Below, one piece after another: positions 1 through 64,000 of a stretch of DNA of 64,000 bases. Origin of the DNA: a virus (lineage: Duplodnaviria > Caudoviricetes); the IMG/VR virus record IMGVR_UViG_3300020576_002947, positions 1 through 64,000 of that record. The stretch is one strand, 5' to 3'. The notes under the pieces are model-generated. The model did no database searches. It was not told the DNA's origin and saw nothing but the letters and a program-made list of their open reading frames with translations. The position numbers and the translations under genes were made by a program. Within the stretch, counting starts at the first letter, position 1, and every line of letters begins with the position of its first letter.

Positions 1-19
1 AACAGCGTCTTCAACTAAA

Positions 20-40
20 CCCCCCCCCCCCCCCCCCCCC
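20..40 (+). repeat. poly-C tract (21 C) running into the tRNA-Arg acceptor stem
   Basis: Direct reading; the length may be an assembly artefact. Confidence 0.8.
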
Positions 41-112
41 TCATAGCTCAGCGGATAGAGCAAAAATTTTCTAAATTTTAGGCCGTAGGTTCGAGTCCTA
101 CTGAGGGGGCCA
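37..112 (+). tRNA. tRNA-Arg(TCT)
   Basis: Acceptor cccctca/tgagggg, anticodon arm aaaat-tttctaa-atttt, T-loop ttcgagt, encoded CCA. Confidence 0.9.
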
Positions 113-140
113 AAATATCTTATAGTTAATCATCATACAC

Positions 141-162
141 TGCTCAGTAGCTCAGCGGTAGA
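141..162 (+). pseudogene. 5' fragment of interrupted tRNA-Asn
   Basis: tgctcag-ta-gctcagcggtaga; tgctcag is the exact complement of ctgagca at 857-863. Confidence 0.75.
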
Positions 163-205
163 AAGTGTATCCTTAAAACGTAATTCACCTTATTACAGTT
201 TTTGA

Positions 206-282
206 GGGTGTTTGGCATGTCTGGGTATTGCAGGAAACTGTTAATTTCCATTAGCTGAGTTCGATTCTCAGAACACCCTCCA
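206..282 (+). tRNA. tRNA-Asn(GTT), divergent
   Basis: Acceptor gggtgtt/aacaccc, anticodon arm ggaaa-ctgttaa-tttcc, T arm ctgag-ttcgatt-ctcag, U73, CCA. Confidence 0.85.
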
Positions 283-300
283 GTTTTTTATATAGTAATA

Positions 301-792
301 CTATGTTTTAGGCAGTTCTATTAAACCAAAATGTAGCTCTCGGTGACAGTTAGCACATAATAATACACATTTATCTAATTCAATTTTTATAGTCTCCCAT
401 TTTTTAGTAGTATTTGATATTTGAAACTCCTTCGTACTTGGATCTTTATGGTGAAATTCTAAAGCAGCTACACATTTATTGTAACCACATACAATACACT
501 TATTTCCTAAATATTCTAAGCTTTTTATTTTAATTCTAGACCTAAAAGATCTCATAATTTGAGACTTGCTTTTATTATGGTTTTGTTTACTAGTATGATA
601 ATTTTTCATCCCAATACTTTGACAAAGTTTAGAACAGTATATGTTTTTTGAGTGTATTAATTCATCACAAATTTTACATTTTTTTGTTTTAGCTCTTTTA
701 GGATACTTTTTGCCTGTATAACTTGCAGAGCAAGATTTAGAACAAAATTTAGGATTCTTTGTTTCTTTATAACAGTAATGGCATGTGTTCAT
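301..792 (-). CDS. HNH homing endonuclease with N-terminal Cys-rich repeats
   Basis: CIVCG...LEFHH...CVLLCANCHRELH HNH/zinc motif; KFCSKSC/YCSKLC repeats. Confidence 0.9.
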   Translation of the reverse strand: MNTCHYCYKETKNPKFCSKSCSASYTGKKYPKRAKTKKCKICDELIHSKNIYCSKLCQSIGMKNYHTSKQNHNKSKSQIMRSFRSRIKIKSLEYLGNKCIVCGYNKCVAALEFHHKDPSTKEFQISNTTKKWETIKIELDKCVLLCANCHRELHFGLIELPKT

Positions 793-824
793 TAGTACTT
801 TGTTATAGAGTCTAACAAATATTA

Positions 825-867
825 GTTAAGCAGCGGGTCGTAGGTTCGAATCCTGCCTGAGCAGCCA
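825..867 (+). pseudogene. 3' fragment of interrupted tRNA-Asn(GTT)
   Basis: gttaa-gcagc-gggtc-gtagg-ttcgaat-cctgc-ctgagca-g-cca; U1:A72 and G73 as in canonical tRNA-Asn. Confidence 0.8.
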
Positions 868-883
868 AGTTTTAGGTACTCTT

Positions 884-1087
884 ATGGAAAACATACTTGA
901 AGAAAGTCCTATCGGTACACTATTTTTACGGAGTAATTGTATATTAAAACTTACAGCTAGACGCTTTGGTATGGTTACCTTTGTATTAGTTAAAGGTAAG
1001 CCATTTTGGTTTAATGAAAATACCACTTTTACAACCTTCACTCAATTTCATGAGTTTTATCGTTTTGCAGAACTAGTCTGTATCTGA
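884..1087 (+). CDS. hypothetical protein, C-terminal VCI tag
   Basis: ORF ending ELVCI. Confidence 0.75.
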   Translation: MENILEESPIGTLFLRSNCILKLTARRFGMVTFVLVKGKPFWFNENTTFTTFTQFHEFYRFAELVCI

Positions 1088-1088
1088 A

Positions 1089-1403
1089 ATGACTGCTACA
1101 TACGAAGAAATATCAAAAATTTTGAATCTACCTTCTATTGTAACAAGTGCTGATAATCTAAAACATAGCCTAAAAAGAGAAACATTAGAAGATCTAGGCT
1201 ATACAAAAGTAGATTCATCAAACTTAGAATGTTGTAAAGGACGGTATGTTCTGTACACTTATAGTTGGACAGAGCTAGTATTTGTAGAAGAAATTTGTGG
1301 GGATAACTTAAGGGTACATACTATAAAAAGAGATAAAGATACCTACTACACCACTCGTGCAAGTCATATCTTTCTTATAACCCAAGACAGAGTTTGTATC
1401 TAA
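1089..1403 (+). CDS. hypothetical protein (paralog of 1425-1742), VCI tag
   Basis: Shared YEEI..L.LP.I..AD and SWTELV; ends DRVCI. Confidence 0.85.
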   Translation: MTATYEEISKILNLPSIVTSADNLKHSLKRETLEDLGYTKVDSSNLECCKGRYVLYTYSWTELVFVEEICGDNLRVHTIKRDKDTYYTTRASHIFLITQDRVCI

Positions 1404-1424
1404 TAATGTTCTTACAGGCATAGA

Positions 1425-1742
1425 ATGGACCTTAGTTACGAAGAGATTGTAGAATCACTAAAACTTCCTGATATTATTATAGATGCAGATAAAAATATGA
1501 GGCGTATATCCAGAAAAGATCTAATAAATCTTGGATGTGTGCCGATATCGGAAGACCAATTAGATCATTATATAGATCAATATATTATATTCTCTAGTTC
1601 TTGGACTGAACTTGTAAAGCTACAAGGCTATAAGAAAGACAAATCATTCTATTTTTATAGATTAAGAAAAAACATTGCTGATCTATACGCATTCGGATAT
1701 AGTAGCATCTATTCTCTTCCAAAAGACCTAGTATGTATTTAA
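1425..1742 (+). CDS. hypothetical protein (paralog of 1089-1403), VCI tag
   Basis: Paralogy with previous ORF; ends DLVCI. Confidence 0.85.
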   Translation: MDLSYEEIVESLKLPDIIIDADKNMRRISRKDLINLGCVPISEDQLDHYIDQYIIFSSSWTELVKLQGYKKDKSFYFYRLRKNIADLYAFGYSSIYSLPKDLVCI

Positions 1743-1752
1743 CCAAGAAAAC

Positions 1753-1974
1753 ATGACACCTGAACAATGGGACCAACTAAAACCTGGAGATATAGTACGA
1801 AGAACAGATCCTAGAAACCCATCTTCGTACAGAGTTATGGAGGTTAGAGCTTTAAAGAAAACTATAGATTTGTCCCCTGACCTAGGTAAGGAGCATCGAC
1901 TATATCTTGGATGGCAAGGCTCTAAGGATTACTGTCATTTATACGAATTTGAGCACAGAATAGTCTGTATCTAA
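1753..1974 (+). CDS. small MT..LKxGD family protein, VCI tag
   Basis: MTPEQWDQLKPGDIV start; ends RIVCI. Confidence 0.85.
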   Translation: MTPEQWDQLKPGDIVRRTDPRNPSSYRVMEVRALKKTIDLSPDLGKEHRLYLGWQGSKDYCHLYEFEHRIVCI

Positions 1975-1984
1975 AAACAATTTT

Positions 1985-2070
1985 GCCAGGGTATGCCGTT
2001 AAGGAGACGGTTCGGTCTGTAAAACCGACGCTGAAAGGCTCGCCGGGATCGTTACCCGGACTTGGCACCA
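1985..2070 (+). tRNA. tRNA-Tyr(GTA)
   Basis: Anticodon arm tcggt-ctgtaaa-accga, long variable arm, ACCA end. Confidence 0.88.
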
Positions 2071-2080
2071 GAATTCTCAC

Positions 2081-2560
2081 ATGAAAAAACTAGTTATCTT
2101 CCTTGATATAGATGGAGTTCTTAATTGTCGTAAGACCATCTGTAAAAGTAGTTTATGTATTGATAAAGAACTACTATCCAATTACGAGACCTTTATTACT
2201 GAAATTGCAAAGCGCTTTACAGTTTTTGTTGTCCTTTGCAGTAGCTGGAGAAACTCTACAGAACATTTAACTTTCTTAGAAAGCTATGATGTTTGGTGTG
2301 ATGATATGACTTCTAGATTTAGACTATCAGGAACAAGATCCTTAGAAATCTTAGACTATTTGGTTGATCATCCTGATATCGATCCTAAGTATTGTATCAT
2401 TTTGGATGATATGGTAACACAAGAAGCCATCCTAAATTGGGACGAAGACTTAAAGAAAAAGGGTGTACAAAGTATTCCCTTAAACTATGATACTGGCTTT
2501 GATACAAATGCTCTGAACTATGCTAAAGAACTTTTAAAGAACTTACCACAGGAAGACTAG
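2081..2560 (+). CDS. HAD-family phosphatase (Swiss-Army-Knife RNA-repair HAD type)
   Basis: FLDIDGVLN, SSWR, R..EI..YL and ILDD motifs. Confidence 0.85.
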   Translation: MKKLVIFLDIDGVLNCRKTICKSSLCIDKELLSNYETFITEIAKRFTVFVVLCSSWRNSTEHLTFLESYDVWCDDMTSRFRLSGTRSLEILDYLVDHPDIDPKYCIILDDMVTQEAILNWDEDLKKKGVQSIPLNYDTGFDTNALNYAKELLKNLPQED

Positions 2561-2567
2561 TAGTAAC

Positions 2568-2927
2568 GTGAGCATAGAAGAAAATTCTCTTTTATTAGAT
2601 GCTATTGTTAAAGATCTGTATGAATGTAGTTTTCCTATACAACCTAAAGATGGATTTACAGATGAATGGTCTAAGGGTTGGATAGCATTCTTAACAAAAA
2701 GAGGTTTTGTCCTGCTAAAGCAAGGAGCGAAGGCTGATACAGGAGACACTTGTGTTATACTTCGATCTTATCCATTTGTAGGAGTTCAGGTAGGAACTAT
2801 AAGTGGAAACAGAGACAATATATACACAATCTATCATCAAGGTATGAGAATGAAAATTCATTGGTGGCTAAATGATACTTCTATAATACTTATTTATAAA
2901 GGAATTCAAGAAGTAGTATGCGTATAA
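2568..2927 (+). CDS. hypothetical protein, paralog family 2, VCV tag
   Basis: W..FL...GFV...C..L.S.PF.G.Q.G shared with the next two ORFs; ends EVVCV. Confidence 0.8.
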   Translation: MSIEENSLLLDAIVKDLYECSFPIQPKDGFTDEWSKGWIAFLTKRGFVLLKQGAKADTGDTCVILRSYPFVGVQVGTISGNRDNIYTIYHQGMRMKIHWWLNDTSIILIYKGIQEVVCV

Positions 2928-3316
2928 CCCAACCTCCTCATAATATAGTAAGAAATACACATGACTATCTAAAACAACTTGTTTACTACAGTAACCAAAC
3001 AAATCTGTCTCTTCATCCAGATGATTGTGGTGAGGATTGGATAAAAAGCTGGGAATCTTATATATATTCCCTAGGTTTTGTTAAAATTTTAGATGACAAA
3101 GAAGCAAACCATAATGACATATGTATTACTCTAGTCACAAGACCATTTGTGGGTATTCAGATTGGAGTAGTAAGCTGTATTGAGAAAGAAATAGGTGTAC
3201 TAGTATACTTACTTGAGGGTGAGATTTTGAGTAAGAGCAGAGCTTTTATATGGTACTCTAATGCAAACATAGATCTTGTCTATATCCTAAAAGATGCAAA
3301 CAGAGTGTGTATATGA
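2918..3316 (+). CDS. hypothetical protein, paralog family 2, VCI tag
   Basis: Paralogy; ends NRVCI. Confidence 0.8.
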   Translation: MRITQPPHNIVRNTHDYLKQLVYYSNQTNLSLHPDDCGEDWIKSWESYIYSLGFVKILDDKEANHNDICITLVTRPFVGIQIGVVSCIEKEIGVLVYLLEGEILSKSRAFIWYSNANIDLVYILKDANRVCI

Positions 3317-3693
3317 ATGAATTAGGTTCCTATATTGAAAATTATAACTATAACAGTTTAATTAAATGTGTCACCTCTTTCCAAGAAAACCACCCAGTCC
3401 CAAGTAACTTAGATATTCCAAACAATACATGGGATGTCTTTCTTAGAAGTATTGGATTTATTAAAGTTATAGATGAATCTGATACTCTTAATTTACCGTG
3501 TATCATATTACGAAGCCGTCCTAATGATCATGGTGTATTGATTGGTAAGGTTACAGAACAAATCTTTCCTACTCTTATTAGGACCAGTATTTGTCATAGA
3601 AGTGATGGTTATGTACATGAAATGGTATGGAATGTATCATTCGTGCATGATGTATACCATGTTCTAGACACTCAAGCTTTGCCTTGTATCTAG
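3313..3693 (+). CDS. hypothetical protein, paralog family 2, variant tag PCI
   Basis: ATGA overlap start; paralogy; ends LPCI. Confidence 0.8.
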   Translation: MNELGSYIENYNYNSLIKCVTSFQENHPVPSNLDIPNNTWDVFLRSIGFIKVIDESDTLNLPCIILRSRPNDHGVLIGKVTEQIFPTLIRTSICHRSDGYVHEMVWNVSFVHDVYHVLDTQALPCI

Positions 3694-3739
3694 AGAGCAA
3701 AAAAGATTTTTTAATTAGAAAAAAGGGAAAACCAAAAAA

Positions 3740-4803
3740 CCTCAAGCAATTGAGGGCTCGCGCTCTAGTGGTGGGAGAGCAGGTCTACCCAAATTAAAAA
3801 GATTGTGATAAGAAGGCACACCTGGAAAGGTTCCTATCACAGTCAAAAGCTTTTCGGAACACAGGGTAACCTGGTAATGTTAAGCAGATCCGCAAGGACT
3901 TGGTTTGAAAATTACCAAATAGAGATGTGAATGCCTAAACACACTCTACAACAATTTCTGTAAGTTTTGAGCAGGTCTCAAAATAACCAAAGGTAGCCGG
4001 ATGAACTTCTCGGCTGTAATAAGCTCAAGGGGCTTCCTACTTACAAAATTTGTTCCTTTCGGGGGACAAACGGGGGCATGACCTCGAAGATTAGCTGTGG
4101 TAACACAGTGAAAGGGTACCAATCCTCGTTGGTATCGTCCATAGCAATATGGAACACTCATGCAATGGCAAGACTCACAGACAAAATCTGTGCTTTCATA
4201 CTAATGGAAGAAAGCTGCTAGAGAAAGTTTTCAGAAAACCTGTTCCCAGGACTGATGAGAATAATCCCGAACAGTAGGTCTTAAGTCAGAGTTAACAGTG
4301 CAAGTGTCGAAAGCAAGTGCTGGTAACTAGTTGGATATGCCAAATCTATAAGGATAAACCCCCTTGTAGGTGCAACAGATTTAACGGCTGGGCCCGAAGC
4401 CTGGTAGGTCTTAGTGGTGGATTTTGGTTTTCAAAAGAAACTGAAACATCTGGCACCGCGCTAAGATGAGGATATGGTACACATGACAATGTTCAGTTCG
4501 ACTCTGAAAAAAGCATAAGTACGGTGCCTGGCATGAAGAAAACCTTCCTTAGTCCTTGTAACATCAGGACAGCTAAAGCTCGCAAAGCAATAGCCAAGTA
4601 AAGGGATTCACGATCTGGATTTGCTCTCTAGGTCAGGATGAAGATTACTTAACACTTCATGTCAAAAAACTGGAATGCCAACCAATGAAAAATAGGTGGG
4701 AGGTACCCTGTACTACTCTGAAAGGAGTAGTGGATACGATAGATAAGCTGTAAGAAAGCGTACGTCTGTCTAAAGCAGGGCATCAAGGAAAATCTAAGCC
4801 TTG
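3740..4803 (+). ncRNA. large highly structured ncRNA, GOLLD-like
   Basis: >1 kb with no credible ORF, GC-richer than flanks, many GNRA/UUCG hairpins (3740-3755, 4049-4070, 4711-4732), in a tRNA region; 3' part resembles the GOLLD 3' domain as I recall it; boundaries approximate. Confidence 0.65.
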
Positions 4804-4865
4804 TGTTTTTCTTCTCTTTATTTATTTAGTTAGGCTATATTTTTTTTGATTTGCGAAGCAACCTG

Positions 4866-6083
4866 ATGTTACTGAAAGAAACCTCCTCACTAGCACACCC
4901 TTTTAATGTTTGGATCAAAAGATATCTTCTGAATACAGGATACTTTTCCAAAACAGAATCTTATGTTGTAGGCGGCTTTGTTAGAGATCGACTTACTGGT
5001 ACGAAATCTACTAGTAAGGATATTGATATTGTTACTATAGGAAAGCTAGATATCAATCTTATCAAAGAATGCTTCGGGACAGAAAATGTTGCTGTTTTCG
5101 AGAAGTTCGGCACAGCTCAGATTAACATACAAACCGAAGAAGGGTTGATGTATGTAGAGTTTACAACTGCTAGAAAGGAAGTATATACCAAAAACAGTAG
5201 AAAGCCTCTGTGTGAGCCTGCAGGGCTCGAAGAGGACCTACTGAGACGTGACTTTAATATCAATGCTATTGCTTGGGATCTTGTAAATGACAAGCTTCTT
5301 TCTATAGGACCATTGCCTACATTTGATCATATTGATACTTGTGATGATCCTAAGGTTACTTTTTCTGAAGATCCTTTGAGACTTCTTAGGCTAATTAGAT
5401 TCATTCTTAAAACTGGATTACCGCTTAGTAGCAGAATTCAAGAATATCTTAAAACACCTGAATGCAATGCTTTAACAGCAAATCTTACCCCAACCAGAAT
5501 CTTCTGGGAATTACATTCTTGGTGCGAAGCAATTGTTCCTTATAGCTTAGAGAAAAGAGCTTCTTTAGAACTAAGATTAGCTGCATTGAATATTACAGAG
5601 TGGGCTTGTTTCAGAGGAATTGTAAAAAGATTCTTATTAACTGAGTTTAACTATGAAGTAACAGACGATGATGTAACAGTCTATAGTATTCTAGATTATC
5701 TTGATATCAACAATCTTACTAAGCTAGGCTTTAGTAAAACTACTTTAAATCGTTATAGCTTAGTCCTGTCTTTTGAGAAGACTACTGTTCCTTTGGAAAA
5801 AGCAGAAGCCTTAATTAGACTTTCTGATAATAATCTAAATATTACTTTTCTCAATATACTTGGTTATGTACCAGCACAAGTAAGATCTTATGCGGTAAAC
5901 AAACAAACCTCAAACATCGAAGTAGTAAGTATTTACATAGATTGTATATCAGAAATTTTTGGTAAGGAGATTAATTATCATAAAAGTATGATCAAAAAGT
6001 GTATGGTAATACTAGCAATGGGTTATCCAATCAAAGAAGTAAAAGACCTTTTAAAATCTATAGTGGTTAAAGATTTAGTATAA
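4866..6083 (+). CDS. cca: CCA-adding tRNA nucleotidyltransferase (class II)
   Basis: VVGGFVRD, KDIDI, RRDFNINA and EDPLRLLR motifs. Confidence 0.9.
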   Translation: MLLKETSSLAHPFNVWIKRYLLNTGYFSKTESYVVGGFVRDRLTGTKSTSKDIDIVTIGKLDINLIKECFGTENVAVFEKFGTAQINIQTEEGLMYVEFTTARKEVYTKNSRKPLCEPAGLEEDLLRRDFNINAIAWDLVNDKLLSIGPLPTFDHIDTCDDPKVTFSEDPLRLLRLIRFILKTGLPLSSRIQEYLKTPECNALTANLTPTRIFWELHSWCEAIVPYSLEKRASLELRLAALNITEWACFRGIVKRFLLTEFNYEVTDDDVTVYSILDYLDINNLTKLGFSKTTLNRYSLVLSFEKTTVPLEKAEALIRLSDNNLNITFLNILGYVPAQVRSYAVNKQTSNIEVVSIYIDCISEIFGKEINYHKSMIKKCMVILAMGYPIKEVKDLLKSIVVKDLV

Positions 6084-6140
6084 ATTTCTAAAGTAACCCT
6101 CTAACAGTAGTACGCTGGTGTAACTCAGTAAAAATAATGA

Positions 6141-6223
6141 GCCGGGATTGCTTAGCGGTCGATAGCGCCAACTTTGTAAGTTGGAATTCCACACCAGGGG
6201 TTCGAATCCCCTTCCCGGCTCCA
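6141..6223 (+). tRNA. tRNA-Thr(TGT)
   Basis: Acceptor gccggga/tcccggc, anticodon arm ccaac-tttgtaa-gttgg, CCA; enlarged variable region. Confidence 0.85.
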
Positions 6224-6282
6224 AAATTTAATAGGACTTACCTTTCCTGAATAACCAACTTACAAGAGTCGTAATAAAGGTA

Positions 6283-7218
6283 ATGGATATGACAAAAAAG
6301 TATAATTCGAGTGAGAGTTTATTAATTCAGACTTATATTGATAAAGGTCCTAACGAAGTTCAAAGTCTATATACCCACTGGTATACCGATTATAAGAATA
6401 AGGAGATATACAACCTTTTCAATAGTACCTCATTGCATGTACCGCTACCACCTACGAAGGATTTAAGAACAAACCTACTGTTATTCCTTAGCATGTCCAA
6501 TACTCAGTCTATTGGTAATACTACTGGGAAAGTTTCAACTATAGGGGGAGGTATAGGAGGCATTATTAACACAGACGGACTGCAGGCAGTAGTCCCAAAT
6601 ATATCTATAAGTTCAAGCAATGTTAACTTAACTAATACAGCAAATACTCAATCGGAGCTTGCTATCTTATGGAATAGTTTTCTAAGTTTTGTGGTTCTCG
6701 TAGGAAACTTTTTACACGAATCACCAAGTTTATCCTTATTTGAAGAAGAAAAGTATTACCCAAATATGACTTGGGCAGGAATAACTTCTTTTCTGTTTCT
6801 GCTAATTTTTATTTTCTCAGCTCTACCCTTTGGACTTGAGAAAGACATCCAACTAGGCGTGGCTCACAGTATTTTTTTACAAATGGTTGTACTCTGTTCG
6901 TCACTTCTCTGCTTTTTCTTCTTCTTTATAGCTGCAGCTCCCAAGAGTAAAGAAGACATCCCAATAGTCAAGAATGAACTAATACCTCTATTGAATAAGA
7001 TAGAACAGACTATTCTATTATCAAAGAAACAAGAATTAATTAAAAAGGTAGATCGAATAAGACAAGAAACTTTAGAAGATTTAAAGAATACTAGTTTTGA
7101 TAAAAGTACTGGAGTAATCTATCTGGAAGACAAATACGGTTTCCATATAAGCTATTTGTCATCTAATTTGGAAGAAATTGCTACTTTCCTCTATAGAGAA
7201 AAATGGGATAAGAAATAA
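6283..7218 (+). CDS. hypothetical membrane protein
   Basis: 311-aa ORF with 2-3 hydrophobic segments. Confidence 0.75.
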   Translation: MDMTKKYNSSESLLIQTYIDKGPNEVQSLYTHWYTDYKNKEIYNLFNSTSLHVPLPPTKDLRTNLLLFLSMSNTQSIGNTTGKVSTIGGGIGGIINTDGLQAVVPNISISSSNVNLTNTANTQSELAILWNSFLSFVVLVGNFLHESPSLSLFEEEKYYPNMTWAGITSFLFLLIFIFSALPFGLEKDIQLGVAHSIFLQMVVLCSSLLCFFFFFIAAAPKSKEDIPIVKNELIPLLNKIEQTILLSKKQELIKKVDRIRQETLEDLKNTSFDKSTGVIYLEDKYGFHISYLSSNLEEIATFLYREKWDKK

Positions 7219-7250
7219 CGTCAGGAGTTCAAATCCCCTAGGCGGCCCCA
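7219..7250 (+). pseudogene. 3' tRNA remnant (T arm plus acceptor strand)
   Basis: aggag-ttcaaat-cccct followed by aggcggc-c-cca; no 5' half. Confidence 0.5.
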
Positions 7251-7285
7251 AGATTTAATATGACCTACCCTTTTGAACTAACACA

Positions 7286-7498
7286 ATGGACCACAAAATA
7301 GGTAAGGCCCAAGCAAGAAGGGAAGCTTGGCTTGAGAAAAAAAGAAGATTTGATAATTATGAAGAGTTTTACCTTTACGGAACTCGTACTAAAAAGTGCG
7401 AAATCTGCAAACGTGCCACGTACTCGTATTGTGAGGATTGCGGTACTTGGCGATGCGTAAATGGTAATTGCTCAATAGGAAAATGGTGCGAGTGTTAG
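7286..7498 (+). CDS. small Cys-rich (Zn-finger-like) protein
   Basis: CEIC, CEDC and further Cys residues. Confidence 0.7.
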   Translation: MDHKIGKAQARREAWLEKKRRFDNYEEFYLYGTRTKKCEICKRATYSYCEDCGTWRCVNGNCSIGKWCEC

Positions 7499-7501
7499 AT
7501 T

Positions 7502-7562
7502 TGGGTAGTAGCTTAATTGGTAAAGTGGACAACCTATGCACGTTCGAGTCGTGTCTGCCCTA
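7502..7562 (+). pseudogene. tRNA-like element lacking the anticodon arm
   Basis: gggtag/ctgccc acceptor, D arm gcttaattggtaaag, T arm gcacg-ttcgagt-cgtgt, only ~11 nt between D and T arms. Confidence 0.6.
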
Positions 7563-7587
7563 GTCTCACAAACACCTAGTAAAATGT

Positions 7588-7663
7588 TGGGCGGTAGCTC
7601 AGTTGGTAGAGCGTTGGTTTGAAAAACCAAAGGTCGTGGGTTCAAGTCCTGCTGCCCCTGCCA
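7588..7663 (+). tRNA. tRNA-Phe(GAA), imperfect acceptor stem
   Basis: Anticodon arm ttggt-ttgaaaa-accaa, canonical D and T loops. Confidence 0.75.
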
Positions 7664-7697
7664 CTTTATTAAAGAATCTTACCGAAAAAGAAACCAA

Positions 7698-8012
7698 ATG
7701 ATTAACTTCGAACCAGGTCAAATACCTACTGGCTATAGACAAACAACTTTTGGAAATCTTAGGTGTGGAGATATTTTTTATAATGCTCCTAGCTTTGGTA
7801 GAAATTTTGAAACTGATAGAACTTACATAAAAGTTACGTTAGGTTCTTATAGGTTATCCCCAAACTGGGAACAGTATCTTTGTGTTATTCTTGAAACAGG
7901 TCAAGTATTTCATGGTATTAGAAATGATTCTGTATTCATTGTTCGAAATGAGGTAGAAAGATTTATCGATTTTAAGAAAGAAGGGTCCAATGAAACTCAA
8001 AGATCATGTTGA
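7698..8012 (+). CDS. hypothetical protein
   Basis: ORF; TFGNLRCGDIF motif. Confidence 0.7.
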   Translation: MINFEPGQIPTGYRQTTFGNLRCGDIFYNAPSFGRNFETDRTYIKVTLGSYRLSPNWEQYLCVILETGQVFHGIRNDSVFIVRNEVERFIDFKKEGSNETQRSC

Positions 8013-9000
8013 AGCGTCAATTACTGAATATCCTTCTTTATATGCTAGATCAACATACCAGGAAAGTAAGCTAGCAGTTTATGATCATTTATTTCTTTGC
8101 ATAGGTACTGGCTATGAATGGGCTAATACCAAAGATCCTAAACAGGGAGGGTATCTTACTTATCCTGTTAAAAAAGGATACAATATTCCTTATGGCAGAG
8201 AAACTTTTTCTAATAAGGATCTTCATAGATTCTTTGATAAATCTGAGATTTATGTAAGTGTCAGAGAGAATAAAGAATCTTTTACTGAAGCTAAGATTAT
8301 TTGGGAAGGGTTTATTAAAGACCTGCCTGACAAGCATCTTGAAGGTCTTTGTTATAATCCCTATGGTCACTCATTCTGGTACTCAGAAATTGAAAACTGG
8401 GTTCAACTCCACAGAGAGGAAGACTTACAGGAAGTACAAAAGGATATTGTTGCTTATGATTCCAGATTTGCATCTATTGAAATGTTAGATAATAGACTAA
8501 CAGCACCTTACTCTTTGTATATAGATGTTAGTTGGAACAAAGAACGTTATCCAGTTACACCTTACGATATCTGCCCTCGATTTGCTCGAGCATGGAGTGC
8601 TGATTTATCAGTTATACAGCCTGATTGGAAAGAAGGGGCTCTTGAAACTCTTGAATGGGCACTAGACTTTTATCTAAAGTCTGAATGGGGTAATCAGTAC
8701 GGTGAAAGACTTTGGAATAGTAGTTATTTAAAAGGAAAGGACGTTGTAGATCAGATCTTAGCTAAATATGATTCATGGGATAAGATTCAGAAAGATTGGG
8801 GCCTTCCTGATGAGCTTATGCCTGATTACTTTAAATCAATTGAGATTAGAGATAACACAATGTTTTTAAATAACAAACCTTTAACAGATAAGCAGAAGGA
8901 AAACCTTGTGTATAAACACTGGTTTCCTGCTCTATTTGCCAATAAAAAAGCAATAGCTATAAAAGAATTGTCAAACTTAATAGTTCGTTATAAAGAATAG
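7990..9000 (+). CDS. hypothetical protein
   Basis: 336-aa ORF. Confidence 0.8.
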   Translation: MKLKDHVEASITEYPSLYARSTYQESKLAVYDHLFLCIGTGYEWANTKDPKQGGYLTYPVKKGYNIPYGRETFSNKDLHRFFDKSEIYVSVRENKESFTEAKIIWEGFIKDLPDKHLEGLCYNPYGHSFWYSEIENWVQLHREEDLQEVQKDIVAYDSRFASIEMLDNRLTAPYSLYIDVSWNKERYPVTPYDICPRFARAWSADLSVIQPDWKEGALETLEWALDFYLKSEWGNQYGERLWNSSYLKGKDVVDQILAKYDSWDKIQKDWGLPDELMPDYFKSIEIRDNTMFLNNKPLTDKQKENLVYKHWFPALFANKKAIAIKELSNLIVRYKE

Positions 9001-9017
9001 AACTACATTAGATATAT

Positions 9018-9108
9018 GGAGAGTAACCCTGGCTGGGCTAGGGGCTGTCTTGAAAACAGATCGCTCTGTGAAGAACAGGGTGGGGTTCGATTCCTCTACT
9101 CTCCTCCA
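9018..9108 (+). tRNA. tRNA-Ser(TGA)
   Basis: Acceptor ggagagt/actctcc, anticodon loop cttgaaa, long variable arm, CCA. Confidence 0.85.
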
Positions 9109-9118
9109 GAATTGTAAT

Positions 9119-9598
9119 ATGCACAACGATTGTCCTGTAGACTTCAATGAAGCTTTATTTAGAATTATCTCATCTAGTAGGATGGATAATCTAGCCTCAG
9201 CTATCAGAGCTGCTGATACTGGGGAGTATAACTTAAAAGAGCAAGCAGCTCTATTCAACAAACTTCAGCTAGAGTTTGCTATTATACTTCAGAAGTATAA
9301 TGGTGTTGCAGAAATACCTTTCACTCCTGAGCTTACTGAAAAGTTTAATGAATGGCTTTATTACTCTGTACCAAGATTTATTGATAAGAATACGGGGCCT
9401 TCTGAGATTAGAGATCACCCTCTATCAAGAGAATTCATTGCTAATATTGAAGCAACTTATCCTCATACATACTACGAACTTCTTTCAAAATTCTATGAAG
9501 ACTTGTTTGAAATAGAAGAAAAGTACGTTAAGAAGAAGAGAAAGACTTTAATTGTTGCATTTTTAGAATGGCTTTTATGGTTGGTTAAAAAACCTTAA
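9119..9598 (+). CDS. hypothetical protein
   Basis: ORF starting at the first ATG after the tRNA. Confidence 0.75.
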   Translation: MHNDCPVDFNEALFRIISSSRMDNLASAIRAADTGEYNLKEQAALFNKLQLEFAIILQKYNGVAEIPFTPELTEKFNEWLYYSVPRFIDKNTGPSEIRDHPLSREFIANIEATYPHTYYELLSKFYEDLFEIEEKYVKKKRKTLIVAFLEWLLWLVKKP

Positions 9599-9670
9599 TA
9601 ATCAGACCTCTATTCTAATAAGGCTAAATTAAAGCCTTTAATATTTTAAGCGTTATTATTTCGCTTATTC

Positions 9671-9733
9671 GTGCCAATTACGGCACTGCCTCCTGTCACC
9701 TATTTGTGACCCGTTCGTAATGAACTTGGAGGC
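9671..9733 (+). promoter_or_regulatory. structured 5' leader (hairpin plus three-way junction)
   Basis: gtgcc/ggcac hairpin; gcctcc/ggaggc enclosing gtcac/gtgac and gttc/gaac. Confidence 0.45.
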
Positions 9734-9755
9734 TTGACTCAAAGAGAAACAGAAA

Positions 9756-10253
9756 ATGATGATTACAACAGCAATCGCATGTATCCTGTTGACACTTGAA
9801 GGGCCAAGGCCTACTAACGTCAACGTTACAACCAAAACTCCAATAGAGATTTTAGAAACTCAGATTGGAAAAACTAAAGTGTGTAATAAGTGTAACCATA
9901 AGGTTCCCACTGCAACAACTTTAAATGAGAAGCAAAGAGAGTACGTTTACTCACTTGCAGTATACCTTGAAAAGGGTGAGAAGGCTCGCCCTGGAAGTAC
10001 AACATCTAGAAGCTATGTGAGAGGTCTTACAAGACTCTCCTTCAAAGAATCTACCCATAGCACTTTAGGTAAGAATCCTAGATCAACAGCTAGTGGACTT
10101 TTTGGCTTCTTAGACTCTACCTGGAAGGGAACAGGCTTTTCTAAAACACAGTGCCCTATCTGTCAAACGAGAGCTGCTTATAGATACTGTGTCAATAGAT
10201 ACAAGAGTATCGACAATGCTCTTGCATTTCACAAAAGAAGAGGGTACTACTAA
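9756..10253 (+). CDS. lytic transglycosylase (SLT/lysozyme-like) with N-terminal hydrophobic segment
   Basis: KES...NPRSTASGLFGFLDSTW...Q..AAYRY...RY.S...A.AF....YY pattern. Confidence 0.75.
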   Translation: MMITTAIACILLTLEGPRPTNVNVTTKTPIEILETQIGKTKVCNKCNHKVPTATTLNEKQREYVYSLAVYLEKGEKARPGSTTSRSYVRGLTRLSFKESTHSTLGKNPRSTASGLFGFLDSTWKGTGFSKTQCPICQTRAAYRYCVNRYKSIDNALAFHKRRGYY

Positions 10254-10284
10254 AACTTGTATATAAAATACATTATATTAAATT

Positions 10285-10590
10285 ATGGAAAATATTCGTG
10301 AACTAGTTAGAGATTTTGTAGACCAAAATTCACAACCCGAAGAAGTAATAAAGGTAGTTTTAATTGGAACTAAGAACAATCCTCTTGATATATTTTTGCA
10401 AACAGAGTCTAATCAAAAGCTTCGGCTTCTAAGCAAGTACCCAAACCCTTGGAAGTCTGATTACTATACTGATTTAGCTGACGTTTTTGCTAACTATATT
10501 ATTAGGAAGGAAAGATCTATAACTCAAATTAGATTTAATACTTTTGAAGAAGCGGTTGAGTACAATGAAAGCCAAAACCAAAAACTTTAA
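10285..10590 (+). CDS. hypothetical protein
   Basis: ORF. Confidence 0.7.
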   Translation: MENIRELVRDFVDQNSQPEEVIKVVLIGTKNNPLDIFLQTESNQKLRLLSKYPNPWKSDYYTDLADVFANYIIRKERSITQIRFNTFEEAVEYNESQNQKL

Positions 10591-10942
10591 AAATGCTCTT
10601 GAAGCTCTGAAAGCTAAGGGTATGTTTGTTTATTTCAAGCACCGTATTACAAACTCTGTTGAATCTACAACAAGCAAGAAAGGTGGCTTGGTTATCACTA
10701 AGCAGAGAGTTATTAAGCACCGAACAGAGTGCATTATCAAAAAGGATGGGGAAATTATTTCCCGTGGATTTACAAAACTGGATGATAATGACCAGGATGA
10801 CCATGTTCTTGGTCGTTCGGTAGCTTATCTCAAAGCTTTTAAGAACTTGGATAAAGAAACTAAGAGCTTTATTGATTCTAACAGATTCTTCAAGTTCGAT
10901 AAAAGGGCTTACTCTTACGTCTACAATGCGAAAGAAGACTAG
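10565..10942 (+). CDS. hypothetical protein
   Basis: ORF. Confidence 0.7.
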   Translation: MKAKTKNFKNALEALKAKGMFVYFKHRITNSVESTTSKKGGLVITKQRVIKHRTECIIKKDGEIISRGFTKLDDNDQDDHVLGRSVAYLKAFKNLDKETKSFIDSNRFFKFDKRAYSYVYNAKED

Positions 10943-11123
10943 CAACTTTAAGATAACATCTCATCCGCTTGGAAAGAAGTGTGTCTTTCCTTCTATTTCT
11001 AAGATCGAGAGATGGTTAAAGGATAAACATCCTAATTCTATTATTAGTATCGATAATCTTCAGTGGTCTGTACTTAATGAGCAGAAGCAAGTTACTCACA
11101 AAGGCGAAATCATAGAAGATTAA
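10926..11123 (+). CDS. hypothetical protein
   Basis: ORF. Confidence 0.6.
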   Translation: MRKKTSNFKITSHPLGKKCVFPSISKIERWLKDKHPNSIISIDNLQWSVLNEQKQVTHKGEIIED

Positions 11124-11131
11124 AAATACTA

Positions 11132-11599
11132 TTGATGGTTACTATCTCAGTACTCCCATTTGAAGAAGGCGCTATGGCTCCCTGTAAGGGAACAAGTCAA
11201 GCAGCCGGCTTCGATCTTTATTCAATTGAGCCTGTTTCAATCGAGCCAGGGAAAAGAGTTCTTGTCAGAACGGGGCTAAACGTTTCAATTCCTCAAGGAT
11301 ATGAAATCCAAGTTCGGCCCCGTTCTGGTATCGCATGGAAAAATGGTGTAACAGTTCTGAACACCCCAGGCACAATTGACAGCGATTATTGTGGCATTGG
11401 AAAGGATTTTGAACTAAAGGTTATGCTTATAAATCTTGGTACATTGCCCGCAGCTTTTGCTGCTGGGAGTAGAATAGCTCAGGCAATTATCAGTCCTATT
11501 ATTGAAGCAGAGTTCAGTCTTTGCGAGACCGAAGAAGAGTTCTTATCAAAATCAGGTAATACTGACCGTGTAGGCGGATTTGGGAGTACCAATGTCTAG
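11132..11599 (+). CDS. dut: trimeric dUTPase
   Basis: AAGFDL, RPRSG, GTIDSDY, RIAQ and RVGGFGST motifs. Confidence 0.97.
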   Translation: MMVTISVLPFEEGAMAPCKGTSQAAGFDLYSIEPVSIEPGKRVLVRTGLNVSIPQGYEIQVRPRSGIAWKNGVTVLNTPGTIDSDYCGIGKDFELKVMLINLGTLPAAFAAGSRIAQAIISPIIEAEFSLCETEEEFLSKSGNTDRVGGFGSTNV

Positions 11600-11939
11600 T
11601 TTAATCGAGCAGTATTTATCACCCCCGTCTTTTGCCTACATTCTTGTAAACTTTGAAGAAGATATCTCATTGGATATTACTGAAGGAGATTTTAGATATC
11701 TTATTGCAATGCCATCTATTCCAATTCCAGTACCAGGATCATCAATAAGCCAAAAGATTGATTCTTTACTAGATTCTGGTTGTAAATGGGAGCTTCTAGA
11801 TTTTGATTTTATTAGAGACCATGCTCAGGACATGGAACTTGACGGAGTAGCCTTAGTTACTACAACATCTTATCTATTTTATCCTTCTTTTGATAGTGAA
11901 ATTGTTTCAAAAGATGTGAGGATCAAAACGAATGTATAA
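11592..11939 (+). CDS. hypothetical protein
   Basis: ORF. Confidence 0.7.
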   Translation: MSSLIEQYLSPPSFAYILVNFEEDISLDITEGDFRYLIAMPSIPIPVPGSSISQKIDSLLDSGCKWELLDFDFIRDHAQDMELDGVALVTTTSYLFYPSFDSEIVSKDVRIKTNV

Positions 11940-13224
11940 CGCCGTAGTTGCCACAATTACAAATGTTGTCCCTATTGAAGGTAAGGACAAGATAAAGAAA
12001 GCCAAATGTCTTGGCTATACAATCATTGTTGCAAGCACTATCGAAGAAGGAACAAGGGGAGTCTTTTTTGAGAGTGATGGACAACTGAGCCAAGATTTTG
12101 CTACTATTAATGATCTAATCAGACGAAAGGATGAGAATGGTAACGCTGCTGGAGGATTTTTTGAAGAGAATCGAAGAGTCCGAAATCTAAAACTAGGTCA
12201 AGTTGTTTCTGAAGGTTTTTGGACTCCACTAAAGTCCTTCGACTACACAGGATATGATCTAACTAAAGAACCTGACGGGTTCGAATTTAATGAGCTTAAC
12301 GACAGGCCTATTTGTAACAAGTATATTACACCAGCTTCAATGAGAGGAGCGGGTAGAAATAAGGAAGGCAAGGTTAAATTCCTAGAAAACCCCGCTATGC
12401 CTAAGCATATAGAAACTTTAAAGCTAAAGCGTAGCATAGGGAACATTCCTAATGAAGGCTTACTAATTATTACTGAAAAGCTTCATGGAACATCTCACAG
12501 ACTTGCTAAGGCACCTGTAAGATTTGACGTACCTACTACTAAGGTTAAGGAATTCTTCAGAAGACTATTCAGAAAGCCAAAGCAGAGGTTTACTGAGTAT
12601 GTAAGAATAGATGGTTCTAGAAACTTTAGTTGGATCTTCAAAACACCTGAAGAATTTACACACCCATATAAAGACAGTTGTAGGATGCACGCTATACCTC
12701 ACAAGGTAGCCTTGCAACCAGGCGAAGCTATTTATGGTGAGATTGTAGGATATGAGCCTAGCGGCAATCCTATTATGTCAAGACATAACTCTACGTGTTT
12801 AAAGGACAAGCAACTCTTTAAACTGTTTGGAGAGACTGTTATTTATCATTACGGCAATCCTGTTAATGAGTCAACTTTCTATGTTTATCGAATAACAAAG
12901 ACTGACCAAGAAGGTAACACTATTGAACTTACTTGGGATCAAGTTCTTCGAAGAGCTGCTGAACTGGAAATGAAAACTGTTCCAGAACTCGCAAGGATCT
13001 ATAAAACTCAGTATACCTCTAATGATGAAATCTTAAAAACATGTATCGATATCTCTAATGGGCAAAGTAGTTGTTTATCAGATACAACACCAAGAGAAGG
13101 TATTGTATTAAGAACTGAAACCCCTACTCCAAGATTTTTTAAAGTTAAGAGCGATAACTTCTGTATTATGGAAGGACTTGCTAAGGACGATGAAAAGTAC
13201 GTGGATCTAGAAGATACAGAGTAA
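11932..13224 (+). CDS. RNA ligase, DRB0094/Rnl2-like with N-terminal OB-like module
   Basis: N-terminal PIEGKDKI module; motif I EKLHGT, YGEIVG, EGIVLR, FKVKS. Confidence 0.85.
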   Translation: MYNAVVATITNVVPIEGKDKIKKAKCLGYTIIVASTIEEGTRGVFFESDGQLSQDFATINDLIRRKDENGNAAGGFFEENRRVRNLKLGQVVSEGFWTPLKSFDYTGYDLTKEPDGFEFNELNDRPICNKYITPASMRGAGRNKEGKVKFLENPAMPKHIETLKLKRSIGNIPNEGLLIITEKLHGTSHRLAKAPVRFDVPTTKVKEFFRRLFRKPKQRFTEYVRIDGSRNFSWIFKTPEEFTHPYKDSCRMHAIPHKVALQPGEAIYGEIVGYEPSGNPIMSRHNSTCLKDKQLFKLFGETVIYHYGNPVNESTFYVYRITKTDQEGNTIELTWDQVLRRAAELEMKTVPELARIYKTQYTSNDEILKTCIDISNGQSSCLSDTTPREGIVLRTETPTPRFFKVKSDNFCIMEGLAKDDEKYVDLEDTE

Positions 13225-13769
13225 TGCTACATAACCATAAAATCCTATCACCATCTCTACGTGACGACCAACAAGTAGATGCTTGTTATTGCTGTTATAT
13301 ATCAGTAGACCAAAACCTACTTAGTATTCAAGAAGAGATTTATCAAACACTAACAGATAGTGTAGATGACCCTATTCCTTTAATACGTCTTAGAGAAAGG
13401 ACTTACAGTATTTTAAAGTATAGTAAAACAGCTTTAACAAAACATGAAGTATTGTCAAGATTTTTTGGAAAGAAAGGTAAGTGCAATCACGAAGAGATTT
13501 ATGTTGTAACTTTTCAGCTAACTCCTCAAGGTTATGTACCTCTTATAATAGTAAATACTGTACACTCAGAAAGTTTAGCAAATTCAAGTCTATTACTTCA
13601 GTATAAAGACCATATTTCATCATTTCCTTTCGAAACTAAGCATACTAGACTATCTAACATATTCATACCAAAAGAATGGTTACCTAGTACTAAACTAGGA
13701 ATGTTTCTAAGAGTAGAAGATGCTAAAGACTTCATCAAAAGTCTACCATCAACATACGTTTGTGTTTGA
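13224..13769 (+). CDS. hypothetical protein, VCV tag
   Basis: ORF ending TYVCV. Confidence 0.75.
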   Translation: MLHNHKILSPSLRDDQQVDACYCCYISVDQNLLSIQEEIYQTLTDSVDDPIPLIRLRERTYSILKYSKTALTKHEVLSRFFGKKGKCNHEEIYVVTFQLTPQGYVPLIIVNTVHSESLANSSLLLQYKDHISSFPFETKHTRLSNIFIPKEWLPSTKLGMFLRVEDAKDFIKSLPSTYVCV

Positions 13770-13780
13770 CATTATTTATA

Positions 13781-14347
13781 ATGATACCAAATCGAGTTAT
13801 CTTTGAAGATATTTCATCAGTTACTATTAGCCCCTTAGCTTCTATAGGGACTCCTGCAGAACACTATGATATTACTTTAGAAAATGCAGATCAGTCTGAC
13901 GAAACTAAAGTCATTATTCATAGTGGAGTACGGGTTAATGAATTCGTTACTATAAATTGCGGCCTAGATAGAAATACAGTAATAGGCAAAAACTCCTACC
14001 TTTTAGCAAAGTCTCATGTTGGTCATGATTCAATTCTGAAAGAAGGAGTTGTTCTATCTACAGGTTCTATTGTAGGAGGGCGTTCTATCATTGGAAATCA
14101 TTGCTACCTAGGATTAAATGCCAGTACTCACCAAAGAGCTATACTTGGAGATTATTGTATCCTAGGTGCAAACTCCTTTTTTAAAGGGGAGTCTCCTGCC
14201 GGAATTACATGGGCAGGTGTACCAGCCAAACCAATTAAAGTTAATATTGTTGGTATAGAAAGACACTGTCCTGAAAATGAAAGAGAAGCCGTCATCACTA
14301 TTGCAGAGAATTTTATCACTAATTACAAGAAAGAAAGACTCACCTAA
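13781..14347 (+). CDS. hexapeptide-repeat acyl/acetyltransferase (LpxA-like)
   Basis: Left-handed beta-helix repeats, HVGHD, GVPAK. Confidence 0.88.
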   Translation: MIPNRVIFEDISSVTISPLASIGTPAEHYDITLENADQSDETKVIIHSGVRVNEFVTINCGLDRNTVIGKNSYLLAKSHVGHDSILKEGVVLSTGSIVGGRSIIGNHCYLGLNASTHQRAILGDYCILGANSFFKGESPAGITWAGVPAKPIKVNIVGIERHCPENEREAVITIAENFITNYKKERLT

Positions 14348-14630
14348 GACAGGTGTAAAATTCTTTTCACCAAGAAAGAAGTCTTCTGAATTACCAAGCC
14401 TTTCATTAACTACCTGGACTAAAGTTCCAGGTAGTCTTGGTTACTTACGTATTTTAAATAGTGAGGAAGCTATTTTCTATCATCCTTTTAATACTAAAGT
14501 TTATTATATTAAGAAGTCTATTTGGATCTATGGAGAAGAATTAGATCTAAATTATCCAGGACTAGAAGAGAAGGTACAAAGTATCTTTCGTCCTAATGAG
14601 GTACCTCCTAGTAACAGAGTGTGTATATAA
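14277..14630 (+). CDS. hypothetical protein, VCI tag (start uncertain)
   Basis: ORF ending NRVCI. Confidence 0.65.
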   Translation: MKEKPSSLLQRILSLITRKKDSPKTGVKFFSPRKKSSELPSLSLTTWTKVPGSLGYLRILNSEEAIFYHPFNTKVYYIKKSIWIYGEELDLNYPGLEEKVQSIFRPNEVPPSNRVCI

Positions 14631-14633
14631 CCC

Positions 14634-15239
14634 ATGTATAACCTATCAGTAATACTCCCAACATACAATCGAGAGAAACTTCTTAGAAGAGCTATTCAAT
14701 CTATAGAAGAACAAGAAACTAATTTAACTGCCGAGATCTTTGTTTACGGTGATAACTGTCCTATTTTGGATAGTTTGAAATTTAATGTCAGATCAAACAG
14801 ACTTAAGTGGCATATAGAGAACCTACCTGCCCCTAACAATGGAAATCCTGCTAGAGCTATTAATAAAGCTATTGAGCTTAGTAACTCTGAAGTAACTTTA
14901 TTCCTTGGAGATGATGATTACATACGTCCTAAACATTTCGAGACATACTATCATGGGGTTATAGATAACAAAGTTGATATGGCTTACTTCAACTCTTATG
15001 TTTATCTCTCAGAAAAAGATTGGTTTATTAGAAATTCTGAACCGGCTTGGGGCAAGATTGGTCACTCTGAAATAGCTATACTTACTAGTCTTCTGAAAGA
15101 TGCACCTAAGCATGTTCCTGATTATGGACATGATTGGCTTCTTATTCAATGGCTACTTAACTTCAATACTATGAAAGTAGAATCAGAGCCTACTTATGTT
15201 GTAAACTGGTCCCAAAGACCTAAAAACTATGTAGGATAA
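14634..15239 (+). CDS. glycosyltransferase family 2
   Basis: SVILPTYNR, RAI.SI..Q, GDN, FLGDDD. Confidence 0.92.
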   Translation: MYNLSVILPTYNREKLLRRAIQSIEEQETNLTAEIFVYGDNCPILDSLKFNVRSNRLKWHIENLPAPNNGNPARAINKAIELSNSEVTLFLGDDDYIRPKHFETYYHGVIDNKVDMAYFNSYVYLSEKDWFIRNSEPAWGKIGHSEIAILTSLLKDAPKHVPDYGHDWLLIQWLLNFNTMKVESEPTYVVNWSQRPKNYVG

Positions 15240-15240
15240 C

Positions 15241-15474
15241 ATGACAAAGGAAGAGTGGATTAATTTAAAACCTGGTGATGTAATTGTTGTAGCTTGTAGT
15301 GGTTCTTTCGTTCCTAAAGGAACTAGATTACAAATAGTACAGAAGAATGGTTCTAATTGGATATATAGATTTCTACCACCTTTTCCTAAGAAAATGCCTG
15401 ATGATCTTACTTATTCTATCTCGGCTTGTTCTGATTATTGTCTAGAAAGTACAGTACCTAAAGTGTGTATATGA
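15241..15474 (+). CDS. small MT..LKxGD family protein, VCI tag
   Basis: MTKEEWINLKPGDVI; ends PKVCI. Confidence 0.85.
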   Translation: MTKEEWINLKPGDVIVVACSGSFVPKGTRLQIVQKNGSNWIYRFLPPFPKKMPDDLTYSISACSDYCLESTVPKVCI

Positions 15475-15833
15475 TGAAAGAGTCATTTCACCAGGCTTTA
15501 AAAAACAGTGATCTTTATTCTTACCTTTTAGAATTCGAAGAAACTAATGATTTATCAAAACTAGAGATATTTGATGTTAGACTAAAGTACTATAAACCAG
15601 GTGTAAAAGCGTATCCTATTAAAAACGTAGAAGAACAGTATATACTAACTATACGTAAAAATGATACATCAAGAACAATTTTTGTAGACACAAAAGCGTA
15701 TCGTTGTGTTTTTTGTTCAATATTAGATATGCTAAGTAACAAAGAAGTTGGAATTGGTCATTGTGACTCACTAGGCTTTTATGACAGCCACATGTATCTT
15801 AGCTTTTACTTACCGACCAGAGTTTGTATATGA
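15471..15833 (+). CDS. hypothetical protein, paralog family 3, VCI tag
   Basis: SD.Y and FVD.K shared with next ORF; ends TRVCI. Confidence 0.8.
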   Translation: MMKESFHQALKNSDLYSYLLEFEETNDLSKLEIFDVRLKYYKPGVKAYPIKNVEEQYILTIRKNDTSRTIFVDTKAYRCVFCSILDMLSNKEVGIGHCDSLGFYDSHMYLSFYLPTRVCI

Positions 15834-16207
15834 ACGAAAAAGAAGTCTGCAATCTTATTAAAATCTCAGATGTTTATGATACTGTTTTTGGGATTAAAGG
15901 TTACTCTGATATATATGGTAACTTAAAGAGTTTAGATATAAAAAACAATTATGGTTTCCCTCAAATTATATCTATGCCGGTAGAAAATTTTAAGGAAGAC
16001 TATGTATTACTTGTAAATAATAAGGCATACCCTCCTAGACTTTACTTTGTAGACGTTAAAGATAAGAGCTACTATGACTTTATATTTAACGCACACACAT
16101 GGCCTATCATAGAGAAGTGTGCTACTTACAAAGGCAATATAGAAAATATTTCTCTATTAGAAAGTTGGTATTACTTAGAGTTAACTCCTGGAAAGGTGTG
16201 TGTTTGA
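15830..16207 (+). CDS. hypothetical protein, paralog family 3, VCV tag
   Basis: Paralogy; ends GKVCV. Confidence 0.8.
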   Translation: MNEKEVCNLIKISDVYDTVFGIKGYSDIYGNLKSLDIKNNYGFPQIISMPVENFKEDYVLLVNNKAYPPRLYFVDVKDKSYYDFIFNAHTWPIIEKCATYKGNIENISLLESWYYLELTPGKVCV

Positions 16208-16208
16208 A

Positions 16209-16535
16209 ATGGTTGAACTCTTAGACCAGTTAGATTATGAATCTTTACTAGACTATGCTAAAAAAAGCTATACATACGAACCCAGAAGAAATGGGTATAG
16301 TGTATTAGCTAGTATGAACGAAGAAACGCAACCTTACCTTATTTGTTTTTGTGAAGACAGTTTTTACTTACTTAAAAAAGCAGGTGTTAAATCTGTAAAA
16401 AATGACTTTCTTTTCTATAAAAGAAATGGAAAGCTTGTGTATCAAAACTCAGCCCACCTTAGTTTAGATGCTACGTTATGGTATTACCTGCCAATTGATA
16501 TATTCCAGTTTCTAATTAACAAAGTCTGTATATAG
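16209..16535 (+). CDS. hypothetical protein, VCI tag
   Basis: ORF ending NKVCI. Confidence 0.75.
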   Translation: MVELLDQLDYESLLDYAKKSYTYEPRRNGYSVLASMNEETQPYLICFCEDSFYLLKKAGVKSVKNDFLFYKRNGKLVYQNSAHLSLDATLWYYLPIDIFQFLINKVCI

Positions 16536-16539
16536 AATC

Positions 16540-16680
16540 ATGAAAAAGAAGAGAAAGTCTAGTCCAAGAACTAATCAACTAGTTCCTTTTACTAGAGCCC
16601 ATTCAGATAAGGTCCGTTATTCAAAAAAAGAATTAAGAAGACTAGCAAAAAAAGAGAGGGAAAAACTAGATGAAGGATAA
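16540..16680 (+). CDS. small very basic protein (46 aa), not in the ORF track
   Basis: MKKKRKSSPRTNQLVPFTRAHSDKVRYSKKELRRLAKKEREKLDEG fills the gap. Confidence 0.6.
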   Translation: MKKKRKSSPRTNQLVPFTRAHSDKVRYSKKELRRLAKKEREKLDEG

Positions 16681-16981
16681 CAAATTTTATGAGGCTTGTC
16701 CTGATTGTATTGGATCAGGGTTTAATTTCAATTCTAAAATCCTACAGTATAATGATGATTTTAGTGTTTCTTGGAGGTATGAGTTTTGTGCTAAATGCAA
16801 AGGTTCTGGGCTCAGTACCATTAATCACGAAAAACCTCCTATTAGACTGTGTATAAATGACCATGCTTGGTATCACTACAACGAATCAACAGGACAGTTT
16901 ATAGGTAATACCAGTCTTAGTTATTTTTATAATAATTTATTTGGTAAAGGATTCAAAGTGAAAGTTGTATGGGAGATTTGA
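16670..16981 (+). CDS. DnaJ-type zinc-finger protein
   Basis: CPDCIGSG and CAKCKGSG (CxxCxGxG). Confidence 0.7.
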   Translation: MKDNKFYEACPDCIGSGFNFNSKILQYNDDFSVSWRYEFCAKCKGSGLSTINHEKPPIRLCINDHAWYHYNESTGQFIGNTSLSYFYNNLFGKGFKVKVVWEI

Positions 16982-17778
16982 TTCAAAACGCAGTATTAGA
17001 TAAATTAACAAATACTTTCTATCGTTCAAATCATGTACATGATTATGTTCCTATAAGAGATGGATTTTTTATTGATGGTGGCCTTGAGTATATCCGAAAC
17101 AATACTTTAGATGACCCAAATTTTGAAGACTACTCTCTATACTTCGATTCCCCAACCTCTGAAATCGTTTCTAAGTTATTATGGGGTACTTATGGAAAAG
17201 ATGGTAAAAGTCTTCTAAAATATGTCCGTCTACAGGATTGTACAACAGAGCATTTAAAAGCTATTTTGAATATAGATAAACTATCACCTATTCATAGTAC
17301 AGTATGCAATACGATTTTGTCCAACCGGTTGAACAAGCACCACTACCATTTTCTTAGTGTTGCAGATACTATCTCCCAAGCATCTAAAGACCCTAGTACT
17401 AAAGTTGGTGCGGTTATTGTTGACAAAGATAATCGAATTGTCTCGACTGGCTACAATGGTTTTCCCAAGGGTATTGATGATACCGAAGATAGACTTCATG
17501 ATAGAGAAACTAAGTTAAGTTACACTCTTCATGCAGAGCTTAATGCTGTTCTCTTTGCTAGAAGAGACCTTAGCGAATGTACTTTATATACTACTTTTGT
17601 TCCTTGTTCTGAATGTGCAAAGATTATCATCCAGACTGGAATTAAAAAGGTGTACTCTTATATTGTCCCAGCAGATAAACTTAAAAGATGGGGACCTATT
17701 TTTAATCTTACTTACGATATGTTTAAGGAAGCTGGTGTAGATCTTAGAGTATTTGATAAAGACAAGGAAATTCTATAG
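16969..17778 (+). CDS. dCMP deaminase with N-terminal extra domain
   Basis: SKDPSTKVGA, GYNG, HAELNA, PCSECAK. Confidence 0.92.
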   Translation: MGDLIQNAVLDKLTNTFYRSNHVHDYVPIRDGFFIDGGLEYIRNNTLDDPNFEDYSLYFDSPTSEIVSKLLWGTYGKDGKSLLKYVRLQDCTTEHLKAILNIDKLSPIHSTVCNTILSNRLNKHHYHFLSVADTISQASKDPSTKVGAVIVDKDNRIVSTGYNGFPKGIDDTEDRLHDRETKLSYTLHAELNAVLFARRDLSECTLYTTFVPCSECAKIIIQTGIKKVYSYIVPADKLKRWGPIFNLTYDMFKEAGVDLRVFDKDKEIL

Positions 17779-18161
17779 TGGCTGAATTCATTGGTGCTCT
17801 CGGACAAAGACTTCATACAATAAAAGCTATCAGATCTGCATTTAAGATGGGAACTAAAAACCCTTTTTCAACAAAGCAGTACACTTTTGATATCTGTAGT
17901 TTCCATAAACACCCAGATTATGATAACAGTACCTTTGCCGAATGGGCGAAGAGTATGCACTGTGCAGATCTTTCAAAAGAAGATTATGATCATTTGTTTA
18001 TTTATACTGTAAACTACTTTCTTTGTCCTAAATCAGAAGATCCTCTTGAATTGGAAGCTTTATGTCGTGAAGTTAAAGACTTTAACAATGTTACTGAAAA
18101 TATTACTTCTCAAAAACTATTACTTAGATTTGGGAATATTGTAGTTTACTTAGAGAAATAA
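17778..18161 (+). CDS. hypothetical protein
   Basis: ORF. Confidence 0.7.
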   Translation: MAEFIGALGQRLHTIKAIRSAFKMGTKNPFSTKQYTFDICSFHKHPDYDNSTFAEWAKSMHCADLSKEDYDHLFIYTVNYFLCPKSEDPLELEALCREVKDFNNVTENITSQKLLLRFGNIVVYLEK

Positions 18162-18162
18162 C

Positions 18163-18372
18163 ATGACTAGAGAAGAGTTTAAGAATTTATCTATCGGAGA
18201 TATAATCAGAGGAGTAGGTTTAGAGTATGATTACGAAATTACTGGAAAAGTTTCAAACTACTACAGTATAAGAGTAGTAGGTACTTCAAAAGACCTAGTA
18301 GGTTGTGGAGCTGCCTTACCTGACAAATGGACCTTAGTAAGACCTAAAAATTCTAGTTTGGTGTGTATATGA
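18163..18372 (+). CDS. array protein 1 (VCI)
   Basis: Family motif plus tag. Confidence 0.85.
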   Translation: MTREEFKNLSIGDIIRGVGLEYDYEITGKVSNYYSIRVVGTSKDLVGCGAALPDKWTLVRPKNSSLVCI

Positions 18373-18566
18373 CTAACGAAGAATTCTTAAAACTAAAAGT
18401 AGGAGATATTATCAAAGGAGATAGTATAGGAGAGTATCTAATTATTGAACAAAGAGGTATTAGTCGTTTTACAGTTAAAAGAATAACTGATGGGAAAATA
18501 GGAGGAGCTTGTTATCCTACTGGTTGGACCTATATAAGAGCCAGTAAAGATGTAGTTTGTATATGA
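18369..18566 (+). CDS. array protein 2 (VCI)
   Basis: Family motif plus tag. Confidence 0.85.
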   Translation: MTNEEFLKLKVGDIIKGDSIGEYLIIEQRGISRFTVKRITDGKIGGACYPTGWTYIRASKDVVCI

Positions 18567-18784
18567 CTAGAAATCAGTTTGAATTACTAGAAGTTGGTGA
18601 TATTGTTCAAGGAACAAGTACACCTATACTTACTATTGTTGAGAAGATGCTAGCTCCATCCGATGGATTCTTGTTTAATACTAAGTATGTATATAGCGGT
18701 AAAGATGATTGTGATAAGAATTATTACATGTTTGCTCCTGGATACTGGAGTTTAATAGAAAGTAACCATAAAGTCTGTATATGA
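18563..18784 (+). CDS. array protein 3 (VCI)
   Basis: Family motif plus tag. Confidence 0.85.
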   Translation: MTRNQFELLEVGDIVQGTSTPILTIVEKMLAPSDGFLFNTKYVYSGKDDCDKNYYMFAPGYWSLIESNHKVCI

Positions 18785-19029
18785 CACAAGCACAATTTGA
18801 ATCACTTAAACCTGGTGACCAAATAGTAACCAATTGTCAAATAGGCTTTTGGCCTAAAGGTCTTAAATTTACTATTAATAGTAAATTTAATGAAAAAAGG
18901 CAGTTACCTAAACATTTTAATACTTATGCATATCTATGTACAAAAGAAGGTGATAAAGTAGCTAATTGTGTTATAAGAGATGTTGATTCTCCACTATTTG
19001 ACTTTGTACCTGATAGGGTCTGCATATGA
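18781..19029 (+). CDS. array protein 4 (VCI)
   Basis: Family motif plus tag. Confidence 0.85.
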   Translation: MTQAQFESLKPGDQIVTNCQIGFWPKGLKFTINSKFNEKRQLPKHFNTYAYLCTKEGDKVANCVIRDVDSPLFDFVPDRVCI

Positions 19030-19229
19030 CACAGCAAGAGTTCAATCATCTTAATATTGGTGATATAATTACTGTTATTGGTGGAAAGCAAAAACTTATT
19101 ATCGTTTGTATTGACAAACCTGGTTACTATAAGGCAGATATTTGTGGTAAAGAAAACAAAAAACCTGTATCAATATTTATTGCTAGTAGGTGGCATCTTC
19201 ATGAAGCAGTACTAAAGGTTTGTGTATGA
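19026..19229 (+). CDS. array protein 5 (VCV)
   Basis: Family motif plus tag. Confidence 0.85.
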   Translation: MTQQEFNHLNIGDIITVIGGKQKLIIVCIDKPGYYKADICGKENKKPVSIFIASRWHLHEAVLKVCV

Positions 19230-19453
19230 CTGAGTTGTTATGGAGAAGCTTAAAAATTGGAGATGTTATTGTCTTTACACTGCAACCAAGGGTAATCTAT
19301 AAAATCAATAGTATATTTTATAATGAAGAGTCTCCACTTCCTGGATATAACCTAACTAAAATTACACCAGAAGCTAATACTGGAGTTAATGTTAACAAAG
19401 CTGTAACTCCTCATTACTGGACCTTATATAAGCATCATTTAGTATGTGTGTAA
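19226..19453 (+). CDS. array protein 6 (VCV)
   Basis: Family motif plus tag. Confidence 0.85.
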   Translation: MTELLWRSLKIGDVIVFTLQPRVIYKINSIFYNEESPLPGYNLTKITPEANTGVNVNKAVTPHYWTLYKHHLVCV

Positions 19454-19463
19454 GAATAGTACA

Positions 19464-19673
19464 ATGACTAAAGCCCAATTCAATCGTCTTAAAATTGGTG
19501 ATGTTATCAATGGTAGGTGTGGTGAAACAATTACTATTTCTGTAGTAAGACCTCCAAACAAAGTATTCTCACACCAAACTTATACTGGTTTAACTAGTGA
19601 AGACTTTACTATAAACGCATTTGCTTATGGTTATTGGACACTAGTATCTAATTCTCCTGTGGTGTGTGTATAA
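19464..19673 (+). CDS. array protein 7 (VCV)
   Basis: Family motif plus tag. Confidence 0.85.
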   Translation: MTKAQFNRLKIGDVINGRCGETITISVVRPPNKVFSHQTYTGLTSEDFTINAFAYGYWTLVSNSPVVCV

Positions 19674-19677
19674 GCTA

Positions 19678-19890
19678 ATGACAAAAAAAGACTTTTTCCA
19701 ATTAGATCTTGGGGACACACTAGGAAGTTATAGAAAAGACTTTAAAGATAGTTTTGAGGTGATTAAAAAACTCGGTCAATCATACTATGTCTTAAGAAGA
19801 AAGTCAGATAACAAAACTGTAGCTTGTTTTGATCATAGAAACTGGTTCATAATTAAAAAAAAGGGTATCTCTTTTCTTGTTTGTATTTAG
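19678..19890 (+). CDS. array protein 8 (VCI)
   Basis: Family motif plus tag. Confidence 0.85.
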   Translation: MTKKDFFQLDLGDTLGSYRKDFKDSFEVIKKLGQSYYVLRRKSDNKTVACFDHRNWFIIKKKGISFLVCI

Positions 19891-19901
19891 AGAAAACGAC
19901 T

Positions 19902-20102
19902 ATGACAGAAGAAGAATTTTCCAAGCTACAAGTTAATGATATTATCTCTGCGTTTCCAGGAGTAGAGTTTATAATTACTTCTATAAAAGCCCCATCTCAG
20001 TATATAGTAAGAAGGTTTGAAGGAAATGGGCGTATGACCGAAGCTAATTTTCCTCCGGGTTGGACTTATGTTAGAAATATCAACCATCAAGTCTGCATAT
20101 GA
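19902..20102 (+). CDS. array protein 9 (VCI)
   Basis: Family motif plus tag. Confidence 0.85.
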   Translation: MTEEEFSKLQVNDIISAFPGVEFIITSIKAPSQYIVRRFEGNGRMTEANFPPGWTYVRNINHQVCI

Positions 20103-20293
20103 CACAAGCTGAGTTCAATAAACTAGAAGTTGGTGATGTTATCAGAGGAATTAGTGGCCTAGGACCTCGAACAATTGTTGAAATTATAGAATTTGCAAAG
20201 TATAAAATAGAAAGACCTGATGGTTCTTATGCTATAGCTTATACAGCAGGTACCTGGACCTTAATAAGTAGAAAATCTTCAGTCTGCATATGA
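20099..20293 (+). CDS. array protein 10 (VCI)
   Basis: Family motif plus tag. Confidence 0.85.
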   Translation: MTQAEFNKLEVGDVIRGISGLGPRTIVEIIEFAKYKIERPDGSYAIAYTAGTWTLISRKSSVCI

Positions 20294-20505
20294 CAGTAAA
20301 AGAATTTAGTGAACTTAAAGTTGACGATGAAATAGTAACTTGCTTTGACGCAGGTGCTTGGAATAAAAACACCGTCCTAACAATAACACAAGTTACAGGA
20401 AATTCTCGTTATCGTGTTAGAATAGGAGATAGACATTATGTAGGTGACATCACTTGTGCAAATTTTTATAGACTACTTGAAGTTACAGACAGAGTGTGCT
20501 TATGA
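20290..20505 (+). CDS. array protein 11 (VCL)
   Basis: Family motif plus tag. Confidence 0.85.
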   Translation: MTVKEFSELKVDDEIVTCFDAGAWNKNTVLTITQVTGNSRYRVRIGDRHYVGDITCANFYRLLEVTDRVCL

Positions 20506-20717
20506 CCAATGAGGAATGGGATAGTTTAGAAGTTGGAGACCTTATTAGAGGAAGTAGCTTTTCTATCCCCCATACTATTATCAAGAAAATTAGTAAAAAC
20601 ACTCTTACTAAGACAACAAAATACTCTTATAGACTATCTCCTGATGGAGCAGCTAGTTTACCTCCACTGTGGACTATTATTAAAAAAAAGAATTCTAGTA
20701 ATGTGGTCTGTATATGA
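20502..20717 (+). CDS. array protein 12 (VCI)
   Basis: Family motif plus tag. Confidence 0.85.
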   Translation: MTNEEWDSLEVGDLIRGSSFSIPHTIIKKISKNTLTKTTKYSYRLSPDGAASLPPLWTIIKKKNSSNVVCI

Positions 20718-20929
20718 CCCATAACACTTGGGAATCTTTAAAAATTGGCGATAGAATTAAAAACATAGATACTCATTTAGAGTATGCAATAATAGAAAAG
20801 AAAAAGTCAACTATTCTATACCCATCTAAATTCTATTATTACATACTCTCCCCTTGGAATAATAAGGAAGTAGCAATGACCCCAAAATACTGGTTTCTTA
20901 TTGATGAAGAAAGTTTGGTTTGTATATGA
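20714..20929 (+). CDS. array protein 13 (VCI)
   Basis: Family motif plus tag. Confidence 0.85.
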   Translation: MTHNTWESLKIGDRIKNIDTHLEYAIIEKKKSTILYPSKFYYYILSPWNNKEVAMTPKYWFLIDEESLVCI

Positions 20930-21138
20930 CCTACAAGCAGTGGAGATCTTTAGAAGTTGGTGACGTTATTAAGGGGAATAGTTTAAATTATGAATCTACT
21001 ATTACTGAAAAGTACCCCTCAAGGCATCTAAATGATCCTACGATAGTATTCGCATATAGCTTGTATCCTTCAGGACATGCAGTAATTCCTGAACTTTGGT
21101 CTATTGTAAGAAAGAATAAAGACATGGTTTGTATATGA
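20926..21138 (+). CDS. array protein 14 (VCI)
   Basis: Family motif plus tag. Confidence 0.85.
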   Translation: MTYKQWRSLEVGDVIKGNSLNYESTITEKYPSRHLNDPTIVFAYSLYPSGHAVIPELWSIVRKNKDMVCI

Positions 21139-21368
21139 GTAATGAAGACTGGTACAATCTAGCTGTTGGTGATGTTATTAAAGGAAATAGTTTAAATATT
21201 AGTACTAGAATATTTAAGATCATAGGAAAAAAAAGATCTTTCGACTTAGAATTCCCAGAAAGGAGATATCTATACACATTAGTAGATATTAGTACTGGCA
21301 GACAAGGTACAGCTCTCTACCCCTGGAGATGGTCTATCATTCAAAAAAATAGTTTGGTCTGTATATGA
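21135..21368 (+). CDS. array protein 15 (VCI)
   Basis: Family motif plus tag. Confidence 0.85.
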   Translation: MSNEDWYNLAVGDVIKGNSLNISTRIFKIIGKKRSFDLEFPERRYLYTLVDISTGRQGTALYPWRWSIIQKNSLVCI

Positions 21369-21559
21369 CAGAAGAAGAGTTCAACAACTTAAAAGTTGGT
21401 GATATTATCATTGCTTTAAGAAAGGACAGGCATGTTATTACAAAAGTAGTTAATAAAGGAATGTACAGAGTTAAAAATTTAAGAAATAATTTATCAGGAA
21501 GTGCCTTTATAGCTTGTCATTGGACTCTTGATAACTCTGTTTACATGGTTTGTATATGA
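21365..21559 (+). CDS. array protein 16 (VCI)
   Basis: Family motif plus tag. Confidence 0.85.
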   Translation: MTEEEFNNLKVGDIIIALRKDRHVITKVVNKGMYRVKNLRNNLSGSAFIACHWTLDNSVYMVCI

Positions 21560-21756
21560 CACAAGAAGATTTTGATAACTTAAAGATTGGTGATATTATA
21601 TTTGCTTGTACTAATTCGAAATATGTTATTACAGAAGTAATCGACAAAGGCACATACAAAGTTAAAAGTCTAGATCGCGAAGTTGAAGTATTAGGCGGTG
21701 CTTTTATAGCCTATAATTGGACCCTCGATAAGCCTACTAACCCGGTATGTATATGA
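21556..21756 (+). CDS. array protein 17 (VCI)
   Basis: Family motif plus tag; close paralog of array protein 16. Confidence 0.85.
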   Translation: MTQEDFDNLKIGDIIFACTNSKYVITEVIDKGTYKVKSLDREVEVLGGAFIAYNWTLDKPTNPVCI

Positions 21757-21968
21757 CCAAATCAGAATTCTCAAAAGTACAAATAGGTGATATTCTAGTT
21801 AATAAACAAGGAACTATGATGGAAGTTTATAAAATAGACAAGTATTATGCTAGATTTATATTTGGTACAGTAATTGCTAACTCACCATATGCGAACAAAG
21901 GTGAACTAGGTTTTGCTTTAAACCATGAGAACTGGACAAAGGTAGTAAAAAATATAGTCTGCATATAA
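21753..21968 (+). CDS. array protein 18 (VCI)
   Basis: Family motif plus tag. Confidence 0.85.
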   Translation: MTKSEFSKVQIGDILVNKQGTMMEVYKIDKYYARFIFGTVIANSPYANKGELGFALNHENWTKVVKNIVCI

Positions 21969-21983
21969 TTCTATAGTAGGTAT

Positions 21984-22020
21984 GCTGATGACGTAGGTTC
22001 GAATCCCGCCATCAACTCCA
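21984..22020 (+). pseudogene. collapsed tRNA remnant (acceptor plus T arm only)
   Basis: gctgatg...gtagg-ttcgaat-cccgc-catcaac-t-cca. Confidence 0.55.
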
Positions 22021-22064
22021 AAGTTTATAAAGCAATCCAGGAGAAACGATAATGACTAAGTAAA

Positions 22065-22499
22065 ATGAAAATCAGAACACTAAAAAACATTAAAAGAAGT
22101 TATCGCAGACATGAGTTTGAAAAGAAACTCGAAAAAGCTATTTTTGTTCATAAACAGATTTGGGGTTATGACAAACCTCTTAAATCTCCATCAAACCTTT
22201 GGTTAAATCTTGGTTATGAAACTACTATTCTTGAAACAACACAAGAACGATATAATCATGAAGACGACTATTATGACTGGGTAAAACAGTGTAGTAATAG
22301 GTGGGCTAACAATTTAGTAAGAAGACATGAATATTATCCTAACAGATCTAGTATTAAAGATCTAAAATATAATGATCAAGTTAAAGACATGGTCTTAGAG
22401 TTGGAAGAATCTGGGGACGTAGCTCAATTGGGGGAGCAGATCCTTTGCATGGATAAGGCTGAGAGTTCGAGTCTCTTCGTCTCCACCAGAAACTCCTGA
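22065..22499 (+). CDS. hypothetical protein whose 3' end reads through tRNA-Ala
   Basis: No stop codon before the tRNA. Confidence 0.7.
   Translation: MKIRTLKNIKRSYRRHEFEKKLEKAIFVHKQIWGYDKPLKSPSNLWLNLGYETTILETTQERYNHEDDYYDWVKQCSNRWANNLVRRHEYYPNRSSIKDLKYNDQVKDMVLELEESGDVAQLGEQILCMDKAESSSLFVSTRNS
22413..22488 (+). tRNA. tRNA-Ala(TGC)
   Basis: Acceptor ggggacg/cgtctcc with G3:U70, anticodon loop tttgcat, ACCA. Confidence 0.9.
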
Positions 22500-22506
22500 G
22501 AAAGAA

Positions 22507-23145
22507 ATGGGAAGAAAAGAACTTAATCAAGATATATTTACTTTTTATATTGATACTGATTCCTATACTGGAAATTTTGAAAGAGCACTTTGCGCTTATA
22601 TAACTGGTTTAACTGGTGATTGTGGAGTTGGTGATGAGGAAGCTAATGAGTTTATAAAGTTGTTTCCAACAGAAGCAGCAGAATTTATAGAAATTAAAGA
22701 AGTTATAGCAGATGAGTACGGTTGTTTTCGTCCTTGTGAGATAGATACTACACCAGGTTGGTATGGATTTCAATCTTTAAAAAGAACTTTTAGAGAATCG
22801 GATAAAGTTAACCTAGAAGATGTTAAAAAAGAGATTTCCGAAACCCTGATAAATTACTGGCAGCCTCATCATGATCATGCTAAAGCCCAGTTAAATACTG
22901 GTAAGTCAGAATGGATACACTCTTTTAATTCAACTAAAAAGAGCTTAGAGGATGCCCAAAACCCTGTAATTATAAAGGTTCCTGTTTACCAATCAGTAGC
23001 AATTTTCTTCACTCAACGACCTAATTCCAACTTAGTTAAGTTAATGAAAACCAGAGCTGAAGAGTATTGTAAAAATAACAGCATTAACGTTGAAGGCTTT
23101 AGATTAATTCAAACTAAGAAATCTGAAATTCATTTATCTATCTAA
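22507..23145 (+). CDS. hypothetical protein
   Basis: 212-aa ORF (IDTDSYTGNFER..CAY.TG..G.CGVG). Confidence 0.8.
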   Translation: MGRKELNQDIFTFYIDTDSYTGNFERALCAYITGLTGDCGVGDEEANEFIKLFPTEAAEFIEIKEVIADEYGCFRPCEIDTTPGWYGFQSLKRTFRESDKVNLEDVKKEISETLINYWQPHHDHAKAQLNTGKSEWIHSFNSTKKSLEDAQNPVIIKVPVYQSVAIFFTQRPNSNLVKLMKTRAEEYCKNNSINVEGFRLIQTKKSEIHLSI

Positions 23146-23149
23146 ATCA

Positions 23150-23443
23150 ATGCTTTACAGTACTGATTTCGAACAAAGAATAAACGAAAGAGCTTGGTTT
23201 GATGTAGGGGATGGCTTTGAATACAAACTTAAAGCTTTTTCTAATGATTCAAGCAGAGATAGATTTAAGATTAAACCTCATAATCTTAAAGATAAGATAG
23301 TTTATAATATCTATCATATCTGTCCTTTACGTAGAAGAAGAGCCTCTACGCTTGTATTACCTCTTGTAACTACATATGAAGAAGCAGTTGACTATGTCGA
23401 GAGTCAATACAAGACAAAAATTACTACGGATTATTATTACTAA
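23150..23443 (+). CDS. hypothetical protein
   Basis: ORF. Confidence 0.7.
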   Translation: MLYSTDFEQRINERAWFDVGDGFEYKLKAFSNDSSRDRFKIKPHNLKDKIVYNIYHICPLRRRRASTLVLPLVTTYEEAVDYVESQYKTKITTDYYY

Positions 23444-23452
23444 ACAACTCAT

Positions 23453-23497
23453 GGGCGAGTGGCGGAATTGGTAGCCGCGCTAGATACTTAATCTAGT
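23453..23497 (+). pseudogene. 5' half of a Leu-type tRNA
   Basis: gggcgag-tg-gcggaattggtagccgc D arm, ctaga/tctag stem; no T arm. Confidence 0.65.
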
Positions 23498-23501
23498 CTG
23501 C

Positions 23502-23567
23502 TTTGAGAACATAAGATTTCTATGCCCCAACTGCCATCAACAGACTACAAATTGGGGAAACAAAAAA
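23502..23567 (+). pseudogene. C-terminal remnant of an HNH endonuclease
   Basis: Translates FENIRFLCPNCHQQTTNWGNKK; in-frame stop just upstream and no ATG. Confidence 0.7.
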
Positions 23568-23657
23568 GCCGGGATGGTGGAATTGGTCTACACACTTCGT
23601 TTAGGGCGAAGCGCTCCTGAAAAGAGCTTGAGGGTTCGAGTCCCTCTCTCGGCACCA
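23568..23657 (+). tRNA. tRNA-Leu(TAG)
   Basis: Anticodon arm cttcg-tttaggg-cgaag, long variable arm, ACCA. Confidence 0.9.
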
Positions 23658-23678
23658 AATCTTTTTGAAGATGTATAT

Positions 23679-23981
23679 ATGAGTAATGAAAAAGATCCGC
23701 TAAGACCAATAAGAGTTAATCGTAATGAATTTGGTAAGCTAATGAAAGAACTAGCAGAACAAGAGCGTAAAGCTCCAGTTTGTGTTATAAAAAAAACAGA
23801 CGTTAGATTGTTGGTAGACAGAGCGTTAGCAGAAGAGTCCTCCTCACTAAAACCAATAAGTACTAAAATGAATAGAGAAGAAAAAGCAAAGAAAGATCTT
23901 CGTTTAGGAATATATTTAACACTTAGCTGTCTGGTAGTAATAGGTGCTATCATGCTTATTTTACTACCCTTTATATATTAA
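23679..23981 (+). CDS. hypothetical protein with C-terminal transmembrane helix
   Basis: First ATG after the tRNA; hydrophobic tail. Confidence 0.7.
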   Translation: MSNEKDPLRPIRVNRNEFGKLMKELAEQERKAPVCVIKKTDVRLLVDRALAEESSSLKPISTKMNREEKAKKDLRLGIYLTLSCLVVIGAIMLILLPFIY

Positions 23982-23985
23982 ATTT

Positions 23986-24057
23986 GCCTTGGTAGCTCAG
24001 GGGTAGAGCAGCCGTCTCTAAAACAGCAGGTCGGGGGTTCAAATCCCCCTCAGGGCG
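23986..24057 (+). tRNA. amber suppressor tRNA (anticodon CTA)
   Basis: Acceptor gccttgg/tcagggc, anticodon arm gccgt-ctctaaa-acagc (one mismatch), T arm ggggg-ttcaaat-ccccc; no encoded CCA. Confidence 0.75.
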
Positions 24058-24247
24058 CTTAATTGTTACTAACTTATTACATTAAAAATAATAGTGGTTT
24101 TAATACCTCTACAGACGAATGCCAATGATCACATACTGGACGAATAGCCTTTTGTAGCTCTATAACGTTTTCCTTATCAGACCACCGTAAATTAACGAGA
24201 CCCTTTTTTCTCGTCATTTACTCCACCAACAAACAAGTCTGATACAC

Positions 24248-24688
24248 ATGAAAACGCTTCCAAAAAACGAAACCCAAAAATTCTTCAACGACAAAGGCTC
24301 TTATGAGCTTATGGTCTCTAACTTCAAAGCACTAGCTAACGATCCTGAAAAAAGGAAAGAGCTGGATTGCTATGACTACTTCCTTTACGCTGTTCTGCGT
24401 GGAAAGGATTGGACTAAAGGCTTTTCAAAAGTCTATTCCAAGGACCCATCATTCCCAAGACAACTCGGTCTTACTCAAGGTTCAAACTCTTGTTGGGAGA
24501 TCATTAGGAACATCTTTAGTCCTTATATGAACTCCTACTACAAGACCAAGCTAACTTGGTGTTATGACATCATCGATCACGAATATCTTCGAGAGTTCTT
24601 TAAGTATGGCAACTTTAAGTTCTTTGCTGCTATTAGTGGTGAAGCAGAACCTTATCCTATTGTCCTCAAAGAGGAGGTAGGAGTCTAA
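24248..24688 (+). CDS. hypothetical protein
   Basis: ORF (YAVLRGK motif), upstream of the PTH2-like gene. Confidence 0.75.
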   Translation: MKTLPKNETQKFFNDKGSYELMVSNFKALANDPEKRKELDCYDYFLYAVLRGKDWTKGFSKVYSKDPSFPRQLGLTQGSNSCWEIIRNIFSPYMNSYYKTKLTWCYDIIDHEYLREFFKYGNFKFFAAISGEAEPYPIVLKEEVGV

Positions 24689-24693
24689 CTCCT

Positions 24694-24718
24694 TAGGGGG
24701 CTGTAAACCAGCCCCCTA
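24694..24718. terminator. GC-rich hairpin
   Basis: tagggggctg-taaac-cagcccccta. Confidence 0.5.
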
Positions 24719-24728
24719 GATAGTTGTT

Positions 24729-25028
24729 ATGAACAACTACGTACTCATTTTTGTTCTTAGCTCTCTAACTAAGTCACAGCAAGCAGTTCAAGCTTGCCAT
24801 GCATGTTTTGAGAGAGCTTCTATCAACAGTCATTTACTAGATAGTTCCTCTATTGTATTCTACCAGGTAGAAGACTTAGATTATGTTAAAGCACTTTTAG
24901 GTCATAACGAGATAGACTACTCAGTATTTAAAGAGCCTGACTTAGGCAACATCGAGACTGCTATATGTACTAGCATAGTTTCAGCTAGTACTCGAAAAGT
25001 ATTTAAAAACTTTCCATTATGTATATGA
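24729..25028 (+). CDS. peptidyl-tRNA hydrolase II-like protein
   Basis: L..SQQAVQACHA and F.EPDL...ETAI motifs; ends PLCI. Confidence 0.75.
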   Translation: MNNYVLIFVLSSLTKSQQAVQACHACFERASINSHLLDSSSIVFYQVEDLDYVKALLGHNEIDYSVFKEPDLGNIETAICTSIVSASTRKVFKNFPLCI

Positions 25029-25081
25029 AACAACAAAAAGACCTGACTTTTAGTAGATACCACTAAGGTACTTCTACTAAA

Positions 25082-25522
25082 ATGAAACCAAATACTATAA
25101 AACGACAAAAAAGAATCCATCAAAAGTCTGTTATCAAAAAGAGAATCTCAGAAGTCTATCGAAGAACTCTTGACGAGAGAACTGCTCTTACGCACAGCCC
25201 TCTTAGAGTAACATATTTTCTTGAGTGCTGGACACCTAGGTTCTGTTATTGTAATGAAGGTAAGAAGAATCTTACTTTCATTCATCATGATATTCAGAGT
25301 TATAGAAGGTATGATAGAGATTGGTGGTATGAGAATGTTGATCACAAGACTAAAAAGAGAGAACAATCAGCATGTGATTACGACTCCGATCCTGGAATAC
25401 TCTCAGATGACTGGATTGTAGGATGGCTATATGGAGAGATTCAAGGTCTTGATGAATATGACGATCTCTCTACTCCAAACCTATTTAAGACCTATAGAAA
25501 GAAGTTTACTAAGAGACTTTAA
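25082..25522 (+). CDS. hypothetical protein
   Basis: ORF. Confidence 0.65.
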   Translation: MKPNTIKRQKRIHQKSVIKKRISEVYRRTLDERTALTHSPLRVTYFLECWTPRFCYCNEGKKNLTFIHHDIQSYRRYDRDWWYENVDHKTKKREQSACDYDSDPGILSDDWIVGWLYGEIQGLDEYDDLSTPNLFKTYRKKFTKRL

Positions 25523-25536
25523 CACAAGAAAAAGAA

Positions 25537-26427
25537 ATGATTGTAGAAAAGAAAGTATCAGCAGTTGATAAAGTTACTAAGTACTTATACAAATCAGATA
25601 AGTACAAACCCTTCTTACTTGAATACACTTATGTTGATAATGGTTCAGGTAAGGATATTATTTGCATGCCTAGTTTTAGCTCTTGTAGCTTAGGATGTAA
25701 ATTCTGTCACTTAACACAAAGAAAAAGTAAAAAATCTGTTGCTGTAGAAGTAGATGATAACTTAGCAGCTATTAAGTATATTCTAAAGGATCAAGGTATA
25801 GGAAGTATTCAAAAAGCTGGTGAAGGTAATCAAACCCTTTTACTATCTTTTATGGGTGCAGGTGAACCTACTCTTAACTCTGATGTACTTATAGAAACTG
25901 CTAAACAGGTAAGAAGAAGGTACTCCCTTTTTTATGACAAAGTTAGATTTGCATTATCCACTATTATCCCGGTCCCTAGACACTTGGATTACATTTCCTC
26001 TGAATTCTTAAGTAATGGACTTGATTTAAAGATACACTACTCTCTTCATTTATGGGATAATGAAACCAAAAGAAATCTAATGCCCCTAGCTCTTCCGACA
26101 GACAAGGCATTAGTTCTATTAAAAGATCTTAGTAAGTTCCATCCTATTGAAGTTCATTACACACCCTTCTCGTCAAACAGTGGGATAGAGGATATTCTCA
26201 AACTAAAGGATTTAGTTGAAACCACTAACTTCAATGTTAAGATCCTTAACTTCTCAGAAAGACCTGATCATTTGATTACACCTAAAATCTCAAGTAAGGA
26301 TTTTTATAATAACTGTATCTCAGAAGGAATACCATCTTCTAGAATTGAATATTATTGTCCTCCAGGTCATGACGTAAATGGCTGCTGCGGGGAGTTTGAG
26401 TTAGACTTTTCCAAATACTGGGATTAA
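25537..26427 (+). CDS. RlmN/Cfr-like radical SAM RNA methyltransferase
   Basis: CSLGCKFC, MGAGEP, SLH, G.DV.GCCG. Confidence 0.85.
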   Translation: MIVEKKVSAVDKVTKYLYKSDKYKPFLLEYTYVDNGSGKDIICMPSFSSCSLGCKFCHLTQRKSKKSVAVEVDDNLAAIKYILKDQGIGSIQKAGEGNQTLLLSFMGAGEPTLNSDVLIETAKQVRRRYSLFYDKVRFALSTIIPVPRHLDYISSEFLSNGLDLKIHYSLHLWDNETKRNLMPLALPTDKALVLLKDLSKFHPIEVHYTPFSSNSGIEDILKLKDLVETTNFNVKILNFSERPDHLITPKISSKDFYNNCISEGIPSSRIEYYCPPGHDVNGCCGEFELDFSKYWD

Positions 26428-26430
26428 GCA

Positions 26431-26679
26431 ATGTTTGTGACAGGAAAACCTGGTGATCTAATTATATACAATAAGACTCCACAAAAAAATCATAAAAGAA
26501 TCTGGGAAGATGGCTCAATAATAAGAGTTACAAAAGGACGACATTTTGAAGACTTCGAGTATAGACTAGTATCAGGAAAACAGTTTTGTACTAATAAGGA
26601 ACTAACCAACATGGTTTACTACAACCTTTGTCCAGCTGATCTAGATCTTTACGATATACAAAACCTTGTATGTATATAG
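26431..26679 (+). CDS. small GD-family protein, VCI tag
   Basis: KPGDLI; IW.DGS...LCPADL shared with next ORF. Confidence 0.8.
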   Translation: MFVTGKPGDLIIYNKTPQKNHKRIWEDGSIIRVTKGRHFEDFEYRLVSGKQFCTNKELTNMVYYNLCPADLDLYDIQNLVCI

Positions 26680-26686
26680 GAACAAA

Positions 26687-26941
26687 ATGCTCTGTGACGA
26701 AGCTGATAATATTAAAGTAGGTGATATTCTTGTTTACAAAAACGTAATTCCATCAGTACATACTGGTATTTGGTCTGATGGTAGTGTAATAAAAAGATTA
26801 AATACAAAGGGTTGGGAAGGGAATAATTATGAACTTATATCAGGAAGCCAGCTTCTTGAGACTGACGATTTAGATTCCGTTATTCCCAGAAGTCTTTGTC
26901 CAGCAGACTTGACAAATTTATTTGGCAAGGTTTGCATATGA
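26687..26941 (+). CDS. small GD-family protein, VCI tag
   Basis: IKVGDIL; paralog of previous ORF. Confidence 0.8.
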   Translation: MLCDEADNIKVGDILVYKNVIPSVHTGIWSDGSVIKRLNTKGWEGNNYELISGSQLLETDDLDSVIPRSLCPADLTNLFGKVCI

Positions 26942-27189
26942 GAACCCCCGATTGGTATAGATTAAAAGAAGGTATCTTAATAATTTATGGTGCTGATGCC
27001 TATTTCTCTCGTGGTAGCTTACTTTTAATTAAAAAGTGGGCACAAGCAGAAGAGTGGGATAGCAGGAATATTGAGCTAATTTCTGGTGTACAAAAATCTC
27101 CTCATTCTATTAATTATATTTTTCACTACTTACTATCAATAGGAGATATCTCCATACTGGAAACAGAATCTTTAAAAGTTTGCTTGTGA
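26938..27189 (+). CDS. small protein, VCL tag
   Basis: W..LKEG, ELISG.Q; ends LKVCL. Confidence 0.8.
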   Translation: MRTPDWYRLKEGILIIYGADAYFSRGSLLLIKKWAQAEEWDSRNIELISGVQKSPHSINYIFHYLLSIGDISILETESLKVCL

Positions 27190-27198
27190 AGGACTCAG

Positions 27199-27771
27199 AT
27201 GTTTTACAAAATCATTGACGACATCGGAATTCCATATGAATTTATCAATACTAAAGAAGGCAGCTGGCTAAATGAAATTGTTTATGGAAATACTTCTGAA
27301 GACAAAAAAGAAGTTGTGTTTTTCCAGCCTAACAGCACCACTAGTCTTTGTTCAGCCCCTGCAAGCTGTTTAGAACCTATTGAGACACTCCCAGAAGAGT
27401 GGAGTAACACTAAGATAAAAGAAATCCTAGCCTTAGCTCAAACCAGATCTTTCTGTCCTAAAGGTTGGATACCTTTAGTCATCGAAGGCTACTATAAACT
27501 GTTAGAAATTACACCAGATTTCGTATTACTTCAGATCAAACAGAAATGGGGTAGACTTGAAATTTATGTAGCACCTCCAGATCATTTAGAATTGACTGAG
27601 TTCTCTCGTCAATTGTCATGTTATTCTGATACTCTCCGATCTATCAAGGACAAAGCTTTAAATGTATGTGAAAAGTGTGGAGCGTCTCCAGCAAGTAACT
27701 CAAAGATAGGCTATTGGTGGTCTGTTCTTTGTCCCAACTGTGAAAAGGAATATGATTCAAAACCATCGTGA
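27199..27771 (+). CDS. conserved phage hypothetical protein with Zn ribbon
   Basis: QIKQKWGRL.IY, CEKCG, LCPNC. Confidence 0.75.
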   Translation: MFYKIIDDIGIPYEFINTKEGSWLNEIVYGNTSEDKKEVVFFQPNSTTSLCSAPASCLEPIETLPEEWSNTKIKEILALAQTRSFCPKGWIPLVIEGYYKLLEITPDFVLLQIKQKWGRLEIYVAPPDHLELTEFSRQLSCYSDTLRSIKDKALNVCEKCGASPASNSKIGYWWSVLCPNCEKEYDSKPS

Positions 27772-27780
27772 AGAATTCTA

Positions 27781-28008
27781 ATGGGTATTTTAGGAAAATC
27801 TATAGGATTATTTACAGTTTATGAAATGCCAAACGTACCACCTGGGACGATTATTGAAGTTATTGAAGAGGCTTGCTTTTCAAATGTGTACCATCGTACA
27901 CACACAAAGTTAAAGTTTTTGTCAAAGAACACTTATGGGTATCCAAAAGGATTTTTCTGGTATCCATCAATTGATATAAATTTCTATCGGGTTTCGGTGT
28001 GTCGATGA
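27781..28008 (+). CDS. small protein, variant tag VCR
   Basis: Ends VSVCR with ATGA overlap. Confidence 0.7.
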   Translation: MGILGKSIGLFTVYEMPNVPPGTIIEVIEEACFSNVYHRTHTKLKFLSKNTYGYPKGFFWYPSIDINFYRVSVCR

Positions 28009-28265
28009 AGTACTCTGACTTTTGTCTACTAAAAAAGGGTGATTTAATATCTATCAAAGATGCAGATTTCCTATCAAAGGATGTTTTGGTAAGGGTGATT
28101 AGTAGCTCAAATGATCCTATTAAAGGTATTGATGGTTTAGATTTCGAACTAGTTCAAGGCAGCATAAACCAAAACGCTCCTTCTTATTATAAAAATATAA
28201 ACAGAGCAATTTTTCATACACAGTTATATAAAATAACAAAATTTGATCTAAAGGTTTGTGTATAA
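28005..28265 (+). CDS. small LKxGD family protein, VCV tag
   Basis: LKKGDLISIKD; ends LKVCV. Confidence 0.82.
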   Translation: MKYSDFCLLKKGDLISIKDADFLSKDVLVRVISSSNDPIKGIDGLDFELVQGSINQNAPSYYKNINRAIFHTQLYKITKFDLKVCV

Positions 28266-28266
28266 C

Positions 28267-28515
28267 ATGACTAGAGGAGAATGGCAAAGTCTAACACCTG
28301 GAACCTTGATTAAATATACAGGTAGTAACGATTTTGAGAAAGGTTCTATTTTAGAAATTATAGATTCATATACAGAACAAAGTGAAACATTCCACAGAGT
28401 TAAACTAATTTCAGGTAAATTTGATGCTGTTAATGAATGGTATCTTACTCAAGTCGGACTTAGTGTTTATAGTAGATATGTATTATATACTATACCAGAT
28501 CAGGTATGTGTATGA
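28267..28515 (+). CDS. small MT family protein, VCV tag
   Basis: MTRGEWQSLTPG; ends DQVCV. Confidence 0.82.
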   Translation: MTRGEWQSLTPGTLIKYTGSNDFEKGSILEIIDSYTEQSETFHRVKLISGKFDAVNEWYLTQVGLSVYSRYVLYTIPDQVCV

Positions 28516-28763
28516 CTTATATAAACTTTATTAAATTAAAGGAAGGGGATATTATTTCTATTAAGGACTTTGTACACTTTTCTAAAGAGCTTATTTTAGA
28601 AGTAACTTGTAATGATTACAATCGTAATGGACTGCACTTTAAAATCTTATCGGGAGAGGTATTTTTCCCTACCAATCAATTTACACTTGAAAGTTTAATT
28701 TATTCGAGCGTACCTCTTAATACTATCACTCTCTTAGAAAATTTCAGTCTTGTTTGCCAATGA
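28512..28763 (+). CDS. small LKxGD family protein, variant tag VCQ
   Basis: LKEGDIISIKD; ends SLVCQ. Confidence 0.82.
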   Translation: MTYINFIKLKEGDIISIKDFVHFSKELILEVTCNDYNRNGLHFKILSGEVFFPTNQFTLESLIYSSVPLNTITLLENFSLVCQ

Positions 28764-29752
28764 AACACCAACCCTTCCCCTCAATCGAACAATTAAGAAA
28801 TGTTGTTACGGTAATTGATTATCATTTCCCAGAAGAAAAACCTACTATTAGCTTTGATGGAACTGTAAAAATTCATGGCACTAATGCAGCTATTTGTTCT
28901 GTTTTTAATGGGGATTCTTTTGAGGAACCTTACTATCAATCACGACAAATTGTTCTGGATAAAAGTAATACTAACAGTGGATTCTATAACTTTGCTAACG
29001 AAAGAAAGAACTATTGGTTAGATTGTCTTACTACAATTAAAAAGAACCATGTCCTCCAACAGGGCGATACTGTTAGCATCTTTGGCGAATGGTGCGGAGA
29101 AGGCATCGAAAGTGGCTGCGCTATTCAGAAACTATCAAAGAGATTTATAGTATTCGGACTGTTAATTACTGGCGAGAATGGAATCGAGTTTTGGGAAAAC
29201 CACTCGTTTATCTTTGAGCCAGCTCTTAATGTTTACAATATAAACAACTACCAAAAGTATAGCATTACTATTGATTTCAACAAGCCTCAGGAAGTTGAGG
29301 AATTTATTACTAATCTTGTTAATGAAGTAGAACAAGAGTGTCCTGTTGCTAAAGCCTTTGGTGTTTCTGGTTTAGGTGAAGGTATTGTTTGGATAGGTAA
29401 AACAATCCTACCTAACAACGACCCTCTGAGAATAGTTTTTAAGACTAAAGGTATCAAGCATAAGATTTCTGAAACCAAAAAGGTTGTCTCTGTCAGTGCT
29501 GAAGTAACTTCTTCTATTGAGGAATTTATTACTTACGCTGTCACTAAAAATAGAGTTGACCAGGCAATTACAACTATCTTAGGACAAGGTAGTAATGATC
29601 GTCCTATGAATAAATTTAAAGACATTCTTTTCTGGGTATATGAAGACATTCAAAAGGAAGAGTCAGATGTCTTGTTGTCTAACAACCTGACCTGGGACCA
29701 AGTTAAAAACTCGGTCTCTCCAAAGGTAAAGGAACTTTACCTAGCTTTATAG
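28760..29752 (+). CDS. RNA ligase, Rnl2 family
   Basis: KIHGTN, FGEW.G, GEGIVW, FKTKG. Confidence 0.88.
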   Translation: MKHQPFPSIEQLRNVVTVIDYHFPEEKPTISFDGTVKIHGTNAAICSVFNGDSFEEPYYQSRQIVLDKSNTNSGFYNFANERKNYWLDCLTTIKKNHVLQQGDTVSIFGEWCGEGIESGCAIQKLSKRFIVFGLLITGENGIEFWENHSFIFEPALNVYNINNYQKYSITIDFNKPQEVEEFITNLVNEVEQECPVAKAFGVSGLGEGIVWIGKTILPNNDPLRIVFKTKGIKHKISETKKVVSVSAEVTSSIEEFITYAVTKNRVDQAITTILGQGSNDRPMNKFKDILFWVYEDIQKEESDVLLSNNLTWDQVKNSVSPKVKELYLAL

Positions 29753-29758
29753 TTTTGT

Positions 29759-29846
29759 GGGTAGATGCGTGAGTGGCTTAAACGGCTGACCTGCTAAGTC
29801 AGTGGTCTGAAAGGGCCCGGGAGTTCGAATCTCTCTCTACCCGCCA
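29759..29846 (+). tRNA. tRNA-Ser(GCT)
   Basis: Acceptor gggtaga/tctaccc, anticodon arm ctgac-ctgctaa-gtcag, long variable arm, GCCA. Confidence 0.92.
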
Positions 29847-30000
29847 AAAATATAAATGTAATATAGGTAATTCCTGATTACATATTTATTACGGTGAATG
29901 TAGGACAAGCCCTACGATCTTTACGGAGATCTAGTTTAATGTAAAACTCACTATCTTAATAAAACAAAAATACATTAAATAAGCTTTTGCTAACTAGTCA

Positions 30001-30966
30001 ATGGCAAAGCTTCTTACGCAATTGTTTAGAAAGCATATGGACCAATATCTAAAGAATCACTTATCAAGCAGTACCCCTTTTAGCAGACCTATTAATAAAG
30101 AACTTGATGAACTAGTTGGTCTAGAATTTACTTGTAATTCTGGAGCAGTTCGTTTGTTAGATTATTGCGGCAACGAATCTTTTATAGCAGATGCTGCTAG
30201 AGTAAGTTATAGTGGCGATAATATAACAAAAAGATCTAACGACCAGTCTTTACTTAGGTATCTAATTCGACACAGTCATACTTCGCCATTAGAAATGGCC
30301 TCTCTTACTTTCGAGTTTAAAGTGCCTATCTTTACAGCTCGACAGATGTTTAGACATCGAACACACTCAGCAAATGAGATATCTGGTAGGTATTCAGAAC
30401 TACCTAACGAATCTTTTACTATAGAACCTAACGAGTGGAGACTGCAGAGCAAGTCAAACAATCAAGGTTCTGAGGGATTCCTAGATACAGATCTAGGTAA
30501 GGAATTAACTAGATCTCAAGAAGAACTTCATGAGCTAGTAGAAAAGATTTATCAAGAGAGATTAGCTTTAGGTGTCTCTAATGAACTAGCTAGAATTGAT
30601 CTACCTTTATCACACTTTACTAGATATGTGTGGAAGATGAATCTGCATAACTATCTTCATTTTCTTGCTTTACGAGAAGATTCACATGCTCAACAAGAAA
30701 TCAGAGAGATTGCTAATTTAGTATCAGCTATTATTCAAGAAGGATTTCCTACCATTTATGATGCGTGGAATTCCTATCACCCTAAGAGGGATGCTTTGCT
30801 TCTTACAAGACAAGATCAGGAAGCTCTTAGACACGTTTTGAATGATATCCAAATAGACTCTGGTACACTAAAAGAAATCTTCCCAACTACTCGAGAATAT
30901 AGTGAGTATAAGGAAAAAATAAGTAGGTTACTTCATGAAAAGCCGGATAAAAACTTGTATAGCTAA
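30001..30966 (+). CDS. thyX: flavin-dependent thymidylate synthase
   Basis: AARVSY, HTSPLE, RQMFRHR...NEISGRY, HAQQEIR. Confidence 0.95.
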   Translation: MAKLLTQLFRKHMDQYLKNHLSSSTPFSRPINKELDELVGLEFTCNSGAVRLLDYCGNESFIADAARVSYSGDNITKRSNDQSLLRYLIRHSHTSPLEMASLTFEFKVPIFTARQMFRHRTHSANEISGRYSELPNESFTIEPNEWRLQSKSNNQGSEGFLDTDLGKELTRSQEELHELVEKIYQERLALGVSNELARIDLPLSHFTRYVWKMNLHNYLHFLALREDSHAQQEIREIANLVSAIIQEGFPTIYDAWNSYHPKRDALLLTRQDQEALRHVLNDIQIDSGTLKEIFPTTREYSEYKEKISRLLHEKPDKNLYS

Positions 30967-31834
30967 TAAGGGAAAGATTCCTGATTTTAACCCTCCAGAC
31001 TGGCTAGAAGACGCTATTCACTATGAAACCACTATGGGTTCAATAGCCTACGGCGCTTCTTCCAACATATCTGACCAAGACATTTATGCTTTTTGTATTC
31101 CACCTAAGGACTTACTATTTCCTCATTTGACTGGAGAAATACCTAACTTTGGAAGTAGGTCACCCTCTTTTGTACAAGCTCAGTACCATCATCTAAAACT
31201 AGATGACTCTGAGTATGACTTAAACATATTTGGATTGCCTAAGTATCTAGACCTCTGTATGACAGGAACTCCTAACATGTTGGAGAGTTTATATACTGAC
31301 TTTGAGTTTGTCAACGTAATTACACCAATAGGTGAAATGGTTAGAGAAGCTCGTGGCCTCTTCTTGTCAGAATCAGCTTACTATAGGTATAAAAGCTATG
31401 CTGCTTCACAGCTAAACAAGCTTAATAACAAGCAACCACAAGGTAAGAGAGTAAAAGCACAAGAAGAGTTTGGCTTTGATCCTAAGTTTATGTACCATGT
31501 GGTTAGATTAATTCTAAATATCGAAGAATTGTTAACCATAGGGTCAATGTCTTTAACAAAGCATTCTGATACCTTAAAGGATATTAGAGCAGGTAAATGG
31601 TCAGTAAAAGATGTAGAGAACTTCTACTCTGAGAAAGAACCAAAGCTTTTAAACCTTAAGGAAAATTGTATCTTTCCTGAAAGAGCTGATGAAACAAAGA
31701 TAAGAGCTTTGCTAATTAACTGTTTAGAACATCACTATGGTAGTCTAGGAGAGGCTTTAGGGTCTCAATCACACGACCAAACAACACTTAATGAAATACT
31801 AAGAATACTTTCCAGAAGAGGATACACGAAGTAA
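30935..31834 (+). CDS. Pol-beta superfamily nucleotidyltransferase (YcgL/RlaP-like)
   Basis: GS.AYG....SDQD, PN.LE.L, K..YH..RL. Confidence 0.82.
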   Translation: MKSRIKTCIANKGKIPDFNPPDWLEDAIHYETTMGSIAYGASSNISDQDIYAFCIPPKDLLFPHLTGEIPNFGSRSPSFVQAQYHHLKLDDSEYDLNIFGLPKYLDLCMTGTPNMLESLYTDFEFVNVITPIGEMVREARGLFLSESAYYRYKSYAASQLNKLNNKQPQGKRVKAQEEFGFDPKFMYHVVRLILNIEELLTIGSMSLTKHSDTLKDIRAGKWSVKDVENFYSEKEPKLLNLKENCIFPERADETKIRALLINCLEHHYGSLGEALGSQSHDQTTLNEILRILSRRGYTK

Positions 31835-32358
31835 TGCTAGAAGAGATCAACAAGAAACTAAAAGAAATATCTAATACAGGGAAAGATTTGATTCTTAAAG
31901 AATGGTATAAGGGTGTAAAAACCAACCATCCTTTAAGAGAGGATCTACCTAAAGTTTTTGTCGTAGACATTGACGGAACTATTGCTCACTCAGAAGGATT
32001 AAGGTATATCTACGATGATAACGTACATGTTGATCAACCTGATCACGCTATCATGGAGATTCTTAAGACCTCTTCAATCCCTTTTATTATCGTATCAGGA
32101 AGACAAGCTAGTCCTCTGTGTAAAGAAAATACATTGACCTGGCTAAAAACTCACTTACCTAAAGAGCCTCTTGCTATTTACATGAGAGCTTTTAAGGACC
32201 AAAGGTCAGATGTTATTATCAAAAGAGAGATCTATGAAAAGCATCTTAAAGACAAGTACACTATCGTAGCTGTATTTGACGACAGGCCTTGTGTTTGTAG
32301 AATGTGGGAAGAACAGGGAGTTAAAGTCCTTCGTTGTGGTCCTGGCTACGAATTTTAA
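31834..32358 (+). CDS. polynucleotide 3'-phosphatase (PNKP/PseT HAD domain)
   Basis: DIDGT, SGR, MR...D.R.D...K, FDDR. Confidence 0.88.
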   Translation: MLEEINKKLKEISNTGKDLILKEWYKGVKTNHPLREDLPKVFVVDIDGTIAHSEGLRYIYDDNVHVDQPDHAIMEILKTSSIPFIIVSGRQASPLCKENTLTWLKTHLPKEPLAIYMRAFKDQRSDVIIKREIYEKHLKDKYTIVAVFDDRPCVCRMWEEQGVKVLRCGPGYEF

Positions 32359-32373
32359 AATAATATAAATATT

Positions 32374-32979
32374 ATGAATAATTTAAATGATATTAAACAA
32401 TCGTTAGATGCACCGCTTCTAACTACCGAAGTAAAGGTCAAGCCAGGCTCTAAAGGCGCTCGATACATTAGTGGAGAAACCGCTTTACGTGCAGCCAATA
32501 GAGTCTTTGGTTTCGAGAACTGGTCTTACGAAATTACAGATCAAAAGATCTTTCCGAATGAATCAGATCTACTTAAGCCCATATTTATTTCTAGGGTAAA
32601 ACTAACTGTAAACATCCCAAATCACGGCACAGTCGTACATGAGGATGTTGGAACAGGTATTGGTTCTACTTCATACGTAGGTCCTAATATAGACGTTGCC
32701 GCTAAGGGCAGTGTAACTGATGCTATTAAGAGATGTCTTAGAGCTTTTGGTGATCAGTTTGGATTAGTTCTATATGATCCTCAGAGTGATAATCTGATCG
32801 ATCCTGATACAGCAAAGACCAAGTTGCTAGAATTTCTATTGGAATTGGCTGGAGATAAAGCTGCTACAAAGACTATTTGGAGTAAGCTTCTTGAGATCTA
32901 TGACCAAAAAGAACTTATTGAAATGTACTTATATGCTCCTCAAGAACTAAAGAGTATCGTTTCCTCATTTAATAATTAA
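32374..32979 (+). CDS. Rad52/Rad22-family ssDNA annealing protein
   Basis: YISG...ANRVFGFENWS, EDVG.G, K.SVTDAIKRCLR.FG. Confidence 0.9.
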   Translation: MNNLNDIKQSLDAPLLTTEVKVKPGSKGARYISGETALRAANRVFGFENWSYEITDQKIFPNESDLLKPIFISRVKLTVNIPNHGTVVHEDVGTGIGSTSYVGPNIDVAAKGSVTDAIKRCLRAFGDQFGLVLYDPQSDNLIDPDTAKTKLLEFLLELAGDKAATKTIWSKLLEIYDQKELIEMYLYAPQELKSIVSSFNN

Positions 32980-32985
32980 CTCTGT

Positions 32986-33028
32986 ATAGGTAAGGCTTGT
33001 GTTAGGTACTCTAACATAACTTACCTAT
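32986..33028. other. long intergenic hairpin upstream of nrdJ
   Basis: ataggtaag...tgttag-gtact-ctaaca...cttacctat. Confidence 0.5.
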
Positions 33029-33077
33029 CAAGAAAAGGAGTTTCAGCTTATCGTAGCTGAGAATTTAACAAATTACT

Positions 33078-36026
33078 ATGGATGTAAATTCACGAATTTT
33101 ATCAGATCTTACAGTATATACTAAATATGCTAATTATATCCCTGAAAAGGATCGAAGGGAAACTTATGACGAAATTGTAACAAGAAATAAAGACTACTGG
33201 CTCTCAAAGTATCCAGATCTTAGTGCTGATATTGAAGAGGCTTATAAGCTAGTTTATGATAGAAAGGTGCTTCCAAGCATGAGGTCTATGCAGTTTGCAG
33301 GACCAGCTATGGACAAGTCACCTGTTAGAGTATTTAACTGTAGCTATTGTCCTATAGATGACTATAGGTCATTCTCTGAAATAATGTTCTTACTTCTCTC
33401 TGGAGTAGGCGTAGGCTTTTCTGTACAACAGCATCATGTTGAGAATTTGCCAAGTCTATCAAATCCAAAGATGTCACGCAAGTTTATTATTGCAGACTCA
33501 ATAGAAGGCTGGAGTGACGCTGTAAAAGCTTTGATGAAGGCTTATATGGTGCCAGGTAAAACTTTGCCTAGGTTTATCTACTCAGAGATTAGGCCAAAGG
33601 GTGCAAAGATCTCTTCGGGTGGATGGGCACCAGGCCCTGAACCTCTTCGACTTGCACTAGAGCATGTAAACTCTATTCTGAGAGCTGCTCTTACAGAGCG
33701 TGGCGATGGTACTAAACTAAAGCCTCTTGAAGCACACGACATTATTTGTATTCTGTCAAATGCTGTCTTAGCTGGTGGAGTGCGAAGAAGTGCCTTAATT
33801 AGCCTATTCTCACCACAGGATAATGAGATGCTTAACTCAAAGCATCGAGATGAGCTTGAAGGAAAGGAGTGGCGCTATCGAGCGAACAACTCAGCAGTTC
33901 TTCTTAGATCAGAAGTTACTGAAGATCAATTTAGGGATATCTGGGCAAGAACCGAAGCTTCTAATAGCGGAGAGCCTGGAATTATCTTTACAAATAATCT
34001 TGACTACGGTGTAAACCCATGCCTTCCTGGTGACGAAACAGTTCTTACATCAGAAGGTATAGTTTATATTAAAGACTTGGTTAGTAAGCCTTTTAATACT
34101 ATTATTAATAACCAAGAGTATACCTCTACAGCAGAAGGGTTTTTCTCTACAGGAACTCAACCTGTTTATGAAATTACTACGAAAGAAGGTTATAAACTTA
34201 GAGCTACTTCCAATCACCTAATTCGAACCTCTCAAAAATCAGGTAGAAAATCAAGAGAAGATAGTTGGGTAAAGTTAGGAGACCTAGGTTCAGGAACAAA
34301 AATTGTACTTAGTAACTCATCTAAAACTAATTGGGGTGGAAAGGGATCGTTTGATGATGGCTGGCTAATGGGTAGTCTTCTCGGAGATGGTACTTTCTAT
34401 AAGAATACTGCTTATCTATGCTACTGGACAGAACACGAGCATCAAGTAGGTATATCAAAAGCTAAATCTGTCCTTAAAACACGTTCGGATTTTGGACAAG
34501 GTTTAGGCTATAAAGGTAAACACCAAAACGGCTCAGTTGATTTATTAGAAAAAGCTATAGAATTCGGTATTCCAGCTTCTAAAACTTTAGATAATACTAA
34601 ATGTGAAATTGGTACATCATCTGAATTCTACAAAGGGTTCCTACAAGGGTGGTTTGATGCTGATGGTACTGTTATTGGAAATCAGCTAAAAGGAGTTTCT
34701 GTGCGCCTTGCATCTAGTATTAAATCCAATCTAGAGATTGCTCAAAGAATGCTTTTAAGACAAGGTATTGTTTCTACTCTTTATCCGCGAAAGAAAGCAG
34801 GGTTTTCTGTTTTACCTGACGGAAAAGGAGGGTCAAAACCCTACGCGACTAAAGCTATGTGGGAATTGGTAATTTCAGGAGAGAACTTAAGAACGTTTTC
34901 TGAGCGGATTGGATTTTCCCATAAAGACAAAGTTGCAAGACTTTCTCAACTTCTTGCAAATTACAAGAGAAATCTTAATCAAGAGGAATATTTAGCCACA
35001 GTAGGAAGTATTGAACTTATTGGCAACTTACCAGTGTATGATTGTACAATACCTGAGATTAGTGCTTTTGAAGCCTCAGGTGTTATAGTACATAATTGTT
35101 CAGAGATTTCGTTGAGACCTTATCAACTATGTAATCTAACAGAGGTTAATGTAAGTAGTCTGGATGACCAGAATGACTTAAATAACCGAGTATGGGCTGC
35201 AGCTTTGATCGGTACTTTACAAGCAAGTCTTACTGACTTTCATTATCTAAGACCAATCTGGCAAAAGACAGTAGAAGAGGATGCTCTTCTAGGTGTTAGT
35301 TTTACTGGTATTGGTAGTGAAGCAGTCTTATCATATGATATAGAAGAAGCAGCTCGAGTAGTTATTGATACTAACACAAGAGTTGCCAAAGCAATCGGTA
35401 TTAACCCCTCAGCAAGAATGACATGTGTCAAACCGAGTGGATCAACCTCAATTGTTATGGGTACTTCTTCAGGTATTCATGCTTGGTATGCTCCTTATTA
35501 TCTACGTCGCGTTAGAATGCGAATGGATGAACCTCTGTCTCAGTACCTGCTTAAGAACCACCCTGAGATTGTAGAAGAGAGCGTTGAAAAGCCAACTGAG
35601 GAAATCATTACAGTTGTTCCTATTAAGGCTCCTGAAGGATCTAAGTTCACACATGAGGACCTTCTTACTTCATATCTTCCAAGATTGAAGAGGATCACAG
35701 AAGACTGGATTTGGCCTACTCACAGGCGTGGCGATAACACTCATAATGTTTCAGCAACGATTCATGTTCCCCAAGGAGAATGGGAATCAGTAGTTGACTG
35801 GTTGTGGGAAAACAGAGATTTTTATCTTGGTGTAACTGCATATCCAGCCTATGATGCTGTGTACAAGCAGCCTCCATTTGAAGAGATTACTGAGGAAGAG
35901 TATAATAACCGAGTTAAGAACTTGAGAGAAGTAGACTTTTCTAAAATCATCGAAACGAAAGATCTTACAGCACTTGAAGAGCAGTCTGCGTGTGCTGGAG
36001 GAGCTTGCGAAATAACACATGTATAA
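33078..36026 (+). CDS. nrdJ: class II (B12-dependent) ribonucleotide reductase with intein
   Basis: LPSMR, FNCS, GGVRRSA, NP|C..E, CNL, KPSG, C-terminal CAGGAC. Confidence 0.93.
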   Translation: MDVNSRILSDLTVYTKYANYIPEKDRRETYDEIVTRNKDYWLSKYPDLSADIEEAYKLVYDRKVLPSMRSMQFAGPAMDKSPVRVFNCSYCPIDDYRSFSEIMFLLLSGVGVGFSVQQHHVENLPSLSNPKMSRKFIIADSIEGWSDAVKALMKAYMVPGKTLPRFIYSEIRPKGAKISSGGWAPGPEPLRLALEHVNSILRAALTERGDGTKLKPLEAHDIICILSNAVLAGGVRRSALISLFSPQDNEMLNSKHRDELEGKEWRYRANNSAVLLRSEVTEDQFRDIWARTEASNSGEPGIIFTNNLDYGVNPCLPGDETVLTSEGIVYIKDLVSKPFNTIINNQEYTSTAEGFFSTGTQPVYEITTKEGYKLRATSNHLIRTSQKSGRKSREDSWVKLGDLGSGTKIVLSNSSKTNWGGKGSFDDGWLMGSLLGDGTFYKNTAYLCYWTEHEHQVGISKAKSVLKTRSDFGQGLGYKGKHQNGSVDLLEKAIEFGIPASKTLDNTKCEIGTSSEFYKGFLQGWFDADGTVIGNQLKGVSVRLASSIKSNLEIAQRMLLRQGIVSTLYPRKKAGFSVLPDGKGGSKPYATKAMWELVISGENLRTFSERIGFSHKDKVARLSQLLANYKRNLNQEEYLATVGSIELIGNLPVYDCTIPEISAFEASGVIVHNCSEISLRPYQLCNLTEVNVSSLDDQNDLNNRVWAAALIGTLQASLTDFHYLRPIWQKTVEEDALLGVSFTGIGSEAVLSYDIEEAARVVIDTNTRVAKAIGINPSARMTCVKPSGSTSIVMGTSSGIHAWYAPYYLRRVRMRMDEPLSQYLLKNHPEIVEESVEKPTEEIITVVPIKAPEGSKFTHEDLLTSYLPRLKRITEDWIWPTHRRGDNTHNVSATIHVPQGEWESVVDWLWENRDFYLGVTAYPAYDAVYKQPPFEEITEEEYNNRVKNLREVDFSKIIETKDLTALEEQSACAGGACEITHV
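34020..35096 (+). mobile_element. intein with LAGLIDADG homing endonuclease (359 aa)
   Basis: Starts CLPGD, ends VHN|C; GSLLGDG and GWFDADG motifs. Confidence 0.93.
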
Positions 36027-36039
36027 ATAAAAAAATACT

Positions 36040-36089
36040 AGGGATAAGTAATAAGAGGTAGTCGAAAGCTAACTCTTATTACCTTCCCT
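36040..36089. terminator. long hairpin after nrdJ
   Basis: aggga..gtaataagag.tag..gaaa..cta.ctcttattac..tccct. Confidence 0.5.
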
Positions 36090-36114
36090 GCGGACAGGAA
36101 AAAGAAAGACATCC

Positions 36115-36894
36115 ATGAAAAGTGGACTTGAAACTCTTAAAAATTTGCACAAGACTTGTGATGCTATTTCACATGTTCTCTTAACACCTGATCACGGACT
36201 CTGTGAACATATTTGGGTGAAAACAATTCCTTCATATCCACATGGTTTGAGACATTCTCAAGCTGATATCAAGGATCTTTTTGTTATGATTCAGCCAAAC
36301 ACTGCTGGTTACTCCATGATTGCGATGAGAGATAAGATCTCCCAGAAAGCTTTCGAAGGTGGAACCCATCTAGTTAGTTTGGACGATATTAATACCTTTA
36401 TTACTGAGCTGAAGGCAGCTGAAAAGATCAGCTATACCAAGGACGCTTACGCTATTACTACCTCTGAAGCTGCGAACAGACCAGACCTCTTTAACATCAT
36501 TGCCGGAATTTTTGAGCCTATAACCTTGTCAATAGGGCACGACAAGGATACAGTCTTTGAGATTGAAGTACTTGATGACGGTACTGAAAGGCATCTCAGA
36601 TTCTGTAAGAAGCCCTCTGTCAACATCGGCTCCATCTCAATCAATGGGAACGTAGAGCCCTGCACGCTCACTAAGAACGGCATTACCCTGACATCAGTCT
36701 GGGAGCAGTTCGTTCTTGCTACCAATCTGGAGCTTGACGAGATCAAGGAAATCATGACAAAGCAACAGACTTTGTTTGATACCACATACTCTTCAAAGTC
36801 ATGGTTCCAAGTGCCATCACTCATTCTCAAGGACAACCTTCTTTCTAAGAAGGACAACCTCATTCCGATCATTGGATTGAAGTCCGAAGAATAA
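36115..36894 (+). CDS. hypothetical protein, possibly degenerate JAB/MPN-like
   Basis: P..P....HSQAD resembles the JAB S..D motif but canonical HxH is absent; first gene of the E1 operon. Confidence 0.35.
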   Translation: MKSGLETLKNLHKTCDAISHVLLTPDHGLCEHIWVKTIPSYPHGLRHSQADIKDLFVMIQPNTAGYSMIAMRDKISQKAFEGGTHLVSLDDINTFITELKAAEKISYTKDAYAITTSEAANRPDLFNIIAGIFEPITLSIGHDKDTVFEIEVLDDGTERHLRFCKKPSVNIGSISINGNVEPCTLTKNGITLTSVWEQFVLATNLELDEIKEIMTKQQTLFDTTYSSKSWFQVPSLILKDNLLSKKDNLIPIIGLKSEE

Positions 36895-36971
36895 AAATAG
36901 AATTGAAGGGTAAGGCCGTCCCTCAAGGACTTATAATCCCTTCTCTTGTTCGGTGAAAACCGGAGACGACT

Positions 36972-37364
36972 ATGCTAGTCAAGTACACTGTTACGGCCCA
37001 GAAGGGCACCGCACGTTCGACATTCAGTGGCGAAACTGAGGTTCAGGCTGCAGGCGACAACGCCGCTGCCCTGTCCGATGAGCTCGCTACTCTCATGAAT
37101 CTCAAGAAGAACTATCCTGGTTCTTGGACTCCTACCAATCAATCCCGCGCCAACGAGCTCATGAAGCTGATCCAGGCCGCCAACAACGGTGGTGGATCAA
37201 TCGAGGCTCAGGCCCGAGACGCCGTCATCAGCACCCTGGTCAACAACCATGGGTTCTCCACCAACGGATCGGCAGAAGCCTGGTACGTTAACCCTCAGCA
37301 CCTCTCCGTTTACAAGAGCGGCGACAGCGTGATGGTTACCGGCGCTGCTTCCTGGGGCCTTTAA
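36972..37364 (+). CDS. putative ubiquitin-like (ThiS/MoaD beta-grasp) protein with helical insert
   Basis: C-terminus WYVN......KSGDSVMVTGAASWG-L matches the VN...GD.V......G pattern; two N-terminal strands; E1 gene two ORFs downstream. Confidence 0.55.
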   Translation: MLVKYTVTAQKGTARSTFSGETEVQAAGDNAAALSDELATLMNLKKNYPGSWTPTNQSRANELMKLIQAANNGGGSIEAQARDAVISTLVNNHGFSTNGSAEAWYVNPQHLSVYKSGDSVMVTGAASWGL

Positions 37365-37382
37365 GGCTCTAACGACAAGTAT

Positions 37383-37510
37383 GCTGTCAGCCCTCAAAAG
37401 CTGACAGCTCGATTTTCTTTCCTGGACGACGAGTGGGATAAAAAGGGGGCAGACCATTGGGGTGGGTCTGCCCCCGCGACGAGTCACCCCTCTACTGACG
37501 CAATTGTCAG
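37383..37510 (+). promoter_or_regulatory. GC-rich multi-hairpin intergenic element
   Basis: gctgtcagc/gctgacagc, gggggcagacc/ggtctgccccc, ctgac/gtcag stems. Confidence 0.55.
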
Positions 37511-37519
37511 ACAGCTACA

Positions 37520-38320
37520 ATGCTTCCTGAATTCTCCACAAGGCATAAAGCTATTCCTAGCGGTACTTGGGTTAACCATTACTGCGATTTATCAGATCCT
37601 TCCAAAGAAACCATCAAGTTGATGAAGACTGCGGAGGAATATTTCAATCAATCTATCAAAGATCTTTGGGGTCTCCCAGTTACAAAGTTTGGGTGTCGAG
37701 ACCTTGTCTATTTCTCTGACATTGGCACTGTTGACAGCATGGCTCACATGCTCAACATTAACAATGGTAATCAGGTTGAGATTATCCAGCAGCACCTTGA
37801 CATGACCAAGCCTTGGATTCTTCCTAAGCTTGAGAAGTTTTGGAAAGCTCGTGGTAAGACTGAGCTGGATTTCTTTAACAAGGTTCTCACTACGGGCCAG
37901 TATTCCTCATTTGGCGCACCCCGCCTTATGTGGGCTAATAGATCATTCTATGGCAGTGTTAAGATTGGTGGAAACAATCTTGATCTGTACTTTATGAATA
38001 AGGAAATGTTGCTAGATACCCTGACCTTTTTTAGGACAGACTGGGCAACTGAATTATTCCAAGAGCAGATTAAGCCTTTTGAATGGTTCTATACTGTTAA
38101 CAACGTTCAGTGCGAAAGGACTTGTATTGGCAATGATGGTAATAAGATTCAGAGTCTTCAATCTCCTGCGTCGAGACCTATTGATCTCCAGCTTTGGTTG
38201 GCATCATGGGGCACGAACATGCTGAAGGCTACCTTTAACCATAACAACACAAAAGTTGTCCAGTATAACAGTAATCAGGCTAAGGTCACTGAGGCCTTGC
38301 TTGCAGGACTGAAAAAGTGA
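37520..38320 (+). CDS. putative prokaryotic E2-like conjugating enzyme
   Basis: NNV....TCIGN...W..SW.T resembles the N....g.vC.Gn catalytic motif of Prok-E2 families; overlaps the E1 start (GTGA). Confidence 0.45.
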   Translation: MLPEFSTRHKAIPSGTWVNHYCDLSDPSKETIKLMKTAEEYFNQSIKDLWGLPVTKFGCRDLVYFSDIGTVDSMAHMLNINNGNQVEIIQQHLDMTKPWILPKLEKFWKARGKTELDFFNKVLTTGQYSSFGAPRLMWANRSFYGSVKIGGNNLDLYFMNKEMLLDTLTFFRTDWATELFQEQIKPFEWFYTVNNVQCERTCIGNDGNKIQSLQSPASRPIDLQLWLASWGTNMLKATFNHNNTKVVQYNSNQAKVTEALLAGLKK

Positions 38321-39102
38321 GACATGTTATTGTTGTCGGAGCCGGGGCGGTCGGCTCCGCCTTTATCCAAGAGCTTTCAAAGTTCTGTCTTTCAAACCAT
38401 ATCCATACTACAGCCCATCTTTATGATTTTGATGATATTGAAGAACGAAACTGTGCTGCACAGTGCTTCGATGCCAGAGAGATCGGAGGATTAAAAGCTG
38501 TTGTTTGTTCTGAGAAGTTCTCAAACGAATACCTTACTATTACCCCATACAAGGAGTATGTTGACGCTAAAGTTATCGAGTCCTGGAAAACTCTTGATTG
38601 GTATGACAATGATATAGTCATTGTCGATGGTGTTGATAATCTAAAAACAAGAAAGCTGCTTTGGATGGAAGGCTTTATGTGTGACTTCAAGGTCATGCAT
38701 CTTGCCCTATCTGCCGAAGGTTTTGGCCTTGTTAACTGGAACTTCGGCACAGACAATACCTATTGCTATGACTTTAGCATTATCGGTGAGGATGAAATCG
38801 AGAAGAGGGATGAAGCTGCAAAGAACGCTGAGAAGCTTCCTCCTTGTGAATTGAACAAGCATCGTCACATGATGTTTAGTGTTGGTTTATCAGGAACCCA
38901 CTCTCTTATGAACTACTGGGGTATTCCAGACGAATGTCTTATTACCAAGTTGCTGGAAGAGCATGGTGTAAGATTTATCCCTAAACTTCTTTTCTCTTTC
39001 AGAACAACAATGGATCGAATTGAACTACTTTTGGGAGAAGGTCAAGTTATCAATACTGAACCTACAGAGCCAAATGGCGAAGAAGCAGCAAAGGAGAATT
39101 AA
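38317..39102 (+). CDS. ThiF/MoeB/E1-family adenylyltransferase
   Basis: GAGAVGS, DFD.IEERN..AQ, G.K, VDGVDN..TR, candidate catalytic Cys in LPPC. Confidence 0.92.
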   Translation: MRHVIVVGAGAVGSAFIQELSKFCLSNHIHTTAHLYDFDDIEERNCAAQCFDAREIGGLKAVVCSEKFSNEYLTITPYKEYVDAKVIESWKTLDWYDNDIVIVDGVDNLKTRKLLWMEGFMCDFKVMHLALSAEGFGLVNWNFGTDNTYCYDFSIIGEDEIEKRDEAAKNAEKLPPCELNKHRHMMFSVGLSGTHSLMNYWGIPDECLITKLLEEHGVRFIPKLLFSFRTTMDRIELLLGEGQVINTEPTEPNGEEAAKEN

Positions 39103-39109
39103 GAAAGAG

Positions 39110-41734
39110 ATGTCCCACTGGGCAGGAAACAACAATAATAACTATAACGGGGACAACAGAATCACGGTCGTCGGTCTTGACAAAACTGTTCTTGGTGAAG
39201 TCTTATGCTTTCCTTATGAATTCAACAACATTAAAGCAGTTTTCCAAGAAGAAGACACCAGGGTTCCTGGTGTCTACAAGGAACTCAATGCCAAGCATAT
39301 TGAGATCGTTATGCCTGCTGACTACATCCAGTGGAAAGCAAAGTCAGGCAAGACGGTTGCTATGTGCGCCTTTAATGCTAGCATGGGATTTATCAGCTGC
39401 AATCTGGGCAAACGACTAGATGGAGCTGATGAAGCCTGGTACAAAGCTATTCCTCAGACACATGCTGAGGGATTAAGAGAGGGGGCAACCTTCGATGTTA
39501 TTCAGGAACTGGTCCGACCTTACGGTATCGGCATTTCTGAAATCTGGGTCAGGAGCGACAAGTTCCTTAATCCAGATCTTGACAAGTGGAGGGAGTATCT
39601 CCCAGCTAACCCACTTTTTAACTTTTCTGATCCTAATGGAAGCTCTGCAGGTCTTACTGACAAGGAAGCTCTTGCAAACCCATTAGCTGATATGTTTGTT
39701 GATGAGAAAGATACCTGGAGAATGCACAGGATCAAGGGGCATGAGTCATTGGACGGCCCCCTTATCTATATGCGTGGTGGTGCTTCTGCAGCAGGTGGTG
39801 GTGGTCATGCTACCTATATCGGTCCTAGGTGGTCAGATAAGAACTTCGATTATGCCATTCGTCTTGATCACCTCTCCAATATCAATTACATAAAGGTACC
39901 TGATCCTATTGACACTACGGTGGAAATGGATATCAACTTGCCTGAGTCTTATCTGGTTAAGTCTACCGACGGGAATGTAAAGGTGAAAGACCTATACCCA
40001 AAAGGAGTGACTTATTCCCACAACAATCCTTATCAGAGTGGTGGGACGAACAGCTCGGCACACACGGTTACTATTTCTAGCACCGCGGATGAGGTAATAA
40101 AATTTATGTTTACTGCCGCTCCTGGTGCAGGAGTTTATTCGTCTGACTATAACAAGATGAAGTCTATGTTTTCTCAAGCGTTTAAGGGGGATTTCGAAGC
40201 TGTCTTCAGCATCGATAAACCTAGTTCATATACCAAGGACTTTTTCCCTCTTATAGCATCATTGAATAAAATGTTTCTTCTGCCTACTGATTTAGACCAG
40301 CTTGAGAAAGCATCGGCTATTTTCAGTAAGCAGCCTGCTGATCTAGGAGACTTTAGACTTAGTCCTGAAACCAAGGAAAATCCATACCCAACTCAGATTA
40401 GGGCTTGGATGGACAAGGTTAAGACTACAATTGACAAGAAGGAAATGTCATTGTATGGCTTATGGTCAGTCTATGTCTTCTTTAATATGTACTTCAATGC
40501 TCTTACTGAGGCTAGCATTAAGAAACTTTATGGAGATAAGCTTGGCCTTATGAGAGTTCTCTCAACATGGGCAATAGACTATGCTCTTAAAGTAGAACTT
40601 GCTGCTGGTGTCGAAGCAAAAGTAAAACTCATTACTGTTGAACCAGCAGAAAAGAAAGTTGCTACTATTGCTAAGAAATCAGACTTCCTTGCTATTGGAG
40701 GAATTAAGACTGCGGCTGAATTCAATCAGAGGCTTACACAATTAGCTGGAGAGGGTGTCATTCAGGAACATCTTTCCAAGACTGATATTGCAAGCTTTAC
40801 CATGATTGATGACGCTATCAAGGCTGTTCGAACCAAGTTGCTGAAGAACAAGTCTGCTGATATAGTACCTGAGTGTATTCTTGGTCAAGACTTCGGGGAG
40901 TATGATCTCATCATTTCCAAATGTGTTGAAGGCCGAAGAAAGCTAACTCGTATTGCGAGTGAAAAGCTTTTTGAGTCTATGCAATCTGTTTGGAAAGGCA
41001 AGAATGACATGCCTCCTGCTGACCTGTGTACTTTCCAGGCAGCTATGCTTATTACTAGCTGGTTCTGCAAGCCAGCTTTTGCTCATGCTGTATCCCTGTA
41101 CAGTTTCTTTGCGACAAAAACGCAAAGCACTGCTATTGTGAAGGACTACACTGAAACAAAGCTTGGGCATAACGACATGTTCAAGGCTTTTGTGGGAGTA
41201 CTTCGATCTATCCACACTGCTTACAAGGATGGCACTCTTGGACCTACTCTAGATCCAGGCATCAAGCTGTCCCAAGAAACTGAGCAGGTCCTTAGGATCT
41301 ATATGGTTCCTCCTTCTCCTGAGGTTGCAAAACTTCTTGAAGCTGTTATTCAGAACAGCGAAGAAGGCTATATGAGGTGGGTTGACAAGCAGGTCCTTGC
41401 TGACTGGAAACTCACTGGACCTCAGAACTTTATCGAACTTGATTGCAAGAAAGGAAACTTCTGGAACATTACCAATAGTAGTCCTTCCGATGCGATCTTC
41501 TTCCTTACTCTCTATGCCGCAGTAGTTCTTGCAGTTGATCAGAATGAGAATGAAGAAAGCCTTAGGCTCTTCACCCATAGTCTGTTCACTGAGTACGAGA
41601 ACTGCTTGGTTAGGGATGTCACCGAAGATATTTCTAAGGTTATCTTCATTGAGGATACTATCGAAACAGTAGCCGCCTTCCCCTGGAGTGTCTACGGCTA
41701 CATTACCGCACTTCTCAACAAGAAGGTTCGGTAG
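39110..41734 (+). CDS. large hypothetical protein (874 aa)
   Basis: Long ORF 8 nt after the E1 stop; no recognised motif. Confidence 0.85.
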   Translation: MSHWAGNNNNNYNGDNRITVVGLDKTVLGEVLCFPYEFNNIKAVFQEEDTRVPGVYKELNAKHIEIVMPADYIQWKAKSGKTVAMCAFNASMGFISCNLGKRLDGADEAWYKAIPQTHAEGLREGATFDVIQELVRPYGIGISEIWVRSDKFLNPDLDKWREYLPANPLFNFSDPNGSSAGLTDKEALANPLADMFVDEKDTWRMHRIKGHESLDGPLIYMRGGASAAGGGGHATYIGPRWSDKNFDYAIRLDHLSNINYIKVPDPIDTTVEMDINLPESYLVKSTDGNVKVKDLYPKGVTYSHNNPYQSGGTNSSAHTVTISSTADEVIKFMFTAAPGAGVYSSDYNKMKSMFSQAFKGDFEAVFSIDKPSSYTKDFFPLIASLNKMFLLPTDLDQLEKASAIFSKQPADLGDFRLSPETKENPYPTQIRAWMDKVKTTIDKKEMSLYGLWSVYVFFNMYFNALTEASIKKLYGDKLGLMRVLSTWAIDYALKVELAAGVEAKVKLITVEPAEKKVATIAKKSDFLAIGGIKTAAEFNQRLTQLAGEGVIQEHLSKTDIASFTMIDDAIKAVRTKLLKNKSADIVPECILGQDFGEYDLIISKCVEGRRKLTRIASEKLFESMQSVWKGKNDMPPADLCTFQAAMLITSWFCKPAFAHAVSLYSFFATKTQSTAIVKDYTETKLGHNDMFKAFVGVLRSIHTAYKDGTLGPTLDPGIKLSQETEQVLRIYMVPPSPEVAKLLEAVIQNSEEGYMRWVDKQVLADWKLTGPQNFIELDCKKGNFWNITNSSPSDAIFFLTLYAAVVLAVDQNENEESLRLFTHSLFTEYENCLVRDVTEDISKVIFIEDTIETVAAFPWSVYGYITALLNKKVR

Positions 41735-42804
41735 TTTAAGAGCTTATCCTTATTTCTTCTTGATACTATAGGGGACAAGAACCTGTAAAGGCGTCCCCTA
41801 TAGTGTTTAAACCATTTGGTGCTGATTTGGGTATTGAATGGAAGATATAGTGGTTCGTACTCTTTAAAGAATTGAAAAGTAGGTACATCACTATTCAAAA
41901 TTAGGGGAATTTTTGCTTGGATGGCCTCCAGTACAATTAAAGAAAAGCTCTCTGAAGTTGAGGGCATTATAAATAAATTACTAATATCTAGCAAAGATCT
42001 TACTGTTTCATGATCTGTAGTGATTTTAAACTGTTCAGAGACCTGAGACATAAAGATCATATTAGAATAACCTTTAATACTAGTTTCAATATCTTTACAG
42101 TTGTCCATTAAAACTAACTGTTGGATAGTAGTTGCATAAGAGTTAGGAACAATTAGAAGAGTCTTCCATTTAAAAGTCTTTTCTATTAAACTTAGTAGAA
42201 AAACTATTTTGTGTATACCTTTGAATTCAGCAATTCTTGTAGGATACACACAAACAAGGTCATATTTATTTAAATCATAATTATCGTACAAACACCTAAC
42301 CATAGGATTTTTAGGTGGTTTAGTAAAATGAGGTAAAACAATAACCTCCTCCTCTGGTACTGAATATCTTTCTGAGATACCCTTCACCATGTAAGGAGTT
42401 AAAGCTACATAGACCGCGTTTGGGTATGGTTGGTAGTTTAGTCCAGTATACTGCTGTCCAGTCAAACTATGACTCCACACAATGAATTTAACACTTGGAT
42501 TAAGGCGCCTTATTGCATAATTAAGGTGCATAAATCCTTCAATAAAAAACACATCATGGATTAAGCAAACTTCAACACCCAAAAAACATTCGGTAAGAGA
42601 CTCCTTTACTCGTTGGTAGTACTCTTCCAATCCCTCTGAAGTAATCCATCTTGGAAACATCCGAACTTCGTTAACCACGCTCTCTTTAAAATCTGAAGTT
42701 GTGATTAAGGTAGCCTCTGGAAAAACATCTAATTGGTTTTCTACGATTTGTGCTACACTATAACTCTTTTCAAACTTAGAGATTGGGCAAAGAATAGCAG
42801 TCAT
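41698..42804 (-). CDS. glycosyltransferase, GT-B fold (GT4-like)
   Basis: PTRI...KG, PS.SESFSL..LEA. Confidence 0.88.
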   Translation of the reverse strand: MTAILCPISKFEKSYSVAQIVENQLDVFPEATLITTSDFKESVVNEVRMFPRWITSEGLEEYYQRVKESLTECFLGVEVCLIHDVFFIEGFMHLNYAIRRLNPSVKFIVWSHSLTGQQYTGLNYQPYPNAVYVALTPYMVKGISERYSVPEEEVIVLPHFTKPPKNPMVRCLYDNYDLNKYDLVCVYPTRIAEFKGIHKIVFLLSLIEKTFKWKTLLIVPNSYATTIQQLVLMDNCKDIETSIKGYSNMIFMSQVSEQFKITTDHETVRSLLDISNLFIMPSTSESFSLIVLEAIQAKIPLILNSDVPTFQFFKEYEPLYLPFNTQISTKWFKHYRGRLYRFLSPIVSRRNKDKLLNYRTFLLRSAVM

Positions 42805-42824
42805 ACTGTTAATGTCGTACAGAA

Positions 42825-43931
42825 ATGGAACAATACCTTTCAACAAACAGAATTAAAGGGGATATCCCAACTATTATAGAATTAGGGGGAGAAGAAATTG
42901 AAATTCCTTCGACTCTTCAAAAGAATCTTTCTACTGTATCTTTAGACAGCAAGAACGCAGTAGTACGAAGTACTTTTATTTCTCCTGTTCTTGGAAGTAT
43001 ATTTAACTCCAGCAGGTTTGAAGATCCTGACATTAAGTTTGCTGAACTGAACAAAGCTCTGAAACTTTTAGACGAGTTAATTAGTAACTTTGTAAAAGAA
43101 TCTATTCTCAAGAGATCTCATAATCTAGGATTCAGTGCCTTTGCTCAGTCACATGAGAATGTAGGCGTTGATGAGGTAATGATATCTTCTGAGAGTTTTA
43201 AAGAACTCGTTAGATATAACAGCAATTGGTCTAAGTGTAGAAAAGTTGTTGTAGTTCGGTATCCTAATCTAGGGCCACAAACTACTATCGAGCTTAATCT
43301 GGTTATCCAGCAATCTAACAGACCTGGTGGAGAAATCAAATCAAAGTTAGGTTGCGTTTGGCTTAATCAAGCTGTTCTGAAGAACTGTCTTGAAGGCGAC
43401 GCAGATGGTGATATGATCTTTTGTAGCTTCAGTAAAAAAGGAACTCCTCTAATCCAAGACGTTCCTTTAGAAAGAAGCCAAGGTTCAATCACAGATAGCG
43501 ATATTAAACTTCTTATTAAAAAGTCTTTGGTAAACAAGGATCTTAATGAAGCAGAATACCTTGCTGCTCAGATTGATCATGTACCAATTGACAAAGCTAC
43601 CTATATTATTAGGTGGCTACTGTACCTTAAATCTCTTCAGTACACTAATGAATATCAGCCATTGAACAAAGCTTGGGAGGATATTGCTCCTGAAGCAATC
43701 AAGTTAGTTGAATTTGTCATGGACATTAGAAAAGGCGATTTTTCTAAAGAAGAGATTAAACAAAAGCTTGAATATATTGATAAAGTTTATCTTAATATTC
43801 AGATTCAGAAGTCTAAAGGACATTGGTTTGCAAAGACCGTTACCTCAGGAAAAATTCAGGACATTGAAAAGTTTCTTGAAACATTCCCTACTTCTCAATC
43901 CTACTTAGATTATTGTCAGAGAATAGAATAA
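42825..43931 (+). CDS. RNA polymerase beta'-like catalytic subunit (divergent)
   Basis: RYPNL (cf. R.P.L) and EGDADGD (DxDGD metal-binding motif). Confidence 0.8.
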   Translation: MEQYLSTNRIKGDIPTIIELGGEEIEIPSTLQKNLSTVSLDSKNAVVRSTFISPVLGSIFNSSRFEDPDIKFAELNKALKLLDELISNFVKESILKRSHNLGFSAFAQSHENVGVDEVMISSESFKELVRYNSNWSKCRKVVVVRYPNLGPQTTIELNLVIQQSNRPGGEIKSKLGCVWLNQAVLKNCLEGDADGDMIFCSFSKKGTPLIQDVPLERSQGSITDSDIKLLIKKSLVNKDLNEAEYLAAQIDHVPIDKATYIIRWLLYLKSLQYTNEYQPLNKAWEDIAPEAIKLVEFVMDIRKGDFSKEEIKQKLEYIDKVYLNIQIQKSKGHWFAKTVTSGKIQDIEKFLETFPTSQSYLDYCQRIE

Positions 43932-44164
43932 TGATCAGAGTTCCTCTTAACAATCCTATTAATTACAAAGATTCTTTATACACCGAAGTATTTTGCAGTG
44001 CAAACAGTTCACTAGGCAGAGCCTATTTATTAGGTCTGTCTATTCAACCTGCACAAACATTTAAAGCTATACTACCTGATAGCAGCAAAACTCCGGTTGA
44101 GGTTTACTGCGAAGGTCGGCAGTTTTTAGGGAAAGTACAATGGCCTGCACCATCAAAAAAGTAA
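43931..44164 (+). CDS. hypothetical protein between RNAP-like genes
   Basis: ORF coupled to both neighbours. Confidence 0.6.
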   Translation: MIRVPLNNPINYKDSLYTEVFCSANSSLGRAYLLGLSIQPAQTFKAILPDSSKTPVEVYCEGRQFLGKVQWPAPSKK

Positions 44165-45513
44165 AGAGTGGTTATTACAGTCAGTTCTATATCACTGTAA
44201 CTAAAGGAGATATTACCACCGAGTCCCCCACTACGGCAATACCTCCGACCATTATATTTAACGACAAAGGTTTTAAGATTCAAACTCTTGCTGATTTGGA
44301 GAAGGGTATCAAGAAGCATAACTACTTTGCAGGTAGTAAGGATTTTACCCAAGATAGAATCAACAACCTTACAGTTTCCCAGTATACGAAACATTTCTCA
44401 TCGTACCCTATTATTGAGAGGGAAGTAATCAACGGCAAGTGGGAAAACCATAAAGTTTCTGAGTTCCTTGCTCGAAGTTATGTTCTACTGGAACCTACCC
44501 AAGAGTACCAGGAAAAGCTTGCTAAGATGCCTTTTGTTGAGGCTGGGGAAGAGAAGGCAAAGCTGTTGGTAAAGCTACGCCCTTATATTGAGCAGAAACT
44601 AGAGCATAAGCTCGACTTCTATTCAATTCCTAAAAGGGATATCTCACAAAGAGTTTATCTTGCTGACAAAAACGGAACAGCTTTTATTGCAAAGCTTTTA
44701 TCTTTCGGCTTTCATAACGCCATCCCATGTAACCGAATTGTTCGAGAAGCAGGTTCTTTACGACAAGCGGAACGGTTTGCTAATCCATATCAACCTGTCA
44801 AAGTACACTCGGTTATTGAACCTTATACAACCTTTCTAAAGGTTGCTATTGTCAAGACTAGTCAGTCAATGCTTGACGGAGGGGATTTGTTCCCTTCAGG
44901 CCAAAAGAAAGTAGGTTCCGTTCTTCAGACAATCAAGCTTTTGCCTGATGTTGAAGATTTGAATCAACCTGATTTGGTTTATCGTCCAAACCAAGCCGGC
45001 CTAGATGTTTGGAGACAGGAGTTAATTTCATACGATGAAGTTAACGAAGGTACAGGTCCATGCAGATTAGTACTTCCAGGAGGAGTCAAAATATGTACGA
45101 GTCCTTCACCAATCCAACCACACTATCAAGATGAACCTATCGACCTTCTGTTAGACTTTACTACTTTAACAGCGAAAGGAGCTTTGGCTCTGTTTGCTAT
45201 GGTTAACGAAGATAGTTTCTCTTCTATTTGGGATTATGCTCAAGTTCTTGAAGTATTCAAATCACGAAAGCTCCAAGAGTTTAAGTATGGTTCTAAGACT
45301 CTTACAGGCTACATTTGTCTTATCCCTGTCATGAGACCGAGACAGAGACACATGGAGATTTGTAAACCTAGAAACGATATTTCGTTAGATATAGTAAGCC
45401 ACGCTATCTTAAATCAACGAATGGTTACATCCTCTTTTGTTGAGAACGAGTATCAAAGTTTAAGAAAATTTAGAAACTCTCTTGCTAATGAGATTTCACA
45501 AATAACAGGCTAA
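44140..45513 (+). CDS. RNA polymerase beta-like subunit (divergent)
   Basis: NRIVREAGSLRQAERFANP (cf. NRalM..MqRQAvP), GVK, PIDLLLD......K. Confidence 0.65.
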   Translation: MACTIKKVKSGYYSQFYITVTKGDITTESPTTAIPPTIIFNDKGFKIQTLADLEKGIKKHNYFAGSKDFTQDRINNLTVSQYTKHFSSYPIIEREVINGKWENHKVSEFLARSYVLLEPTQEYQEKLAKMPFVEAGEEKAKLLVKLRPYIEQKLEHKLDFYSIPKRDISQRVYLADKNGTAFIAKLLSFGFHNAIPCNRIVREAGSLRQAERFANPYQPVKVHSVIEPYTTFLKVAIVKTSQSMLDGGDLFPSGQKKVGSVLQTIKLLPDVEDLNQPDLVYRPNQAGLDVWRQELISYDEVNEGTGPCRLVLPGGVKICTSPSPIQPHYQDEPIDLLLDFTTLTAKGALALFAMVNEDSFSSIWDYAQVLEVFKSRKLQEFKYGSKTLTGYICLIPVMRPRQRHMEICKPRNDISLDIVSHAILNQRMVTSSFVENEYQSLRKFRNSLANEISQITG

Positions 45514-45514
45514 C

Positions 45515-46273
45515 ATGCACTTCAGCCCTTTAAGAACATTTTTAACTAGGTGCCCAGGTAAGAAAGATTTCTTACCACAAAACTATCTTTTACAACAAAT
45601 TCTAAAGTTTGGTAAAGGTAGAGATATTTTAGTCAGAGGTGAGTCTGGAGATGGGCTCACCTCTTTCTCTCTAGAACTGGTTAAGGATTTGCAACAGCAA
45701 GGATTTTTTGTTGTTTACTGCGACCTATCTAAGTCGTTATATGAATTTAGACTTTATGATATTGACAAGGAAAAGCTTGCTTATATCCAAGCATACGAAC
45801 CTAAAGATATCTTAGAAGTCGTAACAAAAATTAGACAACGATTAGGAAAGACTTTTCCTATTGTGTACGTTTTTGATAACATACATTATTTTTCAGACAG
45901 CAAAACTTGGAATTTAAAAGCTAAACCTGAGGAACTTCGAGACTCTATTAGAGCATACGATAACAACTGCGTAACTATCTTCACAGAACGTGCTAGAAAG
46001 ATAAGGAAGCCTGACTTAAACTGGTTTGAGATTATCGAAGTAATAGATTCTTCTGAACCAAACCATCTCTTCAACGGAGAGAAAATAGGTAAGCTAGTCA
46101 AGTTTCGCGGCAGTGTAGGTGCTTGTGATCTATTTATAGACTACCGCCTTGGTAGAATATCACCTGCTTTCCTTTACGCAAAGGAATTAATTTTAAAAGG
46201 AGAGGCAACTCCACTCTCAACATTTAATGGAGTAAGAGGAATTTGGAACTATGTCCAATCATATAAGCATTAA
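45515..46273 (+). CDS. RecA-fold protein with degenerate P-loop
   Basis: GESGDGLTS (Walker A Lys replaced), VVYCD, YVFDN. Confidence 0.55.
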   Translation: MHFSPLRTFLTRCPGKKDFLPQNYLLQQILKFGKGRDILVRGESGDGLTSFSLELVKDLQQQGFFVVYCDLSKSLYEFRLYDIDKEKLAYIQAYEPKDILEVVTKIRQRLGKTFPIVYVFDNIHYFSDSKTWNLKAKPEELRDSIRAYDNNCVTIFTERARKIRKPDLNWFEIIEVIDSSEPNHLFNGEKIGKLVKFRGSVGACDLFIDYRLGRISPAFLYAKELILKGEATPLSTFNGVRGIWNYVQSYKH

Positions 46274-46730
46274 AGAAATTATTTATGGAAACATTGATCG
46301 ACCTAGAGGAGAGGATCAACTAGTCTGTCCTGTTACTTTCTACATTGATGTAGAAGGGCAGGTAATCCCAATCCTGTACCTTGTCTCAGCAAAGACACTT
46401 GATGAACTGAAGAATTATTTATCTAAGATTCATACTATTGGTCTTACCTATTGTATGTCCTATCTAGAAGCTAATAACTTTGAGATTAGCTTTAAGCCTG
46501 AGTATCAAACTGTCATGGAGGAGCTTTGCAAGACCATGTCAAAACTCCCAAAGGACATGAGTAAGCTTGAGCAAAAGATTGTTGAACCTATCGATGATAC
46601 AGATCGACAAGAGATCTCTGATCTTTGCGATGAGATGGGAATTCGTCCTTTAAATACTGAGGGGTTTAATAAGTTGACCTTTCTAGTTTTGAAGGAATCT
46701 TTAAAGAGGTCTGCGACTAAGGCGTCATAA
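46251..46730 (+). CDS. hypothetical protein
   Basis: ORF. Confidence 0.75.
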   Translation: MSNHISIKEIIYGNIDRPRGEDQLVCPVTFYIDVEGQVIPILYLVSAKTLDELKNYLSKIHTIGLTYCMSYLEANNFEISFKPEYQTVMEELCKTMSKLPKDMSKLEQKIVEPIDDTDRQEISDLCDEMGIRPLNTEGFNKLTFLVLKESLKRSATKAS

Positions 46731-47038
46731 TGATCTTTGCTCATATTGGCAAGGTCATAGATATACAAGACAGAGAGTTTAAATGCAGAGATATTACTAC
46801 CGATGAAGTGTTTAGTCTTCATTGGACAGGAAAAGAATCTATTGCTGACTTACAAGATCAAACTTGTATTATCTATGGTGAGGTAAAAAGAGGTAAGTTC
46901 AATGCTGTACGTCTAGATATGAACAGATTTCTTACACCACTTTATGAAAACCATTTGGTTACAAATGTAATCAGTGCCCTTAAAGACCTTGAAGATAATC
47001 CATTCGACGACTTATACGAGAAATATTCCAGACTATGA
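46730..47038 (+). CDS. hypothetical protein (OB-fold-like)
   Basis: Beta-rich ORF preceding the helicase. Confidence 0.65.
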   Translation: MIFAHIGKVIDIQDREFKCRDITTDEVFSLHWTGKESIADLQDQTCIIYGEVKRGKFNAVRLDMNRFLTPLYENHLVTNVISALKDLEDNPFDDLYEKYSRL

Positions 47039-48141
47039 TTTCTAATAACCCGTACGCACAAGACAATACGAAAAATGTGCAACAAATAATCTCTGCAGAT
47101 AATGGACAGTTTTATGAAAACTATCTTAATGAAGTAGAGAAACTTGAAGACAAGAACAAGAAGAGGAAAGGTCCATCACTACAATGGATCGTAGAACACG
47201 AGCCTATTACTGGCCCCTTCCTGCCCTTTGTAGGGGTCTCTTCGTTATGTAAGGCCCTAAGTGACTACGACTCTGGTTTGCTTCTAATAGCAGGCCATGC
47301 TAACGCTGGTAAGAGTACTTTCATGGTTCATACCATGATGGACTTAATTTTTAATCCATTAAATACAGATCTAGTTGTTATTGACCTTTCTCTTGATGAC
47401 CCAATGGGTAAGAGATGGGAGCAGTATGTAGCTAATAGATCTGGGCTTTGTTATAGTGATATCCACCAAATGGGTGCAATGAGCCCTTATGTTGTGAAGT
47501 CATATTACCACGCAAGAGACTCTATTCTGGAAATGATTAAGCAAGGCAGGTTCTGGCCTTTAAATGCTTATCACAGCATTAGAGACGTAAAGGGTGATTA
47601 TAGGACCATGAACATTGGTACCTATACCTCCTTTGAGAGGCTCTTAAAGGGAGCAAGAGAGAAGTTTCCTAACCCAGATACTAAGATTGTAATCTTCGTT
47701 GATGCTTGGCAGGATGTTAAACTCTCTGCTACTGAAATGTACCAAATAGATGAGTACATTAGGGAACTTGCACAGTTAGCTCATAAGCTTGAGATAATGA
47801 TTGTAGGATCAGCCCACTTTAGAAAGCTAGGTGCTAAGTCCGAACCTGAGCCCGAAGACATCAGAGGATCATTAGAAGTTCACTACGCTGCTTCAGCAAC
47901 GTTCATTCTAAGAAACGACTATAAAGAAAATCCTGACAACTTCCTTAGGGCTGAAGAGGATGACTTTACAGGACCAATTATCAGACTAGAGGTACCAAAG
48001 AATAAAGTATCTATCGAAGATAGAACTATGTTCTATGGATTAGAGTCTGGCAGATGTCAACTATATCCATTCACAAGTAGTCAGTACGCTAAGTATGTTG
48101 ACTCTTGGGAAACACTTAAGAAGGACCGTCGTAAGAGATAG
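47035..48141 (+). CDS. DnaB-like replicative helicase
   Basis: GHANAGKST, IFVD, AH..K, DIRGS, KNK. Confidence 0.88.
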   Translation: MISNNPYAQDNTKNVQQIISADNGQFYENYLNEVEKLEDKNKKRKGPSLQWIVEHEPITGPFLPFVGVSSLCKALSDYDSGLLLIAGHANAGKSTFMVHTMMDLIFNPLNTDLVVIDLSLDDPMGKRWEQYVANRSGLCYSDIHQMGAMSPYVVKSYYHARDSILEMIKQGRFWPLNAYHSIRDVKGDYRTMNIGTYTSFERLLKGAREKFPNPDTKIVIFVDAWQDVKLSATEMYQIDEYIRELAQLAHKLEIMIVGSAHFRKLGAKSEPEPEDIRGSLEVHYAASATFILRNDYKENPDNFLRAEEDDFTGPIIRLEVPKNKVSIEDRTMFYGLESGRCQLYPFTSSQYAKYVDSWETLKKDRRKR

Positions 48142-48143
48142 TT

Positions 48144-48584
48144 ATGTACACAATCTATAAGAAAGATCTATTACCTAGTGAAGATTTGTTAGAAATAATC
48201 TTCTCAATTAATCATACAACAGCAATAAAGAAACTTAGAGAGATTAGAGACAATCTAGTTTCTTTAACCAAAGATGTCATCTTAGATAGTGAGGATTGGG
48301 CTTTGCATGAAAGGCCTGAAGGAACTCCTATTGAGATCAATATTACTTATGACAACTATATTGCATATGCTTCAGGACTTCTAGCTTTATGTGAAGCACT
48401 AGAAGATCCTCTCTATAAAGCTGAATTTGAAGCTGCTGGGGATAACCTAGCTGAGAACGTCAAAATTACTCAGAAGGAAAAGGAGGTCTTTGCTAGATCT
48501 GCTGTGTCATCAGTAAAGTCAGCTGCAAAGCTACTATCAGCTAGAGTTAGTATTCTAAGATCAGGTAAAGATGTATTTAGATAA
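48144..48584 (+). CDS. hypothetical protein
   Basis: ORF. Confidence 0.75.
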   Translation: MYTIYKKDLLPSEDLLEIIFSINHTTAIKKLREIRDNLVSLTKDVILDSEDWALHERPEGTPIEINITYDNYIAYASGLLALCEALEDPLYKAEFEAAGDNLAENVKITQKEKEVFARSAVSSVKSAAKLLSARVSILRSGKDVFR

Positions 48585-49109
48585 ATGAAAACAGTTACTA
48601 GGTTTGATCAGAGTTATTTTCTACCCTCACTCTCAAATGAGTATAGTAATTTTACTGTTTATTATCGTCAATCTGATATAGATAAACAGAAGAAGCTAGT
48701 TAAAGTAAATAATATTGCTGCCCCAGCAGCAGGTCATATGCATCCTTATCTTCATATTAAAGTTCTAGATGAAAATAAATCTTTGTACCCAGTTTATAAA
48801 CATCTTGAAATGCACACATGCCACTATGAGTTTGCTTTGAACGAAAGATTTTTATTTATTAAGAATAAAATAAAGAATCTTGGTGTTGCTGGTTTAAGTG
48901 TTAGGATCTATTGTTCTCTGATTCATATCCATAGTCGGTATAGAGATATGGACTATGCTTGTATTGACCTAGACAAAGGGATCATTACTTATTACAAGCC
49001 TGACAAAGAGACGCCAAGATCAAAGTATATATTCAGTTTATTAGACGGAGTCTTAGAAGAAGCTAAAAATATTTTTGGCTATAACTACTGTACTATAGTA
49101 TGTATGTAA
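48585..49109 (+). CDS. hypothetical protein, variant tag VCM
   Basis: Starts MKTVTR, ends YNYCTIVCM. Confidence 0.75.
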   Translation: MKTVTRFDQSYFLPSLSNEYSNFTVYYRQSDIDKQKKLVKVNNIAAPAAGHMHPYLHIKVLDENKSLYPVYKHLEMHTCHYEFALNERFLFIKNKIKNLGVAGLSVRIYCSLIHIHSRYRDMDYACIDLDKGIITYYKPDKETPRSKYIFSLLDGVLEEAKNIFGYNYCTIVCM

Positions 49110-49110
49110 G

Positions 49111-49692
49111 ATGAAAACCTTAACTCGAGATCTACCTAATGATATTAATACTAACTTTTTTGAAGGCTTTTCTTCTACTATTGTAATAGGCACTAACAAT
49201 TATACAACTAAACAACTAAGAAATTGGAATTATAATGGTAAAGGCTTAGTAAGTGCAGTTTATAGTTATAATACAGGTATTTATTTAAATGATGCAAATC
49301 CAATTACTACGATGGGTTATCTTAGTAAAGTTCATACAAATCCTTCTGCTTCTCATAACTTTACCGAAGGTTACGTTTTTACAAACAGGCTGGCAAAGTA
49401 CCTAAAAGAAAACAAAGATGTTTGTCAGAAATTAGGATTAAAAACTACAGACCTGCTAGTTCAATCCAGATCTGTTTATAACAAAGGCCTTAAAGATAAT
49501 TTTGTAATAGTATATAAAAATAATTCAGCAAGACAATCATTATTAGTTTTTGAATCAAATAAGAGAACAGTAAGACTAATAGTTACTGACGAGTTACATA
49601 AAAAGTATAAGGATGAGTTAGAAAAAATACTTGACCAAATAATAGGATTAACTAAATACCTTTATTCTTACTCAGCGATAGTTGCAATATGA
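49111..49692 (+). CDS. hypothetical protein, degenerate tag VAI
   Basis: Starts MKTLTR, ends YSYSAIVAI. Confidence 0.75.
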   Translation: MKTLTRDLPNDINTNFFEGFSSTIVIGTNNYTTKQLRNWNYNGKGLVSAVYSYNTGIYLNDANPITTMGYLSKVHTNPSASHNFTEGYVFTNRLAKYLKENKDVCQKLGLKTTDLLVQSRSVYNKGLKDNFVIVYKNNSARQSLLVFESNKRTVRLIVTDELHKKYKDELEKILDQIIGLTKYLYSYSAIVAI

Positions 49693-50165
49693 AAGAAGAG
49701 TTCTGGAAGGTTTCTGAGAGAAAGGTTAGAGAGGCACTACGGCCTTACTTCAAAACAATGGCTACCCCAGGTAGTGGAAACAAAGGTCTTAAGAGCGATG
49801 TTCTTCTATGTGACAGTGACATAGCTGTTGAAGTAAAGTCTACTATTAATACAGATCATTTTACTATTGAAAGTAAATGGTTTGTAAAGCTTCTAGGTTA
49901 CTACTATGGAAAGAAGACACCTATGTTTGCCTTTACCTGGTGGCCTGATGGTATGGTTTTTTATTGTTTAGAAGATTATACCTTTATTACAAGTAGAGAA
50001 GAACAGTGGAAGACATTAAAGGTTAAAGGCGATCCTTTAAGTACTGATGATTTTCCTGATACTATTATTATAGACTTACTTCAAAACAAGCTATTTGCCC
50101 ATAAAATGAGATTTGTTTTTAAGAAAGTTACAAACGCAGCAGAAACTAAAAATTATGAGCCTTAA
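49689..50165 (+). CDS. PD-(D/E)XK nuclease, probable Holliday junction resolvase
   Basis: E..V, TPGSG...KSDV, VEVKS. Confidence 0.8.
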   Translation: MKEEFWKVSERKVREALRPYFKTMATPGSGNKGLKSDVLLCDSDIAVEVKSTINTDHFTIESKWFVKLLGYYYGKKTPMFAFTWWPDGMVFYCLEDYTFITSREEQWKTLKVKGDPLSTDDFPDTIIIDLLQNKLFAHKMRFVFKKVTNAAETKNYEP

Positions 50166-51165
50166 AAGTATAACTCTGGAAGATCTTGGTGAGCACATAG
50201 GAACTAAAGGTCAGTCTGAACTCTATGAGTGTCCTAATTGTGGTCATAAGGTTCATGTAAACTTAGAACTAGGTCTTTTAAACTGCTTCTTTTGTGGTTT
50301 TGGTAAGGGTCTTATTCTTAAAGGGTACTCGAATACTAATCTCGTTAAGAGAGAGTACAACAAATTTCTTCCTGAGTTTACTAATAAGCTTCTACCGCAC
50401 CTTAGCCTTCTACCTTACGAAAGAAAGTTTGTGGAAGGAAAAGGTATTCTAGATCCTAGTCGGTTTAATATCTGTAGTATACCAACAGATATCAGAACTA
50501 TTTTAAAAGATGTTTTTGGTGATGAAATCTATAACTACAACATTCTCTCTAAGACTGGCGGACTCCCTGCAGTTTTAAAGCCAGGAAGAGTATTTATTCC
50601 TTACTATGGTTTTAAGAGTAAACCATCACTAGTCTCATTTAAAACTAGATCTACTCCGTATTTAGATGCTGTTGCTGGAGACTACGATAGTATTAGGTAC
50701 TTAGCTCCTAAGGATAGTATTCATTATAATTATCTATATAAACCTACGAAGATTCCGAAAACAGATTCTGTAATAATTACAGAAGGCGAGTTTAAAACTA
50801 TTGTTTGTAATCAATTTAACTATCCATGTTTAGGATTACCTGGTATAGGTATTGCTAAACCACTAGAAAATATAATATTAAAATTAGCTGAACAGGTTAG
50901 TTATTTGTATTTGATTCTAGACTCTGACCAAAACACTTTTAATTTTTCAGGAGCTATTAAACAGTATATTAAATTTGGAAAGGTACTGAATATAATTCCA
51001 GTTCTTCTTCCCTTAGAAGGTAGTACTAAAATGGGTCTAGATGACTACTTACTAAGTCACTCGTTACAAGACTTTGATGAGCTGCTTGAGGAGTTTAGAA
51101 TGAAGAAACAACACTACATGAAATCTTTTGAAGAGACATATGCACCCAATCCTAGAAGAGATTAG
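50155..51165 (+). CDS. DNA primase (Zn finger plus TOPRIM)
   Basis: CPNC..CFFC, ITEGEFK, LDSD, GLDD. Confidence 0.88.
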   Translation: MSLKSITLEDLGEHIGTKGQSELYECPNCGHKVHVNLELGLLNCFFCGFGKGLILKGYSNTNLVKREYNKFLPEFTNKLLPHLSLLPYERKFVEGKGILDPSRFNICSIPTDIRTILKDVFGDEIYNYNILSKTGGLPAVLKPGRVFIPYYGFKSKPSLVSFKTRSTPYLDAVAGDYDSIRYLAPKDSIHYNYLYKPTKIPKTDSVIITEGEFKTIVCNQFNYPCLGLPGIGIAKPLENIILKLAEQVSYLYLILDSDQNTFNFSGAIKQYIKFGKVLNIIPVLLPLEGSTKMGLDDYLLSHSLQDFDELLEEFRMKKQHYMKSFEETYAPNPRRD

Positions 51166-52129
51166 TACATTTTTAGGCAACAAAAAATTAACACATACTT
51201 ATCTACCACCAAGAGGTAAGACAGAATCGAATAGATTTGACATCTTATTTGGTAAGGATTTAAAGCATTCATTTACTCATGACACTAGTTTAACACCAGA
51301 AGAGTTTTTTAAATCTTATTGGGAATTAAGAATTAGCGAGTGCAAAGACTGTGTTCTTTATAAGACCAGGAACCATGTGGTTTATCCTGACGGTCATTTC
51401 AATGCTCCTATTATGGTAGTCTTAGAAGGGCCTGGCTTCCTAGAGGACCTAAGTAAGACCCCGCTAGTATCTGCTTTAGAACTTAGAAATAGTCACTGTA
51501 ATTCATGTGAAAAGATTCATCAATGCTACTCTTCAAGACTTATCCAAACTGGAAAGATCTGGCCTATTGATAAGAAGAAGGCTGTGGTTTGTGAACCTAA
51601 ATATGTAGACGACGGGAACTTTTTAGGTGTACAAAAGTACATTAGATCTACTGGTACTATTGTAGACGGAATTCTACTAGATTTGTATGGTCTTAAGTAT
51701 CCTAGGTATAGCTGGAATCGAGAGATTCAGACAAGCCCTTGGTTTATAACTAACGTAGCACTTTGTAGATCCTGGAATCAACTCTCGTTTGATGACGAAA
51801 CACCACACGAGTCTTCGTTAAGAGAGTGTTTCAAATGGTTTGTTTTATCTTATTTTACAGTAAAGCCTAAGGTTACTATAGTACTAGGTCGTGTTGCTGG
51901 TAGAGCAATTCTTAGTATACCTAAACAAAAACTATCTAAAGAACTAAACCCTAATCAAATCTACGACAGTGCTTTTGGTAAGGTAATTTATAATACGCAC
52001 CCAGCACATATTATGCGTAGTTCAAGTGAGGAAGTTAAAGCCTCTCTTTACGCAAGATTAGGTGCTACATTTAGAATAGGACTTGAAGAAGCTGGACTAG
52101 AGATTAGGACAGACAGAATAATAGTATGA
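51140..52129 (+). CDS. uracil-DNA glycosylase family 4-like
   Basis: C..C.L...R..VV, EGPG..ED, TNV..CR, LGR.A, HPA. Confidence 0.85.
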   Translation: MHPILEEISTFLGNKKLTHTYLPPRGKTESNRFDILFGKDLKHSFTHDTSLTPEEFFKSYWELRISECKDCVLYKTRNHVVYPDGHFNAPIMVVLEGPGFLEDLSKTPLVSALELRNSHCNSCEKIHQCYSSRLIQTGKIWPIDKKKAVVCEPKYVDDGNFLGVQKYIRSTGTIVDGILLDLYGLKYPRYSWNREIQTSPWFITNVALCRSWNQLSFDDETPHESSLRECFKWFVLSYFTVKPKVTIVLGRVAGRAILSIPKQKLSKELNPNQIYDSAFGKVIYNTHPAHIMRSSSEEVKASLYARLGATFRIGLEEAGLEIRTDRIIV

Positions 52130-52719
52130 AATTAAAAGCAGTTCACAATTATATTTTAGCAAAGCAACTACCGATGCCTGAAGGAATCTTCCTTCCTCCA
52201 AACACTGTGCAGCAGTGGGTAGAAATTATTTCAGTAGGCCCAGGAACTTATAGTCCATACGGTAAGTTAATACCATTGCCCTTTAAAGAAGGTGATATTG
52301 TCTGTGCTATGAGGCACGGAATGGTTGGACTAAAGTCGTATGAAAAGATTCTAACTGAAGATCAAGTATTTCTTATTGTCGAGTTTGATGTTATGGCAGT
52401 TTTAACAAATAAAGAATTAGGTGAAATCTCACCTTTATATAATAACCTACTTATCGAGCCTGATACAAATGAAGTAGAAACTGAGTCTGGGTTGTTACTA
52501 CCTGAACGAAGGGCTACTCCTATTAATACAGGCACTGTTATCAAGCTAGGCACAGGATGGATTAATGCTGATGGAAGTATTATTCCCTGGCAAGTAGCTG
52601 CAGGTGATAGAGTATTCTACGATCCTTCAAGAACAATGAAGGTTGATTTGAAGACATTTGGTATTGATAAACAGTACCTTCTAGTAAGCCATTCTGATAT
52701 TATGGCTATAATTGAGTAA
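52126..52719 (+). CDS. co-chaperonin with two tandem GroES domains
   Basis: Two units: GIFLP..VGPG..GD.V..DVMA and PL..ESGLLLP..G.G..GD.V..DIMAII. Confidence 0.88.
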   Translation: MKLKAVHNYILAKQLPMPEGIFLPPNTVQQWVEIISVGPGTYSPYGKLIPLPFKEGDIVCAMRHGMVGLKSYEKILTEDQVFLIVEFDVMAVLTNKELGEISPLYNNLLIEPDTNEVETESGLLLPERRATPINTGTVIKLGTGWINADGSIIPWQVAAGDRVFYDPSRTMKVDLKTFGIDKQYLLVSHSDIMAIIE

Positions 52720-52724
52720 TTATT

Positions 52725-53282
52725 ATGACAGTTATTGGATTTTCAGGAAAACTGCGTAGCGGTAAAACTACAGCAGCTAACTTCCTACAAGAGCATCTAG
52801 AGAGTTTAGGCTATAAGGTTGGAAGAATTTCTTTTGCCAAAGAGCTTAAGGATGAAGTCTGGAATGTTCTTCTTAAAGACTGGAATGTTCCACGAGAACA
52901 TTTAGACGATCCTGACCATAAAGAGATGTATCGTCCTCTCTTAGTTTGGTATGGTAATGACTTTATTCGAAGAATGGACTATGACCATTGGACAAGAATT
53001 GTTCAAGAGAAGTTTGCTTCAGTAGAATACCAAAGATACGATTTTGTTATTAATGATGATACAAGATTTTGGAACGAAGCTGAACTAATCGAACGATGGG
53101 GAACGCTGTTTCGACTAACTAGGAATAGTAACAACTATTCTAACGACCACTCTTCTGAGACTGACCTAGATATGTATAAGTTTGAACATATGCTTATCAA
53201 TGCAGGAACAATGGAAGAGTTAAAACAAACGGTGATTACTACCGTAGCTTCGATAGTTTTAGGAAAACATAATGCAAGATAA
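52725..53282 (+). CDS. deoxynucleoside monophosphate kinase
   Basis: GFSGKLRSGKTT, FA..LK, DTRF.NE, HSSE. Confidence 0.9.
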   Translation: MTVIGFSGKLRSGKTTAANFLQEHLESLGYKVGRISFAKELKDEVWNVLLKDWNVPREHLDDPDHKEMYRPLLVWYGNDFIRRMDYDHWTRIVQEKFASVEYQRYDFVINDDTRFWNEAELIERWGTLFRLTRNSNNYSNDHSSETDLDMYKFEHMLINAGTMEELKQTVITTVASIVLGKHNAR

Positions 53283-53439
53283 CAAGACAATTAAATACTT
53301 TATCGGTTTATTCTTCGTACTTATCGCTTTTGGCGTTATAGCTGATGCAATTCATCTAATAAGAACAGAAGAGATCCGACATGATTTACTAGAAATCAAG
53401 ATTCGACTCAATATGATCGCTACAAATCGTGATAAGTAG
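53272..53439 (+). CDS. small membrane protein (55 aa), not in the ORF track
   Basis: MQDNKTIKYFIGLFFVLIAFGVIADA... one TM helix; fills the gap. Confidence 0.6.
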   Translation: MQDNKTIKYFIGLFFVLIAFGVIADAIHLIRTEEIRHDLLEIKIRLNMIATNRDK

Positions 53440-54388
53440 AATTGTAATCAGTAACTTTAAGAATATAGGTGATATTTCATTAGATTTATCACCTACTATT
53501 AATTCTTTTATTGGTAGCAATGGTTCTGGTAAATCCTCAGCTATTTGGAAATCTACCAAGTTAGTTCTAAGAAATGAAAACTGGGCTTTCACCAAAGTAA
53601 AAAGAGGTGCGTCTAAGAGCACTATTACTATTGAATCCCCAACTTTTAGTATACAACGTAGTAGAAGTAAGTCTACTAGTACTGTTATTCTGAATGGTAC
53701 AGAGTACTTAAAAAAGACTGATCTTGAAAGTAATTTTAAAGCTTTAGGTTTCTATGATTACACTATCAGTGGGAAGCCATACAACTTTCATTTTCTTAAA
53801 GCAAGTGATATATTTGAGTATCTTCCTAGATCTTCTGAAGGCTTATACTTAAAGCTGGCAGGAGTCTTTAGTTACTCAAGAATATCTCAGTCAAGAAAAG
53901 ACTGTAAGAAGCACCTAGCTAAATACAAAGGCGAATCAGAAGTTCTTGGAACCACTATAAATGAGAACAAAGACTTAAAGGTTACTAAGTTAGATAAGCT
54001 TAGTAACTTACTTTCTCGTAAGCATAGATTAATTAATTATATAGAAAAACTAAAACTAGCAAACACTTGTAAAGATAGTTTATCTAAGATACAGGATCTT
54101 ATTAACTTAAAAGACTTCTTAAAAAGTGAACTACAGCAAAGAGATGAGTATATCAAACTACAACTTATCTCAGAGTTAAAAACATCTATTAAGGAACTAA
54201 TCTATTTAAGACATAGAATTAATCTTTTAAAGCTTCAACGATCCTCTGCTAGTATTGATAATATTACGCAAAAGATTACTCAGTTGATAGATAAAAAAGA
54301 TGACTTGGTTGCAATTCAAACTACTTACTGGGAACTTGAAAAACTTATACCTAGATGTGAGACATGCGGAAGACCTTTGGATTCATAA
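53429..54388 (+). CDS. SbcC/Rad50-like ATPase, N-terminal half
   Basis: I.NFK, GSNGSGKSS Walker A, coiled coil, terminal CETC zinc hook. Confidence 0.88.
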   Translation: MISRIVISNFKNIGDISLDLSPTINSFIGSNGSGKSSAIWKSTKLVLRNENWAFTKVKRGASKSTITIESPTFSIQRSRSKSTSTVILNGTEYLKKTDLESNFKALGFYDYTISGKPYNFHFLKASDIFEYLPRSSEGLYLKLAGVFSYSRISQSRKDCKKHLAKYKGESEVLGTTINENKDLKVTKLDKLSNLLSRKHRLINYIEKLKLANTCKDSLSKIQDLINLKDFLKSELQQRDEYIKLQLISELKTSIKELIYLRHRINLLKLQRSSASIDNITQKITQLIDKKDDLVAIQTTYWELEKLIPRCETCGRPLDS

Positions 54389-55278
54389 CTGACCTTCATT
54401 TAACATGTAAAAGTCCTAAAGCTATAGGTTATCCAGACTTTCTAGGATGGCAACTAGAATTACTTGACAAAGTTTTAGACATCTACCAAGTTCAAGGAAT
54501 CCATGAGATTCTTCTTGGTGGCGATATCTTTCATAAGTATACCGAGTTACAGTCTGAAGATATTAACAGAGTAGCAGAATGCTTTGAGAAAAGGAATGAT
54601 ATGCTATTCTATACTATCTATGGAAACCACGACTTAAAGGGTGATTCTGTAGATCCTAAAGAACTGAAAAAGACAAGTCTAGGAGTACTGCTAAAGGTTT
54701 GTGAAAACTTATTCTGTTTAGAATCTTGCTATGCTAGTAACTATAGCGTAAAAGGTATTTCATGGAATACAGAATTGTTCCATAGATTTATGGGTAATGA
54801 TGTAACATTGCCTTACTCAGATATTTATCTTGTACATGCACCTGTCACTAAAGATGGAAAGTATTCGGTTAGTTTGAATATGTTTAACTACAATCAAAAT
54901 AACATGAGACTAGTCCTTCTTGGTGATCAGCATGGAGGTATTAGACCTACAACTCATAATGGTGTTGTATATTATAATCCAGGAGCCTTTGGCAAGCTTG
55001 CTGTTAGTGATGATTTGAACTTAATTGTTCCTATTATCAGTTTAGATCCTACAATAGAAATAGAAGAGATCGATCTTCCTGTTCAGCTATCTTTTGATAA
55101 CTATATCAAAAAGCCTAAGAAAACTAAAATAATAAAAAGCTTATCCTCAATGCTAGATACTATTGAAAACATTTCTGATGAAGAACGTGTTAAAGCAGTA
55201 GGAATTAAAGAAGGTTTTGACCCATGTTATATTCAAAAAACCCTAGACTATATGAACATAGGTTCTGGGACGAAATAA
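54364..55278 (+). CDS. SbcD/Mre11-like metallophosphoesterase nuclease
   Basis: DLH, GDIF, GNHD, GD.H, NPG. Confidence 0.9.
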   Translation: MRKTFGFITDLHLTCKSPKAIGYPDFLGWQLELLDKVLDIYQVQGIHEILLGGDIFHKYTELQSEDINRVAECFEKRNDMLFYTIYGNHDLKGDSVDPKELKKTSLGVLLKVCENLFCLESCYASNYSVKGISWNTELFHRFMGNDVTLPYSDIYLVHAPVTKDGKYSVSLNMFNYNQNNMRLVLLGDQHGGIRPTTHNGVVYYNPGAFGKLAVSDDLNLIVPIISLDPTIEIEEIDLPVQLSFDNYIKKPKKTKIIKSLSSMLDTIENISDEERVKAVGIKEGFDPCYIQKTLDYMNIGSGTK

Positions 55279-55296
55279 AAGCAGAAGATTACTATA

Positions 55297-55557
55297 ATGA
55301 CACAACCGAGTTTAACAACAATTACTCAGAATATCAAGGACTTGGAAACGGAGATAATCGTAGCCGAGACACAATTACTAAACCTTTTAAAAACTTTGGA
55401 TACAGAATTGTTAAGCCCGTTGATAAATCTAGAAATTCCGATAAGCTCACTGAGCGTAACCGAATTGTTCGAGCTTATGAAGAATCTAGAGAACTTAAAA
55501 CCAAGTCAGGAGAGTCTAAATGAACTCTCAGAATTGATTGAGAATGATCAGCCTTAA
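55297..55557 (+). CDS. small coiled-coil protein
   Basis: Leu-rich heptad pattern. Confidence 0.6.
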   Translation: MTQPSLTTITQNIKDLETEIIVAETQLLNLLKTLDTELLSPLINLEIPISSLSVTELFELMKNLENLKPSQESLNELSELIENDQP

Positions 55558-56170
55558 GAATGCCCAAGAGCAATTATCTGCAACTGATCTAGACATCAGA
55601 GTACTACGCTTAGAAATTGATAAGATAGAAAGCTTAGTTAATCAACTAAAAGCTAAGCATACTATACTATTAAAAGAGCAGGAGGATCTAACTAAAGTTT
55701 ACGAACTTCTTACAAAGAGCTTAAGTACTTTCAAACAAGACTGCGTAGCAATTAGTAAGTTTGTAACTGATGGTTATAATGAAATCTTTCCAAACGACTA
55801 TGAGTTTACGTTTAACTTTATCGAAGATGCTGATGGAAACATACAATCGATAAAAGCTATTCTAGCTAAGAACGGAACGATTAATGAAGATCTTTCCGAA
55901 GATCTCGGAGATGCTGAGTACATTATAGGTTGTTTCCTAATATTCTTAGCATGTTTCATCAAGATAGTACCTCCTCATGCAAGAGTCATTTTTTGTGATG
56001 AAATATTAAGTTCTTTAGATAGTAATGCTTGGAGTCAAGTAGGAAAGATGCTAGAGGACTACTGTAAAACATATGGTGTTCAAATAAATATGACTACTCA
56101 CTTTCCTGCAACATTTGGTAAAACTTTTAAAATGAATGACGGCTCAGTAGAGGCTGTATATGATTATTAA
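55544..56170 (+). CDS. SbcC/Rad50-like ATPase, C-terminal half
   Basis: Coiled coil, degenerate signature, Walker B IFCDE, D-loop SSLD, H-loop TTH. Confidence 0.82.
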   Translation: MISLKNAQEQLSATDLDIRVLRLEIDKIESLVNQLKAKHTILLKEQEDLTKVYELLTKSLSTFKQDCVAISKFVTDGYNEIFPNDYEFTFNFIEDADGNIQSIKAILAKNGTINEDLSEDLGDAEYIIGCFLIFLACFIKIVPPHARVIFCDEILSSLDSNAWSQVGKMLEDYCKTYGVQINMTTHFPATFGKTFKMNDGSVEAVYDY

Positions 56171-56948
56171 GACAGATGATTTTATTACAGCTTCGGCTGC
56201 GTACGGATCGATTTCACACTCAAAGTATAATAAAACTATTTATTTTGAAAGTGATAATCCAGTTATTTCTTTGTTTAACTATGTTAAAGAAAAGCCTTTG
56301 ACATCAATGACAGTGGATCTGCATAAGATCCATAACTCTAAGTACAATCTTTTGTGCTGGTCTGATCTTATATCAGAATCTAAAAAGCACATGGAGGAGT
56401 TAAAGCCTGACTATAATGCAAACTTCTCCATACCTCAAAGAGTAGCCTCTACTCTTAAGGCTAGGACAAGAAAACTTAACACTGACTATAACTTCATTCC
56501 TATCTTTGATTTACCTGATTACAAAGGTAGTATTGAGGCTGAAGACTTTCTATTGTGCAGTAGTAAAGAGTGTTATGAACAAGCATACCCAGCTATTAGA
56601 GTGTGGGGAATGCAAGATATTAAACTGGTCTTTGTTAATGAAATCTCAGTTGAAACTATCAAACTAAGTAGCTCTCCTCAATGTAAAGGCTTTGTAGGCT
56701 TTGCAGATAATTGGATAGTTCCTTTGGCGTGTAAAGGGTACTACGTAGTACAGGATACGCCGAAAGTTAAGCCTTTCTTCTTTAGCGACCTCAACAGAGT
56801 AAATCTTAATACATCTTTTCTAGGCATAAATATTCAGTGGCCTGACAGCTACATTACTCTCAAGTATGAAACTTACAAGAACATGGTTAAATACAACTAT
56901 GATCATGTCAAGTACTTGAGAGCACTTTATGCAAAGACAGATCCCTAG
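56160..56948 (+). CDS. hypothetical protein
   Basis: ORF. Confidence 0.75.
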   Translation: MIIKTDDFITASAAYGSISHSKYNKTIYFESDNPVISLFNYVKEKPLTSMTVDLHKIHNSKYNLLCWSDLISESKKHMEELKPDYNANFSIPQRVASTLKARTRKLNTDYNFIPIFDLPDYKGSIEAEDFLLCSSKECYEQAYPAIRVWGMQDIKLVFVNEISVETIKLSSSPQCKGFVGFADNWIVPLACKGYYVVQDTPKVKPFFFSDLNRVNLNTSFLGINIQWPDSYITLKYETYKNMVKYNYDHVKYLRALYAKTDP

Positions 56949-57183
56949 TAATAACAAGGCACCAAAACTAACTTTAAGGTCCTGCAATGTTTGCGGGTCT
57001 AACCTGGAGTATTGGTGCAAAGGAACATTCAACGGCTATGTGGTAAGCAGCTTCCCTAGCGTAATGAAGGTACAAGATAGAGCAGCAGAAGATGGTTATT
57101 CTTATGTAGATATAACTGATGGTTACAAATGTACAAAATGTAACTATGCATTCACAATCAGATCATTTACAACTAGGTTATGA
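56929..57183 (+). CDS. Zn-ribbon protein
   Basis: CNVC and CTKC. Confidence 0.65.
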   Translation: MQRQIPSNNKAPKLTLRSCNVCGSNLEYWCKGTFNGYVVSSFPSVMKVQDRAAEDGYSYVDITDGYKCTKCNYAFTIRSFTTRL

Positions 57184-57629
57184 TGGATCTTAACAAAATA
57201 ATTACCTTCCCAGAATCTATTAAGGTTGCTGTGGAAGTCGCAAGAACAGTACAAATCGCTCCTTACCAATGGGGCGATATTACTTTAGAGAAGCTTCTTT
57301 TGTCAAGAACGGTCTCTCTTGAAAAGAGGGGGATTACGTGGGCAGACCGTGAGTTTGCAATCATTGACTTAGCTAGAATCTATTCAGGTTATACTGACCC
57401 TAGATTCTTAACAGGGAATACTCTCTATACTTTCCATGAAAATATTTCTAAGGAATGGTTTGCATATTATAAAGCAGCCTTTCCTGATTTCAAAGAATGG
57501 AATCATCTTTTCTCAACTGAAAAAGGAGTCCTTAATAATCAATTAGTAGAAGACGTAATCGAAGCTACTAAAATTATTCAGGAAACACCTAATATTCTTA
57601 TCCTCAAGTATCAATCATTACTTACTTAA
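57180..57629 (+). CDS. hypothetical protein
   Basis: ORF. Confidence 0.7.
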   Translation: MMDLNKIITFPESIKVAVEVARTVQIAPYQWGDITLEKLLLSRTVSLEKRGITWADREFAIIDLARIYSGYTDPRFLTGNTLYTFHENISKEWFAYYKAAFPDFKEWNHLFSTEKGVLNNQLVEDVIEATKIIQETPNILILKYQSLLT

Positions 57630-57630
57630 T

Positions 57631-60600
57631 ATGCAACAAGCTTTAGATGCTATTTACAAAGATTATCCTTATCAACTAAAACTAGCAGGAGAGTGTAATG
57701 ACGCTAATGGAAACTTTCTAGGACGTTACCTATTCTTTCCAGACTCAAGATACCAAGAACAGTTAGACGAGTTTATGGACTGTTTTATTAAAACAGCTAA
57801 AATACACGACTCTAACGACTATGGTTTCAACCTTACTATAGACCTAGAAACACAAGGTCTATATCCACATTTATCAAAGATCATTCTAATATCTATTTCT
57901 TGGGATGAAGATTCTTCTATAGTATTTGTACCGGAGAACTTTGACTTAACTAAGTTTAAAGAGGTACTAAGGCTTGTCTTAATTGACAATCAGAATCTCA
58001 AATTTGATGTCAAGTTTCTATGGCACCACTATGGTGTTGAACCTAAACCAAGAATTTGTACACAAGAAGCTGCTAAACTAAACTACTGTGGTTATAGTGA
58101 TATGAACAGGTTTAATCTAGCTGACTTGTCTAGACTAATCCAAAGTATACCGATAACTAAAGAAATAAGGAACGATTTCATTACAATGGTTCCTCAAAAG
58201 CTAGAGAATGGTTATACAGCTTGGGTAGGTAAAACACCTGACTTCCCAAGTCTTAATGATGACCATATCGCTTACGCTGCTCGTGATACAATTGTTACTA
58301 AAAGATTAGTCCGTAGTGTTGCAGACCGTCTTGTTACAAATGATTTGTACAAGGTCTGGAACAATCAGGAGAGAAAGTTAATCAATATTCTAGCTCATAC
58401 TGAACTAATAGGTCTTCGACTTAATGAAAAAGAAGTTGAGAGTGCCAAGGCTGTAGCTCAAGAAACAGTTGCAACTAATTACGGTAAGATGATTAGTCTT
58501 TATGATGAGTTTGGTTCTAACGCAACCAAAGAATATGTAATTGCTAAGGGTACGAAGAAGAACCCTGGTAAGTTTAATATTAATTCTACCCAACAGGTGC
58601 AAAGATTCTTAAGAGATTTACATATCATGGTTCGTGGTACTGCCAAAGAGGAAGTTAACAAAGCACTTAATGATCTGGAAGCTGGATCTTCAGGCTACGA
58701 ATTCTTAACAGCACTTAAGAACTATAAGAAAGCTAATGATTTAATTACTAAGTATTTAGACTCCTGGACTATAAGAGTTAAGGAGATGGGTGATAATAGA
58801 ATTCATCCAAGCTATAACTTGATTACACCAGACGCTGGTACTGGACGACTCTGCTTAGATAAAGATAGTCTTATTCTACTAAAGGACAAGCAGACTAAGA
58901 AGATCTCTGAAGCTTTGATTGGGGATGAAGTATACACTCATAAGGGTAGATTTCGACCTATTAGCAGAGTAATCTTCAAGGGCGAAGAGGAGATGTTCAA
59001 AGTAACTTACTATGAAGGACACTTCATTAGTACTGCTGAACATAAGGTATTAACTACAGAAGGATGGAGAAATCTATCAGCCTGTACGAAAGGTACTTTT
59101 GTAATTGGATATACAATAAACAAAGGCTTCTATCAGACTAGGATCAATAAGATTGAGTCTGTTGGAGTTAGAGAAGTTTGGGATATCACTGTTGATGATG
59201 ATCATTCATACTTAGCTTCTACTGAGGGTGGATATGTTGTTCACCATAACTCAGCAGAAGGCTTTAATGTTATGGCTGTTGATAAAAGTTTAAGATCTAT
59301 TGTACAAGCTGATGAAGGTTGTATGATTGCATCTTTAGACTATTCTCAGTTCGAGCTAAGAAGTATTGCTGCTAATGCAAATGAAGAAGGTATGCTTAAA
59401 CTCTTCTTTGAAAGAGCTGCATTGCTAACTGATGTTGAAGAAGTAGCTTTGAAGTATGGTTTTATAGATCCAGACTCTTTTGCAGAAAAGTCAGAAACAC
59501 TAGGACTATCTGCCGGAGAGCTAGAGCTTTGCCATAACTTCTCAAATACTGACGTACACAGATCTAATGCTGCACTAATATTCAAAAAGCCAGTCTTTGA
59601 AGTAACTACCAAAGAAAGGAACATTGCTAAGTGTGTAGCAGGTGACACGTATATTAAGACTCAGAAAGGTCTTGTACAGATTCGTGACCTCTTTCCTAAG
59701 AAGCTTGTTCCAGACACATACTATAAAGCACCTAAAGGCTTGAAGGTAATGGATGATGCTAGTAAGTACCAAGACGTTGCTCAACTTTACTATAATGGTG
59801 AAGGAGATGCTGTTAAGATTACGTTTACTAGTGGAAGAACTATTACAAGTAGTGTAAATCATAGGTTCAGGTACTCACCAAAGAATCTGAGATATGACTG
59901 GATCTATGCATCTGATGTTAGAAAAGGAACTAAGTTGTTTACCAAGACAACTAATGAACCTATAGTTAAAGATCGTTACTATACCTTAGGACTTCTATCA
60001 GGACTGCTAGACTTTGTTGACACAGTAACTAAATACGGCAAGCAAACATATGAAGCAGAGTTCTTCGTAACACCTGGCAAACAGAAGGAAGCTCTCAAAC
60101 TCTTTATGGAGATTGGAATGAAGATGGATATTGAGCCAAGAAAACTTACCTATGTAGGTAAGGAAGCTGCTCAGTTCATTGATATCCAGTTTGAAACTGA
60201 GGAGAATAGAAGAAGCTTTTTAGCTGGTAGCTTTGAAGGTCATAAGTACTTTGCTTTGTCTTCTAGGAATGATTTCATATGTGAAAACTTACGAGACATG
60301 CTATTAGGAAGCTCTTTTGGTTTGGGTATAGGACCTATCAAGACTAGAAACAATACTGCAGAGTTCTCTCATTTTTATAGTAAGTATCTATTTACTAATG
60401 AAATTCCCTCTGATAAAGACTATTGGAGAGCAGCACTTAATGTTCTTGAAGATAGAAAAATCCTTAAAGGAGAGACAATAGATGAGCTTGTAGTAAGTGC
60501 TTCTACTTTGCTAGATAAAGAACAATCTGATTTCTTTATTACAAATGGACTGTATCTTGACACTGTCGAAAGTGTTGAATACTGTACAGTACCTTTGTTT

Positions 60601-61221
60601 GATATCAGTGTTCCTGTAGGTAATACATATATTGCAAATGGTTTAGTTAGTCATAACACGCTAACTTACGCAGTTCTCTACCAAGCTGGAGTTAGGAAAA
60701 TCCAGCAGCAGCTATTTGAAAGAGGTTACTCATTCAGTGTAGCTGAGGTCGCAGGCTTTGTCAAGACTTTCTATGAAGTAAGACCTATGCTTAAACCCTT
60801 TATGGAAAAAACAATAGTTAAGATCAAAGATCCTGGCTACATCGAAACATTCTTAGGACGTAAGAAGTTCTTTAAGTTACCTGAACGATGGAGAAAAGAG
60901 GATTATGAGAAGGCTGTTGCTGATGCACAAAGGGAAGCTATCAATGGTGAACAACAAGTTCCCAATGTAGATGCGATAAAACTGAGTATGGTTAGACTTG
61001 ATGACTATATTCGACAGCATTACTTATCCGATTGGGAGGTAGGTAGATGCATGATTCTAATTCCAGTCCATGATGAAATTGTATCTCAAGCCCCTAAAGA
61101 GTACGTAAGAGAATATGTTAAAGGCAAAAAAGCTATCATGATTCAAGCAGGTTCTGAAGCCGTAGATTTCAGAGTTCCTATTGAAGTCAGTGCGAAAATA
61201 GAACCTTACTGGGCTAAATAA
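57631..61221 (+). CDS. polA: family A DNA polymerase (3'-5' exonuclease plus polymerase) with two inteins
   Basis: DLET, NLKFD, YAARD, TGRL, DYSQFELR, R..AK..Y, VHDE. Confidence 0.95.
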   Translation: MQQALDAIYKDYPYQLKLAGECNDANGNFLGRYLFFPDSRYQEQLDEFMDCFIKTAKIHDSNDYGFNLTIDLETQGLYPHLSKIILISISWDEDSSIVFVPENFDLTKFKEVLRLVLIDNQNLKFDVKFLWHHYGVEPKPRICTQEAAKLNYCGYSDMNRFNLADLSRLIQSIPITKEIRNDFITMVPQKLENGYTAWVGKTPDFPSLNDDHIAYAARDTIVTKRLVRSVADRLVTNDLYKVWNNQERKLINILAHTELIGLRLNEKEVESAKAVAQETVATNYGKMISLYDEFGSNATKEYVIAKGTKKNPGKFNINSTQQVQRFLRDLHIMVRGTAKEEVNKALNDLEAGSSGYEFLTALKNYKKANDLITKYLDSWTIRVKEMGDNRIHPSYNLITPDAGTGRLCLDKDSLILLKDKQTKKISEALIGDEVYTHKGRFRPISRVIFKGEEEMFKVTYYEGHFISTAEHKVLTTEGWRNLSACTKGTFVIGYTINKGFYQTRINKIESVGVREVWDITVDDDHSYLASTEGGYVVHHNSAEGFNVMAVDKSLRSIVQADEGCMIASLDYSQFELRSIAANANEEGMLKLFFERAALLTDVEEVALKYGFIDPDSFAEKSETLGLSAGELELCHNFSNTDVHRSNAALIFKKPVFEVTTKERNIAKCVAGDTYIKTQKGLVQIRDLFPKKLVPDTYYKAPKGLKVMDDASKYQDVAQLYYNGEGDAVKITFTSGRTITSSVNHRFRYSPKNLRYDWIYASDVRKGTKLFTKTTNEPIVKDRYYTLGLLSGLLDFVDTVTKYGKQTYEAEFFVTPGKQKEALKLFMEIGMKMDIEPRKLTYVGKEAAQFIDIQFETEENRRSFLAGSFEGHKYFALSSRNDFICENLRDMLLGSSFGLGIGPIKTRNNTAEFSHFYSKYLFTNEIPSDKDYWRAALNVLEDRKILKGETIDELVVSASTLLDKEQSDFFITNGLYLDTVESVEYCTVPLFDISVPVGNTYIANGLVSHNTLTYAVLYQAGVRKIQQQLFERGYSFSVAEVAGFVKTFYEVRPMLKPFMEKTIVKIKDPGYIETFLGRKKFFKLPERWRKEDYEKAVADAQREAINGEQQVPNVDAIKLSMVRLDDYIRQHYLSDWEVGRCMILIPVHDEIVSQAPKEYVREYVKGKKAIMIQAGSEAVDFRVPIEVSAKIEPYWAK
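58852..59250 (+). mobile_element. mini-intein (133 aa)
   Basis: TGRL|CLDKD ... T.EH ... VWDITV ... HHN|S. Confidence 0.92.
59632..60657 (+). mobile_element. intein (342 aa) with degenerate LAGLIDADG domain
   Basis: AK|CVAGDT ... SHN|T; YTLGLLSG and FLAGSFEG remnants. Confidence 0.9.
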
Positions 61222-61223
61222 TT

Positions 61224-62387
61224 ATGACTATATTTGAAAAAGTGATTAGAGAGGTTAACAAAGAACTTCTCGAAGATAAGAAAAGAACTAGGCCATTAGT
61301 GTTTATGGCAGGAAGTGATATGTCGTCTTTAGAAGGCGAACACATTCCTTGTAACGTTGCTGCAATTAATAGAGACTTGGCTGGCGGATTTAAGTCAGGA
61401 AATCTTCACTTGATTACAGGTAATCCTGGATCAGGTAAAACAGCACTTCTTTCAACTGTAATGCAGGAAGGAAAGAAAAGAGGTTACATTCCGATTTATG
61501 TAAATCTCGAGCCTGGGCTTCCAGAGTCTACTTGGCTTAACATTAATGTTGACAAGGGAGACTTTAATATTATTGCTGGTAACACTAGCGAAGAGATCAC
61601 AGAAGCAGTTATTAAACTACTAACTGCTCTTAGGGATCAAAGTGAAGAGCGTGTCATTATAGCATTTGACTCAATCAATGCTTTCACACCTTCAAACATG
61701 CTGAAGAGACAGGACACAAAAGGCCATGACTCTGCTGGTATGGCTGAACGTGCAAGAGCTGTCTCAATGTTTCTTGAGCGCATTGCTGGAACAAACCTTC
61801 TAGCTAGCCAATCTATGATATTTATAGTTAGCCAAAAAAGGGTTGATATCAACTCGTATGGCGCACCAGAAAAGATCTCTGGTGGTAAGGCTGTAGTATA
61901 TATGCCTAAGACAATTGTTGATCTTAAAGGCAAGCGAGTTATGGTTAAGAAGAAGATTCAAGGTGCAGAAGTTAATTTTCCTGTAGCCCTGGAAGTAACT
62001 TACCTAATCGAAAAGAATACTGCAGGCGGTAGAAAGGACGAAAACGGTAAAGTAGTAGGAAATGTTCCTACTGCTGGACAGTATACTTATACCTACTCAG
62101 TAGACGGACAGCCTGGTCGTATTGATGATACCTTGGTACTATTTGAATTCGCTAAGGCAAGCGGAGTCTTAATGAAGATTAAGAGTAAATTCTGCTTCAA
62201 GTTTGGTGATTTTGATATTACGGAAACTGAGATTACAAAGAAGGAAGACGCCTTAAAGTATCTAGGCGAGAACGAAGTCATTGCTAATAAACTTCGTGAA
62301 CTTCTCCAGAACTCTGGTCCAGCGCCAGAAGAGGAAAATATTAGTGAACCTGATACAGCAGACTCTGTAGAGAATATCAATGAATAA
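61224..62387 (+). CDS. recA: RecA/UvsX-like recombinase
   Basis: GNPGSGKT, LE, FDSI, AERAR, SQ.R, GGKA. Confidence 0.88.
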   Translation: MTIFEKVIREVNKELLEDKKRTRPLVFMAGSDMSSLEGEHIPCNVAAINRDLAGGFKSGNLHLITGNPGSGKTALLSTVMQEGKKRGYIPIYVNLEPGLPESTWLNINVDKGDFNIIAGNTSEEITEAVIKLLTALRDQSEERVIIAFDSINAFTPSNMLKRQDTKGHDSAGMAERARAVSMFLERIAGTNLLASQSMIFIVSQKRVDINSYGAPEKISGGKAVVYMPKTIVDLKGKRVMVKKKIQGAEVNFPVALEVTYLIEKNTAGGRKDENGKVVGNVPTAGQYTYTYSVDGQPGRIDDTLVLFEFAKASGVLMKIKSKFCFKFGDFDITETEITKKEDALKYLGENEVIANKLRELLQNSGPAPEEENISEPDTADSVENINE

Positions 62388-62802
62388 CATTACTGTTAAT
62401 GGACCACTTTTTAAAGAAATTAGAGTCTTCCGTGGTGGGGAAGGCAAGAGCCATCTAGTTATGGGTACGATTAAGTGCCCTGGAAGCTCGAAATACTATA
62501 ACAAGGAAGGTGCTCTAGTAAATGGAGCAAAGTTCTTTGACTTTAAGTATTTTACCAACAATGATAAGATGCTTGAGTGGATGGAGGAAGCCTTCCAGCA
62601 AGACACGGATGTATGTGTCTCTGGCTCTCTTAGAGACGAGCAGTACACGAAAGACGGTGAGACTCGTAATTCCACCTTTGTAATGGTCAATAGCTGGTAC
62701 GCTGGCAAGGGCGGTGGCGCTGGAGCTACTCCAACAGCTAAGCAAAGTCCAAAGACCGCTACTCAAGTTGCTGACCCAGAAGATCCGTTCTTCGACGAGT
62801 AA
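62380..62802 (+). CDS. ssb: single-stranded DNA-binding protein
   Basis: OB fold V.GSLR..Y.KDG..R; acidic DPFFDE tail. Confidence 0.82.
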   Translation: MNNITVNGPLFKEIRVFRGGEGKSHLVMGTIKCPGSSKYYNKEGALVNGAKFFDFKYFTNNDKMLEWMEEAFQQDTDVCVSGSLRDEQYTKDGETRNSTFVMVNSWYAGKGGGAGATPTAKQSPKTATQVADPEDPFFDE

Positions 62803-63234
62803 GTGAGCTACTTAGATAGTAGCTATCAAGAAAGATTCGTTATTACCGGGATCAAATATGCGCCTCCCGGTAATATCGTTAAATTTAAGCTTGAAGCATT
62901 AAAACTTTTACAACAGGGTAAATACCCTAATTTAACATTAAAACACGATTTAAAAAATGAACATGACAAATTTGCTATCCATGTATGCTGGGAAGACTGT
63001 GTACTGGGCTTCCTTCCTGCGCGCGGCACTACTTGTACTGATTGTTGGTCTAAAGTTTCTAGAAAGACAATACAGTGTCCGGTATGCGCCTCGCCCGATC
63101 TGGTCCCTTACGGATTAAATTATCGATTTTTTAGCACAGGAGGGCTAAATAACTACATATGTCTTTTAACAGATGTAATTGATGGTAAGGTAAACCCTTA
63201 TCATTGTGAGTTATATTGGTCACCAAACAAATGA
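62803..63234 (+). CDS. HIRAN-domain protein with Zn ribbon
   Basis: GIKY, L.HD..NEHD.FAI.V....LGFLP; CTDC/CPVC. Confidence 0.78.
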   Translation: MSYLDSSYQERFVITGIKYAPPGNIVKFKLEALKLLQQGKYPNLTLKHDLKNEHDKFAIHVCWEDCVLGFLPARGTTCTDCWSKVSRKTIQCPVCASPDLVPYGLNYRFFSTGGLNNYICLLTDVIDGKVNPYHCELYWSPNK

Positions 63235-63617
63235 ATATAGTAGACCTAACTAGCGTATTAAAACACGCCTTAATCTCCCTAACTAATTATTATAACGAAT
63301 CTGAGCTTGGAAAAGTTCAATTCCATATATATTACTCTGATAACGAGTATTACTTTATTTTTAACGAGTCAGCATATACTAAGGAACAGTGCGATCAGTT
63401 CAGTACTTATCTTAAGCTAACTTTTGATACAATCCTATCAACAAAAGAATTCATAGAACTTGAATGCTCCAAATTTAAAGGACATGATGTACTAGTCGAT
63501 TCAATTACTCTTGAGAGTAACTGGACTGGGCCATTAGCGGAGGGATTAAACTACGAAATTTCATTTGTTGAAAAGCAGCCTCTTGTAGTAGGCTTTGCTG
63601 GAGGTGAAGTTGCTTAA
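63216..63617 (+). CDS. hypothetical protein
   Basis: ORF. Confidence 0.65.
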   Translation: MVTKQMNIVDLTSVLKHALISLTNYYNESELGKVQFHIYYSDNEYYFIFNESAYTKEQCDQFSTYLKLTFDTILSTKEFIELECSKFKGHDVLVDSITLESNWTGPLAEGLNYEISFVEKQPLVVGFAGGEVA

Positions 63618-63879
63618 GGACGTATTTGTATCTGTAAAAACAGAACGAACAATAATTGAACAATCTGAGATTGTTATCAAGATTCCTCTAGGTGTTGACC
63701 CTCTTTCCGAAGAGGGTCAAACTCTTATTAACTCAACAGTAGATAAGTTTATGAAGGGAGGCAAGGCCAAGCAATCCTTCAAGATACATGCTGTCAAAGT
63801 ACCTGTTAATACTATTACTGGTATATACCACGACAAAGATCGTAAAATTCCTTTAAAAGCTAATACTAAAACAAAATGA
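63595..63879 (+). CDS. hypothetical protein (start uncertain)
   Basis: ORF. Confidence 0.6.
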   Translation: MLEVKLLKDVFVSVKTERTIIEQSEIVIKIPLGVDPLSEEGQTLINSTVDKFMKGGKAKQSFKIHAVKVPVNTITGIYHDKDRKIPLKANTKTK

Positions 63880-64000
63880 GCACAACCATTTTACCACCAG
63901 AGACAAGAAAAGTAAGTGTTTCTGGAATTCTTACCATGATGAAAAATTGGAATCAACCCAAGAATGGTAAAGAATTTGCATATGATATTGCTGAGTTAAT
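63876..64000 (+). CDS. hypothetical protein, truncated by window end
   Basis: ATGA overlap; MSTTILPPETRKVSVSG... open to the end. Confidence 0.55.
   Translation, partial: MSTTILPPETRKVSVSGILTMMKNWNQPKNGKEFAYDIAEL

Follow-up and report, generated by a model that had tools for sequence, protein, structure and literature searches.

In an uncultured jumbo phage of ~240 kb, a resident tRNA-Asn(GTT) gene has been broken by a 662-nt insert, which carries an antisense HNH endonuclease ORF and an unrelated tRNA gene with the same anticodon. The reading we favour, with moderate confidence, is that a free-standing HNH homing endonuclease has inserted into its own target, a tRNA-Asn gene, together with a rescue tRNA. 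The phage record is 239,691 nt in length, with 38% G+C and the standard genetic code, and the window analysed here is its first 64 kb (features of the locus are given in Table 1). About 16 tRNA calls are found in the record, along with a CCA-adding enzyme and a GOLLD-like RNA (window nt 4407–4801; 105 bits, below the gathering score of 150). The first 36 nt of the window (poly-C) are an assembly-end artefact. In an independent contig (run X4) and in a sibling phage (L025), the last gene of the genome is joined directly to the tRNA-Arg at nt 36–37, so the record is probably circular.

Table 1. Coordinates of the split tRNA-Asn gene, its insert and the upstream tRNA-Arg (window numbering).
Feature	Position (nt)	Strand	Remarks
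tRNA-Arg(TCT)	37–112	+	upstream of cassette and outside it; inside the exchanged tract
5' remnant of resident tRNA-Asn(GTT)	141–162	+	acceptor 5' strand (U1), D-arm to middle of D-stem 3' strand
Left spacer of insert	163–205	.	43 nt, AT-rich; absent from X3 and L025 alleles
Replacement tRNA	206–282	+	GTT anticodon, G1:C72, U73, encoded CCA, atypical D-loop (G14, U15); ARAGORN; Rfam RF00005, 47.6 bits
HNH endonuclease (predicted)	301–792	-	163 aa, open and intact; PHROG 2255/3106, E 1e-24
Right spacer of insert	793–824	.	32 nt; upstream region of the HNH gene on the minus strand
3' remnant of resident tRNA-Asn	825–867	+	anticodon GTT, 3' anticodon stem, T-arm, acceptor 3' strand, G73, CCA

The initial annotation of this DNA described two halves of a canonical tRNA-Asn(GTT) with a perfect 7-bp acceptor match, lying about 660 nt apart and lacking some 10 nt, with an antisense HNH gene between them, and each of these points holds. 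The two acceptor strands (nt 141–147 and 857–863) form seven out of seven Watson-Crick pairs, including U1:A72, and are followed by G73 and CCA at nt 864–867. The 5' piece ends inside the 3' strand of the D-stem and the 3' piece begins with the first anticodon base. The pieces are 662 nt apart and lack exactly 10 nt of tRNA, a stretch that begins where the D-stem ends, takes in the 5' anticodon strand and reaches position 33. When these 10 nt were sought inside the insert, the best match had 2–3 mismatches. Head and tail patterns with matching acceptor strands occur in exactly two pairs genome-wide (starting at nt 141 and nt 224706), while no pair was found in 100 dinucleotide-matched simulated genomes. 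A 24-nt pattern taken from the 5' piece matched 70 metagenome loci and, among the distinct sequences listed from these, all run on into a GTT anticodon and mostly into the same 3' acceptor end, which indicates that both halves are Asn. An origin of the fragments from different tRNAs, one of the refuting outcomes named in the initial annotation, is excluded. The resident 3' half gave no match in viral contigs and genomes, and a scan of the right spacer for sigma-70 promoters scored at chance level. Judged from sequence, the resident gene is demonstrably destroyed and its two halves are dead remnants.

Alleles without the cassette were found in two sources. In run X3, from another study, a contig joins nt 162 to nt 827 with at least 56 nt matching on each side; this evidence consists of a single contig of depth 3.3, seen in part. 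The junction comprises 35 letters: the 10 nt that were predicted to be lacking, then anticodon bases one and two, then a hairpin of 23 nt. This allele has neither the HNH gene nor the nested tRNA. The sibling L025 (SRR25018320) is 96% identical, with 94–97% identity in the flanking genes, and its slot holds a diverged tRNA-Arg (only 78% identical to that of the window) and a third, intact tRNA-Asn with a long variable arm, again without an HNH gene. The two phages differ over tRNA-Arg and tRNA-Asn, with crossovers at the conserved tRNA ends. Homologue searches with the flanking genes returned only a 1648-nt sibling contig. The HNH gene is therefore optional at this locus (absent in two alleles, one sequencing run), and three different tRNA-Asn alleles occupy the same slot of near-identical phages, which marks the cassette as a recent insertion. 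That it is an insertion rather than an intron follows from X3, where the halves are joined with the 10 nt present, and from L025, which lacks the HNH. At the level of allele comparison, the HNH gene and tRNA 206–282 are thus demonstrated to be a real, recent insertion that is absent from relatives. The search for related phages with an intact tRNA-Asn, proposed in the initial annotation, was partly successful: L025 has an intact gene of a third type and no HNH, but the resident-type allele of X3 bears the 23-nt interruption. As this was the only copy of the resident allele found without the cassette, no pristine one was seen.

The HNH protein has two N-terminal Cys4 zinc fingers followed by a Zn-binding HNH domain, in which residues C99, C102, H114, H115, C146, N148, C149 and H150 were identified. 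The eight N-terminal cysteines are invariant in 19 close homologues (alignment A1), as are C99, C102, H114, H115, C146, C149 and H150, and N148 is present in the window protein. Its catalytic and zinc residues are intact, and there is no sign of decay. An AlphaFold model (pLDDT 87.5) gave structural matches of which the best are mostly HNH nucleases or domains, albeit weak (Z 4–5); a Pfam search gave no match, and a sequence search of solved structures only a weak match to McrA. About 1,500 homologues were found at E below 1e-15, while no paralogue was found among the other ORFs of the genome. Profile, motif and fold together point to an HNH endonuclease, with a nuclease domain, intact catalytic residues and DNA-binding modules.

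For the wider family, 115 loci with HNH homologues were collected and grouped into 84 clusters at 85% identity, of which 73 have a tRNA within 1.5 kb and 59 a directly adjacent one. The family is strongly tied to tRNA-Asn and tRNA-Ile genes. With the caveat that the clusters are not phylogenetically independent, tRNA-Asn(GTT) is the adjacent gene in 32 of the 59 clusters against 12.7 expected from within-locus label shuffles (p<1e-4), tRNA-Ile(GAT) in 9 against 4.8 (p=0.02), and one or the other in 40 against 17.1. The adjoining Asn genes are highly diverse in sequence, so that the association looks re-made rather than inherited once. The split layout also recurs. The best full-length homologues (51–55% identity) lie antisense inside or against a split tRNA-Ile(GAT), whose anticodon loop is one base apart from that of GTT, and most have a GAT replacement in the gap. 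The order 5' piece, HNH, replacement and 3' piece starting from the anticodon is seen in L009, L013–L017 and L021–L022, all Ile(GAT) and all with outer acceptor strands that pair; L023 has a similar layout, and L009 is a sense-strand version with a canonical replacement. In all split cases the gene is broken on the left within the D-arm or immediately behind it, and on the right 0–3 nt before the anticodon, as in the window, and the stretch lost every time is the 5' strand of the anticodon stem. Among the Asn-adjacent clusters, the full layout with split gene and replacement was found only in the window.

The insert demonstrably took the place of the 10 nt between D-stem and anticodon of the resident tRNA-Asn; under the favoured reading, it is a homing endonuclease gene that travels with an unrelated tRNA-Asn gene. 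The enzyme would recognise the anticodon arm of tRNA-Asn DNA and cut or nick it near the 5' strand of the anticodon stem, a position suggested by the lost stretch common to all split cases; that cutting takes place in the anticodon arm of tRNA-Asn is a step of which we are fairly confident. First entry of the cassette may have occurred through non-homologous repair of a break in the anticodon stem. During co-infection, an intact allele would then be cut and the cassette copied in by recombination, the remnants and flanks serving as homology arms. Its own genome would be immune, as the site is split and the cargo tRNA retains only the 7-nt anticodon loop, and the cargo would offset the loss of the gene, a role played by splicing in the case of an intron. 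The initial annotation inferred a selfish cassette that destroys its target tRNA and compensates with a cleavage-resistant isoacceptor. This is supported in part: the insertion and the destroyed gene are borne out, while cutting of the resident allele, resistance of the replacement and compensation are presumed steps.

Alternatively, the insertion is real but the HNH may be a hitch-hiker that targets something else, be it tRNA-Ile(GAT), a motif common to tRNAs (the case in SegB) or a neighbouring gene; illegitimate recombination, in a tract where phages exchange entire tRNA alleles, would then have produced the split. The true target could indeed differ, as the best homologues split tRNA-Ile(GAT) and the nuclease-domain tree, which is unfinished and mostly without resolution, supports no order of target switching. 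Exchange at conserved tRNA ends, without any HNH, is what L025 displays across tRNA-Arg and tRNA-Asn, and SegB cuts many tRNA genes by way of a T-loop motif (PMC2330249). Nevertheless, this alternative appears unlikely: the family is enriched beside Asn specifically, under a within-locus control, the deleted stretch and the break points agree across independent phages, and chance alone would not supply a matching anticodon in each case.

The replacement was originally described as an intact, sequence-unrelated GTT tRNA with U73, and ARAGORN, Rfam and a comparison with the resident halves confirm this. It has little in common with the halves beyond the anticodon loop and T-loop. Its Rfam score is above the cut-off, and its acceptor, anticodon and T stems are fully paired, while the D-arm is not formed in the minimum-energy fold. 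No close copy was found in viral contigs and genomes, blastn against cultured phages gave short weak matches only, and no donor was found in which this tRNA lies beside the HNH of the window. In bacteria, G73 and the anticodon are the identity determinants for Asn (PMC9976931), and for GatCAB U1:A72 is required and G1:C72 is an antideterminant (PMC1635274). The destroyed resident gene had both G73 and U1:A72 while tRNA 206–282 has neither, and so departs from a canonical bacterial tRNA-Asn despite its GTT anticodon. Among the 82 other tRNA-Asn(GTT) collected, U73 occurs in 6, always with G1:C72, which argues that the combination is a recurrent class and not decay; G1:C72 with G73 occurs in 22. 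Members of the recurrent class were seen at L114, L145, L161, L166, L172 and one more locus. No class II synthetase (PF00152) was found in the phage genome. Because G1:C72 and U73 run against the known Asn identity rules, compensation by this tRNA is uncertain, and the chances are about even that it makes good the loss of the resident gene; this is the weakest step of the favoured reading.

Phage tRNA genes are often dispensable, and a rescue may for this reason be unneeded. It is conceivable, then, that the cassette homes but that its cargo is not a like-for-like rescue, being instead a decoy, or an uncharged or mis-charged tRNA, deployed against tRNA-cleaving defences of the host, with the resident gene dispensable. 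We rank this next and likewise regard it as doubtful. The conflict with the identity rules (PMC9976931, PMC1635274), the recurrence of U73 exclusively with G1:C72 and the missing D-arm in the minimum-energy fold all fit such a role, and phage tRNAs are known to counter tRNA-cleaving defences (PMC10264068, PMC11555353, PMC13096335). Against it stand the fully paired stems, the encoded CCA and the Rfam score, together with the 22 genes with G1:C72 and G73, which make non-GatCAB types common.

The 23-nt hairpin in the anticodon of the X3 allele may represent a very small intron, a scar or a variant that confers resistance. Placing this insert in the 37/38 register, which would give a GTG anticodon on an Asn body, is less likely, given that other Asn genes have inserts after position 35. 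Five to six independent tRNA-Asn genes near HNHs of the family carry anticodon inserts of ~50–200 nt, most of them after position 35 (a count made with no control set), and inserts at an X3-like position would fit a contested site. Such inserts were noted at L111, L119, L124/L127, L147, L163, L165 and probably L184 (Lak-B1); some resemble group I introns or have a tRNA-like arm nested within them, and the B-Lak 'tRNA-Tyr(GTA) intron' may be an interrupted tRNA-Asn of this kind. In seven marine or freshwater contigs (L030, L038, L043, L065, L068, L080 and L081) the 5' part of a resident-type tRNA-Asn is duplicated just upstream of an intact gene, with the anticodon of the duplicate replaced by a small GC-rich hairpin.

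It might be supposed from the X3 allele that the cassette elaborates an older anticodon-loop insert, such that HNH and tRNA were added to an X3-like interruption after position 35 in a gene that was already split or spliced, and the 5' stem was lost. The 23-nt insert shares an 8-nt word with window nt 809–816, at nearly the same distance from the junction; inserts at the anticodon site are common in tRNA-Asn genes, and short enigmatic tRNA introns are described in Lak phages (10.1101/356790). This history is improbable, as the word turns up 20 times on the two strands of the genome, the remainder of the 23 nt gives no alignment, the likeness was noticed post hoc, and the 3' piece in the window keeps a complete GTT, just as GAT is kept in the Ile cases. 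Least of all, and very improbably, could the insert be an intron or the halves be joined in trans to a mature tRNA: although two further tRNA genes of this genome contain true group I introns, and there are ORFs that we take to be RNA-ligase-like, splicing cannot restore the resident gene when the insert lacks ten exon bases and has its HNH gene in antisense; the phage genome yielded no RtcB, and no group I match or catalytic core was found in window nt 1–6000 with a search that detected the genome's tRNA-Leu intron as a control. The other refuting outcome of the initial annotation, splicing that restores the tRNA, is very improbable on sequence grounds. No RNA dataset is listed among the matching sequencing runs, and run X6, labelled RNA-Seq but probably DNA, has no listed piece across the insert. 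The tRNA genes with anticodon-loop introns elsewhere in the genome (G000) lie at nt 217256–217565 and 223141–223958, the latter intron being of group I (70.9 bits) with a 184-aa ORF.

SegB of T4/T6, named as precedent in the initial annotation, is a free-standing GIY-YIG homing endonuclease of the phage tRNA cluster; it recognises a T-loop motif, cuts the 3' ends of many tRNA genes, with a preferred site in T2L tRNA-Asn, and by cutting tRNA gene DNA drives the inheritance of neighbouring tRNA genes (PMC2330249; PMC13096335). The precedent stands in so far as here too an endonuclease gene stands free within a tRNA region of a phage and is missing from relatives, but it is otherwise only an analogy, as the nuclease here is of the HNH class and the GIY-YIG domain, T-loop motif and 3'-end cuts belong to SegB. 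Unlike SegB, which lies between intact tRNA genes, the window HNH is found within the tRNA gene that was destroyed; the damage affects the anticodon stem, and the cargo is a tRNA with the same anticodon. Phage T5 likewise has site-specific endonuclease genes, F-TflI/II/IV, within its tRNA arrays (Akulenko 2004, as cited in PMC2330249), and the citing text mentions no tRNA gene that is both split and replaced. HNH genes within tRNA clusters are already on record, with a suggested role in the spread of tRNA genes (PMC6409571).

Free-standing homing with a resistant neighbouring allele is established, as are insertions of homing endonuclease genes (HEGs) that split genes (PMC2988022, PMC2330249). 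In intronless and collaborative homing (SegF, SegG, Aeh1 mobE in nrdA, T4 mobA), the endonuclease is accompanied by a form of its target that resists cutting, as would be the case in the window, and an HEG insertion can split the host gene (PMC2988022, PMC10448857). In those systems the fragments of a split gene retain their function, or else resistance lies in a homologous variant or an intron; the window, by contrast, has two dead fragments and, as stand-in, an entire gene of unrelated sequence. A break-and-complement logic, which the cassette may share, is found in tRNA-dependent lysogeny (Guerrero-Bustamante and Hatfull 2024, PMC10865867), where a whole prophage uses a tyrosine integrase to enter a host gene; the window has instead a 662-nt cassette in a phage gene with a 10-nt deletion, and no integrase or att site was seen in the insert, whose content is the HNH ORF and one tRNA only. 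The tRNA 'introns' of Lak megaphages (Devoto et al., 10.1101/356790) are also inserts in phage tRNA genes, one of them with a nested tRNA, but they are described as introns, with no endonuclease in the text and no exon loss reported. By analogy, the cassette would join intronless homing, as by SegB, SegF or SegG, to the breaking and complementing of a tRNA gene, as in tRNA-dependent lysogeny. The literature searched, which is thin on subscription journals, gave no account of a cassette that splits a tRNA gene and brings a replacement.

Homing endonucleases normally spare the target gene, either because they are housed in an intron or intein or because they lie next to it. The window element would occupy its target and supply a substitute, a natural parallel to engineered drives, which cut a gene while delivering a recoded rescue version. 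It could equally prove right or wrong that there is a general class of minimal 'home-and-rescue' elements, in which an endonuclease gene lodges in the very tRNA gene that it targets and destroys it, with no intron involved and with an unrelated isoacceptor as rescue cargo. If there is, repeated rounds would explain the many unrelated same-isotype copies, orphan halves and anticodon-loop inserts in phage tRNA arrays, and also phage tRNAs with non-standard identity bases or architecture. This would provide a selfish-DNA account of phage tRNA diversity and turnover, a long-open question for which the usual answers are codon usage or anti-defence. The recurring U73/G1:C72 class of tRNA-Asn is also brought to attention. 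The idea is testable in cultured phages, as HNH homologues lie beside tRNA-Ile or tRNA-Asn in Felix O1, CR3, XbC2 and Hafnia phage SarahDanielle. In L179 (Felix O1 25030–25584), L189 and L190, all from cultured phages, the stop codon of the HNH gene lies within or directly against a tRNA-Ile(GAT) or tRNA-Asn(GTT) gene; in Felix O1 the HNH is ORF44 and its overlap is with tRNA-Ile.

A second cassette of the same layout is present in the same genome at nt 224706–225420 (L027:707–1420), where a split gene of tRNA-Gln type encloses an intact tRNA-Gln(TTG) and an unrelated antisense HNH. Here the replacement has the same acceptor stem as the split gene, and the HNH ORF ends inside the antisense strand of the replacement. 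At nt 237258–237898 (L026:759–1400) an antisense HNH-like ORF interrupts a tRNA, and the gap contains no replacement; beside it is a Y RNA-like gene (L026:618–726), which follows downstream of a TROVE/Ro60-like gene. What looked like a permuted tRNA-Asn at nt 237117–237225 was rejected, as it is a Y RNA-like gene by a TROVE/Ro60-like ORF (YrlA, 42.6 bits, below gathering). Two further loci are decayed: window nt 23453–23657 has a Leu-type 5' half, an HNH C-terminal remnant and an intact tRNA-Leu(TAG), and genome nt 222375–222800 a Val-like relic, a tRNA-Val(TAC) and an antisense HNH remnant. Orphan tRNA 3' ends and a tRNA-like relic were seen at window nt 7218–7251, 21975–22021 and 7500–7565, with no matching 5' half found. 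Window nt 23986–24058 is a tRNA with a CTA anticodon, yet TAG serves as stop in 29 of 144 long ORFs.

The replacement in several of the Ile cassettes is a non-cloverleaf tRNA-Ile(GAT) (L013:3907–3993(-), L015, L019, L021, L023 and L191–L202). In this form the anticodon arm is nested in a 3-bp helix resembling a D-stem, and a D-loop motif comes after it. It is missed by ARAGORN, and 11 of 12 further loci have no nearby HNH. In 13 sequences, 99.6% of the cells are paired, and 11 of the 19 pairs show compensatory change.

Follow-up and report, generated by a model that had tools for sequence, protein, structure and literature searches.

The 64-kb window analysed here (64,000 nucleotides) comes from an uncultured water phage with a 240-kb genome (G000, 239,691 bp, 94% complete) and contains 38 plus-strand ORFs whose products end in V-C-x, with VCI in 25, VCV in eight, VCL in two and VCR, VCQ and VCM in one each. 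Three near-variants, PCI (ending at 3693), LCI (25028) and VAI (49692), accompany them, and this recount reproduced exactly the numbers of the initial annotation. Nearly all carriers are small proteins without an assigned job, arranged as follows.

884-1087, plus strand: singleton, VCI
1089-1403 and 1425-1742, plus strand: pair, both VCI
1753-1974, plus strand: LKxGD family, VCI; tRNA-Tyr follows, with no overlapping gene
2568-2927 (VCV), 2918-3316 (VCI) and 3313-3693 (PCI, degenerate tag), plus strand: trio of paralogues of 119-132 aa
13224-13769, plus strand: 181-aa singleton, VCV; ICV in the second strain
14277-14630, plus strand: 117-aa singleton, VCI
15241-15474, plus strand: LKxGD family, VCI
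15471-15833 (VCI) and 15830-16207 (VCV), plus strand: pair
16200-16535, plus strand: singleton, VCI
18163-21968, plus strand: unbroken array of 18 LKxGD genes (64-82 aa), all V-C-[I/V/L]
24729-25028, plus strand: 99-aa ORF, LCI, doubtful member
26431-27189, plus strand: three longer LKxGD members, VCI (26679), VCI (26941) and VCL (27189)
27781-28763, plus strand: four LKxGD members, VCR (28008), VCV (28265), VCV (28515) and VCQ (28763)
36972-41734, plus strand: ubiquitin-like protein, 266-aa ORF, ThiF/E1 and 904-aa ORF, untagged
48585-49109, plus strand: 174 aa, VCM
49111-49692, plus strand: 193 aa, VAI, probable variant

Carrier families and frequency of the ending

The LKxGD family, putatively of small barrels, accounts for about 31 of the 48 carriers in the genome, its groups at 18-22 kb and 26-28 kb join in one family (HHalign probability 96%), and all 25 of its 25 matches among called genes carry the tag, whose Val and Cys are the only invariant columns of the family alignment. 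Neighbours in the array at 18163-21968 are mostly coupled through ATGA overlaps. The trio at 2568-3693 combines N-terminal helices with a beta-rich domain, and no homologue of it was found beyond this lineage. Both x-C-I ends had been counted as members; PCI stands as the degenerate tag of the trio, but LCI is doubtful because about one x-C-aliphatic end without Val is expected by chance. The LCI ORF is PTH2-like by eye, has no Pfam match and has a homologue without the terminal Cys in the near-complete relative G003. Similarly, Ro60 (genome 237049) ends in CCI, which may be chance as about one such end is expected, and Cys at -2 is missing from its 119 more distant homologues.

Triplet-shuffled windows contained on average 0.4 V-C-x ends versus the 38 real ones, and on the minus strand such an end occurs on a single 34-aa ORF only. 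Genome-wide, 48 of about 341 proteins (one in seven, 14%) end in V-C-x versus 0.28 expected from residue frequencies, which bears out the suspected enrichment; the Poisson P of ~1e-88 is inflated by paralogy among the carriers, 17 of which lie outside the main family, and the count of 48 is partly due to shared ancestry, two thirds of the carriers being paralogues. Ten of the 48 lie beyond the window (genome 90.1-90.5, 226.2-226.9, 232.4-235.0 and 238.9-239.6 kb). Internal V-C-x is not enriched (11 observed versus ~15 expected by frequency arithmetic). Cys is the most enriched residue of the ending, occupying position -2 in 48 tags versus Ala or Met in five variants; V-x-I ends without Cys number six versus 1.5 expected, three of them adjacent, with Val-Ala-Ile and Val-Met-Ile C-termini found in the same gene clusters as VCI. 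No replication or structural protein is tagged, and a check of the ORFs for a polymerase, a ligase and RecA-like and RNA polymerase-like proteins upheld the statement that core replication enzymes lack the ending. Literature searches, which covered few subscription journals, returned no description of such a tag.

Selection on the C-terminal peptide and exchange at the junction

What is selected is the peptide at the free C-terminus. In the 48 tags all four Val codons are used (17, 12, 11 and 8 times), TGT and TGC encode Cys in 35 and 13 cases, and all three stop codons occur, which confirms the codon usage first reported. Information reaches 2.0 bits at positions 1 and 2 of both the Val and the Cys codon and 0.05 bits at the third Val position, with only pyrimidines at the third Cys position. 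The distance from tag to stop is constant and the next ATG lies anywhere from -5 to +58, half of the tags overlapping the next start via ATGA. Tags are retained where a tRNA or a gap comes next and where the gene stands alone, in line with the observation that the motif keeps its frame where no gene overlaps; start codons without an intervening stop show no excess of the motif before them, and the first genes in arrays lack it upstream. Since conservation tracks codon degeneracy and stop distance, not the next start, the initial argument for selection on the peptide rather than on DNA stands, although the junction DNA is not inert, being a breakpoint of gene gain and loss. A tag lengthened by read-through at TGA or TAG was rejected, because each of the three stops is used and strains differ in which one a gene carries.

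A polar linker, variable in length by several residues, lies between the last predicted strand and the tag. That the tail is an add-on to the protein bodies is supported by LKxGD homologues of other phages, which lack the tag and have other endings or in some cases stop directly after the last strand. Most accessory genes in large phages have no known function, and a three-residue label under selection in 14% of the genes defines a functional class.

Comparison with a second strain (29 orthologue pairs) revealed four synonymous substitutions, two Val-to-Ile and no Cys change in the tag, versus 15 non-synonymous and 5 synonymous substitutions in the linker, which agrees with constraint on the last three codons within the low power of this test (Fisher P=0.14). 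Stop codons after the tag swap between the strains. The pN/pS ratio is 0.38 for tagged bodies; untagged small genes have 0.13 and large genes 0.05, and tagged bodies thus evolve about threefold faster than other small genes. The second strain also carries an additional tagged paralogue at the 27781-28763 locus. Across three samples, the tag-stop-start junction is a breakpoint of whole-gene gain or loss with 11-14 nt of microhomology, the junctions concerned lying on the plus strand within 20698-21138.

20708 to 20921, plus strand: gain/loss breakpoint, 11 shared bases, in another sample
20915 to 21125, plus strand: gain/loss breakpoint, 14 shared bases, in a second other sample
20717 junction, plus strand: new paralogue in place of three genes in a third strain
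32374-32979, plus strand: Rad52/Sak-like single-strand annealing protein, untagged

The coding sequence of the tag is a cassette boundary, and hence the junction shows how the label spreads. New genes may acquire the tag when short homologies recombine at the junction, a reaction in which the Rad52/Sak-like protein is a candidate agent.

Distribution among relatives

Two near-complete relatives, G002 and G003, both keep the ubiquitin-like, E1 and large genes of the operon at 36972-41734 and both lack the VCI tag, and in the accessory region of each a small-protein family of its own has expanded. The C-termini of about 30 G002 proteins share the pattern hydrophobic-Glu-Ala/Pro-Ile, which by eye appears to be the last strand of a shared domain and not a free tail. 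The LKxGD profile has 24-25 matches in G000 and none in G002, G003 or the cultured lineage members ME3 and 0305phi8-36, and the family thus consists of many divergent copies confined to one lineage. ME3 and 0305phi8-36 have no enriched C-terminus; capsid identity to their group is 22-27%, and cultured phages gave no close match for the polymerase. Mid-distance relatives (capsid 52-55%) were found solely as short contigs, no close relative emerged when viral and genome collections were scanned with protein seeds, and of the 31 loci matching junction DNA patterns not one had two tagged ORFs. The phage E1 has no match among plasmids or phages. The CCA enzyme, with PDB 4wby as nearest structure (E 1e-19), is uninformative on the host.

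The putative reader and competing explanations

The tripeptide is best read as a C-terminal label carried by a library of accessory proteins that are small, soluble and quick to evolve. With a probability of roughly three in four, one partner would bind Val(-3) and Cys(-2) together with the aliphatic residue and the carboxylate at the very end, and the variable bodies would bind different, probably host, targets. The sorting or handling signal with a putative shared reader, as first proposed, is retained as the simplest explanation. A hydrophobic segment is present in one of the 48 carriers versus 28 of 136 controls (P=0.001), and the reader is therefore probably cytoplasmic.

The most plausible candidate for this partner, at somewhat less than even odds, would be an AAA+ protease or unfoldase, either a host enzyme of the ClpX, ClpC or FtsH type or the AAA ATPase and HEXXH-VWA pair of the phage (genome 68.3-71.0 kb). 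The tag would then limit the lifetime of host-takeover proteins, or alternatively deliver them with their bound targets to the protease. The available excerpts describe the bare C-terminal tripeptides VTL, VTK and ETV as Clp degradation signals in Streptococcus mutans (PMC10782952) and ssrA-like and MuA-like C-termini as recognised by ClpXP (PMC8138137). Clp C-degrons, as far as these excerpts present them (PMC8138137, PMC9382460, PMC10782952), resemble VCI in having three nonpolar or small residues at a free C-terminus and in being portable, and the fixed stop register and variable polar linker indeed place the tag at a free end on an accessible tail. However, the tag matches none of LAA, AVAA, AAL, VTL, VTK, ETV, LPF or the MuA end given there; among the S. 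mutans degrons AAL, VTL, VTK, ETV and LPF, VTL is similar to VCL and VCI (PMC10782952). None of the published Clp C-degrons compared from these excerpts has Cys at -2, and they are more degenerate than VCI, which is far more uniform, occurs on 14% of phage genes and is known here from sequence. The uniform Cys hints at a tighter pocket or thiol chemistry. A search for ClpP in G000 gave no match at 94% completeness, and G002 holds a HEXXH-VWA homologue without VCI ends, which counts against the protease. [quoted passage not shown] As a degron or adaptor handle, VCI would reveal a way for a phage to time or aim host-takeover proteins by the dozen, and would constitute a minimal portable tag.

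An unlikely extension is an antibody-like repertoire, in which about 50 small binders with rapidly diversifying surfaces are shuffled as cassettes at the junction encoding their common three-residue handle, and the handle delivers caught host proteins to one protease or conjugation machine. Also unlikely is an adaptor library in which variable bodies bind host targets and the constant tail docks on a phage hub, for instance the ubiquitin-like conjugation machinery, like substrate receptors on an E3 ligase. The operon in both near-complete relatives, each with its own small-protein expansion, the common ending in G002 and a lineage-specific tag, compatible with a co-evolving phage reader, favour such a hub, but the relatives retain the operon without VCI and the G002 ending seems to be a domain strand. 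E1-activated ubiquitin-like substrates have a C-terminal Gly, whereas the tag ends in Ile, Val or Leu, and the evident E1 substrate ends in Trp-Gly-Leu in the window phage and in Trp-Gly-Lys and Trp-Gly in the two relatives. The suggested docking on the E1/E2 operon finds no support, given this Trp-Gly end with at most one further residue and the two untagged relatives. PDZ class II ligands end in hydrophobic-x-hydrophobic-COOH, a pattern seen in the 45 of 48 tags that are V-C-[I/V/L] and in the Ala and Met variants; that part of the initial PDZ proposal fits, but a search of the phage genome with PF13180 found no PDZ domain. According to the available part of PMC9382460, Prc/Tsp, a PDZ protease of bacteria, resides in the periplasm, whereas VCI carriers look cytoplasmic. 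The T4 proteins gp43, gp33 and gp55 dock on the clamp through shared, interchangeable C-termini, which like VCI have a variable linker, sit on unrelated proteins and are not conserved across the wider family (PMC2988020), but these are three acidic-hydrophobic replication and transcription clients; VCI marks 48 small proteins and no DNA polymerase, transcription factor or other DNA enzyme.

It is improbable that the tag loads proteins into the capsid for injection as counter-defence factors, like T4 internal proteins. The T4 capsid targeting sequence is N-terminal and is removed by the prohead protease, whereas VCI consists of three C-terminal residues on no structural, portal, capsid or other head protein. 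Furthermore, carriers and morphogenesis genes are on opposite strands, the isoelectric points of the carriers span 4 to 10, and the cultured relatives lack any enriched C-terminus. The likeness lies in small, soluble, hypervariable carriers, since T-even internal proteins (IPI-IPIII) are diverse, fast-changing small counter-defence proteins sharing only one short targeting peptide (PMC3012670).

About as improbable is a structural strand, by which all carriers would descend from one small beta-barrel superfamily and the tripeptide would complete a sheet inside the protein or between paralogues. Most carriers are one family, the smaller families have a similar five-strand pattern by eye, and the G002 ending looks like a last strand; however, outside homologues stop right after the last strand or have unrelated tails, linker length differs by several residues, and after tail removal no profile similarity connects the carrier families. 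The earlier view that the families otherwise share nothing holds at the sequence level, with ~31 of the 48 carriers in one family, and the two- and three-member families could share a small-barrel fold with it. LKxGD bodies have no Pfam, PHROG or PDB sequence match; a low-confidence AlphaFold model (pLDDT 58.7) matched, among unrelated rows, the EF-P N-domain (Z 3.6, rmsd 2.4-2.6, 47-50 aligned) and Tudor domains (Z 3.4-3.5). Another low-confidence model (pLDDT 47.5) gave nothing clear in fold searches, a two-copy complex prediction for an LKxGD member scored 0.09, which speaks neither way, and the low-confidence Atlas model of 48585-49109 resembles small alpha/beta domains, not a barrel. The expansion itself recalls lineage-specific expansions of jumbo phages such as the ~35 zinc ribbons of Bacillus phage G, another large myovirus, where the available excerpt mentions no shared terminal tag reaching other families (PMC7824862).

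Quite improbable is that the Cys itself is the site of lipid, thioester or disulfide modification or a metal ligand: it is invariant between strains and the most enriched residue, and the phage has genes for a HEXXH metallopeptidase-like protein and an E1, but the same clusters include Val-Ala-Ile and Val-Met-Ile ends, no modifying enzyme was recognised, and CaaX prenylation uses a Cys fourth from the end, here second. Least probable is an element acting as DNA or RNA, which would mark a recombination boundary or couple translation and yield the peptide as by-product, as the period-three conservation with a free third Val base, the tags kept where no start follows and the lack of motif enrichment before starts without an intervening stop outweigh the junction breakpoints, the ATGA overlaps, a Val codon use deviating from that of the genome (P=0.0025, context controlled) and the Leu-Gly-Gly endings that a Shine-Dalgarno sequence makes in homologues from another phage (L008). 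A Shine-Dalgarno by-product as the main cause was likewise rejected on period-three conservation, fixed stop register and lack of pre-start enrichment. The Shine-Dalgarno signal of this phage is weak and purine-rich.

Enrichment of the V-C-x ending and the level of selection

The enrichment of proteins ending in V-C-x (Val at position -3 and Cys at -2, mostly VCI, VCV or VCL; hereafter the tag) is real. Recounting the window yielded 38 plus-strand ORFs with such an ending, in agreement with the number and the ending classes listed in the initial annotation, as compared to 0.4 in shuffled windows. The genome-wide tripeptide count proposed there gave the same picture for the full 239,691-bp record (G000; completeness 94%, the window being its first 64 kb), in which 48 of about 341 called genes carry the tag against an expected 0.28, with the Val(-3) and Cys(-2) pair enriched at P ~1e-86 (Poisson). 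In the cultured lineage members ME3 and 0305phi8-36 and in the near-complete relative G003, the strongest C-terminal position pair gets no further than ~1e-4. Two VAI endings and VMI endings in three adjacent genes of G000 may be tolerated variants, the latter possibly constituting a second version of the tag, while the LCI (25028) and CCI (Ro60, beyond the window) endings may be due to chance.

Genome 87.0-87.9 kb (7014-7916 of G000 locus L001): three short ORFs whose Leu-Val-Met-Ile ends follow acidic residues, with a VAI gene and a VCI gene nearby

Selection had been proposed to act on the peptide rather than on the DNA, and the following features agree with this: third-base freedom, a fixed register to the stop codon and the lack of internal enrichment. 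Base information near the stop tracks the genetic code, since the first two bases of the Val and Cys codons are invariant, the third base of Val is unconstrained (0.05 bits) and that of Cys is T or C only. Spacing from tag to stop is constant, with the next ATG located anywhere from -5 to +58. No enrichment of V-C-x inside proteins of G000 was observed, nor of the motif before start codons without a following stop. Among 29 orthologue pairs with strain SRR25018320, the tag exhibits four synonymous and two Val-to-Ile changes but no change of Cys, the linker shows 15 replacements versus 5 silent changes, and stop codons interchange; this substitution check is weak alone (P=0.14), but concordant with the codon pattern. 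Val codons of the tag are also used more evenly than in the bodies of the same genes (GTG+GTC 23/48 versus 22/247; P=0.0025, context controlled). As a control, LKxGD homologues and paralogues in locus L008 of another phage share a Leu-Gly-Gly near their ends that corresponds to the Shine-Dalgarno sequence of the next gene, and its distance to the stop varies, unlike that of the tag in G000; this case calls for caution with end-tag findings.

Carrier proteins and spread of the tag

About 31 of the 48 carriers, 64-97 aa in length, belong to the LKxGD family, defined by an N-terminal helix, the LKxGD motif and a late Trp, to which the group at 26-28 kb is linked at 96% probability. Val and Cys of the tag are the sole invariant columns of the family alignment. 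When 1.8 billion proteins were searched with a tail-less LKxGD profile, homologues from the G000 lineage were found to be tagged and all others untagged, some of the latter stopping 3-5 residues past the Trp strand. Thus, the tail is appended to the LKxGD domain. Of the remaining 17 carriers, six are singletons and the others fall into five small families. Sequence and profile comparisons link none of these to the LKxGD family or among themselves, and database searches gave them no annotation. The earlier statement that the tagged families otherwise share nothing holds at the level of sequence and profile similarity only. A hydrophobic segment is present in 1 of 48 carriers versus 28 of 136 controls, and carrier pI values range from 4 to 10. 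Carrier bodies evolve fast yet under constraint, with pN/pS of 0.38 versus 0.13 in untagged small genes and 0.05 in large genes.

The junction at which tag, stop and following start meet is a repeat of 11-14 nt. In one strain, three genes are exchanged for a new tagged paralogue precisely at this junction, in each of two further samples a single whole gene is missing, its two deletion ends lying in such junctions, and additional new tagged paralogues are seen in strains. Assembly misjoining is an unlikely source of these breakpoints, because the repeats are shorter than assembly words. A Rad52/Sak-like protein, encoded at 32374-32979, might act at the tag junctions; recombinases of this type are described in connection with relaxed homologous recombination in phages (PMC3945230).

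Candidate readings and readers of the tag

The tag sequence matches no described signal, and no account of it was found in the literature searched. It would act like known short terminal labels, yet fails their defining tests where testable. The leading reading, to which we assign a probability of about 0.38, is that the tag would serve as a Clp-type degron, given its nonpolar tripeptide, short polar tail and free C-terminus on carriers that look cytoplasmic. In S. mutans, VTL, VTK and ETV are described as Clp degrons (PMC10782952), and Gp53 of phage SPO1 steers host ClpCP (PMC6873191). Counting against a degron, those known, as far as described, tolerate more, and Cys here is stricter than they need. 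Neither ClpP nor a PDZ domain is encoded in G000 (94% complete); GroEL/GroES are, as are a candidate phage chaperone or protease pair and other AAA proteins.

Genome 68.3-71.0 kb (4264-6980 of G000 locus L003): an AAA ATPase and, after it, a HEXXH-VWA protein of DUF2201 type

Docking of carriers on a phage hub, for which the T4 clamp tails provide a precedent (PMC2988020), is rather unlikely, and a capsid-loading signal, as in T4 internal proteins (PMC3012670), is less likely again. Nearly level with the latter stands a structural strand of one superfamily: a similar five-strand pattern is visible by eye in several non-LKxGD carriers, although predicted models are poor, and the model of carrier ORF 48585 (48585-49109) was likened to small alpha/beta domains at low confidence. 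A role of the strictly kept Cys in Cys chemistry is improbable. A purely nucleic-acid element is the least probable, since a DNA role of the junction explains mobility and leaves the conservation of residue-determining bases alone unexplained.

The E1/E2 operon had also been suggested as effector of the tag. This is not upheld, as nothing ties E1 to VCI and relatives keep the operon without the tag.

Window 36115-41734: ubiquitin-like/E1 operon, its GC elevated to 42-46%

Its ubiquitin-like, E1 and large-ORF genes are conserved in the near-complete relatives G002 (53.7-58.8 kb) and G003 (43.0-48.6 kb). In all three genomes the ubiquitin-like protein ends in Trp-Gly plus at most one residue, implying that E1 has its own substrate.

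Relatives and genome setting

Capsid proteins of G002 and G003 are 33-34% identical to that of G000 and the structural genes are syntenic, while VCI enrichment and the LKxGD family are absent from both. Each has its own expanded small-protein family; by eye, the common ending in G002 looks like the final strand of a module that these proteins share.

G002, 10.8-12.9, 15, 26.6-31.1 and 46.6-49.4 kb (loci L011-L013): some 30 proteins, each ~100 aa long, whose front parts vary and whose common C-terminal beta module ends hydrophobic-Glu-Ala/Pro-Ile
G003, ~16-32 kb and 64-66 kb (loci L038-L041): proteins of 55-85 aa with Leu-Glu-Glu-Phe/Tyr near the C-terminus

The tag is striking and easily testable, and so far restricted to one strain group. 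Tail sheath, portal and terminase genes identify G000 as a myovirus. Its capsid protein shares 22-27% identity with the capsid proteins of Bacillus phage 0305phi8-36 and Acinetobacter phage ME3, and strains of it are present in metagenomes from freshwater and wastewater. Gene neighbours of carriers are tRNA, RNA-repair and nucleotide-metabolism genes. A large RNA-repair set (tRNAs, CCA enzyme, two RNA ligases, RlaP, HAD phosphatases and Ro60) spans window 1-31800 and genome 232-238 kb. The tRNA with a CUA anticodon at window 23986-24058 is a possible amber suppressor; despite it, code 11 reads genes normally, TAG being the stop in 59 called genes. At window 9017-9105, Rfam but not ARAGORN gives a selenocysteine tRNA match (49.1 versus threshold 47 bits), which may point to a selenoprotein-containing host. 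Long C homopolymer runs close to both contig ends (window 17-40, with a tRNA beside it; genome 239610-239640) may represent an assembly artefact or a terminus feature. Two stretches, window 33078-36026 and 57631-61221, concern inteins: the class II ribonucleotide reductase harbours one that contains a LAGLIDADG domain, and the polymerase of the close strain gives a faint intein match.
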